A DNA stretch of 64,000 nucleotides from Basidiobolus meristosporus CBS 931.73 (taxonomy: Eukaryota; Fungi; Basidiobolomycota): assembly GCA_002104905.1 (NCBI GenBank), contig MCFE01000265.1, positions 1-64,000 on the forward strand, written 5' to 3'. The position numbers and the translations under genes were made by a program. This document shows, piece by piece, positions 1 through 64,000 of this stretch. How positions within the stretch are numbered: position 1 is the first letter of the stretch; every line of letters starts with the position of its first letter. The notes under the pieces are model-generated. The model was not told the origin of the DNA. It was given only the letters and a program-made list of their open reading frames with translations, and did no database searches.

Positions 1-613
1 TAGTAACCATTTTTCACTGAGTTGCTTGAGCTATAAGACTTACAAACGGTACTATTTATATTCAAACTGTCAGAACCATGAAGGGCAGTCAGTAATTCCC
101 ACCTACTCTGACCAACCTCTTTGTTGATGTTTTGAAGCAAGCGCATAAATGCTTAGTGTGGTAGTATTAGCCACCTTCACCAATAACAGTCAGATATGCC
201 CATTATCTTGGGCTAAAGGCAGTCACCATATTTAGTTTGCAGTGGGAGTGTTCCCGATCAAATTCAGCAAAGGTGCTAGAGTGGTGGACGTAGAAGCCAT
301 TGATAGTGGAGATTTGCATTCTGGTAACTCCTGCACAGATTTAGAGTAGGTCAGGTGAACCACATGTACAAAATATACCGCTACTGTATTCTAATTCCTG
401 TACTCCCGATAGCATGAGATAATCCCTACCGTCAAGCACAAACAGCACAACGCTATTGGCATAATGCATTACGAACAGAGCTGTTTGCCCGTGCTTTATA
501 TTTATAAGGTTAATCAATCCTAATCTACCGGCCGAAATATTCTAACACCTCTCACCCTATTTCTTTCAACTAATTAATGTCGGATTATTCCATATCGAAC
601 CTTAAAAAAATTG

Positions 614-685
614 TGCCTACTGCCAGGATTGAACTGGCGACCTTCAGTTTACGAGACTGACGCGCTACCACTGCGCTAAGCAGGC
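614..685 (-). tRNA. tRNA-Thr(CGT), intronless
   Basis: Reverse complement GCCTGCTTAGCGCAGTGGTAGCGCGTCAGTCTCGTAAACTGAAGGTCGCCAGTTCAATCCTGGCAGTAGGCA folds as a cloverleaf: acceptor GCCTGCT/AGTAGGC, anticodon stem TCAGT/ACTGA with loop CT-CGT-AA, T-loop GTTCAAT; Pol III T7 terminator at 604-610. Confidence 0.95.
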
Positions 686-1678
686 GAATCTGCTTTTTTC
701 CTGTTATATAGTATCATAAGGGACCGGTAGGAAAAGAAACCAAAAACTTCGAAACCGTTTCCCATAACCCTAGCCTCGGATTTTTTTGTAGTATACACAG
801 TTTAGATGTAATATTTAAGATTCCCGAATACTACCTACAAATCCAATCGCAGCACTATTAGGATATCATATGGTTGGGTAGAACAATCACGAGGCTGCAA
901 TAAACTCTGATTCATTAGTAGTAAGTGCAACATCAGATAGTCCTTGGACATCCCTAAAAAAAGATGATTTGTACCTGTTTAGTAAAGTGCCAAGCAGTAT
1001 GTTGCTCTCACTCTTTGGGCAAGAAGGTCCATAATGTTACTCACAGTGACTGATTACCCAACCTATGTTTGAGGCACTCATTCTCTCTTACTCTCCCTCC
1101 ATCAACAGTCAAGATTATACTTACAACACATGTCAAGGTTAATACTAATCAGCACGTTTGTCAATCACATGATTCAAGACACAACTATATATTTAGTCCA
1201 ACAAAGATAACTTGTTCTGCATAAATGCCTTGTAATTTCATATTCATCACAAGAAAGAGGCCCAAGAAATTCATGTGTCATGCTAATTTGGAGTGCCAGG
1301 CGATTACTGATCAGAGAAAACCAATCTAATTGCCCATCTGATTGCCCTAATCCCAATTTGAATCTCGCGGTGATTTCAATTTTGAGCAAAGTCGGAAATG
1401 AAACACCACATGGTTTATGAGTCAGCAGAAATATTGGGCTCTCAACTTTGTTTATGCCTACATTCTTTAGTTGGATTAGCCATGAATCGAGAACCTATAA
1501 ATGGGCTGGTTATTTTTAATCGACGGAGTATATATTTGACGGTTTATTTTTAGATTTAGCCAAGATCCCCGTAATTGTCACTTGACAAAGAAATTTTTTG
1601 CTCCCGCCGGCAATATATAATAGACTGGATATTGAACACCCTCAATTATCCATTTACAGTTGTCTTGTTATATTCAAA

Positions 1679-2113
1679 ATGAAAAGCTTCTTTGCATACG
1701 CTTTGATCGCCCTGGGTGTCCAAGTCTCTGCTTTCCCTCACCCTGTGAGAATGTGTGGTGATTGGTCAGTCACTCTGCCAAATACCGAATCAACCTTCAC
1801 CTCCAATGAGCAAGTCACCCTTAGATGGGATACTCGTGATGCCAATGTTCAATACATAAGCTCAATTGGCCTCTTCAGCGCCAAAACCAACGAGTTTCTT
1901 CATACTCAGTTCCGCAGTTATCCTGGAGTGGATGCAACCGATGGTGAATTGACCTTTGCACTAACTGTGCCTCTTTGCTTACAAAGAGAGGGAGAGTATT
2001 ACCTCCAAGTATATGGCAGCACTCCTGCGGCTGACAGTGATTGTTCTCTTCGAACTCAGTCTTTCAAGTTGACCCCAGATCCTAGCGGGGACTATTCTGC
2101 ATGTTCTCTGTAG
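1679..2113 (+). CDS. Small secreted protein (144 aa, 4 Cys), probable Ig-like beta-sandwich resembling the Kre9/Knh1 N-terminal domain, no GPI tail
   Basis: ATG at 1679 gives signal peptide MKSFFAYALIALGVQVSA; TATATAA near 1614; alternating beta-strand pattern (VTLP..TF..VTLRWD; GEYYLQVY; QSFKL). Fold is inference. Confidence 0.8.
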   Translation: MKSFFAYALIALGVQVSAFPHPVRMCGDWSVTLPNTESTFTSNEQVTLRWDTRDANVQYISSIGLFSAKTNEFLHTQFRSYPGVDATDGELTFALTVPLCLQREGEYYLQVYGSTPAADSDCSLRTQSFKLTPDPSGDYSACSL

Positions 2114-4622
2114 GATACAACTTGTAAATATGAACATCAATGTACTATATAATGTCTGCCTAATAAATCATACACCCTTATCTTATTTGTGCCAAGCAAT
2201 CCCAAGTATCTTTCACCAGCAACACGAAGGTTAGTTACGTTATTGCTGGTGTTTTCTATCTGTTAGTATCGTATATTTTTCCGGTAGATTCCATTCAGGT
2301 TGAGATTCACCAAACCTAACTAAGCTAAGCTATGCAAATTACTATTACCTAGGTGATATTTGACAGGCCGTATAGTCTTACTACTATGTCCTTCAGCTCA
2401 GATATTGTGAAATCACTACACACTCCCGGACTCAACACAACTTACACTGCGATTGGCTCTTTCATCCATGAAAGTGGAGATCCATTGTAAGATCAGTGTG
2501 GCCAACGTGTTTGGGCTAGCAATCCAAAATCAGTAAATGTGTCTTTTCACTCTGCTTTTATTCTATGGTCAATTATTTCTTGCATCGTATTTGCTCATCG
2601 TATTCGCTTCTGTAGTTTCTTCTAATATGTAATCTAAAATCACTATAGCAACAACCGCAAGCATATCCAATAAGGACTCCTATCGATTCCACCAACAGGT
2701 GACCAGCCCCAGGATTCACTTCCAAACCAGACTCCGCATCAATTTTAACCATGTTCATTTACCGCTCCAATAAACTATGCATGGACAAGGTAGAAGAAAT
2801 ACAAATACACCCTGCGTATTCCTTTTCTTAACTAAATATCCCAACTTGGCGCTACCGGTTATCTGTTAATTATACCTTCCAGCCAATACACCATTTGCCA
2901 AGAAAACATGGTTTGATTCTCATTAACAGGTAAGAAAGCCTGCATAGTGTTGCACGGGAGTGAGGCGCCAATATCACACTCAGCCCAGCAAGGGTTGGAC
3001 CTGGCAGTAGTGACCCTGTAGTGCGGTAAGTTGTGTTAACGGTATATATCTTTACATGCGATCAACACTGAATGTACTCTCGTACCAGAGAACCTGAATA
3101 TCCCCAATACACTACGCAAATAATCAAGAATGCTAAATAGATTGGAACATATACTACCTAGTACTTTGCTCAACCCTAAGCAATATGTCGTTCGTGTCAG
3201 ATGTTCGCTTCCACAAGTCTGACACTAATTTAGTATTTACGAGACTGTCCAAAATATTTGAACTACCCACAGTTTCTAGTGTCGTCGTCGTACTGGCCAC
3301 CAAATCATGAATTAATCCTGATTATCTCCAATGGTTGCTTGCGTAAGCTTCATCCAGCGCCAACTGCAATGAAACGGACCCAGCAGTAATTTTCCAAAAC
3401 TGGGTGTTCACCACCTGGGCCACCCAGGCAATGAAGACCTCTAATAAATTGGACAACATCGCCTCTTTACAGGCGGTACTTCCTGGCATCAAGGCCAAGT
3501 CGGACAATGGATATTCGTTTCAGGAAACAAGTTTGAAGCAATATATCCGTTGAAACGAAGGATTAATTACATTTTACATATTCGATAAACAGTCAGCACT
3601 ATTCACACTTGATCCCACTCACTATACTAGGGTAATTTCCACCACTCTCCTGTTGCTCACAAGGATATCTTTGATGAATACTCGATGAACTCTCGTAACT
3701 GTAATACTGGAATCTTGGTTGGAGCGCCTGGTGGTAGAGCCATATTATTATCATATTAGATTATAGCCATACATATTATATGGGCTGTTATTTAGATGAT
3801 TTGCTGACCCTAAACTCATGGCTCCCAAACTGTTACGGTATTACACAATGGCAGGATTTGCTTGCAGCGTCCCTTCACCAAGAATGGGGCTTGTATATTG
3901 GATTCAGCTATTGAATAATGTAAAGAGCCGTGTCTGTAATACCTTGAAGCATGATGTGAATGGTAAAAGTCTGCACTGTACTCTCGATATGTATAAGGGT
4001 TGGTGCTAGTGCCGTCGTAGTTCCACAAGTGATTTGCTTCCTAGAATATTGCATGGTATATAGCCTCAAATGATACATTTTCAGTGTCCTAATGGCAGGA
4101 GCCAAGCCGTGAGGAGTGTCCAATACTTTCAATTCTGATCCGTGGAACAATCTAGCTATAAGAGTAACTTCCACTGAGACAGTGAGGGAAATTTGAACCT
4201 TCAGCACTGCCGTTTAACCGATTTAACCCAAATGCTACTGCTAATGGCAGACAAAAATAACCTGCCACTGGAAACACGGGGGAATTGATAATAGCCAAAG
4301 CATTGCCTGTGGGAACCCAAAGAACTATCGATGGTTAGTATGAGGAGAATATATGAATGGTATGGAATGTATACGTATGTTTAGAGTGATGATATATGGG
4401 GAGAATGTATAGATGCGGGATATCGATTGATCGTAGGGTTTGGAACACATATGTAAAATTGTCACGCAACAACCATGCGATTTCTAGCCATCTGATGAAG
4501 AGGCTGTCCATCCCAAACAACAATATGGTAGAAGATCCGGAACAAAGTCATGGATCAGAAACGTTTGAGGTTAAGCAAGATGCTTATATATTCAGTCTTC
4601 TCCACTTCATCTCGAAGCCTTA

Positions 4623-4977
4623 ATGTTTCGCACACTTTTAATCGCCCTGCTTATCACCGGCGTTCTTGGTGGTGGACAAGTCTGTGAGTATACATCAGAT
4701 GGAGCGATTTGCCAGGTCTCAAACTAATCCCAGTTGCTCGATAGACGTGTTGTACGAAGATGACTCGAACGAGATTCTTCATGGGAAATTTGGAAAATGC
4801 CACTCGATAGGTCGCAACCTCAAGTTTGCCAGCGTTACGACATATGGAAAAGGAGTGAACCTGTTCCCCAACAACAACTGCATCAACCGGGATGCCATCA
4901 GGCTGGACGATGAACGGTCGCGAAAAGAATTCGAGAAACCAGCATACATTGGCTCCTTGCAATATTTCGAAGTTTGA
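4623..4977 (+). CDS. Small secreted protein (97 aa), two exons 4623-4683 and 4745-4977; possible beta/gamma-crystallin-like fold
   Basis: Signal peptide MFRTLLIALLITGVLG; phase-1 intron 4684-4744 (GTGAGT..CTAAT..TAG) joins GQV-Y-VLYEDDSNEILHGKFGKCHSI...GSLQYFEV in frame; AATAAA near 4990; paralog at 8452-8918. Confidence 0.8.
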
Positions 4978-5058
4978 TTATTTAATTCCAATAAAAATGT
5001 ACAATAATTAACCCAGTTAATTTACAGTCCTTGGCAAGGATGGGGGACGTGGCAGTGC

Positions 5059-5418
5059 TTAGTTGATGTTGGGGAAGGTGAGTTGGCCATTAGGATTCTT
5101 CTGTACTTTGATGGTGTCCACAATATGCTTCCGTTTGAGCTCACCGTAGTAGCATGGCATAACATCCGTTTCATCCTCCAGCGTTACTTCTCTCCATTGG
5201 ATATCTTCTGCTATCCATTCGTAATCGATCTTCAACAATAGGAGTTCACGGAACACGCTGTACATATTCCGAACAATCATCGGAATTTGTTCAGCCCTCG
5301 CGAGTAGAATGTATCCTGAAAGGACATCATAGCCAGTGGGGGAGATGGTCTCGTTACAGTCTTCGGACTCTGGCATATAGCCAGGGAATACAACTTTGTA
5401 TACGGTGGTGGTTGTCAT
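5059..5418 (-). CDS. Hypothetical protein (119 aa, MTTTTVYKVVFPGY...)
   Basis: Intact ORF from ATG 5418; TATATAAA about 60 nt upstream (~5473-5482); no recognisable domain. Confidence 0.55.
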   Translation of the reverse strand: MTTTTVYKVVFPGYMPESEDCNETISPTGYDVLSGYILLARAEQIPMIVRNMYSVFRELLLLKIDYEWIAEDIQWREVTLEDETDVMPCYYGELKRKHIVDTIKVQKNPNGQLTFPNIN

Positions 5419-6152
5419 ATTCGATAAGATGCTGATGGTGCGGTGAGTATCTGTGCACACTCAACTCCTGGCTTTATATATACATACGCCATACTCGTAT
5501 CTTCTCACACTATGCTGCTCTCAGCCCAACACTGTGCTCAATAAACTTGAACGAGAAAGTTACCAAACGCGCATTTACTACGATGAGCCATTCCACTGGT
5601 CTCTCCGAGTGTGTGACCAAGCGTCGACCATTGGTCGCTGGCATTCAGCAAGGCCATGTAACGATAGTCACGTCGAAAACTCCAACGGCAAAGCGTGAGC
5701 AATTGGTGAGTACTGTAGCATTTCATTCACATGATGCATTTGGTCAGACGAATGGTGGACCCCAGATAAGCAGGCTTGAGAATCGCTGGCCAGTATAACC
5801 AACATTCGTGGAGAGGATTAACCAGTTTTTGTTTGCGTGATACCAGAGGATAGAATAGCTTTCCATTAACAAACAAACAAAATACCCTAAATGTAGATTG
5901 CGGAGGGGACACCAAACACACCTCTGTCCATTACAAATCAGAGCATTGGACATCTTGAAGGATGAGATTGAGTCACTGTCCCACGACCATTTATCCGATA
6001 CTGATTTCACGTTGGTCCTACGAGCAATCGCCAGTTCCCATCAGCTCTGCATTTGGATGCCAACCAGTTTCGAACAAAAATGTTTGGGATTTATTGAATA
6101 AATATGATATATATATGTGTGTGCGTATATATACTTTCTGCGTGGTAATTTT

Positions 6153-8020
6153 CTATTCAGTGATCTTGTCGACCTCCTCGCTCGCTTCTTGCCAGGCTTG
6201 CAGATTCTGTGGAAACAAGGGCTCAGTAAATACGAACGCCTGATCAGATCGTGGATAGCTTACTGTTTGGCACCACGCAAGGTGAGCCTTGGCGTAGTTC
6301 AAGAGGATTCCGCGCAGATCATACTCCTTTTGACGTTGGAAGAAGTCCAGGTTGAGTTGGATTTCGCTGGAGGTGCTGCTGAGGTCCTGGCTACATTCCT
6401 CTAGCTGATCCTCCAGCTATGATTGTGATTAGTGAGGGATTCGATGCCCATCAGATGCTGCACTTACCGATTCGATTTGATCGCGATTCTTGGTAATCTG
6501 AAGTCGACGAGTGGCCTCTGGGTCGTTGTCTACTATCCCATGGATTTTATGACTGATCTTGCCCAGAAAAGATCTGCGCTTGGTGACGGTGGAGGTTTCC
6601 CCAGCCGATGTACCATTGCTTCCGTTGCTCAAGTCCGTAACCTGCAGCTCTTCCACGCCATTCTCCAATTCGGGCACTTGATCTGTGGCCGCCAGTGAAT
6701 GGACCTCTGGGCCCTCCGGAGCGTCTGAGCTGCGCAGAACCTCCTCCAATCGCTTGCTCTCGGCTTCCGATTTTTCAAGCTCCTCCAGGGCAGCTTTTTT
6801 GTGCTTCAACGAGTCAATGATGCCTTCTAACTGAGTGTACTTCTTGCCGCGTGCTTTGAGGATCTTTCGAATGGTGACCGAGTATTGCTCGTACTCCTGC
6901 AGCGGCTCGTTGAATTCGTATTGGAGCGAGTTGGCCTGCGACGAAGGGTTAATTGGGCCCGGAGAACTCCCGATTTCGTGCACCTTACCAAAGTTTTGGT
7001 GGACAGGAACGATGAATCCACCGCCTGTCCGACCCTCTCGATTGCGCTGGCAAGCTCTTCGGACTCGTTTAGACTAACTGCGTTCAAGCAAGCACCAAAC
7101 TCGGAATAATCGGCGGCCAGATCTGCAAATTACACAAAGAGTGAATGAACCGTAGACCACTACCCCGTCACATAGAGGCCTTACCCCCAAGCTTCTTGGT
7201 CAGTTTCCGCTGCGCCTTCTCGGTGTTCGCGATGCTATGCTCGAACTTGCTGGTGTACGTTTCACATTCCTGGAAGCGCGGATCGGGTTTACGCAAGTCC
7301 TCCAAAGAGTCGGATAATCGTACGGTGGACTCGGAATTAGTGCGGCTATGCGACATGGCCGATGAAGTGGGGGAGTCGGCCTTTTTGGAGTTCGCTGCTG
7401 GTACGGATTGCACCACCTCAGACTAAAGTAGGCCCAGTTGCCCGGTTTAATAAAGTGCCCAGTTTAACCGAAAAAATGTGAACACTCCTTACCCAAGGCA
7501 AGTCCTCGAAGAACCGGTGAAAGATATGCTCCTTGGATAGTACGAAGTGCATGGAGATACGTTTCAGGAAGCTTTGCAGCATGCGCTTACGCTTCTGTAT
7601 CATGAGGACGTCATTTTTGGCTCGGTTCTGCTTGGTAGCGTATTGAGCTAAAAGATTTCCCGGCAAGGGAAGAGGGAGAAGGTTAAGAGAATGGCCAAGG
7701 ACGATGGAAATATCTGTGGTAAGTGCTCTTCCTACCGAGCGAAGTCTTTTCTGGTAGTGGTGGAATGATACAGCTAGGGTGCAGCTTCAACAGAGTACTG
7801 CGTAACGATTCAAACTCCGAGTACCGTCTTTTCACTTCTACATCCTGATTAAGAGTTAGAGAGTATCAGCTGAAAATGTTCCGGCGTCTCTTACTTCTAT
7901 TTTTATCTTATAAACAATAAAGGAATGAGCCCCTTCACTCATTTTGTCCGAGTCCAAGATCTGAATTTCATGCTCGGCTAGTAGCTTCTCAATTCTACAA
8001 CAAGGTTCTTGGGCTTCCAT
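6153..8020 (-). CDS. SNX41: Sorting nexin, Snx41/Atg20-like (PX + BAR), seven short introns
   Basis: Manual splicing gives the PX domain (IVYKIKIE|[44 protein letters not shown]) and BAR helices ([16 protein letters not shown]; [12 protein letters not shown]; [16 protein letters not shown]; AWQEASEEV). Intron 1 = 7845-7894; stop at 6153-6155. Confidence 0.85.
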
Positions 8021-8451
8021 CTTGTGTGATGTAGAGGTGTGGCTTGAATGCAGGGTGTGCGGTATATAAGGTCCAAAAAACGTGAAAACGATAATGTATA
8101 GCAAGACGAGGGATCAAGTCACTTTCTACCAAACACCCATTGTGTCGCCATCAACTATCGAGGATTTCACCGCGACGTGTACCACCCCCATGGCCCAATC
8201 ATATTGCTGCTGCTGTTCAACTCTCGCCCAAGACAAAAATCCCTTTATCTTGATTAGAACACGATGAATGTGATTAAATGCCACGTGATGTGGCTTCATG
8301 TAAACCGCGCTAATGGTTTATTAATGTTGTAATAAAGGTGAAGAGAAGTTTAAGGAAACGGCCAGGTGCCTTGCCATATATCCAAGTCACGTAAATATAC
8401 TTAGAGATACCATAGATGGTGATGGGCAACTATTCTATTTGGTTAGCACTT

Positions 8452-8918
8452 TCAGTAAGTAGTAGGTTGAAATTGGGCAGGGGCTTGTGCAAAGACGTGA
8501 GGTTGAGCGTCGTATTCAGGCACACGGGTGGAGGAGTTCATCACCGAGATGTTTTCCCGAAAGTTGAAGAATCTCACGGAACCAACGTGACGAGGTGTGT
8601 CGAAATGTTTAGAATGTTGGTTATGACCAAAAGTGACCGCCTGACTTTGATCCTCGCAGTCTTCATCTGGATATATCACGAAACCACTGCTAAAGGTGGT
8701 GCGTGAGGCGAAAGTGATGGTTTTGCCATATTCGACACAGCCTTCGTCCGGTCCGTCGAGGTTTTCATTTTGACCATTTTCAAGTAGGAAGTCTAGCAAG
8801 TTCATAAACACTGTTAGCGAATCTCTTTTCCAAGAGGGGCCTGGGACAACTTACATGCTTGGCCTGCGAATACATTCGCTGCATAGGACAACAGTAAGGC
8901 GAGACCAAATTTATTCAT
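8452..8918 (-). CDS. Small secreted protein (134 aa), two exons 8918-8855 and 8792-8452; paralog of 4623-4977
   Basis: Signal peptide MNKFGLALLLSYAANVFA; phase-1 intron 8793-8854 (GTAAGT..GCTAAC..TAG) splits GQA-Y exactly as in the paralog; shared motif C..I.FAS.TT...G...(Y/F)P...C...F..P...GS..F. Confidence 0.85.
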
Positions 8919-9633
8919 GATGGTTCAAGAAAGCCAGCTGGGTAAGAGTATGAACATGGGATTTAAAACTGACCTGAACCTGAGGAATTGCAGAATTCCA
9001 TCGGCTACGCTGACTAATTAGGATCACTACGGCAGAGGAACGTTTACTACGCTGACATAATTTCGTCAATATGCTTGGCGTATTTGTTGATTCCTGGACA
9101 ATGGAATTGCGCAGTATCACTTCCGAAACAGATGTAGATGCGTATACCGATGCCGATACCGATACCAATAACAACGAATCAAGCTTATGTCTGTTTGGTT
9201 AAGTGCTTAGGCAACTTTATTATTGGAGTTCAGAAATATAAATGACCTGCATTTCGTTTGAAAGGGTTGGGCAATTGTCGATTAGTGTGAGGTAACGGAA
9301 ACTTCATCGTGTAGGAAATCCACCATGACTGGTTGGTCAACGCTGGTGAAAAAAACCAAACGAAACAATATATACATGTAGAACTCGGTAGTATCAAACT
9401 GCGGTTGAATTTTCAAGGAAATCTAGAGAATTTCTATGATACTCTTTCTTCAAATACTATCAAGGTTAATCAATAGTCGTTCTCAAGGGAAAGTACTAAT
9501 ACAAGTAGATGAACGTAGAGGCGGAGCTTGCGTGGTCCGCCAAAAATGGGGGTTTGTCTTCGGTACTGAAGCGCTCCCACCGGGAATAAAAGATAGAAAT
9601 CGGTCTACGATGATTGCGCAATGTGTGAGCCAC

Positions 9634-10812
9634 TTAGTTCTCTCCAACAACCTGCCTCTGCTTCTTCCAGTGCTTCCTTAGCTCCTTGAACTCCGAGGGC
9701 AGTCTCTTGACGCCGTGCTTCTGCATCATGACGTGCGCGTTTAGATGGTTTAAAGTGCCATAGCTTTTGGTGCATCCTTGGTAATTACAGCTATACAGGC
9801 GCTCAATCTCATCGAACTTTCTTCTTGGTCTCTTCTTTCCATTAACACCAGGCAAAGACACGAAGGAAAACATCTTCTTTCCATCTCGCTCATATTCTTC
9901 CGATCCATGGTATGGGTGTGAACCCTCACAATGATCTCCATGGTCACTGGCAGCATCGAACATGGAGGGGAGTGTGGGAAGAGAGGGCATTGCTGAAGAA
10001 CCTGCTGTGGGAGGGTAATACTGAGCTGAAGGATACCGCGATGTGATGGACGGCAGCAGCTTGCTCTCGGTTGCTGGGATGGCTTCGACAGCTCTATGAG
10101 TAGCCAATGCTTGATTACGTGAGCAATGACTGGTTGGCGATGGCACGCTGTCAACCGGAGAGATCTCGGATGAAAGCATGGATTGTTTAGGCGATTCGGT
10201 GAAGATGTTGCTCAGTGTCTCTGAGAGCGGCGGTAGCGATGGGGGAGGCGTCGAAATCTTTGAAGATGTATATGAAGGTGATCTACTCGCATCCCTACGC
10301 TGGGGTGGGCTTGAGCAAAAAACAGAGTTCTCAAGGTTGAGCCTGGGTAGGTTATAGGCGGTGTCCATTGATGCACTCCTCAAGGGGGACGGGTACTTCT
10401 TATCCCTAAGATCATATGAATCTACCGAGACGGAGTGGTGTTTTTCCCGAAACGAGGAATTCGGCGGATGAGGGCGGGTAACCTCGGCAAAATTTCCATA
10501 CGATACCGAGGTGGGACTTGACTCCAATATCTTTGGTGCAACGATGGGCTGTGAAGAAGTGCGTTGATTCTGGTCGTTGGAATTTAGCCCATCAACCTTA
10601 GAGAAGCTCACACCAGATTTAGAGGAGTTTAGAAAAGGGAGGTTTCCTGAGAATGAGTCAGGATAGGTGTGTTTTGGAAAATGCGAGCTGATGAAGTCAT
10701 GGTTGATTGACCGAGAATGCTGACCCTCGTGGGAAGCTGGTTGGTATGGAGGAGTGTTGTAGGTCATGCTGTGGTTGTGATTAGCGTAATTGTATTTGAC
10801 AGAGAGAGACAT
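9634..10812 (-). CDS. con7: Con7/RfeC-like C2H2 zinc-finger transcription factor (392 aa)
   Basis: C-terminal RRKFDEIERLYSCNYQGCTKSYGTLNHLNAHVMMQKHGVKRLPSEFKELRKHWKK is the Con7-family signature; Ser/Pro-rich disordered N-terminus; first true ATG at 10812 (the ORF track start is not ATG). Confidence 0.85.
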   Translation of the reverse strand: MSLSVKYNYANHNHSMTYNTPPYQPASHEGQHSRSINHDFISSHFPKHTYPDSFSGNLPFLNSSKSGVSFSKVDGLNSNDQNQRTSSQPIVAPKILESSPTSVSYGNFAEVTRPHPPNSSFREKHHSVSVDSYDLRDKKYPSPLRSASMDTAYNLPRLNLENSVFCSSPPQRRDASRSPSYTSSKISTPPPSLPPLSETLSNIFTESPKQSMLSSEISPVDSVPSPTSHCSRNQALATHRAVEAIPATESKLLPSITSRYPSAQYYPPTAGSSAMPSLPTLPSMFDAASDHGDHCEGSHPYHGSEEYERDGKKMFSFVSLPGVNGKKRPRRKFDEIERLYSCNYQGCTKSYGTLNHLNAHVMMQKHGVKRLPSEFKELRKHWKKQRQVVGEN

Positions 10813-13800
10813 TGATTCTAGCTTCACTGGAGACACTACTCAGTGTTCGTAATACCTGGAAAGGTCGAAGGTAAAGGTACTACTGGGTGGATATATTAAT
10901 CAGAAAAACAAAGAAAGAGTACGGAAACTACGACTACGACGAAGGGCAGAGAAACTTATAGCAGGCAGCGAGTCATCCCGCCGCCGCTTTTATACTGATT
11001 ATCCCAGGTATCTCAAGTGAGCCATAGGCACATGCGCACCAATAAAAAGCCATCCTCCTTATTTTAGGGATCATAATCAAGGCATGTATAAAATCCAGAA
11101 CTCCAAAACAGGCACCAAGCCAACTCAAATAAGGTACTTTTCTAACGATTTTTACAAAAGCGGTCTTAGTGCAAGTGCACCGAGTGAAAATACTACATTT
11201 ATGGATCAAAGTGAAATACACAGGACATTTTGTTACACGCGGTAGTGTGAGGTTGATTGGAATCTGGCAGAGGAGAGGGTGGATCAAAGCAAATCAATTG
11301 GAACAATTACTTGGTAATAACGTCATTGGTATTAGTGACAATTAAAACAGACCTCACCCGCCTCGGTTGTACATGCACCATTTTATTGTTCATCTAAGCA
11401 GTATTTCGTAACCTTGATAGCTAAACGGATGTAGGAGGGGGCCTATTGTACCAGCAACAATGAAATATCCCATGCAGCAAATAACACGCGGGTGCTCTAG
11501 CAACCTTCTGGAGCAATGCTCTTGCTATCACGAAAATTCTCCAGCCAAAACTGCGCTATGCAAATCCAGTCTACATGCACACCCACGTCAGTATGACCGC
11601 ACAGAGGCATTCAACAGCCCTAAACCTACCACTGTATACAAATAAGATTCATCCAGAAACCCCCAATTTATGTCACCGAAGCTACGGTGTTGAAGCTCTT
11701 GTATGTTGAGAAGCAACACGGCTGACCGGAACACTATTAATAGTAAGCGGGCGTTGAAGGTGAAACATCATTTGCATAGCTATTATTAACTGCCCACCCC
11801 AACGTGGCTGTTCACCTAGAACATCGGATTGTTTTGACATGGACAATACGGCATATAGGACCACTAACCGCACCCTTCAGGCTCACCACGAATCCATGAA
11901 ATTTGTAAATTGCCCCTGGATGAAACTATTTCCAACCTCTTGAAACTTCCCATTTTCCTGCATCGAATCTACGATGGATTCTCGATTTGGGTATATTATT
12001 ACTAGCATTCTAAAATCCCATGATTTCGGCAAAATTCATTTCTCCCCTTGATTCCGAGGTGGCCATTCGCTCCAAACTATCCGTCCTCGCTGCCTCGCAA
12101 GCGATTCGTCCGAAATCATCTAATTTCGAATGGAGCCCTCCGCATCAGTCCTTTCTAAAACCAGACAGAATCTACTATTTCCATACATGTTTTGCAAACA
12201 TTGCTTTAGGGATACATGCGAAGCCAGTCAAATCTAGACTGGTAATATTTACGTCATGTCGCTCTCTCGATTGGACAGGGTTAGATCATTTATGCTCCAT
12301 CTTCATTGCGCCCACTGATTCGCCCTGCACCAATCAATGCTTACCTATCAGTATTAGTTCCGCCTCCCCAAAAGTAAGCGCTCTATTTACTCGCTAATAA
12401 TTCCCGAGCAGAATGATACCTCCGAGCACGGGTGATCCTTGCCAGCAATGTGATCGACATGTTTCAGCAACGGTTGATGTAGTCAGTGATATGTGCTTGG
12501 AGGGTGAAGAAGGGTGACAGGTGACGGGCGATGGGCGACGGGAGTTCTTTGGATTCATCAGCTGATCTGTATTCATCAACCATTTAATGTGATACAGCCA
12601 AACAGCATCTTTGTTTGTTCCCTTGTAAGCTTTAGTCAAGCCATTCTCGCTCATGCCTAGCCTCTGATTTAGGAAGATCTCGCCCTCTCCAAAGCTTATA
12701 CCGTCCATCGGAGTGTCACCTCTTCGCATCATCGGGATACCACATTGCTTCATGGATCAGCTGTAAAGCAGACTCGATGGATGTCCACCTTCAATGCGTG
12801 CCTACCTAAAATGACAACATGCGGCGTTTAAGGGACTTGAATCAGATAAACCGCTTGAACAACCCAATCTCCCTTGGCTGGTGAGCATGTGAGCCTCAAT
12901 TTTAAGCAGGGAATCTAGCTCCAGGTTGGACCGAGTTTATCTCACATAATTCTCAAGTGGATTGATCCGCGATTAATATCGTGTAAGTGTCAGAATAGTC
13001 ATGCGAATCCCATTTGCCACGATCTATCCCCATCTCAGTGATCCATGGTTGCTTAATCGCTAAAACTCTTCTTCCTTGGTTTCTCCCCCGGGGGAGCCTT
13101 GATAGCAAGGGTGTACGGCCATGCCCTGGCTATCCGAGATATACCAAATACCACGTACTGCATCCCCCAAGGGGATGGGCATTTATGCTCTAGATGTGAA
13201 AATTGGCCATCCTGCTTCCAATCATGCGTTAATGCCAGGTTGTGCATTCCGGTGGTGAAGATTACCTCACAAGTGCTCCCCTAATCTTCGATAAGGATTT
13301 TCCAAACGCCATCTTAGGTTAAGCTATGATGCAATCCGCATTTCGTCCAACTCGGGCGAAACCTGCTGTTCCATGGTAGGCGAGGGAAGCTGATCAAATA
13401 CGGATACGGTACCACGCTTCAGCGGTTAAACCTTCGGGGATGGGATATCATTCCCAAAACGCTCCCAATGGAAAATCTAACCCTATTCTAAAATCGACTC
13501 TTGCTGCATTAGGGTCAGCAACATCCACCACTCCTCCTGAGAAGGGGCCAGAGATCACTTGGCCTTAGGCACTACCCTAATTAAGTGGGAGATTAGCACT
13601 ATTCCAGGTGCAGTACTCTGTTCTGGGTTAAATTGGTGGGCTAATTTAGCTGAATACCTGCTTGGAGTAGCACCAATAATAACCTTCCACTACCCAGCAG
13701 GATAGTGGAGTCTTGACTAGTGTACATTACCTAGTTCGTGTCACACGAGAGATACTAGTTCAAATGAGCAACCAAGATGGACGATTTAGATGGTACACCA

Positions 13801-14672
13801 GACATGCAGAAAATCATCAAGTTGACAATTAGGTGTAACATTTGGGCCGCTCAAAAGTCTAGACCGCCCGTCGATTTCCATGGCCAATCCGTGGTATATG
13901 GCGAGGATTTAAGGTGGAGGATCAAATCCACATCCCAAATCCCTACAATTCCTAGCGTCGTGGGCCCATTCTACGAAATGGGATGATTTCTTGGTTGGCC
14001 ACCAACTGGATTCACGCATAGGTTGCTAGATATGCGATGTGCCCTATGCGCAGGATTACTCACGTACTGCCATTTCAACTGATCTCTTACTTTCCTGGGT
14101 AAAATCAAGCGTGTTAATGGCATTTATTATCCCCCTTTCCAATTGTGCGCTCCAGATTCCCATGTGAGGACATCGTCAGAGGCATCTTATTTCCCACTAT
14201 AGGTGGTTTCATGTTGCTCAATGCTAATGACATCATAGGTTGAATCCATCAAGCTCTCGCGATGTAACGTTAATGTCTATCGCAGCGGGCTGCATTCGAT
14301 GTTATTTGAACGTCCCTTAGAAATGTTGATTGGTGCGAAGCTTTAGAAATCTGGAAAAGACTGAATACTATATCCATGGGCATTTTGCCTGGAACGTCGG
14401 GCCCATTTCCCCCGAATATCAAGTGGTAGTAGACATCAATCCTACTGATCTGTTGAGCCTCAGCCTCAGCTAGATTATAAGTGCTAGATAATCTCCCGCC
14501 CATACATCATTGCCACCTTGCCTCGTGGACAAGGGACATCTGAACAGGTTTGATGCCATGCTCCAAGTCTAACAAATTTGCTACCCGTTTATTGAGTTCA
14601 AAGAATTAAATCAATTAGGTGGGGTGAGTGTATTGAAAAATCTAGATTAATATGGTCCTTCCATAAAATGAA

Positions 14673-17338
14673 TCAAGCCTTGGCTTCTTTGGATTCCGAC
14701 GCGAGCTTTCTAATATGTTCTCTGGCTTCTTCGAATCGTTGGTTTCTGGCCTTTTCCTCATTTCCCTCAATTGGGGTGTCTTGAGCTTCCGAGGTAACGT
14801 TTCTGACCTCTTCCTCGATTTCATTGATTGGGGTGTCTTGAGCTTCCAAGGCAACGTTGTTGACTTCCTCAATTTCATTGATTAGGATGTCTTGAGCTTC
14901 CGAGGTAACATTTCTGACCTCTTCCTCAATTTCATTGATTGAGATGTCTTGAGCTTCAGGGGCAACGTTTCTGACCTCCTCCTCAATTTCGTTGGTTGGG
15001 GTGACTTGAGCTTCCGAGGCAGCGTTTTTGACTTCTTCCTCAATTTCATTGATTGGGGTGACTTCCGAGGCAACGTTTTTGACTTCTTCCTCAATTTCAT
15101 TGATTGGGGTGACTTGAGCTTCCGAGGCAGCGTTTTTGACTTCTTCCTCAATTTCATTGATTGGGATGTCTTGAGCTTCCGGGGCAACGTTTCTGGCCTC
15201 CTCCTCAATTTCGTTGATTGGGGTGACTTCCGAGGCAGCGTTTTTGACTTCTTCCTCAATTTCATTGATTGGGGTGCCCTGAGCTTCCGAGACAACAGGC
15301 ACCTCTACTGATTTCGCATTGTCAAGGTGCATGGCGCTCTTGATGACCTCAATGACGGAGGAGCGTGCGTAGGCTGCGTTAAGGGTAGCGGAGGCGGCTG
15401 CACGTTGTGCAGTCTCAATGGCAGGTTGGGCTTCGGCTTGGGCACTGCTGTAGGCGCTCTGGATTTGTGAGATTATGCTATCACCCACTTCCTTAATCCC
15501 ATCAAGATAGCCACTCGAGGTATCCAACATGGTAGTGTGAAGCTTCTCCACCTCAGTCGAGCTAACGTCAGAGGCACTTTGAGCTGCGTCTTTGACGGAT
15601 TGAATAGGTTCACTAGCTTTCTCTTGAGTATGGGTAGGATGTGAGGCAGTCATCGAGGTCTCTGAGGCCTGAGGGACTACAGAAGCAACCTGCAAAGATA
15701 CAGACGCACTATCTTGGTTGGCGGTTGTCTGAACAGGCTGGATCACTTTACTAGAGGCATCATTTACAACTCTTTGCTGGGTAGTGGTAGCTTGGGTTGT
15801 ATCTACCGATGCAACAGATTCATGTGCATTTTCGACAGCTTCCTGGAAGTTAACTTGTTGGGAGGCCTTAGCGACAAGGGAGGCGACAGAGTCGTAGGCG
15901 TATTCTGCTGCTTTAGCCGCATACTTTTGGATGTTTTGGGTGGCATCTTCAGGCACGAGATCAGTGATTTTACCCACAACAGGTGCTACATAAGTTTGGT
16001 AATAGGGTACGATGTACATATCGACGTATGGTGAAACATATGTGTTGTAAGTCAGATCCACAGTGGGCTTCATGTGAATTTCATAAAGCTCGGCGATCTG
16101 GTTCTGAGCACGGATCATGGAGGGCACGACATTTTGGTGATAAATTATCTTGGTTTGTATCCATCCTTCTTGCATAGCGGGAACAACATGGGTGTGGTAC
16201 ATTTCACAGCACTTCTCCAATCCATCCTTTGTGAGTGGGATGATCTTATTGTTTAGGATTTCAATACTTTGGGCGTATCCTTGCTTCGTGAGTGGAACTA
16301 CGTGGGTCTTGTACATGGAAGCGCCTTCCTTCATCCCCTTCTTGGTAAGAGGAACCACGTATGTATGATATACTTCTGAACCCTTGACTAGTCCTTGTTT
16401 CGCCAAAGGCACGGCTTGTTGGTGGTAAACTTGAACAACTCCGTTCCAGGCGGTTTCGGCGTGTGGGTAGATGGCTTTGTGGGCAGGAGTGTAGTATTCA
16501 TTGACAAAGAAATTCCATTTCGGTTCGATGTGAATGCGATATTTGGTATCAAGATTTTGATAGATATGGCTAACATGAGGGTGAAGATGGATTTTGTATG
16601 AATGCAGAGCATGCTTTTGTAATCTATGGATGTGAGGTTTAGCATGAGTATGGTATACTTCAACGCTCTTGTCTAATGCAGTAAGTACGAAGGGCTCGCC
16701 ATAGTTGGCATACATCTCTCGTGTTTGCTGCACAATTGGCTCAGCGTATTCATTAGCTTTAGCGACATAAGGTGCCACCTTCTCTTGGTAAGACTCCACC
16801 ACATGGCTAACATAAGGTTCGGCGAACTCTTTATAGTTATCCATTACCGTCGGGTGGATGTTAGCATCGTAGTATTCGCATGCGGTACTAGCGATGGGCT
16901 TAACATGTGGATGAAGCGTATCATAGATATGGAGGGCCTGTTTGCAGAACGGCCCAGGTCTGGAGCGTTCTTCGGGACATACCGAAACGCCAGTATATAC
17001 AGCGTATACAAGTACACCATAGACAGCGGTTTTAACAACTGAAAGCCCACATCGTTTGGGCTGCTTGGACTAAAGACATGAATTAGGAAAACCACGCCAT
17101 AAACAGGGCAAGTGCTAACTGTACATACCGCTATTTTCGGTTGAGCCTCGGGAATTTTTTTCTCGGGAGCTTTTTCACGTGGAATAGGCTGAGAGGGAGC
17201 TGGGACGTCAGTAGATGAGCCGGATGAGTCGGCAGATTTATCTGCAGTAGGTAAAGAGAACTGATCAGTACGCTGGGTGTCCGAAGAAGAGGAAAGAAGC
17301 TCACTTTTCTTGGGGGTATTTCTATTTTTCTTGGCCAT
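14673..17338 (-). CDS. Single-pass membrane protein (~868 aa): amphipathic helical repeats plus acidic C-terminal tandem repeats; loosely She10-like
   Basis: Phase-0 intron 17070-17128 (GTATGT..CTAAT..TAG) fuses ORFs 16844-17338 and 14673-16844 in frame. Hydrophobic segment VVKTAVYGVLVYAVYTGVSVC is followed by Y/H/P-periodic helices. Confidence 0.8.
14740..15280 (-). repeat. Coding minisatellite: 9 full + 1 partial units of 51-57 nt encoding TPINEIEEEV(K/R)N(A/V)(A/T)SE(AQ)(D/V)
   Basis: Repeated ttcctcaatttcattgattggggtg on the + strand; units of 17-19 aa visible in the translation. Confidence 0.95.
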
Positions 17339-18373
17339 AGTTTTATTGAATGTGGATTCAAGAAGCTATTCCTATAGAGACCAAGACGAAAGTTAGCTGA
17401 GGTGTCAAGTAAAGAGTAAACCAAGAGGATGCCCGGTTACCTTTTGTTGAAACGGTTAGGCTGACGAGCGGGAGGAAAAAATGAACCAAAGATTACTACG
17501 GCGAAGAAATAATAAACAATGCGGTTATGAAGCTGGGCACTATTTGAGCCCGAGTATCAACATGAAATTGGGATTGATGTGACACATTACTCAGGGAATT
17601 AATTCTTATACTTGATCATTCAGCTTAAGTGGCCATTGATGATTTAACTTGTCGTTTAGTAGCGCATACATGAACAAAGCGACCTGCATACGTCATATTG
17701 TTGGCATTTAGGAAAAGGGTGACGTAACAGAATCCGAGCTCTTCGTTTAGCAAGTTGCGTATTTTTTTTCGAAAGTGACTTAAATAGTACAAAGATTGGA
17801 TAAAAATCAGGGAAGGTTTGGCGATGGAAGAGATATTTTCCTAGGAGCGGAATTACCGTTATTGGAGAGGTGTCAAACCCATTAGTTAGGCATTTCCCAA
17901 GAAGCTAGATCGAAGTGGAACCTCATCAGGGGAATTTGCCGAGAAATTAGCAGGAATTCTTGCACCATTGAGTGTTTATTGACCGAATAATCATCGGGCT
18001 GTGTCTGGAGCATGTAACGTGCCACTTCACATCATCAATCCAAAAATGAAACGAACTTGATGAGAACATGTTTGTTTGAAAGCCACTAAGCAACTAATTC
18101 CAATAATTTAGGCCCACAAGAATCTGGAGTAACCGATAAGAACTCCCTAATAATTAACCAGCAGTGCAAACTCAGCCTTGCATAGTTTTTGGTTCAATAA
18201 GGGTGATTGGTTTGGACCGAAATGGATTTTGAAACCAATTTGAGACAGCTGTTACGAGGGAACTGCAGGCCGTATAAATAGGAGGCAAGGTGCGGGGAGA
18301 ACGAGCAATTTCCTTAGACTTCGGTAATTCATTTCATAACCACTTTCTCCATCCCTGTACTTACCCGTTAGAA

Positions 18374-18625
18374 ATGCTTGTTGTCCAATCACTTCCAATT
18401 GCACCATCGATGCCCTTGACTTCCTCCCACAGCAACTGTTCCGAATTCCGAGCGGTTGCTCTGTCTCCACTGACAACACCATATTCTACTGGGCTATCTT
18501 CCAAAAGCGAGATGTCGGATGCGCTCCCTCTGGATAGGGAGATTCCTAGCTACGTCTTACGAAGAAGAAATGCCGTTGTGGAGGCAACATATGGGGAGCC
18601 ATTTGTTTCCCGTCCTGCGAACTGA
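18374..18625 (+). CDS. Small Ser/Pro-rich hypothetical protein (83 aa) with an RRRNAV motif
   Basis: TATAAATA near 18274; ATG at 18374; open to TGA at 18625. No domain recognised. Confidence 0.45.
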   Translation: MLVVQSLPIAPSMPLTSSHSNCSEFRAVALSPLTTPYSTGLSSKSEMSDALPLDREIPSYVLRRRNAVVEATYGEPFVSRPAN

Positions 18626-19439
18626 TTAACCCTGCACATTAACGCCCAATCAGAAACCCATTTAGACGAACATATATACAACCAATCTAAAGCATACATT
18701 ATACGTCGTCCAGACTGTTAGGTCTCTACCTGAAAGCCGTGGAGTTTGTTCATTTTCAATATCCTTAACCGTCCCGAAAGCTCCCTTTGATAGGAAAATC
18801 ATTTTATGTTAATGACATCGACTGGCACTGAATCATGCATGGTGAACCATATATATTCTAGACTCTTTACTATCCCATCATGTTCATTTTGGAAATAAAT
18901 CCATCCAGAGCCCCTATTTTACCAAGCATGATTGCCTGTACTCATTCATTTCTTCGCCGGTGGCTGAAACTTGTGCGATGCCCAGGCCTTACTGTGCCTC
19001 ATTTACAAATTTCCCAGCATACTAATCATTGAGGTGTTCGTCTCCCCTAAGTGTGCATCTTATATATACATCATCAATACTCTAGTAAGTATTATATAAG
19101 TTGTTGATGTTGCAGCTCCTCCTTTCCTTCAACCAAATTCGAGTAACATCTGTATGAGGAATGGTGTCATATATAGTTGGGTGCAGTGCGGGTAAATGTG
19201 CTTAACCAAGTGTTGGTTCCTCTCGAATATGATTTCACCCAGCACAGATGGTAAGTTTAGGCTTCTCCAAATGCATGTATGAAATACTATTTTGGAAGGA
19301 TGTGGCAGTTGTCACGGAAAGCCTGAAAGGCTTGTAGTTTTGTATCATTCCATGATATAGGATCCTGTAAAATCTAGTGAGGTTATATCTACGCATTGAA
19401 TAGATTTGATATCTAATAATATCATTATGAGAATTCGAA

Positions 19440-19830
19440 TCTCCATAGTGTTGAGTTTTTCCTAGCTAGCTTCACCTAGAAACCAATGTGATATACGAAT
19501 CATTGTCTATAAGATTATTTGTTGCAAGATTCTAGGAAGTATTAGAAGTAATTTGGGGAACCAGAGTAAGAATTGCATGATATTCACTTGTTGTATTGAG
19601 CCCAAATACGGTATTTATACTTTGAAAAATACTCCATTAAACTAATGTCAAGGAAGTAGTGTAAAAAGTTTGGGATCTCTTGGACAAGGTTGAGAACTTT
19701 GTTAGCTTACAAGCCTTCAGTTTGATAGTATTTTATGAGCTAAATACCCAGGAAACAACTCATAATCAACAATAAATACTAAGATATATAGAGAATTTAG
19801 GTGCCAACTAAATAATTGCAAGTTGGCTTG
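19440..19830. mobile_element. Degenerate copia-family LTR fragments (same family as 19978-20636)
   Basis: TGTTGCAAGATTCTAGGAAGTATTAGAAG at 19520 and GGTATTTATACTTT match the LTR consensus; preceded by a fragment in the opposite orientation. Confidence 0.55.
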
Positions 19831-19977
19831 TGTAAGAGAAATACTCAATTCAGAGAGCCATGATATGTAAGTCACCTCCTACATGTCAAAACACGACTCT
19901 AAAAGTTGTCAACACAATTGTTTGTTTGCCAGTCTCATTTTGGTTTTATTTCTTTGATTCAGGATTATACTTGCTAC

Positions 19978-20636
19978 TGTTGTAAGAGTTTTGAAGATAT
20001 TGGCAGTGACTGGGTGAGCGAGTAGATTATGTGATTTTCATTGATGATTTATAGTATTGTAAGAAATCGTAATTGCACCTAAATATTCACTCAACTTAAT
20101 CATTTAGATCATTACCTACAAATCTTAGAATATTTTCACCAAACCATCAGGTACCCAGAACATAAAATTTCAATAAGTGGTCTAAGCAGCCCCAAACTTT
20201 GCACACATGTTCATGGAATCTTTTTAAACCTATCCCAAATGTTTTTCTTTGCCAAGAATAAGTAAGAGTATAAATATCCATTTTGCATTCAATAAATCAT
20301 TAAGTGAAAACCACACAATCTACTTGTTCTCCCAATCGCTTCCAATATCTCCAAAACTCTTACAACATATAGAATGTAGAAGTGGTATTTATACTTTTAC
20401 ATATTCTTGGCAAAAAAACACTTGGGATAGGTTTAAAAAGGTCTCAAGAGCATGTTAGCAAAAATTTGGGGACCTTGAGACAACTTCTTTACTATTCATG
20501 TACTGGGTATCTGATATAATGGTAAGATATTCCAAGCAAATCCCAAGGGATTTGGTCAAATATTCTGAGATTTGTGGACTATGATCTAAGTAACTAAGTT
20601 GATGGAGTATTTAGGTGTAATTACGAAACTACAACA
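19978..20636. mobile_element. Solo copia LTR (~341 bp) interrupted by a second LTR
   Basis: Ends TGTTGTA...TACAACA; 5-bp TSD GCTAC at 19973-19977 and 20637-20641. Confidence 0.85.
20055..20367. mobile_element. Solo copia LTR (313 bp) nested in opposite orientation
   Basis: Ends TATTGTA...TACAACA; 5-bp TSD TATAG at 20050-20054 and 20368-20372. Confidence 0.85.
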
Positions 20637-21126
20637 GCTACAACCCCTTTGACACTCACCTACCCATTCAAATTCTTTCAGATATTGACCAAATAGTGTA
20701 AAGTAAAGGATTTATATAATATTTGAGGCCATTTGAATAACTGAATAACTACATATAAGATTTTGCAAATGATGTTGGACAGTAAAGGTATCTAACAATG
20801 CTGGACTGGGAGTAAACTGGATAACAGCATATTTGATAATCTGTAAGGCCATTCCAACTAACCTTGATATTGGAAGATATATATAGTTAAAAACGTTTGT
20901 AGATGCTGCATCGACCATTCTGTTGCATTAGCCTGGGACTCGGAAGTGAATTTAATATATGGTAAGTTGCTCCTGATCCTGTGAATAATCCTTGATTGGG
21001 TAAACATTCGTTTATTTACCAGCTCATGATATTATTGTTTCGGCAAAGATATATATATATATATGAATGAGTATATCAAGAAAATAATAATGAATTAAAC
21101 TAGGTAGGATATGCCGGGTTCCACTT

Positions 21127-23958
21127 TCAGTGACCAGAATGTTGTTTTGGTGGTTCATGAGACACTGGTTGATATTGATGCTGGTATGAAACACGTGCCA
21201 TTTCGACCATAAGATCTTCCAGTCTACGACTCTTTTCCGATTTCATCGACTTGCCATGTGCTAGACGATCGAATGCTACCGAGTTTGATAGGATCATATA
21301 GACAAGGGCCATGACAATGAATACTCCGAACGAGTACAGCCAAATTCGCAACACGGCTACAATACTGGTATTGACTCCAGTAAACCATCCGAATAGGGCG
21401 AAGAGGGAAGCTAAGATATCGACAGCAAACACAGCACCTGCCAACTGCCACGAAGGCCAACTCTCAAAAAAGGATGTGTTCAGACGAGTAATGAAGATCA
21501 GCCAGTTCTCAGTCAATGCTACTTCGAGGAACAAAACCTCTTGAGCCCCACCGAAATTCTGAATGACTCCATTCCCAGGAACCATGGTGGTAGTGAAGAT
21601 GATCCATGTACCGATGGTTAGGATGATTCCCATCACTAAGGAGAGTCCCCACAGCTTGGGCAAGTTCCATTTCACTGGGGTGGCAGAGTATGGTGCATTA
21701 TCGTAGGCAACCATAAGAGTGGCCACATCAGCAAAGATAGCAAGAAATACAACAAGTTGTGCATTGATGGTCTGATCAAGAATGACCATAGAGGTGGTCA
21801 AGAACATCTCCAAGTGAAGGGATAGAGCAATACGATACACGATGTAGGCGTACATACGATGGAAAATCTGACGAGAAGTCTTGATAGCATCGATGATCAC
21901 TCCCAGTCCGGGGGCCAAGAACACAATATCGGCAGCACTACGAGCAGCATCACTAGCTCCTTCCACGGCAATTCCGGTGTCAGCCTTCTTGAGGGATGGT
22001 GCATCGTTCACACCATCACCGGTCATGGCAACAAGGTAGCCACGCTTCTGGAGAATGTCAACAGCATGATACTTGTGCTCGGGGAACACCTCAGCAAATC
22101 CATCAGCTGCCTCAACAAAGTCATACAATTCCGCTCCAGTCATGTCTCCTTTACTGGATGCCCCACCGCCGCCCATACCAAGCTGATCAGCATTGTAGAT
22201 ATTGGTGCCCATTCGGAGTTGTCTGGCCGTTTCCTTGGCAATACCAACAGCATCGCCGGTAAGCATCTTCACTTTGAGTCCGAGTTCTTGGGCGGTAGCA
22301 ATGGTCTTGGCGGTATCATACCGTGGGGGATCGAACAACGGCAGGATACCAAGGATTTGCCACCCATTAGCTGGGGTGTACCAAGCAATACCCAAACTTC
22401 TGAAGCCACGATCGGCAAACTCCGCAACCACTTCATCATACTTGTAGGCCACATCTGGATTGATGGAGCCTTCTCTCTCCACCATGCGAAGCACAAATGG
22501 TGGGGCTCCCTTGACTGCAACACACTCGTTGCCTTCAGGGTCAATCACTTTGGCAATCACCATCTTCGACACTGGATCGAACGGCTGGAACTCTTTCATG
22601 CGATACTCTCTCATCTTTCTCTTTGCATTCGGGTACTTTCCCAAGGCTTTGATCACGGCTTTGTCGATGGCATCCATACCCTTCTTCTTTCGCGAGGCGG
22701 CCAAGGCAGAGACAAACATCAGCATCTCATCGTCCACCCCTTCAACGCAGTATGGATCGTGAAGGGTGAGCTTGTTCTGAGTAAGGGTGCCAGTCTTGTC
22801 CGAACACAGGATCTCCACACCAGCAAGTGACTCAATGGCGGTCAGCTTCTGCACAATGGCCTTCTTCTTGGCCAAGAATGCCGCACCGACCGCCATTGTG
22901 GTTGTGACCACAGCAGGGAGACCAACTGGAACACCAATTACGGTGATGATGAGTGTATACTCCAGCAGCCTGACAATGCCAAGCGAGCGATAGAAGCCAG
23001 CAATCCAAATGATCAACAGCCACAAGATCACTAGAATTAACAGGACCGTACCAATGTTGTTGATGACTTCGGTGAAATGCCCAGTCCCACTGGACTTTCC
23101 TGCAAGTGTGGCTGCTCTCCCGACAAACGTTCTTTCGCCGGTGGCTGTGACAATTGCATAACAGCTGCCTCGCTTGATAGCCGAGCTACTGAACAACTCA
23201 TCGCCTGGGCCTTTGGACGCTGCCAGCGACTCACCGGTCAGAGCTGACTGGTCCACCTGTAGCCGGGAATCTTCACCGAGAATCCGAGCATCAGCCGGAA
23301 CAATTGCACCGTCCTCGACCAAGATGATGTCCCCTGGCACCAGCGAGTTGGCCTCCACTTCTCCTTGTCTGCCATCTCTTACAGCAGTAGCCGAAAGCGC
23401 CAGCGTTTGCTTTAGTTGATCGATGATGTTTCCAGCTTGGTACTCTTGCAAGAAGCCGACGACTGCGTTCAAAACCAGCAATGCAATGATCACACCAAAA
23501 TCGACCCAGTCTCGAAGCCCGCCAGCCAGGCACACTGCAGCCCACATCACATACTGGATCGGACCGCAGAAGAACTTCAGGAATTTGATGAAACTGTTCT
23601 CAGTCTCCATGGAGAGCTGATTGAGGCCATACTTCTTTCGCCGGATTTCCACTTCAGCAGAAGTCAAGCCTATGTTTGGATCAGTTTGGAGCAGTTCTTC
23701 TGGTATTGGCTTCTCTCTAATCTCCCCTTCTTCATCTTCTTCATCCTCCAGGTGATCTTCTTCGTCACTCCAATCATAATCGCTCATGATAGATATGGCA
23801 GCCGCCGACTGTTGGGTATCCTTCTTGGATAGTGGGGTAGGAACGAAGTTGGCGTCAGCACTCAACAGCCGATCTCTAGCCGGGGTCGGCTGTGTCGCGT
23901 CAAATTGCACGGACGAGGGATTCATATTTTGTGGGTCGGGGTCGGGTTTCTCGGACAT
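21127..23958 (-). CDS. PMA1: Plasma-membrane H+-ATPase (P3A), array copy 1, group A, 943 aa
   Basis: [73 protein letters not shown] all intact; intronless. Confidence 0.97.
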
Positions 23959-24394
23959 CGTATGTAAGCCCAGTCCTATAAAGTTGATGAAGGGAATTCA
24001 CCTTGTTGACCATTTTATATTGGTGACACTAAGCATCAGTTTCCAATAAATGCGATTTTAGGATTACTAACGACATTTAGCATATACCGAATCGGATCAC
24101 ATCTCACCACTGTACCTCACTATTGGATGATGGTAATTGGTTTCATCCACCATGATAGTGATCTCCCAGCTGTGGAGCATATCGAATATACCGAATTACA
24201 GCCGGTCGAGGTGCCTGTCATCTTACCTTTCTTCCCATTTCGACGATGTTTCACGGGGTCCAGGCTTATAATATCATTGATTCTATTTTCAGAACATATC
24301 AGGTGAAGCCAGAGACTCGAGAGCCTTTATTATACCAGAATAGTGTACAAAGCATTATGGGTGGTGAAGGAATTGTGACGATTAAAGTTTTTCA

Positions 24395-27208
24395 CTACTT
24401 GTGTTCATGAATCATAGATTTGCGATGGTGCTGATTTGAGACGCGTGTTAATTGGAGCATGAAATCCTCTACGTTGCGGTTGTCCTCCGCCCTGAATGAT
24501 TTGCCATGGGCAATTCGATCGAATGCCTCCGAGTTTGATAGGATCATATACACTAGTCCCATGACACAGAAGACCCCAAACGAGTAGATCCAAATGCGCA
24601 CCACTGTAACAATGCTGGTATTGACTCCAGTGAACCATCCGAATAGGGCGAAGAGGGAAGCTAGGATATCTACAATAAACACCGCTCCTGCCAATTGCCA
24701 CGAAGGCCAACTCTCAAAAAAGGATGTGTTCAGACGAGTAATGAAGATCAGCCAGTTCTCAGTCAATGCTACTTCGAGGAACAGAACCTCTTGAGCCCCA
24801 CCGAAATTCTGAATGACTCCATTCCCAGGAACCATGGTGGTAGTGAAGATGATCCATGTACCGATGGTTAGGATGATTCCCATCACTAAGGAGAGTCCCC
24901 ACAGCTTGGGCAAGTTCCATTTCACTGGGGTGGCAGAGTATGGTGCATTATCGTAGGCAACCATAAGAGTGGCAACATCAGCAAAGATGGCAAGAAATAC
25001 AACAAGTTGTGCATTGATGGTGTAGTCAAGAATAACCATAGAGGTGGTCAAGAACATCTCCAAGTGAAGGGAGAGCGCGATACGGTACACAATATAGGCG
25101 TACATACGATGAAAAATCTGACGAGAAGTCTTGATAGCATCGATGATCACTCCCAGTCCGGGGGCCAAGAATACAATATCGGCAGCACTACGAGCAGCAT
25201 CACTAGCTCCTTCCACAGCAATTCCGGTGTCAGCCTTCTTGAGGGATGGTGCATCGTTCACACCATCACCGGTCATGGCAACAAGGTAGCCACGCTTCTG
25301 GAGAATGTCGACAGCATGATACTTGTGCTCAGGGAACACCTCAGCAAATCCATCAGCCGCTTCAACAAAGTCATACAATTCCGCTCCAGTCATGTCTCCT
25401 TTACTTGATGCTCCACCCTGGGTCATACCAAGCTGATCAGCATTGTAGATATTGGTACCCATTCGGAGTTGTCGTGCGGTTTCCTTGGCAATACCAACAG
25501 CATCGCCGGTAAGCATCTTCACTTTGAGTCCGAGTTCTTGGGCGGTAGCAATGGTCTTGGCGGTATCATACCGTGGGGGATCGAACAACGGCAGGATACC
25601 AAGGATTTGCCACCCATTAGCTGGGGTGTACCAAGCAATACCCAAACTTCTGAAGCCACGATCGGCAAACTCCGCAACCACTTCATCATACTTGTAGGCC
25701 ACATCTGGATTGATGGAGCCTTCTCTCTCCACCATGCGAAGCACAAATGGTGGGGCTCCCTTGACTGCAACACACTCGTTGCCTTCAGGGTCAATCACTT
25801 TGGCAATCACCATCTTCGACACTGGATCGAACGGCTGGAACTCTTTCATGCGATACTCTCTCATCTTTCTCTTTGCATTCGGGTACTTTCCCAAGGCTTT
25901 GATCACGGCTTTGTCGATGGCATCCATACCCTTCTTCTTTCGCGAGGCGGCCAAGGCAGAGACAAACATCAGCATCTCATCGTCCACCCCTTCAACGCAG
26001 TATGGATCGTGAAGGGTGAGCTTGTTCTGAGTAAGGGTGCCAGTCTTGTCCGAACACAGGATCTCCACACCAGCAAGTGACTCAATGGCGGTCAGCTTCT
26101 GCACAATGGCCTTCTTCTTGGCCAAGAATGCCGCACCGACCGCCATTGTGGTTGTGACCACAGCAGGGAGACCAACTGGAACACCAATTACGGTGATGAT
26201 GAGTGTATACTCCAGCAGCCTGACAATGCCAAGCGAGCGATAGAAGCCAGCACTCCAAATGATCAACAGCCACAAGATCACTAGAATCAACAGGACCGTA
26301 CCAATGTTGTTGATGACTTCGGTGAAATGCCCAGTCCCACTGGACTTTCCTGCAAGTGTGGCTGCTCTTCCTACAAACGTTCTTTCGCCGGTGGCTGTGA
26401 CAATTGCATAACAGCTGCCTCGCTTGATAGCCGAGCTACTGAACAACTCATCGCCTGGGCCTTTGGACGCTGCCAGCGACTCACCGGTCAGAGCTGACTG
26501 ATCCACCTGTAGCCGGGAATCTTCACCGAGAATCCGAGCATCAGCCGGAACAATTGCACCATCCTCGACCAAGATGATGTCCCCTGGCACCAGCGAGTTG
26601 GCCTCCACTTCTCCTTGTCTGCCATCTCTTACAGCAGTAGCCGAAAGCGCCAGCGTTTGCTTTAGTTGATCGATGATGTTTCCAGCTTGGTACTCTTGCA
26701 AGAAGCCGACGACTGCGTTCAAAACCAGCAATGCAATGATCACACCAAAATCGACCCAGTCTCGAAGCCCGCCAGCCAGGCACACTGCAGCCCACATCAC
26801 ATACTGGATCGGGCCGCAGAAGAACTTCAGGAATTTGATGAAACTGTTCTCAGTCTCCATGGAGAGCTGATTGAGGCCATACTTCTTTCGCCGGATTTCC
26901 ACTTCAGCAGAAGTCAAGCCTATGTTTGGATCAGTTTGGAGCAGTTCTTCTGGTATTGGCTTCTCTCTAATCTCCCCTTCTTCATCTTCTTCATCCTCTG
27001 GGAAGTCCTCTTCGTCACTCCAATCATAATCGCTCATGATAGATACCGCCGCAGCTGACTGTTGGGTGTCTTTTTTGGTTAGTGGGGTTGGAGTAAACTC
27101 GCCATCCACCGAGAGATGTCTCTCTCTCGTTGGGGTGGTCTGTGTTGTGTCAAACTGCACGGTGGAGTTGTTTAGACTTGCCGGGTTGGGGCCTGGTTTT
27201 TCGGACAT
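24395..27208 (-). CDS. PMA1: Plasma-membrane H+-ATPase, copy 2, group A, 937 aa
   Basis: Same motifs; core nearly identical to copy 1, termini differ. Confidence 0.97.
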
Positions 27209-27897
27209 ATTAAATATCTATATGAGAAAACAGATTCGGTTGTTTGAGGTGTACGATGCAAAATATAAACTGGATGGGCAGCATGCGAATCATTTTTATA
27301 GGTGCCTTGGTACTGTGTTCTCCACTTGGATCACTTGCCGTCACAAATTATTCATAATCATCCCTACCAAAAATGGCAATGGTAAATTTACCCCAACTAC
27401 CTAGTGATTACCGAATAGGACTGTTCCTAACGCTGGTATTATTCGCTTTCCCGACCATCTCCCAGGTCACCACAGGTTACTGGAACCGTATTACGCAAGC
27501 GCCATATATTGCTTTCCCATTTTAACATAATCGATATACGTTTGAATTGAAATAAGTGTGGGCCGCATTCCCGATGGTAATATACTACAGATACCTGGTG
27601 AGGATGTTTCACCACCCGATCAATGCGTTGCTCAGATCAGTATATAAAGTTATTGTGTAACGAGATAGACAGCTGCCACGAAGCGTAACTGACCGGCATT
27701 TACTGATTCCGTGATGGGTTGCAATTAGCACTCATCAAGTATGGCATAGACTAATACTAATACTGAATAAAAAATAGAGGCTTTTATCTATGCAATTATA
27801 TTTATTTAATAATATCAAGCGAAACGGCAATATTAGGCATATGATGATTTCTAGGGTATCTATTGGGTATCAGTGTGCAAATATGAAATGTACTAAT

Positions 27898-30687
27898 CTA
27901 ATGTTGTCCCAACATGGGTTGCTCTTCATGTAGTCTGGATATACGTGCCATCTCAACCATTAAATCTTCCATGCCTCTGCTCTTCTTCTTCATCGACTTG
28001 CCATGAGCAAGTCTATCGAAAGGCCTCGGAGTTCGACAGGATCATGTACACCATGGCCATGACAACAAACACTCCGAACGAGAACAGCCAGATACGGACG
28101 ACCGCAACAATACTGGTATGCTCGCCAGTGAACCATCCCCAAATTGCAAAGCACGAGGCAAGGATATCAACTGCAAACACAGCACCAGCCAATTGCCAGG
28201 ATGGGAGACTCTCGAAGAATGATTTGTTCAGACGAGTGATGAAGATCAACCAATTCTCAGTCAAGGCAACTTCAAGGAACATCACTTCTTGCGCTCCACC
28301 GAAGTTCTCAATGATACCGTGGCCAGGGACAAAAGTGGTGGTGAATACGATCCAGGTACCGACAGTGAGAATGATCGACATGACCAACGAGAGTGCCCAC
28401 AGCTTGGGTAGGTTCCACTTGACTGGGGTAGCCGAGTAAGGAGCATTATCGTAGGCAACCATGAGAGTGGCTACATCGGCAAAGATGGCAAGGAACACAA
28501 CGAGTTCGACATTGATTGTTTCGTTGAGAATGACAATCGAGGTGGTCAAGAAGATCTCCAAGTGAAGGGACAGAGCAATACGGTACACGATGTAGGCGTA
28601 CATACGATGGAAAATCTGGCGAGAAGTCTTGATAGCATCGATGATCACTCCCAGTCCGGGGGCCAAGAACACAATATCGGCAGCACTACGAGCAGCATCA
28701 CTAGCTCCTTCCACAGCAATACCGGTATCGGCCTTCTTGAGGGATGGTGCATCGTTCACACCATCACCGGTCATGGCAACAAGGTAGCCACGCTTCTGGA
28801 GGAATGTCGACAGCATGATACTTGTGCTCAGGGAACACCTCGGCAAATCCATCAGCTGCCTCAACAAAGTCGTACAACTCTGCTCCAGTCATACCACCCT
28901 TACCAGATGCTCCTCCGCCACCCATACCGAGTTCATCGGCATTGTAGATATTGGTGCCCATTCTGAGTTGTCGTGCGGTTTCCTTGGCAATACCAACAGC
29001 ATCACCGGTAAGCATCTTGACCTTGAGTCCGAGTTCCTGAGCAGTAGCAATAGTCTTTCCGGTATCAAACCGGGGAGGATCGAACAGTGACAAGACACCA
29101 AGAATCTGCCATCCGTTAGCTGGAGTGTACCAAGCAATACCCAAACTTCTGAAACCACGATCGGCAAACTCAGCAACAACTTCGTTGTACTTCTTAGCAA
29201 GATGCAGGGTCCAGAGTACCTTCCCTTTGAACCATGCGAAGCACAAATGGTGGGGCACCCTTGACTGCGACACACTTGTTGCCCTCAGGATCGACAACCT
29301 TGGCAACCACCATCTTGGACACAGGATCGAATGGCTGGAACTCAGTCATGCGGTACTCTCTCATTCTTCTCTTAGCGTTAGGATACTTTCCGAGTGCCTT
29401 CACAACAGCCTTGTCAATGGCGTCCATGCCCTTCTTCTTACGCGAGGCAGCCAAAGCGGAGACAAACAGCAGCATCTCCTCATCCACTCCATCCACACAG
29501 TAAGGGTCGTGGAGGGTGAGCTTGTTCTGAGTCAGGGTGCCAGTCTTATCCGAGCACAAGATCTCCACACCAGCAAGTGATTCGATGGCAGTCAGCTTCT
29601 GAACAATAGCCTGCTTCTTAGCCAAGAAGGCCGCTCCAACAGCCATAGTGGTTGTGACCACTGCGGGAAGTCCGACTGGGACACCAACAACAGTGATGAC
29701 CAAAGCATACTCCAAGAGCTTGACAATTCCCAGCGAGCGATAGAATCCAGCACTCCAAATGATCAGAAGCCAGATGACCACAAGCACCAGCAGAACAGTT
29801 CCGATGTTGTTGATGACCTCAGTGAAATGGCCAACTCCATTGGACTTTCCAGCAAGGGTAGCGGCTCTTCCTACGAAGGTATGTTTGCCAGTGGCAGTGA
29901 CAACAGCATAACAGCTACCACGCTTGATGGCTGAGCTACTGAACAACTCATCACCAGGTCCCTTGGAGGCTGCCAATGACTCGCCAGTCAGCGCTGCTTG
30001 ATCGACCTGGAGACGTGAGTCCTCACCAAGAATACGAGCATCAGCTGGAACAATCGCACCATCCTCCACGAGAATGATGTCACCTGGAACGAGCGATGTA
30101 GCCTCCACCTGGCCTTCCTTTCCGTCTCTGACCGCGATGGCGGAGAGTGCCAATGTCTGCTTCAGCTGGTCAATGATGTTGCCAGCCTGGTATTCCTGGA
30201 TGAACCCGACGAATGCATTCAGTGCCAGCAACCCAATGATCACACCAAGATCGACCCAATCTCTGAGACCTCCGGAAAGGCCCACAGCAGCCCACATCAC
30301 ATACTGAATGGGGCCGCAGAAGAACATGAAGAACTTGAGGATCTTGCTCTCACTCTCGATGTCGAGCTGGTTGAGTCCATACTTCTTACGACGGGTGTCA
30401 ACCTCAGCCGAGGTCAATCCGACCCTTGGATCGGTCTGGAGTAGCTCCTCAGGCACGGCGGTTTCGACCAATTGGCCTTCCTCATCGACCTCTTCCATTA
30501 CTTCACCATCATCACTCCAGCCATAGTCACTCATGATCGAGATGGCAGCGGCGGATTGCTGGGTGAGCTTTTTGGAGAGTGGAGATGTGGGACTCAGGTT
30601 TCCGGATCCATTGTTCTCACTGGCAGGCTCCACGGTGTCAAACTGTACACCAGTGGGATTTGTATTTTCGTCAGGTAGTTCTGACAT
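27898..30687 (-). pseudogene. PMA1: Plasma-membrane H+-ATPase, copy 3, group B; three +1 frameshifts, probably consensus errors (928 aa if corrected)
   Basis: Extra bases at 29202-29205, 28801-28804 and 28018-28021 relative to paralogs; removing three bases restores a full ORF ending ...[26 protein letters not shown] at 27898. Confidence 0.9.
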
Positions 30688-30848
30688 CGTGTATTATGTA
30701 TGCGGCTGAATATGTAATTATTAATGTGGCTACTGTCGATTTGGGCTGGTTTTTATATCTTCTGACTCAAACTCGATCACGTATCGTCACTGTACTGTTA
30801 GCAAGGGCCTAACCAATTTTGTCCCGATGAAGCTAGACTGGGTTCTTT

Positions 30849-30864
30849 TGATTTCGGAAAATCA
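30849..30864. promoter_or_regulatory. Near-palindromic promoter motif TGATTTCGGAAAATCA upstream of copy 3
   Basis: 162-177 nt upstream of the ATG; homologous motifs upstream of copies 4 and 5. Confidence 0.5.
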
Positions 30865-31959
30865 TACCACAGTTTCCACTTGATATAGTTCCCTAAAGGG
30901 GATAGTATTTTCGCTGGTCCGCGGCTGGTTATTATAAACAGATCAATGTAAAGTCAATAAACTGTATATATCCAGGAAGTGTCCTTCTTTGTCTCAGGTT
31001 TGCCATTTTATGATGGTTGGGTGGCATCGCGCTAAACTCAACACTAACCATATTCCAAGGTCGATAGCGCATTTCAACTATTGCTAATTTGTATGCTGAG
31101 CCTCAAACATGGAATTCATGCATCGGTAACACAGTCGTCTGTGCAAATTTCTATAGTAGTACCTACCACGCCTCTATCCTTGGTTCCAAACTGGACTAAT
31201 GCAGGTAGGATTACGTGATGGATATCGGATATCTAGCATGACCAATCGATAGCACGTATCGGGAATGGCTAGCCACCTATCGTGTTTAGGAATTGACTGC
31301 TTGATTAGGATTAGGGGCTTGTGTACTACTGGGTTTGGTTACCAGAGGGGCTAATTTTGGTTTAGTCTACTTAAAACCGGATATTAAGCTTGGAATTTTC
31401 AGGTGCATTCGACTGATTCCGGCTCTTAATAATACCGAGGGTGGAATCATGTCTTCCCAACGTTCATCTAATGTATTTGGTAACCCGCTTGTGCAATGCC
31501 TCAACGTACCAAGGTCCACAATGAAAGATCACCTATGGAAGATGCGCGCGCATGAGCCACCGAGTAGGATTATAATCTGCTTATTTTTTCAAGGACAATT
31601 ATACGGTGGTGTCATATTCCAAATCGGGAAACCATATCGGTCTTGTTACGGTGGATTTCACATGTGGATACGAGAATCTAGTTATGGAACTTGATTTCAG
31701 GATTTCAAGCTGATTGTCGACTTAATAACAAATCTGATCCCTAAAGATAAAAAGGGTCTCCATTTTCGTGAGTTTAGCACAGAAATTCTCATTACTCTAT
31801 ATTTACATTTCTCGTAAAGATCAGCCTCGAATCTTTGCTACCATTCAAACAAAACAAAACACCAATTATGAGTATTATCTTTATTATTCAGTTTAGCGTC
31901 AAATGCGGTATCTAAAATATACATGTGTTGAATGAAAATGAGGTATATCGCTTTCAAGA

Positions 31960-34761
31960 TTATACGGCGTTGTTAGCCAGAGTTGATTGACTTTCATGTA
32001 GCAATGAGAGGCGGGACATCTCAACCATAAAGTCTTCCATTTTTCTGTTCTTCTTCTTCATCGACTTGCCATGAGCAAGTCTATCAAAGGCCTCAGAGTT
32101 CGACAGGATCATGTACACCATGGCCATGACAACAAACACTCCGAACGAGAACAGCCAGATACGGACGACCGCAACAATACTGGTATGCTCGCCAGTGAAC
32201 CATCCCCAAATTGCAAAGCACGAGGCAAGGATATCAACTGCAAACACAGCACCAGCCAATTGCCAGGATGGGAGACTCTCGAAGAATGATTTGTTCAGAC
32301 GAGTGATGAAGATCAACCAATTCTCAGTCAAGGCAACTTCAAGGAACATCACTTCTTGCGCTCCACCGAAGTTCTCAATGATACCGTGACCAGGGACAAA
32401 GGTGGTGGTGAATACAATCCAGGTACCGACAGTGAGAATGATCGACATGACCAACGAGAGTGCCCACAGCTTGGGTAGGTTCCACTTGACTGGGGTAGCC
32501 GAGTAAGGAGCATTATCGTAGGCAACCATGAGAGTGGCTACATCGGCAAAGATGGCAAGGAACACAACGAGTTCGACATTGATTGTTTCGTTGAGAATGA
32601 CAATCGAGGTGGTCAAGAAGATCTCCAAGTGAAGGGACAGAGCAATACGGTACACGATGTAGGCGTACATACGATGGAAAATCTGGCGAGAAGTCTTGAT
32701 TGCATCGATGATCACTCCCAGTCCGGGGGCCAAGAACACAATATCGGCAGCACTACGAGCAGCATCACTAGCTCCTTCCACAGCAATACCGGTATCGGCC
32801 TTCTTGAGGGATGGTGCATCGTTCACACCATCACCGGTCATGGCAACAAGGTAGCCACGCTTCTGGAGGATGTCGACAGCATGATACTTGTGCTCAGGGA
32901 ACACCTCGGCAAATCCATCAGCTGCCTCAACAAAGTCGTAGAGTGCTGCTCCGGATAAGCCGCCCCTGCCAGATGCTCCTCCACCACCCATACCAAGTTC
33001 ATCAGCATTGTAGATATTGGTGCCCATTCTGAGTTGTCGTGCGGTTTCCTTGGCAATACCAACAGCATCACCGGTAAGCATCTTGACCTTGAGTCCGAGT
33101 TCCTGAGCAGTAGCAATAGTCTTTCCGGTATCATAACGAGGAGGATCGAACAGCGACAAGACACCAAGAATCTGCCATCCGTTAGCTGGAGTGTACCAAG
33201 CAATACCCAAACTTCTGAAGCCACGATCGGCGAACTCAGCAACAACTTCGTTGTACTTCTTAGCAAGATCAGGGTCCAGAGTACCTTCCCTTTGAACCAT
33301 GCGAAGCACAAATGGTGGGGCACCCTTGACTGCGACACACTTGTTGCCCTCAGGATCGACAACCTTGGCAACCACCATCTTGGACACAGGATCGAATGGC
33401 TGGAACTCAGTCATGCGGTACTCTCTCATTCTTCTCTTAGCGTTGGGGTACTTTCCGAGTGCCTTCACAACAGCCTTGTCAATGGCGTCCATGCCCTTCT
33501 TCTTGCGCGAGGCAGCCAAAGCGGAGACAAACAGCAGCATCTCCTCATCCACTCCATCCACACAGTAAGGATCGTGGAGGGTGAGCTTGTTCTGAGTCAG
33601 GGTGCCAGTCTTATCCGAGCACAAGATCTCCACACCAGCAAGTGATTCGATGGCAGTCAGCTTCTGAACAATAGCCTGCTTCTTAGCCAAGAAGGCCGCT
33701 CCAACAGCCATAGTGGTTGTGACCACTGCGGGAAGTCCGACTGGGACACCAACAACAGTGATGACCAAAGCATACTCCAACAGCTTGACAATTCCCAGCG
33801 AGCGATAGAATCCAGCACTCCAAATGATCAGAAGCCAGATGACCACAAGCACCAGCAGAACAGTTCCGATGTTGTTGATGACCTCAGTGAAATGGCCAAC
33901 TCCATTGGACTTTCCAGCAAGGGTAGCGGCTCTTCCCACGAAGGTATGTTTGCCAGTGGCAGTGACAACAGCATAACAGCTACCACGCTTGATGGCTGAG
34001 CTACTGAACAACTCATCACCAGGTCCCTTGGAGGCTGCCAATGACTCGCCAGTCAGCGCTGCTTGATCGACCTGGAGACGTGAGTCCTCACCAAGAATAC
34101 GAGCATCAGCTGGAACAATCGCACCATCCTCCACGAGAATGATGTCACCTGGAACGAGCGATGTAGCCTCCACCTGGCCTTCCTTTCCATCTCTGACCGC
34201 GATGGAGGAGAGTGCCAGTGTCTGCTTCAGCTGGTCAATGATGTTGCCAGCCTGGTATTCCTGGATGAACCCGACGAATGCATTCAGTGCCAGCAACCCA
34301 ATGATCACGCCAAGATCGACCCAATCTCTGAGACCTCCGGAAAGGCCCACAGCAGCCCACATCACATACTGAATGGGGCCGCAGAAGAACATGAAGAACT
34401 TGAGGATCTTGCTCTCACTCTCGATGTCGAGCTGGTTGAGTCCATACTTCTTACGACGGGTGTCAACCTCAGCCGAGGTCAATCCGACCCTTGGATCGGT
34501 CTGGAGTAGCTCCTCAGGTACGGCGGTTTCGACCAATTGGCCTTCCTCATCGACCTCTTCCATTACTTCACCATCATCACTCCAGCCATAGTCACTCATG
34601 ATCGAGATGGCAGCGGCGGATTGCTGGGTGAGCTTTTTGGAGAGCGGAGATGTGGGACTCAAGTTTCCGGATCCATTGTTCTCGTTGGCAAGCTCCGTTG
34701 ATTCAAATTGAATCCCAGCGGTATTATTGTTTGGTGTGTTTTCATCAGTTTTCTCTGACAT
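31960..34761 (-). CDS. PMA1: Plasma-membrane H+-ATPase, copy 4, group B, 933 aa
   Basis: All P3A motifs intact; TATATA near 34846. Confidence 0.97.
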
Positions 34762-34935
34762 CTTGTACTAGTGTATTAGGTGTAAGTAGTCTATGAGAAT
34801 CAATGTACAAATGCTTTACTGATGTACAGACCTTCTTCGCGCATTATATATACCTACACTTTCACCTGAGTTCCAATCGATCCATTTTATCGCTTGATCT
34901 AATGCGCATCGTGGCCATAACATCCCGGTTTTGCA

Positions 34936-34951
34936 CGATTCCGGAAAATCG
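34936..34951. promoter_or_regulatory. Near-palindromic promoter motif CGATTCCGGAAAATCG upstream of copy 4
   Basis: 175-190 nt upstream of the ATG. Confidence 0.5.
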
Positions 34952-35859
34952 ATTTACACTGATCAGTTGACAAGATTTCCTGGTTGAGACTAATTTCCAA
35001 ATCCGAGCACCGCTAGATTTGGTCACTAGAGTATTACATCATGCGCTGTATTTGTTCATGGTGTTCCTATATTTACCGAAGGTTCCCTATTGCGCGTAGA
35101 TATTTAGGACGATTTCGAAGTGTATATGTTGAATGTTTAAACAATTTTGGATAGCATTTTATAATCTTAATTTCTGTAAGCTAACTGGGCGCCCACTGAT
35201 GACTTGGACATCATGCTTCGTTCACTTCTTTTACAAACCGGCTACTATCGTATAAAAGAATGTATCCATTGCACACTAATAGGCGGCTTGGTAAAGACTG
35301 TGTTCTTGATGACCTGATGTTAAGATTCACAATTGCAATCATAACACCTACAGTGGTAGTGGCTTCTAGTAATCCTCGGATAATTGTTTAATCGCATGTT
35401 AAGTCCAATGGATAACGCTTATTGACGTTGGCCAGTTTCAATAATTTACCGGAAATCCCTAATTTGACCATGGCACCTGTGGCCAATCGATAGCCAAACT
35501 TGTCAATGTCAAACTCAGTATCACAGACCAGAGGTAAAATAAATCCTTACATTAGATAGGGTTATCAAATGTGGAATTATCGGATCAGACTGGAAATAAG
35601 CCACGGAGCGCGAAAGGGTTACCACACGCGTAAAATCCATTCATTGCTATGGTTGGCTGTTTCCAATATTCTCTACAAACCGTACAGAAGCTATTCACTG
35701 TTGCTCAAAATTACTGGCACCTAATTAAAGATCATCATGAACACACTAAAAATCTGAATATTATCAATTTGTAGTTTATATATTATGATAACGAGTGGTC
35801 CAATTTACAAGTTTTGCTAGGATGGATTCTATAATGAAAGTAATAGACGGGTGGTGATT

Positions 35860-38658
35860 TTAACTAGATTTTGAGGCAAGTGGCATGCTCTCATGTTGGT
35901 TAGAAAGACGTGCCATCTCAATCATAAGGTCTTCCATTTTTCTGTTCTTCTTCTTCATCGACTTGCCGTGAGCAAGTCTATCGAAGGCCTCGGAGTTTGA
36001 CAGAATCATGTACACCATGGCCATGACAACAAACACTCCGAACGAGAACAGCCAGATACGGACGACCGCAACAATACTGGTATGCTCGCCAGTGAACCAT
36101 CCCCAAATTGCAAAGCACGAGGCAAGAATATCAACTGCAAACACAGCACCAGCCAATTGCCAGGATGGGAGACTCTCGAAGAATGATTTGTTCAGACGAG
36201 TGATGAAGATCAACCAATTCTCAGTCAAGGCAACTTCAAGGAACATCACTTCTTGCGCTCCACCGAAGTTCTCAATGATACCGTGACCAGGGACAAAAGT
36301 GGTGGTGAATACGATCCAGGTACCGACAGTGAGAATGATCGACATGACCAACGAGAGTGCCCACAGCTTGGGTAGGTTCCACTTGACTGGGGTAGCCGAG
36401 TAAGGAGCATTATCGTAGGCAACCATGAGAGTGGCTACATCGGCAAAGATGGCAAGGAACACAACAAGTTCGACATTGATTGTTTCGTTGAGAATGACAA
36501 TCGAGGTGGTCAAGAAGATCTCCAAGTGAAGGGACAGAGCAATACGGTACACGATATAGGCGTACATACGATGGAAAATCTGGCGAGAAGTCTTGATAGC
36601 ATCGATGATCACTCCCAGTCCGGGGGCCAAGAACACAATATCGGCAGCGCTACGAGCAGCATCACTAGCTCCTTCCACAGCAATACCGGTATCGGCCTTC
36701 TTGAGGGATGGTGCATCGTTCACACCATCACCGGTCATGGCAACAAGGTAGCCACGCTTCTGGAGGATGTCGACAGCATGATACTTGTGCTCAGGGAACA
36801 CCTCGGCAAATCCATCAGCTGCCTCAACAAAGTCGTAGAGTGCTGCTCCGGATAAGCCGCCCTTGCCAGATGCTCCTCCACCACCCATACCAAGTTCATC
36901 AGCATTGTAGATATTGGTGCCCATTCTGAGTTGTCGTGCGGTTTCCTTGGCAATACCAACAGCATCACCGGTAAGCATCTTGACCTTGAGTCCGAGTTCC
37001 TGAGCAGTAGCAATAGTCTTTCCGGTATCATAACGAGGAGGATCGAACAGCGACAAGACACCAAGAATCTGCCATCCGTTAGCTGGAGTGTACCAAGCAA
37101 TACCCAAACTTCTGAAGCCACGATCGGCGAACTCAGCAACAACTTCGTTGTACTTCTTGGCAAGATCAGGGTCCAGAGTACCTTCCCTTTGAACCATGCG
37201 AAGCACAAATGGTGGGGCACCCTTGACTGCGACACACTTGTTGCCCTCAGGATCGACAACCTTGGCAACCACCATCTTGGACACAGGATCGAATGGCTGG
37301 AACTCAGTCATGCGGTACTCTCTCATTCTTCTCTTAGCGTTGGGGTACTTTCCGAGTGCCTTCACAACAGCCTTGTCAATGGCGTCCATGCCCTTCTTCT
37401 TGCGCGAGGCAGCCAAAGCGGAGACAAATAGCAGCATCTCCTCATCCACTCCATCCACACAGTAAGGATCGTGGAGGGTGAGCTTGTTCTGAGTCAGGGT
37501 ACCAGTCTTATCCGAGCACAAGATCTCCACACCAGCAAGTGATTCGATGGCAGTCAGCTTCTGAACAATAGCCTGCTTCTTAGCCAAGAAGGCAGCTCCA
37601 ACAGCCATAGTGGTTGTGACCACTGCGGGAAGTCCGACTGGGACACCAACAACAGTGATGACCAAAGCATACTCCAAGAGCTTGACAATTCCCAGCGAGC
37701 GATAGAATCCAGCACTCCAAATGATCAGAAGCCAGATGACCACAAGCACCAGCAGAACAGTTCCGATGTTGTTGATGACCTCAGTGAAATGGCCAACTCC
37801 ATTGGACTTTCCAGCAAGGGTAGCGGCTCTTCCCACGAAGGTATGTTTGCCAGTGGCAGTGACAACAGCATAACAGCTACCACGCTTGATGGCTGAGCTA
37901 CTGAACAACTCATCACCAGGTCCCTTGGAGGCTGCCAATGACTCGCCAGTCAGCGCTGCTTGATCGACCTGGAGACGTGAGTCCTCACCAAGAATACGAG
38001 CATCAGCTGGAACAATCGCACCATCCTCCACGAGAATGATGTCACCTGGAACGAGCGATGTAGCCTCCACCTGGCCTTCCTTTCCGTCTCTGACCGCGAT
38101 GGCGGAGAGTGCCAATGTCTGCTTCAGCTGGTCAATGATGTTGCCAGCCTGGTATTCCTGGATGAACCCGACGAATGCATTCAGTGCCAGCAACCCAATG
38201 ATCACACCAAGATCGACCCAATCTCTGAGACCTCCGGAAAGGCCCACAGCAGCCCACATCACATACTGAATGGGGCCGCAGAAGAACATGAAGAACTTGA
38301 GGATCTTGCTCTCACTCTCGATGTCGAGCTGGTTGAGCCCATACTTCTTACGACGGGTGTCAACCTCAGCCGAGGTCAATCCGACCCTTGGATCAGTCTG
38401 GAGTAGCTCCTCAGGCACGGCGGTTTCGACCAATTGGCCTTCCTCATCGACCTCTTCCATTACTTCACCATCATCACTCCAGCCATAGTCACTCATGATC
38501 GAGATGGCAGCGGCGGATTGCTGGGTGAGCTTTTTGGAGAGCGGAGAGGTGGGACTCAAGTTTCCAGCTCCATTGTTCTCATTAACCGGCTCCACTGCAT
38601 TAAACTGGACTCCAGCGGCGTTGTTATTCGGTGTATATTCGTCAGTCTTCTCTGACAT
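35860..38658 (-). CDS. PMA1: Plasma-membrane H+-ATPase, copy 5, group B, 932 aa
   Basis: All motifs intact; ATG at 38658 (MSEK..) chosen by homology to the other copies. Confidence 0.97.
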
Positions 38659-38836
38659 TATCAACTAGTCAATTAGTAATATGTAGTCTATGGATATGAA
38701 TTTCTAAATAATTGAATGATGTTTGGTGTCTACCGATCCACCATTTTATACTCTCGTTATACTTACTGCCCTCTGATAAATCTATTGACTTTCTTAAAGC
38801 GTAATACTTAATGGCCAATACATCGTTGCAGCAGCG

Positions 38837-38852
38837 CGATTTCGGATAATCG
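38837..38852. promoter_or_regulatory. Near-palindromic promoter motif CGATTTCGGATAATCG upstream of copy 5
   Basis: 179-194 nt upstream of the ATG. Confidence 0.5.
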
Positions 38853-39622
38853 ATTTTCATTGAGCATTTGAGAAAATTTCCAAATTAGATTGGATTCCAA
38901 ACCAGGCTTGAAGAATTTGGTTAATGGATTAAGGAAACATCACGAACCATGTAACATGCACTCGATATATATATGATCTCCCTAATTCCTCCGAGAGCTT
39001 CCTTATATTGTTGATAACACTGCTGATAGAGAGATGCTTATAGTAAGAATTGACAATTTGGGATGCTATCGTTGATCATCTTAATTTGACTCAACGTGTT
39101 CATGCACTGCTTAAAATTCGGTATCAGGTAAGGTAGAGGCCAAATCTTAAATCTTTGCTACTCCATCAAAACATTCGTATAGAACGGCAGATAGTTTAAT
39201 CGTGGACTTCGCGAAATATGTTTTAGCGATTGGTGAAATTCGAGTAATAAATCATTTTTCACCAAGGACTATTTGAAATACGGAGATCTGTGTCCACATG
39301 GCTTCATGATTTTTTTTCGATTATTGCGCGAGGCAATCTTTTTAGGGAAACTAGGTAGGCAATACACTAAATAGTTTGGCTAGTCGAAGCGATATCATGT
39401 GGTGATATTTACCTACATGTATATCCACCAAGGAATAATCGTTCCTGAGCAGTTGGCTGAGAAATATATTCAGCGAATGTTCAACTTGGTGGATTTGCGG
39501 AATATCCTATTCGCATTATCACATTATATATTTGATTAATCGCGCAATTTAATGTTGAGTCGGTACAAACAATATACAGAAGAATGGAAGTAAATATATG
39601 TCTAAGATAAGGAAACAGTATT

Positions 39623-42415
39623 CTAGTTTTTCGCCAACATATGCTGGTCTTCATGTTTGTTAGATAGACGCGCCATCTCGACCATTAAATTCTCCATGTT
39701 TCTGTTCTTCTTCTTCATCGACTTTCCATGAGCGAGCCTATCGAATGCTTCTGAATTGGACAGCATCATGTATACCATAGCCATAACGACAAATATTCCG
39801 AATGAATACAGCCAGATACGAATAACTGCAACAATGCTAGTATTCTGTCCACTGAACCATCCCCAAATTGCAAAGCACGATGCAAGGATATCAACCGCCA
39901 ACACGGCACCGGTCAATTGCCATGACGGCCAGCTCTCGAAGAATGATTTGTTCAGACGAGTGATGAAAATCAACCAATTCTCAGTCAAGGCAACTTCAAG
40001 GAACATCACTTCCTGTGCTCCACCGAAGTTCTCGATGACACCATGACCAGGGACAAAAGTGGTGGTGAAGATGATCCAGGTACCGACAGTGAGAATGATG
40101 GCCATAACAAGTGAGAGTGCCCACAGCTTGGGTAGATTCCACTTGACTGGGGTAGCCGAGTAAGGAGCATTATCGTAGGCAACCATGAGAGTGGCTACAT
40201 CGGCAAAGATGGCAAGGAACACAACCAGTTCGACATTGATTGTTTCGTTGAGAATGACAATCGAGGTGGTCAAGAAGATCTCCAAGTGAAGGGACAGAGC
40301 AATACGGTACACGATATAGGCGTACATACGATGGAAAATCTGGCGAGAAGTCTTGATAGCATCGATGATCACTCCCAATCCGGGGGCCAAGAACACAATA
40401 TCGGCAGCGCTACGAGCAGCATCACTAGCTCCTTCCACAGCAATACCGGTATCGGCCTTCTTGAGGGATGGTGCATCGTTCACACCATCACCGGTCATGG
40501 CAACAAGGTAGCCACGCTTCTGGAGGATGTCGACAGCATGATACTTGTGCTCAGGGAACACCTCGGCAAATCCATCAGCTGCCTCTACAAAGTCGTACAA
40601 CTCTGCTCCAGTCATACCACCCTTTCCCGATGCTCCTCCACCGCCCATACCAAGTTCTTCGGCATTATAAATGTTAGTACCCATTCGAAGTTGTCTTGCG
40701 GTTTCCTTGGCAATACCAACAGCATCGCCGGTAAGCATCTTCACTTTGAGTCCGAGTTCCTGAGCAGTAGCAATAGTCTTTCCGGTATCATAACGAGGAG
40801 GATCGAACAGTGACAGGACACCAAGAATCTGCCATCCGTTAGCTGGAGTGTACCAAGCAATACCCAAACTTCTGAAGCCACGATCGGCAAACTCAGCAAC
40901 AACTTCGTTGTACTTCTTAGCAAGATCGGGGTCAATAGAACCTTCCTTTTGCACCATTCGAAGCACAAATGGTGGGGCACCCTTGACTGCGACACACTTG
41001 TTGCCCTCAGGATCGACAACCTTGGCAACCACCATCTTGGACACAGGATCGAATGGCTGGAACTCAGTCATGCGGTACTCTCTCATTCTTCTCTTAGCGT
41101 TGGGGTACTTTCCGAGTGCCTTCACAACAGCCTTGTCAATGGCGTCCATGCCCTTCTTCTTGCGCGAGGCAGCCAAAGCGGAGACAAACAGCAGCATCTC
41201 CTCATCCACTCCATCCACACAGTAAGGATCGTGGAGGGTGAGCTTGTTCTGAGTCAGGGTGCCAGTCTTATCCGAGCACAAGATCTCCACACCAGCAAGT
41301 GATTCGATGGCAGTCAGCTTCTGAACAATAGCCTGCTTCTTAGCCAAGAAGGCAGCTCCAACAGCCATAGTGGTTGTGACCACTGCGGGAAGTCCGACTG
41401 GAACTCCAACGACAGTGATGATCAAAGCATACTCCAACAGCTTGACAATTCCCAGCGAGCGATAGAATCCAGCACTCCAAATGATCAGCAACCACAAAAT
41501 GACCAGCACCAGCAGAACAGTTCCGATGTTGTTGATGACCTCAGTGAAATGGCCAACTCCATTGGACTTTCCAGCAAGGGTAGCGGCTCTTCCCACGAAG
41601 GTATGTTTGCCAGTGGCAGTGACAACAGCATAACAGCTACCACGCTTGATGGCTGAGCTACTGAACAACTCATCACCAGGTCCCTTGGAGGCTGCCAATG
41701 ACTCGCCAGTCAGCGCTGCTTGATCGACCTGGAGACGTGAGTCCTCACCAAGAATACGAGCATCAGCTGGAACAATCGCACCATCCTCCACGAGAATGAT
41801 GTCACCTGGAACGAGCGATGTAGCCTCCACCTGGCCTTCCTTTCCATCTCTGACCGCGATGGAGGAGAGTGCCAGTGTCTGCTTCAGCTGGTCAATGATG
41901 TTGCCAGCCTGGTATTCCTGGATGAACCCGACGAATGCATTCAGTGCCAGCAACCCAATGATCACACCAAGATCGACCCAATCTCTGAGACCTCCTGCAA
42001 GACCAACGGCGGCCCACATCACGTACTGAATGGGGCCGCAGAAGAACATGAAGAACTTGAGGATCTTGCTCTCACTCTCGATGTCGAGCTGGTTGAGCCC
42101 ATACTTCTTACGACGGGTGTCAACCTCAGCCGAGGTCAATCCGACCCTTGGATCGGTCTGGAGTAGCTCCTCAGGCACGGCAGTTTCGACCAATTGGCCT
42201 TCCTCATCGACCTCTTCCATTACTTCACCATCATCACTCCAGCCATAGTCACTCATGATCGAGATTGCCGCCGCGGATTGCTGGGTGAGTTTCTTGGAGA
42301 GTAAGGATGAAGGAATAATGTTTACAGCTTCAGCATTCTCATTTACAGGCTCCACTGCATTAAACTGAACTCCAGCCATATTGTTCAGTGTGCTTTCGTC
42401 AGTTTTTTCTGACAT
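39623..42415 (-). CDS. PMA1: Plasma-membrane H+-ATPase, copy 6, group B with group-A-like patches, 930 aa
   Basis: All motifs intact. Confidence 0.97.
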
Positions 42416-43657
42416 GTGTTTAGTAGTCTATGAGATTTAGTGTATAGATATAAGATGTAAAGGGCCTTCTTAACCTCGCTTTTATACATTCGAAGTTCAA
42501 GTTTCTCTTAATTTATTATATTACATCCTCATTCCGTAGTATTTCCATGCGGCTACTACTTCTGTTGTTTCGTATGATGTTAGGTGGTCAAATAACATTC
42601 ATCACCAGTGATTCTTTCCTCAATTGTGAAGTTGATTCAAAAGGAGTATATATTGATATATCGTAACTGAATACTCTGGCTTATTAATCACGAACCATGT
42701 CTTATATACTAGATTCGTCAATGGTTTTCCCGTTTCCACTGTCGAGTATCATTCTTAACGGTGGTAAAGTATATTTATACATAGCTAATCTATTTTGTGT
42801 GTGTGGCGCGTCAATAAGCTCACCGTTTTGCTCCATCAGCTGGGCCATTTCAGCGGGGGCTTATCAAAGTATTATGAAAATACTGTAATAACTGGATATC
42901 ATACATCGAGTTTTTCATCCATATCTTGATATTAATTATGACTCTCAGCGCACAGATATCTCCTCCGATAAGAAACTTGAAAGCCAATAGATGGAATTTA
43001 GCCTCGAGGATTTAAAGTTCTCCTTTTTGGCTATGGCATTGCCAAATTAGGAATAGGAGTCGTGTGCTACCCATCATACCCGTAAATGGCGATCTTTAAA
43101 AGAATATAATGATCAACGTCATTTTATCCCGGGATTTTCCTAATTGTATTCCCGAAACCAACTATGTGGTAACCCGAGATCGCGTGGCTACTATTAGTCT
43201 GATGAGAACAGTAAATCTGGAGTAAAGTATTCCCCGCCACGTGGATATGTCTCAGTACTTATCCATAGAGAATGATTCGTGCGAAGTCTAACCTATTCAG
43301 CATACAACAATGAAACCAGAGAGAGTAAAAGTCATTAGAAATACACAAAATATAGTGATTTCTAATTTCATTCGGGATGGTTGCTTTATTTGCAAACAAT
43401 AGGCGATGCTATGTATCTTTGAAGAGAATCCAATGGGGAATAGTTCATAGGATCTACATCAGCGAAGCTGCGGAAACAAATGGTCAACAAACTCATTTAT
43501 TGTGAAACAACGATTTATCGTCTATATTGGCTTACAGGATTGAAACAGTATATTTTGGAAAAATAAAGATTAATCAAATTTATAGCTAATCTAAATATCT
43601 AAAATGTACACTCTAAGAGAAAGAAAGCTACTCAGTGCATCAAAGACCGGAAAAGGT

Positions 43658-43793
43658 TCACTCCTTAGAATTCACCATCTGAGTACTGGCGTGTAGGTTG
43701 CATAGACGCGCCATCTCAGCCATCAAGTCCTCTATGCCTCTTTTCTTATTCATCGGCTTAGCAGCTCGCCTCAAGCCTATGTATATGTGACAT
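43658..43793 (-). pseudogene. Internally deleted H+-ATPase remnant (C-terminal tail only)
   Basis: Translates as AKPMNKKRGIEDLMAEMARLCNLHASTQMVNSKE*, matching the paralog tails KSMKKKxRxMEDLMxEMARLSxxH; ATGTCA at 43793 lies just upstream. Confidence 0.8.
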
Positions 43794-44548
43794 AGTATCG
43801 TCAATCCTTGCCCTTAAATTTAGTCGATTAAAGTCGAAATGGAAATGTGGAATAGCGTTTTTACCGATCCAAGAGGCTCGCTGCCATGATATTGATTTCA
43901 TCACTCACCCAATATGTGCAATTCGCACTATCAATTCCGAAAATCACCGTACTTGGAATATCTGGTACTACTTGTATTGCGCGCATTCGCTCCTCAAGTA
44001 TCGTTCAATTTTTATTTCCCTTTGCTTGCAAATACTGCGAACATGCTACGCGTGTTCAATGGTATCTTACTGAGTGGGATAATGGAATTAGAAAGTAGCG
44101 GACATTGAGACAATAGCAAAGAAGGGTTTTGAAGTATGGATTTTCAATTACTATGAAGACCTTTTACATCATTAACCTTACTGTGGAGTTTAGGCAAATT
44201 TATTAACAGTGATCGCTTACATTGTGACGCAAATGCCGTTTTGATAACAACCGTAATTTGTTTGTACAAATGACCAAAATAATAATCGGACGCGAATCCA
44301 AATTGTTCAAAATTGAATTCAGCTGGTCCGTTAATCCTGCCGAAATTCAAAGTACTTTCAACTCCAATAAGCCTTTAGGAATATCAGAGATACATATCGC
44401 TCCTGATAGCTGGTTTCTTGAGTGCGACTGGTTGCCATCGACACCTCGTAAGTAATATCTTTACTAGAACTAAAATAGAATGTGTATGTATATATCTAAA
44501 GCTCATTGGGGTCACTATGCTATTAATCAGGGTATGAAATTAATTCTT

Positions 44549-47326
44549 TTAAACATCGGGCGATCGCTTGTGATGTTGATAAGAGACACGAGCAAGTTCC
44601 ATCATCAGGTCCTCCATTTTTCTGTTCTTCTTCTTCATCGACTTGCCATGAGCAAGTCTATCAAAGGCCTCAGAGTTCGACAGGATCATGTACACCATGG
44701 CCATGACAACAAACACTCCGAACGAGAACAGCCAGATACGGACGACCGCAACAATACTGGTATGCTCGCCAGTGAACCATCCCCAAATTGCAAAGCACGA
44801 GGCAAGGATATCAACGGCAAACACAGCATCAGCCAATTGCCAGGATGGGAGACTCTCGAAGAATGATTTGTTCAGACGAGTGATGAAAATCAACCAATTC
44901 TCAGTCAAGGCAACTTCAAGGAACATCACTTCTTGCGCTCCACCGAAGTTCTCAATGATGCCGTGACCAGGGACAAAGGTGGTGGTGAATACGATCCAGG
45001 TACCGACAGTGAGAATGATCGACATGACCAACGAGAGTGCCCACAGCTTGGGTAGGTTCCACTTGACTGGGGTAGCCGAGTAAGGAGCATTATCGTAGGC
45101 AACCATGAGAGTGGCTACATCGGCAAAGATGGCAAGGAACACAACGAGTTCGACATTGATTGTTTCGTTGAGAATGACAATCGAGGTGGTCAAGAAGATC
45201 TCCAAGTGAAGGGACAGAGCAATACGGTACACGATGTAGGCGTACATACGATGGAAAATCTGGCGAGAAGTCTTGATAGCATCGATGATCACTCCCAGTC
45301 CGGGGGCCAAGAACACAATATCGGCAGCGCTACGAGCAGCATCACTAGCTCCTTCCACAGCAATACCGGTATCGGCCTTCTTGAGGGATGGTGCATCATT
45401 CACACCATCACCGGTCATGGCAACAAGGTAGCCACGCTTCTGGAGAATGTCAACGGCATGATACTTGTGCTCAGGGAACACCTCGGCAAATCCATCAGCT
45501 GCCTCAACAAAGTCGTACAACTCTGCTCCAGTCATACCACCCTTTCCCGATGCTCCTCCACCGCCCATACCAAGTTCTTCGGCATTATAGATGTTAGTAC
45601 CCATTCGAAGTTGTCTTGCGGTTTCCTTGGCAATACCAACAGCATCGCCGGTAAGCATCTTCACTTTGAGTCCGAGTTCCTGAGCAGTAGCAATAGTCTT
45701 TCCGGTATCATAACGAGGAGGATCGAACAGTGACAGGACACCAAGAATCTGCCATCCGTTGGCTGGAGTGTACCAAGCAATACCCAAACTTCTGAAACCA
45801 CGATCGGCAAACTCAGCAACAACCTCGTTGTACTTCTTAGCAAGATCAGGGTCCAGAGTACCTTCCCTTTGAACCATGCGAAGCACAAATGGTGGGGCAC
45901 CCTTGACTGCGACACACTTGTTACCCTCAGGATCGACAACCTTGGCAACCACCATCTTGGACACAGGATCGAATGGCTGGAACTCAGTCATGCGGTACTC
46001 TCTCATTCTTCTCTTGGCGTTGGGGTACTTTCCGAGTGCCTTCACAACAGCCTTGTCAATGGCGTCCATGCCCTTCTTCTTACGCGAGGCAGCCAAAGCG
46101 GAGACAAACAGCAGCATCTCCTCATCCACTCCATCCACACAGTAAGGATCGTGGAGGGTGAGCTTGTTCTGAGTCAGGGTGCCAGTCTTATCCGAGCACA
46201 AGATCTCCACACCAGCAAGTGATTCGATGGCAGTCAGCTTCTGAACAATAGCCTGCTTCTTAGCCAAGAAGGCAGCTCCAACAGCCATAGTGGTTGTGAC
46301 CACTGCGGGAAGTCCGACTGGGACACCAACAACAGTGATGACCAAAGCATACTCCAAGAGCTTGACAATTCCCAGCGAGCGATAGAATCCAGCACTCCAA
46401 ATGATCAGAAGCCAGATGACCACAAGCACCAGCAAAACAGTTCCGATGTTGTTGATGACCTCAGTAAAGTGGCCGACTCCATTGGACTTTCCAGCAAGGG
46501 CAGCGGCTCTTCCTACGAAGGTATGTTTGCCAGTGGCAGTGACAACAGCATAACAGCTACCACGCTTGATGGCTGAGCTACTGAACAACTCATCACCAGG
46601 TCCCTTGGAGGCTGCCAATGACTCGCCAGTCAGCGCTGCTTGATCGACCTGGAGACGTGAGTCCTCACCAAGAATACGAGCATCAGCTGGAACAATCGCA
46701 CCATCCTCCACGAGAATGATGTCACCTGGAACGAGCGATGTAGCCTCCACCTGGCCTTCCTTTCCATCTCTGACCGCGATGGCGGAGAGTGCCAATGTCT
46801 GCTTCAGCTGGTCAATGATGTTGCCAGCCTGGTATTCCTGGATGAACCCGACGAATGCATTCAGTGCCAGCAACCCAATGATCACACCAAGATCGACCCA
46901 ATCTCTGAGACCTCCGGAAAGGCCCACAGCAGCCCACATCACATACTGAATGGGGCCGCAGAAGAACATGAAGAACTTGAGGATCTTGCTCTCACTCTCG
47001 ATGTCGAGCTGGTTGAGCCCATACTTCTTACGACGGGTGTCAACCTCAGCCGAGGTCAATCCGACCCTTGGATCAGTCTGGAGTAGCTCTTCAGGCACAG
47101 CAAGCTCGACGACTTGGCCATCTTCATCGATTTCCTCCAGTACTTCACCATCATCACTCCATCCGTAGTCACTTAGGATGGAAATAGCTGCTGCAGACTG
47201 CTGTGTATCTTTCTTTGATAGCGGAGTTGTAGCTAATAAATTTCTCGGCGTATTTTCAGGCACCCGCTCTGCGGTAAACTGGACGGAAGTGTTTCTCTCA
47301 TTTTTTGTGTCTTCGTTTTCCGGCAT
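44549..47326 (-). CDS. PMA1: Plasma-membrane H+-ATPase, copy 7, group B, 925 aa
   Basis: All motifs intact; private G-to-D change in WQLA(D)AVF. Confidence 0.96.
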
Positions 47327-48691
47327 CCTTTTGGAGGCAGTGAATTCAAATTACCTAGATGATGAACTTGATTACTGGTGCGTGTGGTAAGCGCAAGGTT
47401 TTATAATTATTATATCATGCATGGTAACTCTCATACCCGCCGTTGGTCGTTCCATGGAAATTCCAAATCCAATTATCCTTGTTCATTCAAGCACTGACAC
47501 TTACAAATCCAGCCATTGATTGGAATGATGATCTAGGAATGGATATCGTCTGGACAATTTCTCTGCGTTTGCTATGATGCAACCTCAGAGGATATACTCA
47601 ACAGTAAACGTGAATTGTTCTACTTCAGGGCACACGCCTTTATTTCAGATATTTCGAGGCATTTCAGGCATCAGGGGAAAATCCCCATTACTCTCCAACA
47701 TACTATCATTTGGCAAGCATCTGCTTTCAGTATCGAGCGCTATGGGTGGATCATAATAAGCTAAACTTGTTTATGCATATCTATGCTGTCACAATCAACT
47801 AGAATCCCCCAATTTGTACATGGTTTACTATATAATCCCGATGGGAATAAAATAATAATGATCAAGCGATATTAGCACAAACCAAAGATTCATTCCATGT
47901 GCCTATATAGCTTCAAAATATCCAAGTGTTACTATGATATAATGTAGACTTTGAAAGTCAATGGAGCGTCTTAATGAACAGTAGTCATCATTAACAGATA
48001 GCGAGCATATCACCAGATAGGATAAGTATAATCCGTTGTTGTGGCTCAGTTGATTAAGTAAGCGGCTTTTACTAGTGATTAGTTATTGCTTGATAGCCAA
48101 TGTGGGTTGCGCACGGGAAATTCGAGATTCCATTCCGTTGCAAAAAAATCACCTACCTCATCGATAACATCTCCCTGAAATCAGCAATGAGAAGTCTTTA
48201 TATGGTAGCTCAACCTCCTCATCCATTGGTCTTGGTAAACTGTTCACCATATCGGATCATTATTTCACCAGCGATCCCATCGTGATGCCATAACCGTATA
48301 AGCAGTCCCATCACCAAAACTTATTGGATCAGCGAGTACACACCATGTGTATTCACGACAGTTCCTGCTGCCTTTTTCAGTACTCTACCATGGGCATAAA
48401 CGCTAAAAATGAAACTTGAACACGTGGCTTGATGGAGCGGATACCAGGGGCCAACGTTAACATACAAACAATATTTCAGATATGGGTGAGGTTTTGTCCG
48501 AGGATATAATACGATTGTTGATGATAGCGATATCTTTTATTAAAATGAATTAAGATGGGTTTGGCAATAGCCAACACCCACCATTTACACCGGACAACTT
48601 GGATGTCTATAATCTATTTGGGTATAATCTATGTAAGGTGTCCGGAATATTAGGACAAGTATGAATTTGAAATCTAAGGTGAACCAGTGAA

Positions 48692-51487
48692 TTAGTGGCT
48701 TTCTTCTGAGTCTTCTTCAGCCAACATAGGTTGCTGCTCATGCTTGACAGAAAGACGGGCCATCTCAACCATGAAGTCCTCCATGCTTCTGTTCTTCTTC
48801 TTCATCGACTTGCCGTGAGCAAGTCTATCGAAGGCCTCGGAGTTCGACAGGATCATGTACACCATGGCCATGACAACAAACACTCCGAACGAGAACAGCC
48901 AGATACGAAGAACCGCAACAATACTGGTATGCTCGCCAGTGAACCATCCCCAGAGTGCAAAGCACGAGGCAAGGACATCAACTGCAAACACAGCACCAGC
49001 CAATTGCCAGGATGGGAGACTCTCGAAGAAGGAAGTGTTCAGACGAGTGATGAAGATCAACCAATTCTCAGTCAACGCAACTTCAAGGAACATCACTTCT
49101 TGCGCTCCACCGAAGTTCTCAATGATACCGTGACCAGGGACAAAAGTGGTGGTGAAGGTGATCCAAGTACCAACGGTAAGGATAATGGCCATAACAAGTG
49201 AGAGTGCCCACAACTTGGGAAGGTTCCACTTGACTGGGACAGCGGAGTAAGGAGCATTATCGTAAGCAACCATAAGAGTAGCAACATCAGCGAAAATGGC
49301 AATGAACACAACCAGTTCAATGTTCATTGACTCGTTCAGAATGACAGTACTGGTAGTCAAGAAGATTTCCATATGGAGAGAAAGAGCAATACGGTACACG
49401 ATATAGGCGTACATACGGTGGAAAATCTGGCGAGAAGTCTTGATTGCATCGATGATCACTCCCAGTCCTGGGGCCAAGAACACAATATCAGCAGCACTAC
49501 GAGCAGCATCACTAGCTCCTTCTACAGCAATACCGGTATCAGCCTTCTTGAGGGATGGTGCATCGTTCACACCATCACCGGTCATGGCAACAAGGTAGCC
49601 ACGCTTCTGGAGAATGTCGACAGCATGATACTTGTGTTCAGGGAACACCTCAGCAAATCCATCAGCTGCCTCAACGAAGTCGTAGAGTGCTGCTCCAGAT
49701 AAACCACCTTTATGCGAACTACCGCCACCGCCCATACCAAGTTCATCAGCGTTGTAGATATTGGTGCCCATTCTGAGTTGTCGTGCGGTTTCCTTGGCAA
49801 TACCAACAGCATCACCGGTAAGCATCTTGACCTTGAGTCCGAGTTCCTGAGCAGTAGCAATAGTCTTTCCAGTATCAAACCGAGGAGGATCGAACAGCGA
49901 CAAGACACCAAGAATCTGCCATCCGTTAGCTGGGGTGTACCAAGCAATACCCAAACTTCTGAAACCACGATCGGCGAACTCAGAGACAACCTCGTTATAC
50001 TTCTTAGCAAGTGCAGGGTCCAGATTACCTTCCCTTTGAACCATACGAAGCACAAATGGTGGGGCACCCTTGACTGCGACACACTTGTTGCCCTCAGGAT
50101 CGACAACCTTGGCAACCACCATCTTGGACACAGGATCGAATGGCTGGAACTCAGTCATGCGGTACTCTCTCATTCTTCTCTTAGCGTTGGGGTACTTTCC
50201 GAGTGCCTTCACAACAGCCTTGTCAATGGCGTCCATGCCCTTCTTCTTACGCGAGGCAGCCAAAGCGGAGACAAACAGCAGCATCTCCTCATCCACTCCA
50301 TCCACACAGTAAGGATCGTGGAGGGTGAGCTTGTTCTGAGTCAGGGTGCCAGTCTTATCCGAGCACAGGATCTCCACACCAGCAAGTGATTCGATGGCAG
50401 TCAGCTTCTGAACAATAGCCTTCTTCTTAGCCAAGAAGGCAGCTCCAACAGCCATAGTGGTTGTGACCACAGCGGGAAGACCGACTGGAACACCAACGAC
50501 AGTGATGGCCAAGGCATACTCCAAAAGGGTGACAATGCTGAGAGAACGATAGAAACCAGCACTCCAGATAATCAATAACCACAGGATCACAAGCACTAGC
50601 AGAACAGTACCAATGTTGTTGATGACCTCAGTGAAATGTCCCACTCCGTTAGATTTTCCAGCAAGGGTAGCGGCTCTTCCTACGAAGGTATGTTTACCGG
50701 TGGCAGTAACTACAGCGTAACAGCTACCACGCTTGATACCAGAACTACTGAACAACTCGTCACCAGGTCCCTTGGAGGCTGCCAATGACTCACCAGTAAG
50801 AGCGGATTGATCGACCTGGAGGCGGGAGTCTTCACCAAGAACGCGACAATCAGCGGGGACAATTGCACCATCTTCAACGAGAATGATATCTCCGGGAACA
50901 AGCGAGGTAGCCTCAACTTGTCCCTCCTTTCCATCTCTCACTGCGATAGCCGATAGGGCCAATGTCTGCTTCAGTTGATCAATGATGTTACCAGCTTGGT
51001 ATTCCTGAAGGAAACCAACGAATGCGTTCAACGTAAGCAAACCAATAATGACACCAAGATCAACCCAATCTCTGAGACCTCCGGAAAGACCAACGGCGGC
51101 CCACATCACATACTGAATGGGGCCACAGAAGAACATGAAGAACTTGAGCAGTTTGCTCTCACTCTCGATATCGAGCTGGTTGAGGCCATACTTCTTACGA
51201 CGATTTTCGACTTCAGCGGATGACAATCCAGTGCTAGGATCAGTTTGGAGTAACTCCTCTGGAGTAGCCGTCTCCACCACCTCACCATCCTCATCAACCT
51301 CTTCCGCCGCTTCACCATCATCACTCCAACCGTAGTCACTAAGGATAGAAATGGCGGCTGCAGATTGTTGAGTATCTTTCTTCGATAGTGGGGAAGTTGC
51401 AGTCAAGTTCCTTCCACCCTCTGGGGCGGCCTGTTCAGAATCAAACTGAACTGTGGCGTTGTTCATGTTTGTGCCTTCGTCTGACAT
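48692..51487 (-). CDS. PMA1: Plasma-membrane H+-ATPase, copy 8, group C, 931 aa
   Basis: All motifs intact; group C markers [24 protein letters not shown]. Confidence 0.97.
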
Positions 51488-53042
51488 ACTTGAAAGCTTC
51501 TTAGTACTTTGGATACTAAGAGGTGTGTAAGTAGAGAATTGATGTTATACTCCTATCTCTGCTCCTTTATATACTGTTTGGATGTACGTCTCTTTACCCG
51601 TATCTTGATAATTCGGAAATGACACGATATGTTCCTCGCGAGTCTGTCCCAAAATGGGAATCGATTGGAAGATTATGGACTAGAGTCTCCATGCGGCGAA
51701 TGATATGGTGGTACCAGATATATCGGTAATAGGTTTTTCAGTGGCATCGATCTTTTGGGAAGATATTTCTGTTGATACCTACAAATCAGCTGCTTGATAG
51801 TGGTCTACTTTCGAAATGCGCGATTTAGAGACATCTCGGTAACCAATATTGTCTCATCATCAGTTGGAATAAATTTTATTAAACTTTTTACTTATGTCAC
51901 CAAAACTTTATAATATCAGATAATCGGTATGTTGGGTCTTCTTTTGGATGAGATTTGCTTATACTATGCAATAGGGTACTGGCCTATACAGGTCCCTAAA
52001 GCTAGGTGTTTACGGACTGATAGTGCTCATTAAGCGGGATTTACCTAAGATACAGCAAAACATGGCTGCGAAATGGGAATATTCAGTTTATGCTTTGTGT
52101 ACGCTAATCAGTAAGATTTGTTTTCCGATGATCGTTAATGGATAATAGGGTAAATGGATTATCGCACGCATTGATTTAAATTGTATCCTATCTTATTTAT
52201 CGGGATCATCTCGCAGTTGTTGAAATCTTGGTGGGAGTACACGCTCAAGAGCATGATATTGAGGCTTTGGGATTAGCGACATTGAAATACAGTACAGTGA
52301 ATCCCACGGGTTACCTACCGCTAGAATGTATTTTAAGTACCTATCTTGCCTCCTATAGGCGATACCCAATGCAACTGCCAAACACGATAGCGATGGAACC
52401 AATAGTGACAATGCTATGCACTTACTCACGCTGTCATCTTTATTCTAATATATCGTGTTATACATATTCATGTATTTCTTGTATCTGTTCAGGCTAAATA
52501 ATCAGGAGTCCATAATAGCCAATAGGTAGCCAGATCGCAAAAAACGTTGATCCACTTTTATATACCATATATAGTTAATCGCCTCTGCAAACACCTATTA
52601 TACCAGCATGCCATATTTGTCGCACAAAAATGAGCAACTTGTGCTACATATTCCGTATCCAACGATTCCTATTATGAAACCTAAGATCTATCAATACGGC
52701 CGCTTACTCATTGACAAATGGGATAATATTTACGCACCAAAAATCGTGATAAAGACTGCGTAATTTTGACGGGACATTAGATCGATGAATCACATACCCT
52801 AATAATTCCCCCAGTCCAAATATGGCAAATGGTCACCTGGATTTTTCACCAAATTTCTTCACCGTTGCTTCAAGCATAACTAACGTCAGATAGTAAGGGA
52901 TTCATTCCAGAATGATTGGAACATACAGTAAATTTTTATTAATGACTTGATTTATAATTCTATGGAGTAAAAATGCAGGTACGGCTGAAGTAAGGTAAAA
53001 TACTACGGCAACAATTCTAAATGTAAATTACAATGGTAAAGG

Positions 53043-55820
53043 TTAATGGCCCTCCTTGCCCTTCTTGCCCTCCTCTTCTTCGAGCATAGGTTGCTCTTCA
53101 TGACGAAGGGAAAGACGTGCCATCTCAACCATGAAGTCCTCCATGCTTCTGTTCTTCTTCTTCAACGACTTACCATGAGCAAGTCTATCGAAGGCCTCAG
53201 AGTTTGACAGAATCATATAAACAAGTGCCAACACCACGAATACTCCGAACGAGAACAACCAGATACGAAGAACCGCAACAATACTGGTATGCTCGCCAGT
53301 GAACCATCCCCAGAGTGCAAAGCACGAGGCAAGGACATCAACTGCAAACACAGCACCAGCCAATTGCCAGGATGGGATACTTTCAAAGAAGGAAGTGTTC
53401 AGACGAGTGATGAAAATCAACCAATTCTCAGTCAAGGCAACTTCAAGGAACATCACTTCTTGTGGTCCACCAAAGTTCTCAATGATACCGTGACCAGGGA
53501 CAAAAGTGGTGGTGTAGGTGACCCAAGTACCAACGGTAAGAATGATGGCCATAACAAGTGAGAGTGCCCACAACTTGGGAAGGTTCCACTTGACTGGTAC
53601 GGCGGAGTAAGGGGCATTATCGTAGGCAACCATAAGAGTAGCAACATCAGCGAAAATGGCAATGAACACAACCAGTTCAATGTTCATTGACTCGTTCAGA
53701 ATGACAGTACTGGTAGTCAAGAAGATTTCCATATGGAGAGAAAGAGCAATACGGTACACGATATAGGCGTACATACGGTGGAAAATCTGGCGAGAAGTCT
53801 TGATTGCATCGATGATCACTCCCAGTCCTGGGGCCAAGAACACAATATCAGCAGCACTACGAGCAGCATCACTAGCTCCTTCTACAGCAATACCGGTATC
53901 GGCCTTCTTAAGGGATGGTGCATCGTTCACACCATCACCGGTCATGGCAACAAGGTAGCCACGCTTCTGGAGGATGTCGACAGCATGATACTTGTGCTCA
54001 GGGAACACCTCAGCGAATCCATCAGCTGCCTCAACGAAGTCGTAGAGTGCTGCTCCGGATAAACCACCCTTACCAGATGCTCCACCACCGCCCATACCAA
54101 GTTCATCAGCGTTGTAGATATTGGTGCCCATTCTGAGTTGTCTTGCGGTTTCCTTGGCAATACCAACAGCATCACCGGTAAGCATCTTGACCTTGAGGCC
54201 GAGTTCCTGGGCGGTAGCGATAGTCTTTCCAGTATCAAACCGAGGAGGATCGAACAGTGACAGGACACCAAGAATCTGCCATCCGTTGGCTGGGGTGTAC
54301 CAAGCAATACCCAAACTTCTGAAACCACGGTCGGCGAACTCAGCAACAACCTCGTTGTACTTCTTAGCAAGTGCAGGGTCCAGATTGCCTTCCCTTTGAA
54401 CCATGCGAAGCACAAACGGTGGAGCACCCTTGACTGCGACACACTTGTTGCCCTCAGGATCGACAACCTTGGCAACTACCATCTTGGACACAGGATCGAA
54501 CGGCTGGAATTCCAACATGCGATACTCTCTCATTCTTCTCTTAGCGTTAGGATACTTTCCGAGTGCCTTCACAACAGCCTTGTCAATGGCGTCCATACCC
54601 TTCTTCTTACGCGAGGCAGCCAAAGCGGAGACAAACAGCAGCATCTCCTCATCCACTCCATCCACACAGTAAGGATCGTGGAGGGTGAGCTTGTTCTGAG
54701 TCAGGGTACCAGTCTTATCCGAGCACAGGATCTCCACACCAGCAAGTGATTCGATAGCAGTCAGCTTCTGAACAATAGCCTTCTTCTTAGCCAAGAAGGC
54801 AGCTCCAACAGCCATAGTGGTTGTGACCACAGCGGGAAGACCGACTGGAACACCAACGACAGTGATGGCCAAGGCATACTCCAAAAGGGTGACAATGCTG
54901 AGAGAGCGATAGAAACCAGCACCCCAGATGATCAACAGCCAAAAGATAACAAGAACCAGCAGAACAGTACCAATGTTGTTGATGACCTCAGTGAAATGAC
55001 CAACTCCGTTAGATTTTCCAGCAAGGGTAGCGGCTCTTCCTACGAAGGTTTGTTTACCAGTGGCAGTAACAACAGCGTAACAGCTACCACGCTTGATACC
55101 AGAACTACTGAACAACTCGTCACCAGGTCCCTTGGAGGCTGCCAATGACTCGCCAGTAAGAGCGGATTGATCGACCTGGAGGCGGGAGTCTTCACCAAGA
55201 ACGCGACAATCAGCGGGGACAATTGCACCATCTTCAACGAGAATGATATCTCCGGGAACAAGCGAGGTAGCCTCAACTTGTCCCTCCTTTCCATCTCTCA
55301 CTGCGATAGCCGATAGGGCCAATGTCTGCTTCAGTTGATCAATGATGTTACCAGCTTGGTATTCCTGAAGGAAACCAACGAATGCGTTCAACGTAAGCAA
55401 ACCAATAATGACACCAAGATCAACCCAATCTCTGAGACCTCCGGAAAGACCAACGGCGGCCCACATCACATACTGAATGGGGCCACAGAAGAACATGAAG
55501 AACTTGAGCAGTTTGCTCTCACTCTCGATATCGAGCTGATTGAGGCCATACTTCTTGCGACGATTTTCGACCTCAGCGGATGACAATCCTACTCTCGGAT
55601 CCGTCTGGAGAAGTTCTTCGGGAACCTGGGATTCCACAACTTGTCCATCCTCATCCACTTCTTCGGCCGCTTCACCTTCTTCACTCCATCCGTAGTCACT
55701 AAGGATAGAAATGGCAGCAGCGGATTGTTGTGTTTCCTTTTTGGTCAAACCAGAAGTAGGCGTCAGAAGAGTGGATTCATTATTTTCGCCCCCATTTCCA
55801 GCATTTGCATTTTCCGACAT
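53043..55820 (-). CDS. PMA1: Plasma-membrane H+-ATPase, copy 9, group C, 925 aa
   Basis: All motifs intact; start at 55820 (MSEN..) by homology, with TATATA near 55902. Confidence 0.95.
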
Positions 55821-56849
55821 CTCTATTAGTTTAGTTTCACTGCGACCTCCACTGTTCGGAATAAGCAATGATCTGAATTTCGAATGGAAGTGCCCCACGG
55901 TTATATACCCCCTTGAGACTGGAATTTTTGGCGCTAGTCTTCTCCCTTGACGCGACGCCATTGGTCCATGATCGGCTAAGTATTTTTACGTGATTGGTGA
56001 ATTCATATTGATGGTTATATCTTATGCCATCGCTATTCAATTCTTCCGCCTGGTGTGAGGTTAATGTTGGCATAAGCACCTTATTCTACACACTAGTCCA
56101 AGTTAGTATAGTGTACTACACGGGATGATGTAATCTTCGGCCATGCTCGATTCTTATTTGCGGCCCAGTCTAAGTGGTAGCAGTTACGCATTCGGTTAGA
56201 GCATCTCAATCCGGCATCTCCAGAATGATTTTCATCGGGATTGATACAGCAGAAGCAATCTTATCACTCGATAATGAATCAGCACTGTTAATACTTTAAC
56301 CATCACATTGTTGGACTACTCCCTTGGTTGACCTCAAACAATGATTGTTTATGAGTGACCCTTACACGAAAAATATCACCAAGGCTCATATGGACTGTTT
56401 ACCACGGACGCGAGATATGATCTATTCTCTCACGGTGCAAAATTCCTCGGTGGATGCTGAGGACCTCGCTATTACGTAGTCGGTAGAAATATTTTGCTTA
56501 GACATGGACCAAATCGTTTAGACGCCAATTTAAGCAGATGGTTAATATTGGTACCTTCGATGCTATCTTTAACTGCGAAATAATCCATTGTTGGCGGGAT
56601 GCCGTCATGAGCCTCAACTTATTTCCGCTAAACTATGTTTATGCAACAATCGGCGTTATCAGTTTAATCAACATGTGTAGGTAGCGAAGTTTACGAATCA
56701 GTATGGTGATGAGGATGCGGATTCGATGGGTGATTCAGTGCTCAATACTCACAAGTCCTTTCCAAAAGGAGAATAAAACATACAGATCTGCCCAATGAAC
56801 CTCGAGGGATGGGAATGATTACATTCCTTCTGGACGTCAAATAATTTTG

Positions 56850-59075
56850 GCGGTTGCTTGGTGTCCAGAGTCGAATCATGAGTCATGCCAACTCTCTAAA
56901 CTTCCATACCTCTTCCTCCTTTTTTCATGTAAAGAGTGGCTTGGATTTGACCAAGATCACCAATGGCCACGAGGGAATACTGCGAGATGGGATAAAACCC
57001 GCAGAATACTAGTGTCATGGCCGATCAATCATCCGAAAGTAACAAAGGCCAGCACAGGTACATCAGAAGCAAACATGGTCCGAGCCAACTGCTGAGATGC
57101 CCAGCTCTTGATAAGTGTTATGTTCAGACGAGATGACGACCGACCAACTTTCAGTCAAAGCGACCTCAACCACCAAATTTCTTGGCGGCATTCATGCTAG
57201 TGATACATACAGTCCAAATACCGACGATATGACTGAACCTCACGACAGGTGAAAATGACCACAGAAATGGTGGCTGAGTATGTGGTATGATCCGCGCGAA
57301 GTATAATATGTTGGCATATATACGATAGGGAAGCTGGCGAAAAGTCTCAATAACATCGATCCTCACACTCACTCCTGGAGCCAAGAATCCGAGATCAGCA
57401 GTGCTGCGAACCACGTGCAACCAAACTAGCTGGGATGATCCACGCAATCGGTTTTCTAATGTGAACGAAGGAATGCAATGCAGATTGAATTCAATCGTGT
57501 TCTCTGTGCTGGCGATTCTGTTGACACCGAGAATTTCCATCCTGGGTAATGAGGTCTCTATTGCCCACCAAATCATGAAATACTTTTAACCAATCTTTCC
57601 GCCCCTATCGTCTGATCGCTGACGGGTGGCAAAACCTACACCAGGATTCGACATCGGTGTCTTGTTTGGCGGCTAATCCATGGTTCTCGAAGTTACATTC
57701 GGATTTCATGTCGTGACAACCACGCGAAACCTCCTTTACCTTAGGAAAATGGTCACGGTGCAGCTCTACCCAAGTATAACTCAAACCATGGTGGAAGGAA
57801 ACCTGAATTCAAATCATATCGGATTGTTTCAAGAACCATTTCCACCTTAAATTCATATTAACCATTTGAAGTGGGTTCTGCGCATTTACGATCGTCTTGC
57901 CTATTTGCTCAATCTCCACAGAGTGGATGCCAAGGATGTTGGGTTAAGGTTAATTGTGGCAAGTTGCTCAAGGTTTGTTGGTTACAATTTGGTTTAGGGT
58001 TAGGGTTGTATGGCTAATTATCGAACGAGTGGAATTCGCCAGTTTTCTTAAGCATAGACACCACATTACTAGCATTACATATATAGTATGTATGCTCCAC
58101 ACCGCACAAACGAACTTATATAGCCAGCAGCCGCATTTCGGAATACGCGGAGACTTCGTGCTTTTGGCTATATCCCGATTTCCTAATTCATCTTGAACAT
58201 CAGGAAAGCACTACTTCGAGTTTCGCATAGATGCGGAGAGAAATCCATGCTCTGTACCCGAATGCTAAAGCCCGTTAACTTGGAACGTCTAACATCACTG
58301 CAACCGATACAATCATTTTCGGCCCCGTCGGTAGAGGATCCGGAGACTTAACATCATCTTCCAAACGCCCCAAACTGTTATGCAACGATCCATACCGGTA
58401 TAGTTGAGTATTTTAGGCAGAACAGTGCCGTCTCTGATTTACTGCGAAATACCCTTGATTCTGGACTGAAGGGTGATTTAAATAGCCGATCGCCAGTTAC
58501 TTGGGAATCTAGGCTAGTTCCGCAATACATTCCATCAACTGAATCTATTCCAGGTCCTGATAGAGCATCACCGTATATTCTGTATCATAGTATGCTGGCT
58601 GATATCAGACATACTATATTCAGACGAACCGTTCCGAAAAGATCATGAAGCCTGATTTCAATGGCACATTGATGGCTTGTCGTGGTCGTAGGGGCGAGGG
58701 TGATGCTAGTGATTACTAATGCGCGAAGGTCTGTAGCCGTCCATGCTGTGATGTCACTGATAAAGCTGCATGTGGTAAGGATTCAGTAGATCCCCAGTTG
58801 GGAAATAGGGATGGGATCGCGCAGAGCCAAGGTGTGGTGTCAATTCCGCTAGGCGCACTACAATAATATGAGCATTTCCTTCCGTAAAAGGCATTCAGTG
58901 TTGATCTCTTTGTTACTACAAGTAAGCATGGATTGTATAGAACCAAAAATATTGGGGAGCCGGTTATATATTCATACTGGCTGTGAGCTACGTATACCGA
59001 TCCGAATTTCGCCACCAAAGTATATGGTCAGTGTGCATTTGCTACTGGGCTTTGGCCTATCCTTATTACTATATC
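56850..59075 (-). pseudogene. Heavily eroded, near-full-length H+-ATPase relic
   Basis: Colinear remnants: KKYGLNQ-like (~59050-59075), TLNAFxG (~58890), TLTLNQI for TLTQNKL (~57975-57995), W-K-x-LGV (~57525-57545), RSTADLGFLAPG for [12 protein letters not shown] (~57375-57410), ttcagacgag for ITRLN (~57123), MKKGGRGME tail (~56895-56925). Many stops, frameshifts and deletions. Confidence 0.75.
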
Positions 59076-59315
59076 GCATGGGACCACAGTGAAACAGTGA
59101 CAAGCCTCGAGTGAATTGATTTTCATCTACTTGAATTCCGAGTGAAATCATGATTAGAATATGGCGTTAGGTCACTATCCAATCAAACACCCAACTGGGT
59201 ATCAAATAGAGACATGAGCTCCATGGGAGATATATTCAAGGTAGTGAACTTCGTTCATGCTCTCCACGTTTTGGAAGATACAGTGTACCCTACTCAGGGT
59301 TGTTAGCATGCTACT

Positions 59316-59658
59316 TGTTGTAAGTCTTGTAATTACACCTAAACATTCACTTTAGTCACTCAGATCATTGTCTACAGATCTTGGTGAATTCTGCACAAAC
59401 TCCTTGTTGGGATTTACCTGGAATATTTTCACCAAAACATCAGGTACCCAGATGATGAAAATCGCAGAGCTGCTTGAACAGCCACAAACGCTGCACACAT
59501 GCTCTTTGGCCCTCCTTGAATATATTTAACATGTTTGTTTTGCCAAGACCATGTAAAAGTATAAACACTACTTTTACACTCAATATATCACTAAGTGAAA
59601 GCCACATAACCTGGTTGCACTCCCAACCACTTCCAATATCTTTGAAACTTGTACAACA
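59316..59658. mobile_element. Copia-family LTR (343 bp)
   Basis: TGTTGTA...TACAACA; same family as 20055-20367; followed by an RNase H fragment; no TSD seen. Confidence 0.8.
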
Positions 59659-60807
59659 AATATGTCTGCAGTCAATTCATCTTCAGGACAGTAAGCTCAG
59701 TGATCTAAGGTATTATTTACACCTTCTCAGATGAAATGATATAAGTTATATTGTACATATTTCTAGCATGAAATGTTGGGTTTCTACCTAACTGTATACA
59801 CCCTTACCCCAGGGGAAAAATTGCAAAAGGCCAGCAGAATAAGATTATGGTATTAGCTATACCCTATGTCTCTCTAAACTTAGAACTCCAAAAATCTTAG
59901 GAATTAGCCATTTTGTAAACCAGCAGACATATTAACTAGGTGGAGACTATGCAATATAGTTTTCATATCAGTAATAAGATAATTCCTACTTCCATGAAGA
60001 AATACCACTAAGAAATTAAACAAAAACCACCAGCAACAGACCATTAGAGTACCAGTAGAGCATAAATAGACTTTCAAATGAATTTTAACTACAGAATATC
60101 TCAAATGGCTGATTAGCTCAAAAAATGGTGGTAGAGTATCTTTTGTTTTAATTATTGAGTTGTCACCTAGATATTCATGCTAGCTTAGTCACATAGATCC
60201 TACTCTTTGATTAGCATTCTGTCCTGAACAAATATCTTGTTGGGATTTACTGGAAATATTTTTACAAAATCATCAGGTACCCAGATTATGATCTTTCTCC
60301 AAGTTGTCCTATAGCTACCAAAGTTTGCACACATATTCTTGAGACCTACCTTAACAAGCTCTACATGCTTGTTTGCTCTACTCTATCAAAAGTTAAATAC
60401 CATACTTTTTGATCAATGTTACTACAAGTGAATAACAGGTAAATCCTCTAGTTCTCCATATCACTTCCAATGATCCTCAGAATATTGCAATATCTTTGAC
60501 ATAAACCTTAACTGTTGAAGGGCTTTCCTAGCCACATTGCCCCTTTTTGATCTCACAGGCTTCCATATACTGTGCCTTTATTGTGAAAAATACTTCAGTT
60601 GGCTGCTTCCTTGAATTCCATAAGATTGTGCCTTTACAGTCAAGAAAGGTGTAACCTGCAGGAGATTGTCTGCATACTAAATATTGCTCACAATCTGCAG
60701 TAAAGTATCCCAAAAGTTCCTACTCTATTGTAAACATTTATAAATCCACCTAAGTATTCACCAAGCTTAGTCACTTAAATCATTACCTGCAAACTTTTGA
60801 GAATACT
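59659..60807 (-). mobile_element. Scrambled copia relics: RNase H fragments plus degenerate LTRs (~60130-60500; partial from ~60729)
   Basis: ORF 60528-60713 GYTFLDCKGTILWNSRKQPT..AQYMEAC matches copia RNase H; LTR blocks (ttgttgggattta, catcaggtacccag) recur. Confidence 0.7.
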
Positions 60808-61374
60808 TGCTGTAAGAGTTTTGGAAATATTGAAAGTGACTGAAGGACAAGTAGATTATGTGACTTTCACTTGATGATTTATTGAATGTAAAAGTAGTAT
60901 TTATACTTTTACATAGTCTTGGCATAAAAACAAGTGAATAGGTGTAAGAATGGCTCAAGAACATGTGTGCAAGGTTTGGAGCTCTTTGGACAACTTTGAG
61001 AATTTTCATGTTCTGGGTACCTGATATTTTGATGAAAATATTCTAAGTAAATCCCAACAAGAAGTTTGGTCAGTGTTCTCTAAGACCTGTAGGTAATGAT
61101 CTAAGTGACTAAGTTAGGAAAGTATTTAGGTGGAATTACAAACTTTTACAACACTCCCACCCTATTAAATGTGTATGCTGACTAGTCCTAATTTTAACCC
61201 AAGAAATCCAAACTTCTCTCTGGCTAATGGTTTAGTAAACATGTCTGCAATCATTTCATTTCTAGGACAGTAAACTAAGTTAACTAGGTTGCTATCCATA
61301 GCTTCACATATGAAGTAATGCTGATATCTATGTGCTCAGTTCTAGCATGAAAAGTTAGATCTTTACCTATTTTA
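60808..61374 (-). mobile_element. Copia 3' end: RNase H tail (61154-61374) + PPT + LTR (60808-61153)
   Basis: Homologous to 61375-61945: ..FTKPL..GL.. followed by gggtgggagTGTTGTA on the minus strand. Confidence 0.8.
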
Positions 61375-62732
61375 TGCTGTAAGAGTCTTGGAGATATTGG
61401 AAGTGATTGGGAGGACAAGTAGACTATGTGGTTTTCACTTAATGATTTATTAAATGTAAAAGTAGTATTTATACTTTTACATGGTCTTGGCATAACAAAC
61501 ACATAGAATAGGCTAAGGAAGGTCCCAAGAGCATGTGTGCAAAGTTTGGGGCTGCTTGGACAACTTTGAGAATTTGTATGTTTTGGATACCTGGTATTTT
61601 GGTGAAAATATCCCAAGTAAATCCCAACAAGGAATTTGGTCAGTATTCTCTAGGATATAAAGGTAATGATCTAAGTGACTAAGTTAGGTGAATTTTTAGG
61701 TGGAAATACAAATTTTTACAACACTCCCACTCAGCAAAATGTTCATACCAGCTAGTCCTAATTTTGACCTAAGATATTCAAACTTGTCTCTAACTAATGG
61801 TTTGGTAAATATGTCTGCAATCATTTCATCTGTAGGACAGTAAGCTAAGCTAACTAAGTTATTCTCTATAGCTTCACGTATGAAATGATGTCTAATATCT
61901 ATATGCTTAGTTCTAGCATGAAAAGTTGGATTTCTACCTAATTGTATACATCTTTGATTATCTTGAAATAAAGTAATAGGTGTTTTTGACATAGGCCTAA
62001 ATCTGTAAAAAGTTTTCTTAACCACATTGCTTCTTTTGTAGCTCCACAGGCTGCCATATACTCTGCCTCTGTGGTGGAAAGTGCTATAGTTGGTTGCATT
62101 CTTGAATTCCATGAAATTGCTCCTTTACAATAAAGAAAGGTGTATCTGGTGGTGGATCTTCTGTCTTCTGAATTTTGTCCCCAATCAGCATCAGAGTATC
62201 CCACAAGATCCTGTTCTGAGTACTTATAAGTGTATCTTAAGCAGATATCAGCAGTTCCTTTTAGGTATCTAAAAATCCGCTTAACTGCTGCAATATGATC
62301 AGATCCATAGTTCTGATTATGTTGGCTGACAACTCCCACTGAATACAAGATATCTGGATGTGTTCCAAGCATGATATACATCAGACTGCCAGCCATAGAT
62401 TGATAAGGAAAGTCAGGGCTTCTAGATGGCACCAAGCTCTCTTGATTTGGTTGAGTTTTGACTAAGTTAAGGTTTGTCTCCATTGGGGTAGCTGCCGGTT
62501 TACAGTCTTCCATTTTGAGCTTCTTTGGTATATCTTGAATATACTTGGACTGGCTTAGGGTAATAGTCTGGGTACTTCTGTCTGTGGAGAACTTAATCCC
62601 TAAATAGTAACCTAGTTCTCCTAGATTGGACATCTTGAACTCCATAGATAGGCTGGATTTTCTCTCTTCCAATGTTTCTAGGTTACTGGCAGCTATAATA
62701 AGATCATCCACAAACAGTTTGACTTTTAACAA
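61375..62732 (-). mobile_element. 5'-truncated Ty1/copia element: RT-RNase H (frameshifted) + PPT + 3' LTR (61375-61723)
   Basis: LFVDDLIIA, YQSMAGSLMY, GYSDADWG, ALSTTEAEYMA, FHARTKHIDIRHHFIRE, EMIADIFTKPL; PPT gagtgggag directly before TGTTGTA at 61723. Confidence 0.95.
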
Positions 62733-62928
62733 TGTAACACTATTATATCATGTTTTGGTCAATACTCATATGAACTTAAGACAGTCTTGTATTTGAGATA
62801 TTACACCTACCTGAATGTAAGATTCAATGATGACCTGCCATAGTAAGCATTATAAATAAAGTTGTGGCACCACATACACAGGTATATGTACCACTATTTC
62901 CCCTTTGGTTTGACTCACTTCCATATAT

Positions 62929-64000
62929 ATGCCGCCAAAAAATAAAGCTAAGTTGTCTGGTTCTCAACCAAACCCCACCACTGATGGCAACAGAAGAACA
63001 GTTGGACAACAGCTTGCTTTGACATTCAGTGCAACAAGTGGGGCTACATTCAAAAAAGGCCCTGTGGACAGTGTTCCCATTGAAGGTAATAATGTGGACT
63101 CCTCAGGCTCTCAGTCAAGTAGGCAATTGAGAACCTCTGCAGAGCCACAAGCTGACTGTTATGCTCAGGCAGATGAGAATGTAGCAAACATAGTACCCTC
63201 AGTTGAAGATCAGCATGTGGCCATGATAACATCACCACCACCCATATTAGCAAGTATGTTGTCAGCTCATACTAAAGCATTAATGAAGCAATTAGGTGCG
63301 GTGGCTGATTGGATAGATGCAATGGCCCAGAGAAGTCAGGAAATAGTCCAGAAACAGGATGAGCAGATAATACTTGTGGAGCAATCAATATCCTATGTAG
63401 AGAAAGCAGTATCTCTGCTGCAAAGAAGGAACTCAGGCAGCTCAATGTCACAGCCAAGAATTGAGCCATTTCCCAATGTAACAGCAGAGGAACACTGTAC
63501 AGTCCTTGAAGCACAACAATAGTGCCCAAAGATAAAGCCCACAGAAATACCTATCACAGCGTGGGAGGGTGACAATGTGGTGTTTATACCAAGGCCCAAA
63601 AATCAAAACACATTGAAGATCTGTGAAGCCTTTGAGTGCAATAATGAAGAGTGGGCTAATATACAATAGGCTGTTAGAAGTCTAGCATGCCATCACCTTA
63701 AGGCTGGCATACCATGGGACCATCAGGAACTCAAGGCCAAGCAGTATGCAATTGACTGGTTCCATGAGCATTATCCTGGATTCAAATGGGCAATGGATTT
63801 TGGGCCAGCATTGGTATGCTAAGAAAGTATCTCAAGAATAGCAGAAACTATCAAAGGCAGAAGAACAAGGGTGCCATGGCTAAAAACCAGCAATTTCCTC
63901 AAGAGCCCATTACAAGCAGGGCCAAAAGCTCCAGACAAGCATCTAAGAGATGTCAGGCAGCTGGAAGAGAGCCAATTAGGGACAAGCAGGCAGAAATGGA
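62929..64000 (+). pseudogene. Degenerate transposon-associated ORF (coiled coil + Myb/BEN-like helical domain), runs off the window
   Basis: 197-aa ORF ends at a TAG but coding-like sequence continues (AGIPWDHQE..DWFHEHYPGF; frameshift; FWASIGMLRKYLKNSR). CpG-depleted like the neighbouring TEs. Domain call is inference. Confidence 0.5.

Follow-up and report, generated by a model that had tools for sequence, protein, structure and literature searches.

A 64,000-nucleotide window of the genome of Basidiobolus meristosporus CBS 931.73 (contig MCFE01000265.1, positions 1-64000) contains nine full-length, head-to-tail PMA genes, all on the minus strand, which were recovered by tblastn searches with the first copy, c1, and from the list of open reading frames (ORFs). 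These genes probably form a tandem family of functional Pma1-type proton pumps that is old and common to the genus, the array providing one pump in several, separately regulated isoforms. The fungal plasma membrane is energised by Pma1, an essential master pump that is also a target of antifungal drugs; its regulation is known from a single isoform, because the fungal models have one working Pma1 gene. A preliminary description of this sequence had proposed nine full-length pump genes on one strand, accompanied by two dead slots, and our searches recovered all of them, the ninth gene being frameshifted as assembled.

Eight of the nine members are intact, comprising intronless, uninterrupted ORFs of about 930 codons that encode Pma1-type (P3A) H+-ATPases. 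The first two, c1 (21127..23958; 943 aa) and c2 (24395..27208; 937 aa, with private termini), constitute one subfamily, with cores that are 98-100% identical at the nucleotide level; both are defined by ORF and Pfam matches, c1 additionally by collinearity with the Neurospora and yeast Pma1 proteins (E=0), and both private ends of c2 lie on Illumina junction contigs. They are followed by the ninth full-length copy, here termed 'ps' (27898..30687; tblastn), which as assembled carries three +1 insertions, and by the c3-c8 subfamily: c3 (31960..34761; 933 aa; ORF and Pfam), c4 (35860..38658; 932 aa from its ATG, the listed ORF starting two codons upstream at a TTG), c5 (39623..42415; 930 aa), c6 (44549..47326; 925 aa), c7 (48692..51487; 931 aa, identical to P0002) and c8 (53043..55820; 925 aa; ORF and Pfam), with c4-c7 being identified by both ORF and tblastn. 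The open frame of c8 extends to 55961, and homology begins at an internal methionine; we set its start at the ATG at 55820 because of a TATA box at -87, inside the upstream extension, and of the public gene model P0007, which has the same start. The two dead slots correspond to minus-strand relics. Relic A (43658..43765; nhmmer E 7.5e-8), in the c5|c6 spacer, translates to the final 35 codons and stop of a lost copy (ending …KPMNKKRGIEDLMAEMARLCNLHASTQMVNSKE and the stop codon). Relic B (56958..57413; E 7e-24 by hmmsearch and 1e-17 by nhmmer) marks the array's upstream end; it matches coding nucleotides 2006-2638 (the M5-M10 region) and is degraded, with stops and deletions. Three further intact members lie outside the array, namely a distant copy (far) and an inverted pair on another contig (d1 and d2), giving at least 11 intact Pma1-type genes in the genome, or 12 counting 'ps', and protein differences among the copies amount to 3-19%. 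These outlying members, the frameshifts of 'ps' as assembled and the apparent concerted evolution of the core were absent from the preliminary description.

Several lines of evidence support the identification of the array genes as complete Pma1-type P3A proton pumps. The E1-E2_ATPase (PF00122), Hydrolase (PF00702) and Cation_ATPase_N (PF00690) domains of Pfam are detected in them, and they are collinear over their full length, C-terminal R domain included, with the Pma1 structures of Neurospora (1MHS/7NXF) and yeast (7VH5) (E=0). They score 1230-1272 bits against the solved Pma1 chains, 525 against the plant AHA2 and at most 231 against other P-type pumps. As had been claimed, every catalytic and proton-path motif is kept in every copy: in all 12 sequences (c1-c8, 'ps', far, d1 and d2) the P-type core motifs DKTGT, TGES, KGAP, DPPR, MLTGD and TGDGVNDAP occupy homologous positions, and the M4 PVGLPAV, the M5 arginine in YRIALSLH, the M6 aspartate in AIFAD and the M8 glutamate in LTENW are present and fall, when aligned, within the corresponding segments of 1MHS and 7VH5. 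Pairwise dN/dS values among the copies (0.04-0.33) indicate purifying selection.

The copies have a distinctive mosaic structure. Between neighbours, a core of about 800 codons is 96-100% identical at the nucleotide level, as against 50-85% in the private termini, which comprise the first ~60 and the last ~50 codons, the latter forming the terminal part of the autoinhibitory R domain. Within the groups c1/c2, ps/c3-c6, c7/c8 and d1/d2, dS is 0.02-0.16 in the core, as against values from 0.5 to more than 2 for the termini of those pairs; hence the pattern of conserved core and divergent termini extends to the inverted pair on the other contig. The eight spacers (436, 689, 1272, 1098, 964, 2133, 1365 and 1555 bp) have exactly the lengths previously listed and differ from each other as stated then; they are unalignable, with no similarity detectable between them save a single 48-nt match at 81%. 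Comparison with B. ranarum points in the same direction: paralogue cores within a species are 83-99% identical, whereas genes with matching N-terminal types from the two species share 70-80%. Thus, over core codons 110-320, the c1-type gene of B. ranarum, whose genes are partial, shares 83% identity with the other copies of that species and 72.5% with c1, and c1 and c2 are 98.9% identical. Judging from these alignments, the core is under concerted evolution, surrounded by old private termini and spacers, and its homogeneity would be the product of recurrent gene conversion.

The private parts themselves look functional. Both the N- and C-terminal tails evolve under purifying selection (dN/dS 0.1-0.36). 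Every copy has R-domain sequence. The position equivalent to yeast S911 is invariant, while the T912 equivalent varies (Y, N, R, L, N, N, Y, V, L) and is never a threonine, and the S899 equivalent is a serine in c7, c8 and far only. Furthermore, all nine array genes possess one TATA box 61-92 nt upstream of the ATG, against a background of ~0.0013 per nt. In the c1|c2 spacer (23959..24394, minus strand), which would hold the promoter of c1, a TATAAAA lies at -61, and a 5' end resembling that of a transcript maps to 23962. Upstream of each of the remaining eight genes (27209-27897, 30688-31959, 34762-35859, 38659-39622, 42416-44548, 47327-48691, 51488-53042 and 55821-56900, all minus strand) there is one TATA[AT]A[AT] at -70 to -92, that of 'ps' being at -70. 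Each gene is therefore likely to be transcribed separately, from a promoter of its own.

Some information on expression was obtained from run X3, represented by 26.7 Mb of contigs from a single condition, which can show presence but not absence. This run, automatically labelled 'DNA?', behaves like a transcriptome, given that spacers are not covered and that an adapter occurs at a fixed 5' end. Its contigs include one of 1594 nt that begins at 23962 and is specific to c1; those of c3/c4 type are abundant, and the distant copy is represented by a 30-mer that is unique to it. In this set from one condition, no contig was observed at the private ends of c2 and 'ps' or at the 3' end of c3. The PMA contigs in X3 have very high depth. 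The preliminary description had suggested a regulatory 'bank' of pumps, and the notion of separately regulated isoforms is plausible in that the anatomy is compatible with it: the genes have their own unalignable, TATA-bearing spacers, their private tails are under selection, their S899 and T912 positions vary, and they are partially represented in X3.

The most serious competing explanation is pure dosage, wherein a high requirement for Pma1 is served by redundant copies and the private tails and spacers are simply those parts that conversion misses. The almost identical cores and the depth of the PMA contigs in the RNA-like X3 would be in keeping with it, and private tails need not mean private regulation, since the N-terminal tails of Pma1 are poorly conserved and vary widely among fungi. 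We nevertheless regard it as doubtful, because the termini are under purifying selection, the N-terminal types are kept across species, recurring in B. ranarum, and the regulatory phosphosite positions differ among the copies; X3 also contains the private end of c1, with none seen for c2 or 'ps' among its contigs from one condition.

A decaying array, with a few active copies and the remainder silent or turning into pseudogenes, appears less likely still. The two relics, the three frameshifts of 'ps' as assembled and the lack of X3 contigs on the private ends of c2, 'ps' and the c3 3' end (in a set consisting of contigs only) could be taken to suggest such a process, but eight ORFs of ~930 codons are intact with all motifs and dN/dS values no higher than 0.33, and the TATA boxes are kept in all nine genes. 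Even 'ps' bears little mark of decay. It is 96.6% identical at the nucleotide level to c3/c4, retains its own stop codon and has no defect besides the three insertions, which lie near 29204, 28804 and 28019-28021; its private codon changes number nine (six synonymous and three not), as few as in its intact sisters c3 and c4. All three lesions are +1 insertions, and the contigs aligned to these sites are all without the extra bases. The PacBio-based assembly has a similar 1-nt extra base relative to Illumina at 27821, in unique sequence 77 nt from 'ps'. Hence, the three insertions may be consensus errors of the assembly.

The array also has counterparts beyond this species. On each of two B. 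ranarum contigs (L008 and L009), the 3' end of one PMA gene is separated by a 2.2-kb spacer from the 5' end of the next on the same strand, and the c1/c2-type, c3-c8-type and far-type N-termini all recur in that species; these head-to-tail junctions argue that the array is old and common to the genus. In a phylogenetic tree sampling Ascomycota, chytrids and Blastocladiomycota, the 11 intact copies form a single clade (100/100), with ascomycete PMA1 as its sister group (100/99). For this sampling, the topology makes it unnecessary to invoke horizontal transfer of an ascomycete PMA1 followed by amplification, a scenario that we consider very improbable. It might be suggested by the named best non-Basidiobolus matches, all 113 of which are ascomycete (61-67% identity), by the intronless ORFs, and by the report that Basidiobolus provides the sole non-ascomycete match for the yeast R domain (Steger et al., PMC9708826). 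However, the Basidiobolus genes branch outside crown Ascomycota, and chytrids and Blastocladiomycota are the next groups in the tree, in agreement with the species tree for the sampled taxa; an unrelated outgroup query likewise retrieves ascomycete PMA1 as its top match, so these sequences are merely slow-evolving and heavily sampled; the R-domain core (EDF…RVS..HE) is also found in chytrid and blastoclad pumps; and ~36% of the native genes of B. meristosporus are intronless (PMC7466969).

The array is real, and the earlier contention that it is not a collapsed or duplicated assembly unit is upheld by its unique termini and spacers and by Illumina contigs of the same strain that bridge three of the eight junctions: c1|c2 (23766-24662, zero differences), c2|ps (27016-28010) and ps|c3 (30550-32061, zero differences). 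The core variants specific to c2 were not found on any Illumina contig, and the assembly and Illumina contigs mismatch at unique positions 27114, 27567, 27821, 30124 and 30376, so that fine-scale identities carry some error. Such local differences and the existence of near-duplicate contigs in the assembly (L003 and L002, 98.6% identical over 9.2 kb) lend scant credence to haplotigs or mis-joined repeats stacked in tandem, a possibility rendered negligible by the 3-19% protein divergence of copies with unique termini and spacers, by the bridged junctions and by the same head-to-tail junctions in an independent species.

Returning to the favored interpretation of separately regulated isoforms, recurrent gene conversion would keep the cores alike, and the copies would differ chiefly in the timing of their production and in the autoinhibition and phosphoregulation set by their tails, resembling in this respect the AHA family of plants. 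Identical cores might also permit different isoforms to enter the same Pma1 hexamer. More speculatively, it is possible that this is an isoform family that arose independently of that of plants, in which conversion keeps the cores interchangeable within the hexamer and selection keeps a private promoter and autoinhibitory tail for each, i.e. 'one engine, many throttles', tuned to soil, dung and the acidic-to-alkaline passage through the vertebrate gut, or to turgor-driven spore discharge.

The genes belong to the same family as the fungal Pma1 proteins (S. cerevisiae PMA1/PMA2 and Neurospora crassa PMA1), with which they share full-length collinearity at 61-67% identity, all catalytic and proton-path motifs and a C-terminal R domain of ascomycete-like type that includes the S911 equivalent. 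Yeast, in contrast, has two dispersed genes against at least 11 intact ones in B. meristosporus, where nine full-length copies are in one array, and the S899 and T912 equivalents vary among the Basidiobolus copies. Another tandem fungal P-type ATPase array is that of yeast ENA1-ENA5, which consists of P2D sodium pumps in few, nearly identical and strain-variable copies. The ENA genes arose by recent duplication, and yeast PMA2, according to work cited in the same source, is expressed far below PMA1 (PMC3744574). Head-to-tail P3A pump genes also exist in trypanosomatids, whose copies are expressed in a stage-specific manner (Leishmania LDH1A/LDH1B and T. cruzi TcHA1/TcHA2; PMC6884021), but these arrays have 2-4 copies of another P3A lineage and are polycistronic without individual promoters, whereas Basidiobolus has nine with their own putative TATA promoters. 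The HMA4 triplication of Arabidopsis halleri (PIB-type; PMC3749932) is also a tandem P-type ATPase array, homogenised by ectopic gene conversion and linked to adaptation; it comprises three young metal-pump copies with a dosage benefit, as opposed to the old copies with private termini seen here. Plant AHA families are comparable in isoform number, with 7-22 P3A genes per genome (PMC10763278). The plant isoforms are distinguished by their expression and by the regulation of their R domains, as we propose for Basidiobolus; the plant pumps, of another P3A lineage, have an R domain that is unrelated (PMC9708826). Our literature search yielded neither a fungal PMA array or family of comparable size nor a paper on the Basidiobolus array, in agreement with the initial impression that no fungal PMA array this large was known; the largest published fungal counts found were those of Puccinia striiformis, with six dispersed genes (PMC11759449), and Hortaea werneckii, with four (PMC3744574).

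B. meristosporus has a pump family comparable in size to those of plants, and we found no other fungus described with such a family. Its copies constitute a natural experiment, with identical cores joined to private but conserved tails and promoters, and offer ready-made tail-swap variants that show which parts of Pma1 can vary for regulation. The array is also a clean eukaryotic case of long-lived concerted evolution limited to the coding core. Basidiobolus is the agent of gastrointestinal basidiobolomycosis and inhabits the guts of amphibians and reptiles; given this lifestyle, having redundant pumps could matter for its tolerance of pH and for any therapy directed at Pma1.

The 107,914-bp contig MCFE01000265.1, the first 64000 bases of which constitute the window in the same orientation, belongs to an assembly of strain CBS 931.73 that is PacBio-based or hybrid (PMC7466969; preprint 10.1101/2025.03.31.646025). 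A listing of open reading frames (ORFs), together with a TBLASTN search of the window with the first copy, recovered eight unbroken ORFs of 925–943 codons on the minus strand, here termed c1 (21127–23958) through c8 (53043–55820), and a ninth full-length copy in the same array, termed ps (27898–30687). The nine full-length genes claimed in the preliminary description were all found, but ps is frame-broken as assembled by three single-base insertions. The spacers show no detectable mutual similarity, and their lengths as previously reported all equal the measured values. When the flanks and spacers were searched with profiles, exactly two relics emerged, in agreement with the two dead slots proposed earlier: relic A (43658–43765), comprising the last 35 codons and stop of a lost copy inside the long spacer between c5 and c6, and relic B (56958–57413), a degraded M5–M10 fragment upstream of c8. 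The same searches of the flanks found no PMA-like sequence at 1–21126 or 57414–64000 of the window. Among the small ORFs near relic B and in the flanks, Pfam gave no match other than an RVT_2 fragment, a Ty1/copia-type reverse transcriptase at 61938–62732 on the minus strand (E = 2e-16), just past the upstream end of the array. Two minus-strand ORFs downstream of the array, of 723 (14673–16844) and 400 (9634–10836) amino acids, are likewise devoid of Pfam matches; the former is a portion of an 847-residue public gene model with no recorded domain.

All copies contain the Pfam P-type ATPase domains and give full-length matches (E = 0) to the Pma1 structures solved for Neurospora (PDB: 1MHS, 7NXF) and yeast (PDB: 7VH5), whereas plant AHA2 and every other P-type pump score far below these structures. 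Each of the catalytic and proton-path motifs checked is found in every copy, as the preliminary description had stated, and the autoinhibitory R domain at the C-terminus is fungal in type. Conserved segments of the unbroken ORFs are missing from the public models of several genes in the array (853, 863, 865, 866 and 896 residues), among them those at 24395–27208, 27898–30687 and 53043–55820; the 863-residue model of ps bypasses the frameshift sites and thereby loses, for example, a 14-residue segment. As these coding segments are absent, the published proteome under-represents the pumps. The array genes already have annotations, some of them wrong.

The possibility that the array is a duplicated unit of the assembly, rejected at the outset, is contradicted both by independent reads and by a second species. 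X1 and X2, Illumina-like DNA runs from this strain with about 110 Mb of contigs, supply individual contigs that bridge three of the eight junctions, namely those between c1 and c2 (23766–24662, no differences), c2 and ps (27016–28010), and ps and c3 (30550–32061, no differences). Within the cores the contigs of these runs are short and their word depth is several times higher, in keeping with sequence shared among copies; word depth in contigs was abandoned as a measure of copy number, which it does not represent. One 610-nt segment identical in c1 and c2 (25643–26252) lies in an Illumina contig whose word depth, 147, is that of single-copy sequence (unique spacers, 119–181), and no Illumina contig carrying the core variants peculiar to c2 was found; popping of bubbles in the Logan contigs is one possible cause of this single-copy depth. 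Two small contigs of Basidiobolus ranarum AG-B5 (GCA_040143965.1; L008 and L009) have one layout: a PMA gene represented by its 3' end is followed, after a spacer of 2.2 kb, by the 5' portion of a second PMA gene on the same strand, and each contig breaks off within the conserved core. That genome also contains an N-terminal PMA fragment (L010) and a full-length orthologue (L007) of the copy termed far, which lies outside the array. The same head-to-tail junctions in both species indicate that the tandem arrangement is old and shared by members of the genus, and gene counts from assemblies such as that of B. ranarum, with its truncated loci L008–L010, will badly underestimate the PMA family.

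The status of ps bears on the number of intact genes. It is 96.6% identical to c3 and c4 at the DNA level, has no stop other than its own, which is retained, and possesses an intact TATA box. Its private codon changes number only nine, six of them synonymous, similar to those of its intact sisters, and all three frameshifts are +1 insertions. An Illumina contig over its 3' flank lacks one assembly base at 27821, in unique sequence. The extra base is also absent from all matched contigs, those of the DNA and the RNA-like runs alike at 29204 and 28018/9 and those of the RNA-like run alone at 28803. On the other side, these contigs may derive from c3, c4 or c6, whose sequence does not differ around the frameshift sites, and elsewhere the strain has allelic-type divergence of about 1.4%, as judged from two contigs carrying far (L003 versus L002). 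On balance we regard it as fairly probable that the frameshifts are consensus errors and that the gene is intact. In unique or copy-specific sequence, four bases of the assembly (27114, 27567, 30124 and 30376) disagree with Illumina contigs from this strain, as does the extra base at 27821, differences that could be either consensus errors or the other allele.

The principal new finding is the concerted evolution of the gene cores. The copies fall into five groups, namely c1/c2, ps/c3/c4/c5/c6, c7/c8, far, and the inverted pair d1/d2 located on another contig. Neighbours are 96–100% identical in DNA over a core of ~800 codons, as against only 50–85% in their first 50–100 and last ~50 codons. 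At silent sites, termini and core differ by about 10- to 30-fold: dS between c3 and c4 is 0.95 at the N-terminus and 0.88 at the C-terminus versus 0.03 in the core, and the corresponding values for c1 and c2 are 1.19, 1.68 and 0.08. Identity is also patchy along the genes, ranging between c6 and c7 from 81 to 100% among 50-codon windows. The pair d1/d2 shows the same design, with cores 99–100% identical in nucleotides and first 50 codons only 48% identical. Between species, a B. ranarum copy with an N-terminus of the c1/c2 type has a core 83% identical to those of other B. ranarum copies and 72.5% identical to that of c1, whose core in the same comparison is 98.9% identical to that of c2. The diverged termini and unalignable spacers imply that the duplications are old and that the cores are being homogenised, with gene conversion as the simplest inferred process.

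The private termini, in turn, do not appear to be junk, and the patterns of substitution and motif retention point to constraint on both tails and promoters. The dN/dS values of the termini lie between 0.1 and 0.36. Each of the nine array genes has a single TATA[AT]A[AT] box 61–92 nt 5' of its ATG, against a background in the spacers of ~0.0013 per nt, or ~0.05 expected per 40-nt window; the box of c8 lies inside a 47-codon upstream extension of its ORF, which places the real start at 55820. In the R domain, the equivalent of yeast S911 is the same in every copy, that of T912 is successively Y, N, R, L, N, N, Y, V and L across the array, and that of S899 is serine in c7, c8 and far only. The B. 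ranarum junction contigs have the same layout, with an R-domain stem in common followed by a private tail.

No sequencing runs labelled as RNA are listed, and the evidence for expression comes from a run (X3; 26.7 Mb of contigs) labelled 'DNA?', whose transcriptomic nature we infer. It behaves like a transcriptome: every spacer examined has zero coverage, coding word depths reach 1,000–14,000, and Illumina adapter is joined to a fixed 5' end. A 1594-nt contig of this run carries the letters of c1 at all c1/c2 differences and begins at 23962, four bases 5' of the c1 ATG and ~50 nt past its TATA box. This 5' end, in the region 23959–24020 with its TATAAAA box, implies either that the mRNA is nearly leaderless or that translation begins at Met-12. 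The run further contains one 30-mer unique to far and abundant contigs of the c3/c4 type, none of them an exact match to any one copy; the private ends of c2 and ps and the 3' end of c3 have no coverage in it, and its contigs show presence, not absence. Therefore, taking X3 as a transcriptome, at least three family members are transcribed, with some array members undetected in this run.

Beyond the array, far (P0003, 955 residues) is an intact gene on the plus strand of the same contig (98,061–100,928; L002:10001–12868), 42 kb past the array and head-to-head with it on the opposite strand, with a retrotransposon fragment in the intervening region. The 14-kb contig MCFE01001184.1 (L003) encodes an identical protein as well; this contig is 98.6% identical to the far locus across 9.2 kb and is probably a haplotig. 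Contig MCFE01000709.1 (L004) carries a divergent head-to-head pair, d2 (4169–7012, minus strand) and d1 (10001–12856, plus strand; ORX81303), the latter being the protein mentioned by Steger et al. (PMC9708826). The number of intact PMA genes in the genome is accordingly at least 11, and 12 should ps be intact too. Full-text searches of the literature found no paper describing the Basidiobolus array. The largest fungal counts found there come from Puccinia striiformis, with six dispersed genes (PMC11759449), and Hortaea werneckii, with four following genome duplication (PMC3744574), which bears out the earlier assertion that no fungal PMA array of this size was known. In comparison, trypanosomatids have tandem P3A arrays of 2–4 copies (PMC6884021), and plants have 7–22 P3A genes (PMC10763278).

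All named best matches outside Basidiobolus are ascomycete, and Steger et al. reported that, beyond Ascomycota, the yeast R domain occurs in Basidiobolus alone (PMC9708826); hence, horizontal transfer was tested. Maximum-likelihood analysis unites the 11 Basidiobolus proteins in a single clade (100/100), sister to the ascomycete PMA1 clade rather than inside it (100/99), with chytrid and blastoclad pumps branching next. Ascomycete PMA1 again dominates the matches of an unrelated outgroup query. Among prokaryotic genome contigs, the sole match was a distant P-type ATPase of bacteria. The R-domain core (…R..EDF….ERVS..HE) is also present in pumps of Chytridiomycota and Blastocladiomycota (P0295, P0296, P0297, P0313 and P0330), which qualifies its published confinement to Ascomycota and one Basidiobolus protein (PMC9708826). 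Given this distribution and the sister position, transfer from Ascomycota is unnecessary for the lineages sampled. Vertical descent followed by expansion within the Basidiobolus lineage suffices on a tree whose outgroup-query homologue search yielded chytrid and blastoclad pumps and no Mucoromycota, other Zoopagomycota or PMA1-type Basidiomycota.

What the analysis shows is a tandem family of complete Pma1-type genes that is both old and conserved, its cores homogenised and its tails and promoters private and under constraint. The observation is solid and moderately surprising, though it does not amount to a new kind of system. The hypothetical 'bank' of pumps envisaged in the preliminary description fits this anatomy, and any link to pH or niche is speculation. 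Simple dosage is the main rival to separate regulation of the copies. On the main reading, the copies, their cores homogenised presumably through gene conversion, would act as separately regulated isoforms of a single pump, possibly able to mix in Pma1 hexamers.

Follow-up and report, generated by a model that had tools for sequence, protein, structure and literature searches.

Probable concerted evolution and divergent autoinhibitory tails in a nine-gene array of PMA1-type H+-ATPases from Basidiobolus meristosporus

Pma1, an antifungal target, is essential to fungi and the most abundant pump of their plasma membrane; the workings of its C-terminal switch are, to our knowledge, established almost solely for yeast. 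On contig MCFE01000265.1 of Basidiobolus meristosporus CBS 931.73, within the 64,000-nucleotide window analysed here, nine tandem, intronless PMA1-type H+-ATPase genes (c1 to c9) all lie on the minus strand, and eight of them are uninterrupted open reading frames of 925-943 aa (Table 1). The locus raises the question of whether the C-terminal tails of these pumps give one enzyme nine kinase or pH set-points, as a sequence-only reading had proposed, or whether their divergence has another origin.

Table 1. Positions of the array genes, their R helices and an upstream relic in the window.
Feature	Position	Strand	Protein	Subfamily	Helix R898-H914	Tail	Basis
c1	21127..23958	-	943 aa	A	21178-21228	RRLED..RVSYQH	ORF translation, Pfam
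c2	24395..27208	-	937 aa	A	24428-24478	RNVED..RVSNQH	ORF translation
c3	27898..30687	-	three ORFs	B	27928-27978	RGMED..RISRLH	read past 1-bp insertions
c4	31960..34761	-	933 aa	B	31996-32046	RKMED..RLSLLH	translation, phmmer, Pfam
c5	35860..38658	-	932 aa from ATG at 38658	B	35893-35943	RKMED..RLSNQH	translation
c6	39623..42415	-	930 aa	B	39653-39703	RNMEN..RLSNKH	translation
c7	44549..47326	-	925 aa	B	44573-44623	RKMED..RVSYQH	translation
c8	48692..51487	-	931 aa	C	48740-48790	RSMED..RLSVKH, Ser899 kept	translation
c9	53043..55820	-	925 aa from MSEN start	C	53100-53150	RSMED..RLSLRH, Ser899 kept	translation
Remnant of a tenth, decayed PMA copy at the array's upstream end beyond c9	56993..57417	-					tblastn with c4

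Judged by their sequences, the array genes are fungal PMA1-type (P3A) plasma-membrane H+-ATPases. The Pfam domains Cation_ATPase_N, E1-E2_ATPase and HAD hydrolase exceed the gathering score in c1, c4 and c9, the catalytic Asp in DKTGT (yeast D378) is invariant in 12 of 12 copies, and the TM6 motif AIFADVATL with the proton-binding Asp (yeast D730) is found in every translation and aligns to the solved structures. With phmmer the solved Pma1 proteins are matched end to end (E = 0), at 1199.6 bits for S. cerevisiae (7vh5) and 1243.7 bits for N. crassa PMA1 (PDB 1MHS, 7NY1), the best solved match (aa 60-924 against 53-918). In trees the Basidiobolus pumps fall within the PMA1-type clade, apart from Mortierella-type pumps and outside the Ascomycota PMA1 clade. 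The c9 reading frame extends upstream of the MSEN start, to 55961, and the relic beyond it consists of three short tblastn matches to c4 aa 666-866 with 38-54% identity. In the public gene models, five of the nine genes are truncated or carry false introns.

The register of the yeast positions was fixed by phmmer alignment to the solved S. cerevisiae Pma1 and N. crassa PMA1, which confirms the earlier mapping of the tails to yeast Ser899, Ser911 and Thr912. Eight of the tails quoted in the sequence-only reading occur exactly in the translations, and the third, that of c3, becomes readable only past a 1-bp insertion at 28018. The residues it had named also hold: the Ser911 equivalent is Ser in 9/9 copies, Thr912 is replaced in every copy (Y, N, R, L, N, N, Y, V and L in c1 to c9), and Ser899 is kept by c8 and c9 alone, with R, N, G, K, K, N and K in c1 to c7. 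In Ascomycota PMA1 tails (n=198), position 911 is always Ser, 912 always Thr, and 899 Ser or Thr. The tail pattern of the array is beyond chance, with no other position of the 17 in the helix as variable as 899 and 912. Residues R898, E901, S911 and H914 are invariant in all nine copies, as is D902 except for D902N in c6, and Ser911 keeps its R-x-S context; the P-domain partners K566, N577, Y579, D599 and R625 are invariant in 12/12 copies. The H-E-K ending is absent: H914 is kept, 915 is E, Q or H, 916 is variable, and an extension of 8-20 residues follows (16 aa in c1), whose Ser/Thr content differs between copies, with none in c3, c6 and c9, an acidic Ser in c8 and Ser-Pro in c7. An AlphaFold2 model of c8 places a helix at 900-929, from the R898 equivalent, with modest pLDDT. 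The P-domain loop adjoining the docking site occurs in two haplotypes, which partly track residue 910.

The array pumps share ~62-65% identity over their whole length with S. cerevisiae Pma1 (PDB 7VH5/7VH6; helix-i T897-T918), and have the domain set, the catalytic DKTGT and the helix scaffold of R898, E901, D902, R909, S911 and H914 with its five partners in common with it. The docking contacts between helix and P domain have been reported for the solved yeast hexamer (PMC8575881), and in N. crassa PMA1 the autoinhibitory helix lies between neighbouring P domains of the hexamer (PMC8580308). Unlike yeast Pma1, in which T912A strongly lowers Vmax and growth and S911A does not (PMC10817110), the array has no Thr912 in any copy and Ser899 in two of nine. 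It further differs in that the variable extension takes the place of the HEK ending, R583 is Q, E or K, and the loop before D599 carries a 5-residue insertion. N. crassa PMA1, unlike the array, is a single-copy gene with canonical Ser901 and Ser913-Thr914. Steger et al. 2022 reported the yeast-type R domain from Ascomycota alone, apart from one outsider, B. meristosporus ORX81303, which belongs to the same family as the array pumps; this sole published remark on the family describes no array, conversion or missing Thr912 (PMC9708826). We also find a weaker form of the helix scaffold (E901, R909, H914, E915) in a Mycena pump and other non-canonical clades.

The nine genes form three subfamilies, A (c1-c2), B (c3-c7) and C (c8-c9). 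Within them the core differs at 0.8-4% of nucleotides and the tail at 19-35% (Fisher p 1e-12 to 1e-39); c1 and c2, for example, are 2.0% different in the core and 35% in the tail. Likewise, dS within subfamilies is 0.09-0.16 in the core and 0.44-1.1 or saturated at both ends (in subfamily B, 0.105 in the core against a nearly saturated 0.76 in the tail), and third-position differences are 0-0.05 in the core against 0.4-0.6 at the ends. The earlier statement that divergence is concentrated in the tail on a homogenised core is therefore only partly borne out: the tails have indeed diverged on such a core, but the N-terminal ~100 codons are as diverged or more so, and they include a segment in which purifying selection is strong (dN/dS 0.05-0.08). 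Nor is the divergence of the tail greater than that of the neutral flanks, since in the 300 nt past each stop the similarity between copies is no better than that of shuffled sequence, against a tail dS near saturation and an R helix dN/dS of 0.14-0.16. Terminal branches are 20-50 times longer at the gene ends.

Four mosaic tracts between copies are significant (Fisher p 1e-5 to 1e-14). Among them, c7 and c8 are 2.1% different over alignment codons 360-520 against 12.1% elsewhere (p = 3e-13), and c2 and c3 are 2.5% different over codons 640-720 against 19.2% elsewhere (p = 9e-14). Trees of different gene parts conflict, with c1 and c2 joining the non-array paralogs p9 and p10 in the N-terminal tree (99/98) and the array in the core tree (100/100). 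Judging from these sequence patterns, the array is a case of concerted evolution by gene conversion, and the tails are the unconverted ends of a homogenised core. In c3, c4, c5, c7 and c8 the identical tract ends at R898. A boundary at the first helix residue could be held by selection and not by loss of homology. Tandem H+-ATPase pairs of kinetoplastids, such as LDH1A/LDH1B of Leishmania donovani, differ mainly in their C-termini. Like these pairs and other concerted tandem families, the array is arranged head to tail with near-identical coding cores and with differences at the ends and in the untranslated flanks; unlike the kinetoplastid pairs, it has nine copies in three subfamilies, a fungal host and a yeast-type autoinhibitory helix.

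The substitution pattern indicates that the R helix is under purifying selection, with the docking residues and their partners kept. Its dN/dS is 0.143 (bootstrap 0.05-0.51), compared with 0.159 for the R domain and 0.080 for the core, and the invariant residues are encoded by a variety of codons (Ser911 by TCA, TCC and TCT, R898 by CGT, CGC, AGA and AGG). Positions 899, 912 and 913 are near neutral (pN 0.546 against pS 0.632, dN/dS ~0.7), and the extension after H914 has a dN/dS of 0.35-1.0. Diversifying selection would also be expected to make 899 and 912 the most variable positions, and synonymous saturation takes away the power to detect a dN/dS above 1.

To call the yeast phospho-switch rewired, as the sequence-only reading did, presumes an ancestral Thr912, which the relatives do not support. 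Residue 912 is N, Y and Y in the non-array paralogs p9, p10 and p10b, H and N in two B. ranarum genes, and in the nearest non-canonical clades I (Mycena), L (a Lithohypha paralog and P0212) or K (a Penicillium paralog). The three paralogs and the two B. ranarum genes already lack Thr912 and mostly Ser899 (present in p9), and they are similarly variable. Thr912 thus looks like a feature of canonical Ascomycota and not like an array-specific rewiring; as it is absent throughout the genus and in the nearest non-canonical clades, it was probably never part of the switch of Basidiobolus pumps. Since the trees come from quick searches and retain a polytomy, this ancestral state rests on parsimony. 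Ser899 is probably ancestral and was lost several times. The sequence-only reading stands as a description of the tails (their residues, their divergence and the homogenised core), but two of the three outcomes it had named as contrary to it, divergence no greater than in the flanks and relatives already without the yeast acceptors, are what we observe.

Taken together, we favour concerted evolution, with a core homogenised by conversion, unconverted ends, a working helix and a switch that never included Thr912, and give it a probability of about 0.65. Interlocus gene conversion would hold ~800 central codons near-identical within the three subfamilies and leave mosaic tracts from one subfamily to another. 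Conversion would not reach the first ~100 codons, the last ~20-35 codons or any of the flanking DNA, where the long-standing divergence of the duplicates would be retained. In six or seven copies the 3' tract edge appears to coincide with codon R898, where the autoinhibitory helix begins, which would make the helix look like a hot spot of divergence. The helix is predicted from its sequence to be still a working autoinhibitory element, with R898, E901, D902, S911, H914 and their partners under purifying selection and the yeast acceptor positions 899 and 912 apparently unconstrained. Autoinhibition may then be relieved via Ser911, via a pH-dependent breaking of two salt bridges, or both, and what sets the copies apart would chiefly be their promoters and dosage, and not nine tuned set-points.

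The tails could instead be functionally specialised, with selection maintaining nine (or eight) different autoinhibitory helices and their extensions on a single homogenised catalytic core. The pumps would then vary in how strongly they are autoinhibited, in kinase input or in pH response, and selection would act against conversion reaching into the helix. The variability of 899 and 912, the tract end at R898 in five copies, the differing Ser/Thr content of the extensions and the two-haplotype loop beside the docking site would fit such a specialisation. So would the tail of p9 (S899, N912, R913 and a VPKHESLTPS extension), which B. ranarum shares with little or no change even though synonymous sites are saturated, 25 of 47 codons differing only synonymously and 5 nonsynonymously; because it is conserved between species, a tail can be paralog-specific and functional. 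However, the helix dN/dS is low and reaches only ~0.7, not above 1, at 899, 912 and 913, the N-terminus escapes conversion equally, including its constrained segment, the 3' flanks are saturated, and variability is equal outside the array. The single array-type gene of B. ranarum also has no closely matching array tail (the best is c3, pN 0.176). We therefore regard specialisation as possible but unlikely. Its narrower form, in which selection halts conversion at R898 so that each copy keeps its own 899, 912, 913 and extension and Ser911 alone serves as the switch, seems distinctly doubtful; if it were true, the array would supply pumps differing in autoinhibition strength or kinase input across soil, dung and the vertebrate gut.

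The state of c3 bears on two further explanations. Three 1-bp insertions, at 29204, 28804 and 28018, break this copy into three ORFs; together with the decayed fragment beyond c9, the weakly constrained extension and the near-neutral 899, 912 and 913, they could point to a redundant array that only raises pump dosage, its tails and some copies (c3 and the relic at 56993-57417) drifting toward lost regulation or pseudogenisation. Such decay is improbable: every copy, c3 among them, has kept the docking residues and Ser911 unchanged while synonymous change has reached saturation, the other eight ORFs are all intact, and the three inserted bases are carried by no read-derived contig in the three runs compared. 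As the assembly is PacBio only (PMC7466969), the insertions may be assembly errors that wrongly frameshift copy 3. A long-read-only assembly, a second contig (MCFE01001184.1) that repeats the p9 gene exactly and the 1-bp discrepancies between assembly and read contigs might even suggest that the nine copies, or their differences, are misassembled from fewer genes or haplotypes. This we consider highly improbable, as the unique junctions c1|c2 and c2|c3 are bridged by read-derived contigs of other runs, the saturated flanks and ends are peculiar to each copy, and contigs matching c1 and c4/c5 can be distinguished from those of c2 and c3.

Under the favoured account of concerted evolution, the array is a clear textbook case with sharp tract edges, and a warning that gene conversion can, without adaptive diversification, produce a hot spot of divergence where a gene end adjoins a homogenised core. 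Practical by-products are the annotation errors in the public gene models and the possible false frameshifts in copy 3. The comparison of sequences suggests that a helix-i-like scaffold predates Ascomycota and that Thr912 arose within canonical ascomycete PMA1. Natural pumps with the full docking scaffold and Ser911 and without Thr912 would offer material to separate the structural from the regulatory parts of the switch.

The diverged tails of the nine tandem PMA1-type H+-ATPase copies (c1-c9; subfamilies A, c1-c2; B, c3-c7; C, c8-c9) are attributed to the places where gene-conversion tracts end. When the nine copies and three non-array paralogs of the same genome (p9, p10 and p10b) were aligned by codon, with the codon of copy 3 masked at each break, synonymous as well as amino-acid divergence climbed at both gene ends. 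Within subfamily c3-c7, dS was 0.105 in the core, 0.76 in the R domain and 1.10 in the N-terminal variable region (first 60 alignment columns). Third positions differ by 0-0.05 in the core versus 0.4-0.6 at the ends, where the terminal branches are 20-50 times longer. The core itself is a mosaic between copies: c7 and c8 differ by 2.1% within alignment codons 360-520 against 12.1% in the rest (p = 3e-13), for c2 and c3 the figures are 2.5% within codons 640-720 and 19.2% outside them (p = 9e-14), and the N-terminal and core trees place c1 and c2 in conflicting positions, each highly supported. In c3, c4, c5, c7 and c8 an identical tract covers the last membrane helix plus the linker and ends at codon R898 (yeast Pma1 equivalent), with the first differences at 899. 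The N-terminal escape zone is larger, ~100 codons, and purifying selection is strong in one part of it (dN/dS 0.05-0.08); hence, functional divergence alone does not set the tract edges. The sequence-only reading had described diverged tails on a homogenised core, and both features are present, but a concentration of divergence in the tail is not, given the higher N-terminal dS. Nor is the tail more diverged than the neutral flanks, as similarity in the 300 nt past each stop codon is no higher than in shuffled sequence. The copies are probably old duplicates in which gene conversion keeps the centres alike and the ends escape.

Each array copy contains the Cation_ATPase_N, E1-E2_ATPase and HAD-hydrolase domains of a P-type ATPase. 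Over their full length the copies align with the H+ pumps of known structure from N. crassa (1243.7 bits) and S. cerevisiae (1199.6 bits), and they belong to the PMA1-type P3A family. Eight of the nine are intronless, uninterrupted ORFs, the exception being copy 3. Public gene models look damaged for five copies (c2, c3, c5, c6 and c9). Just beyond c9 lies the relic of a tenth PMA copy, which looks like a decayed copy dropped from the array. At least three further genes of this type, p9, p10 and p10b, are found elsewhere in the genome, and the R helices of p10 and p10b are identical (RNLEDFMLQLARVSYKH), their extensions (the residues after H914) different. Among the read-derived contigs of three public runs (X1-X3), some span c1|c2 and c2|c3, which shows that mis-assembly did not create the tandem order. 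We found no account in the literature of the array, of concerted evolution among its copies or of the absent threonine; one paper remarks on a single B. meristosporus protein of this family (PMC9708826). The window also holds a 723-aa ORF with no Pfam match, the C-terminal third of which consists of about ten tandem acidic repeats of 16-18 aa (INEIEEEVKNAASEAQ-like), and a copia-type reverse transcriptase fragment (Pfam RVT_2, E = 2e-16).

Coordinates of the array, its damaged gene models, related genes and neighbouring features (positions in the window unless a locus is named)
Feature	Position	Strand	Remarks
Array c1-c9	between 21127 and 55961	minus	nine head-to-tail genes; spacers 436-2133 bp
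c2	24395-27208	minus	public model 853 aa, ORF 937 aa
c3	27898-30687	minus	public model 863 aa, skips two frameshifts and stops at the third, without the R helix
c3 insertions	29204, 28804, 28018	minus	three 1-bp insertions relative to neighbours
c5	35860-38658	minus	public model 866 aa, begins at internal Met
c6	39623-42415	minus	public model 865 aa, begins at internal Met
c9	53043-55820	minus	public model 896 aa
P-domain loop, c4	about 32940-32980	minus	alignment columns 621-626
Relic of tenth copy	56993-57417	minus	three short tblastn matches, aa 666-866, 38-54% identity
p9	L001 10001-12868		same contig as array, beyond the window; second occurrence on another contig
p10b	L003 4166-7012	minus	MCFE01000709.1, head-to-head with p10
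p10	L003 10001-12856	plus	MCFE01000709.1, head-to-head with p10b
p9 ortholog, B. ranarum	L005 61-969
723-aa ORF	14673-16844	minus
copia-type fragment	61938-62732	minus

The insertions that split copy 3 were carried by none of the X1-X3 contigs, most of which are traceable to paralogs; an X3 contig that shows the c3-type base at 28028 is also free of the insertion. Contigs of X1 and X2 that cover the unique 3' flank of c3 lack one base of the assembly at 27821, which suggests that some 1-bp insertion errors are left in the PacBio assembly. The c3 tail keeps all conserved residues and an open frame, although its third positions have diverged by ~45% from the nearest relatives. Copy 3 therefore either became a pseudogene very recently or, at least as likely, was broken by PacBio indel errors. 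Copy 3 is hence not established as a pseudogene, the covering contigs being free of the inserts and one of them bearing the c3-type base. X3 contigs cover coding parts only, with unique c1 sequence present and the c2 tail absent; this coverage was not taken as evidence of expression, since none of the runs is on record as RNA.

With the residue register set by alignment to yeast Pma1, the observations of the sequence-only reading on the tails were confirmed. All nine tails read as quoted, that of copy 3 only past its third frameshift; the Ser911 equivalent is Ser in 9/9 copies, and Ser899 survives only in c8 and c9. No copy has Thr at 912 (Y, N, R, L, N, N, Y, V and L in order). Among 198 ascomycete PMA1 tails, R898, E901, D902, F903, R909, V910, S911, T912, H914, E915 and K916 never vary and position 899 is Ser or Thr, so that the array pattern is far from chance. 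The array helix is an altered form of the R helix of ascomycetes that departs from the Thr912, Ser899 and HEK pattern, and of its 17 positions, 899 and 912 vary most. Ser899 is encoded by AGC in c8, c9 and p9, and the other residues there mostly by one-step neighbours (AGA, AAC, GGC); from these codons, Ser899 looks ancestral within Basidiobolus.

Within subfamilies, dN/dS was 0.080 in the core (bootstrap 0.056-0.109), 0.143 in the autoinhibitory helix R898-H914 (0.05-0.51) and 0.159 in the R domain (0.06-0.37). Codons 899, 912 and 913 pooled gave pN 0.546 versus pS 0.632, a dN/dS of about 0.7, and the remaining 14 helix codons a pN of 0.128; past H914, dN/dS was 0.35-1.0, and there the c7 extension carries Ser-Pro and that of c8 acidic Ser. 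There was no sign of dN/dS above 1 in the tail, where saturated sites reduce the power to detect it. Taken together, these figures describe a conserved scaffold with the two yeast acceptor positions free. Invariant residues are kept despite saturated synonymous change, Ser911 being encoded by TCA, TCC and TCT and R898 by both arginine codon families. In the autoinhibited yeast hexamer, this helix (helix-i) docks through the pairs R898-D599' and E901-R625' and the bond S911-K566, with H914 involved (PMC8575881), and these are the residues held invariant in the array tails. Their docking partners K566, N577, Y579, D599 and R625 are likewise invariant in 12/12 Basidiobolus pumps. In an AlphaFold2 model of c8, used for the helix call only, the predicted helix begins at the R898 equivalent, at modest confidence (mean pLDDT 65.7).

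The interpretation given by the sequence-only reading is partly supported: its description of the tails holds, whereas the nine kinase/pH set-points that it proposed are so far unsupported. Real functional differences between the tails seem improbable to us beside the tract-edge explanation, yet several observations speak for them: helix variability peaks at the two acceptor positions that were lost, conversion stops at R898, and the P-domain loop beside the docking site exists in two haplotypes. LSGAAL occurs in c4, c5, c8 and c9 and MTGAEL in c1, c2, c3, c6 and c7, a split that crosses subfamily borders (p9 and p10 have MTGSEL). Residue 910 is Leu in 4/4 LSGAAL copies and Val or Ile in 7/8 others, which could reflect covariation with the tail or shared history, inseparable with 12 related sequences.

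The p9 paralog, which has a clear B. ranarum ortholog, also speaks for such differences. Between the two, pS is 0.60 in the body and 0.81 in the last 60 codons, with a tail pN of 0.042; the 47 tail codons comprise 17 identical ones, 25 with synonymous differences only and 5 with nonsynonymous differences. S899, N912, R913 and the VPKHESLTPS extension with its Thr-Pro site are unchanged. With synonymous sites near saturation, this shows that a tail can be held whole in a paralog-specific form across two Basidiobolus species, and makes the p9 tail a candidate lineage-specific regulatory element. The array-type B. ranarum gene, in contrast, has no such partner, its best match being c3 (pN 0.176); for this species the comparison covers two gene fragments, one of them array-type, as the assembly breaks inside the conserved core.

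A phospho-switch rewired in the array, as had been proposed, is contradicted by its relatives. Residue 912 is N, Y and Y in p9, p10 and p10b and H and N in the two B. ranarum genes, so the lack of Thr912 characterises the genus rather than the array. At 899 these genes have S, N and N, and G and S, respectively; Basidiobolus relatives thus already lack Thr912 and Ser899, though p9 and one B. ranarum gene keep S899. The closest full-length relatives outside Basidiobolus are ascomycete PMA1s (about 65%), followed by a Mycena pump (55%) and a Mortierella pump (43%), the last a distant type without the helix. No Zoopagomycota relatives beyond Basidiobolus were found by region-restricted word searches and an exhaustive representative search. 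In two trees, both quick searches, the Ascomycota PMA1 clade (support 98) does not include the Basidiobolus clade (100), which forms a polytomy with a clade of Mycena and a Lithohypha paralog and with the metagenomic protein P0212. A recent transfer from an ascomycete, considered for the 65% relatives and the ascomycete-only R domain, was rejected on this placement.

The yeast-type R domain has been reported as confined to Ascomycota and Basidiobolus (PMC9708826). The helix scaffold E901, R909, H914 and E915 is recognisable in non-canonical neighbours (tails of P0213, P0367, P0212 and P0364), including the Mycena pump, ascomycete PMA paralogs and the metagenomic pump, which qualifies this restriction. 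Their residues 911-912 are T-I in Mycena, A-L in the Lithohypha paralog and P0212, and T-K in a Penicillium paralog. By parsimony, Thr912 would be an acquisition of the canonical ascomycete PMA1, and the earlier statement that it was replaced in every copy probably reverses the direction of change. The yeast mutation T912A causes a strong drop in Vmax and growth, whereas the effects of S911A and S899A are mild (PMC10817110). Given this importance of Thr912, we infer that the Basidiobolus pumps must relieve autoinhibition differently, likely via Ser911, whose R-x-S context is kept, and via pH-sensitive salt bridges.
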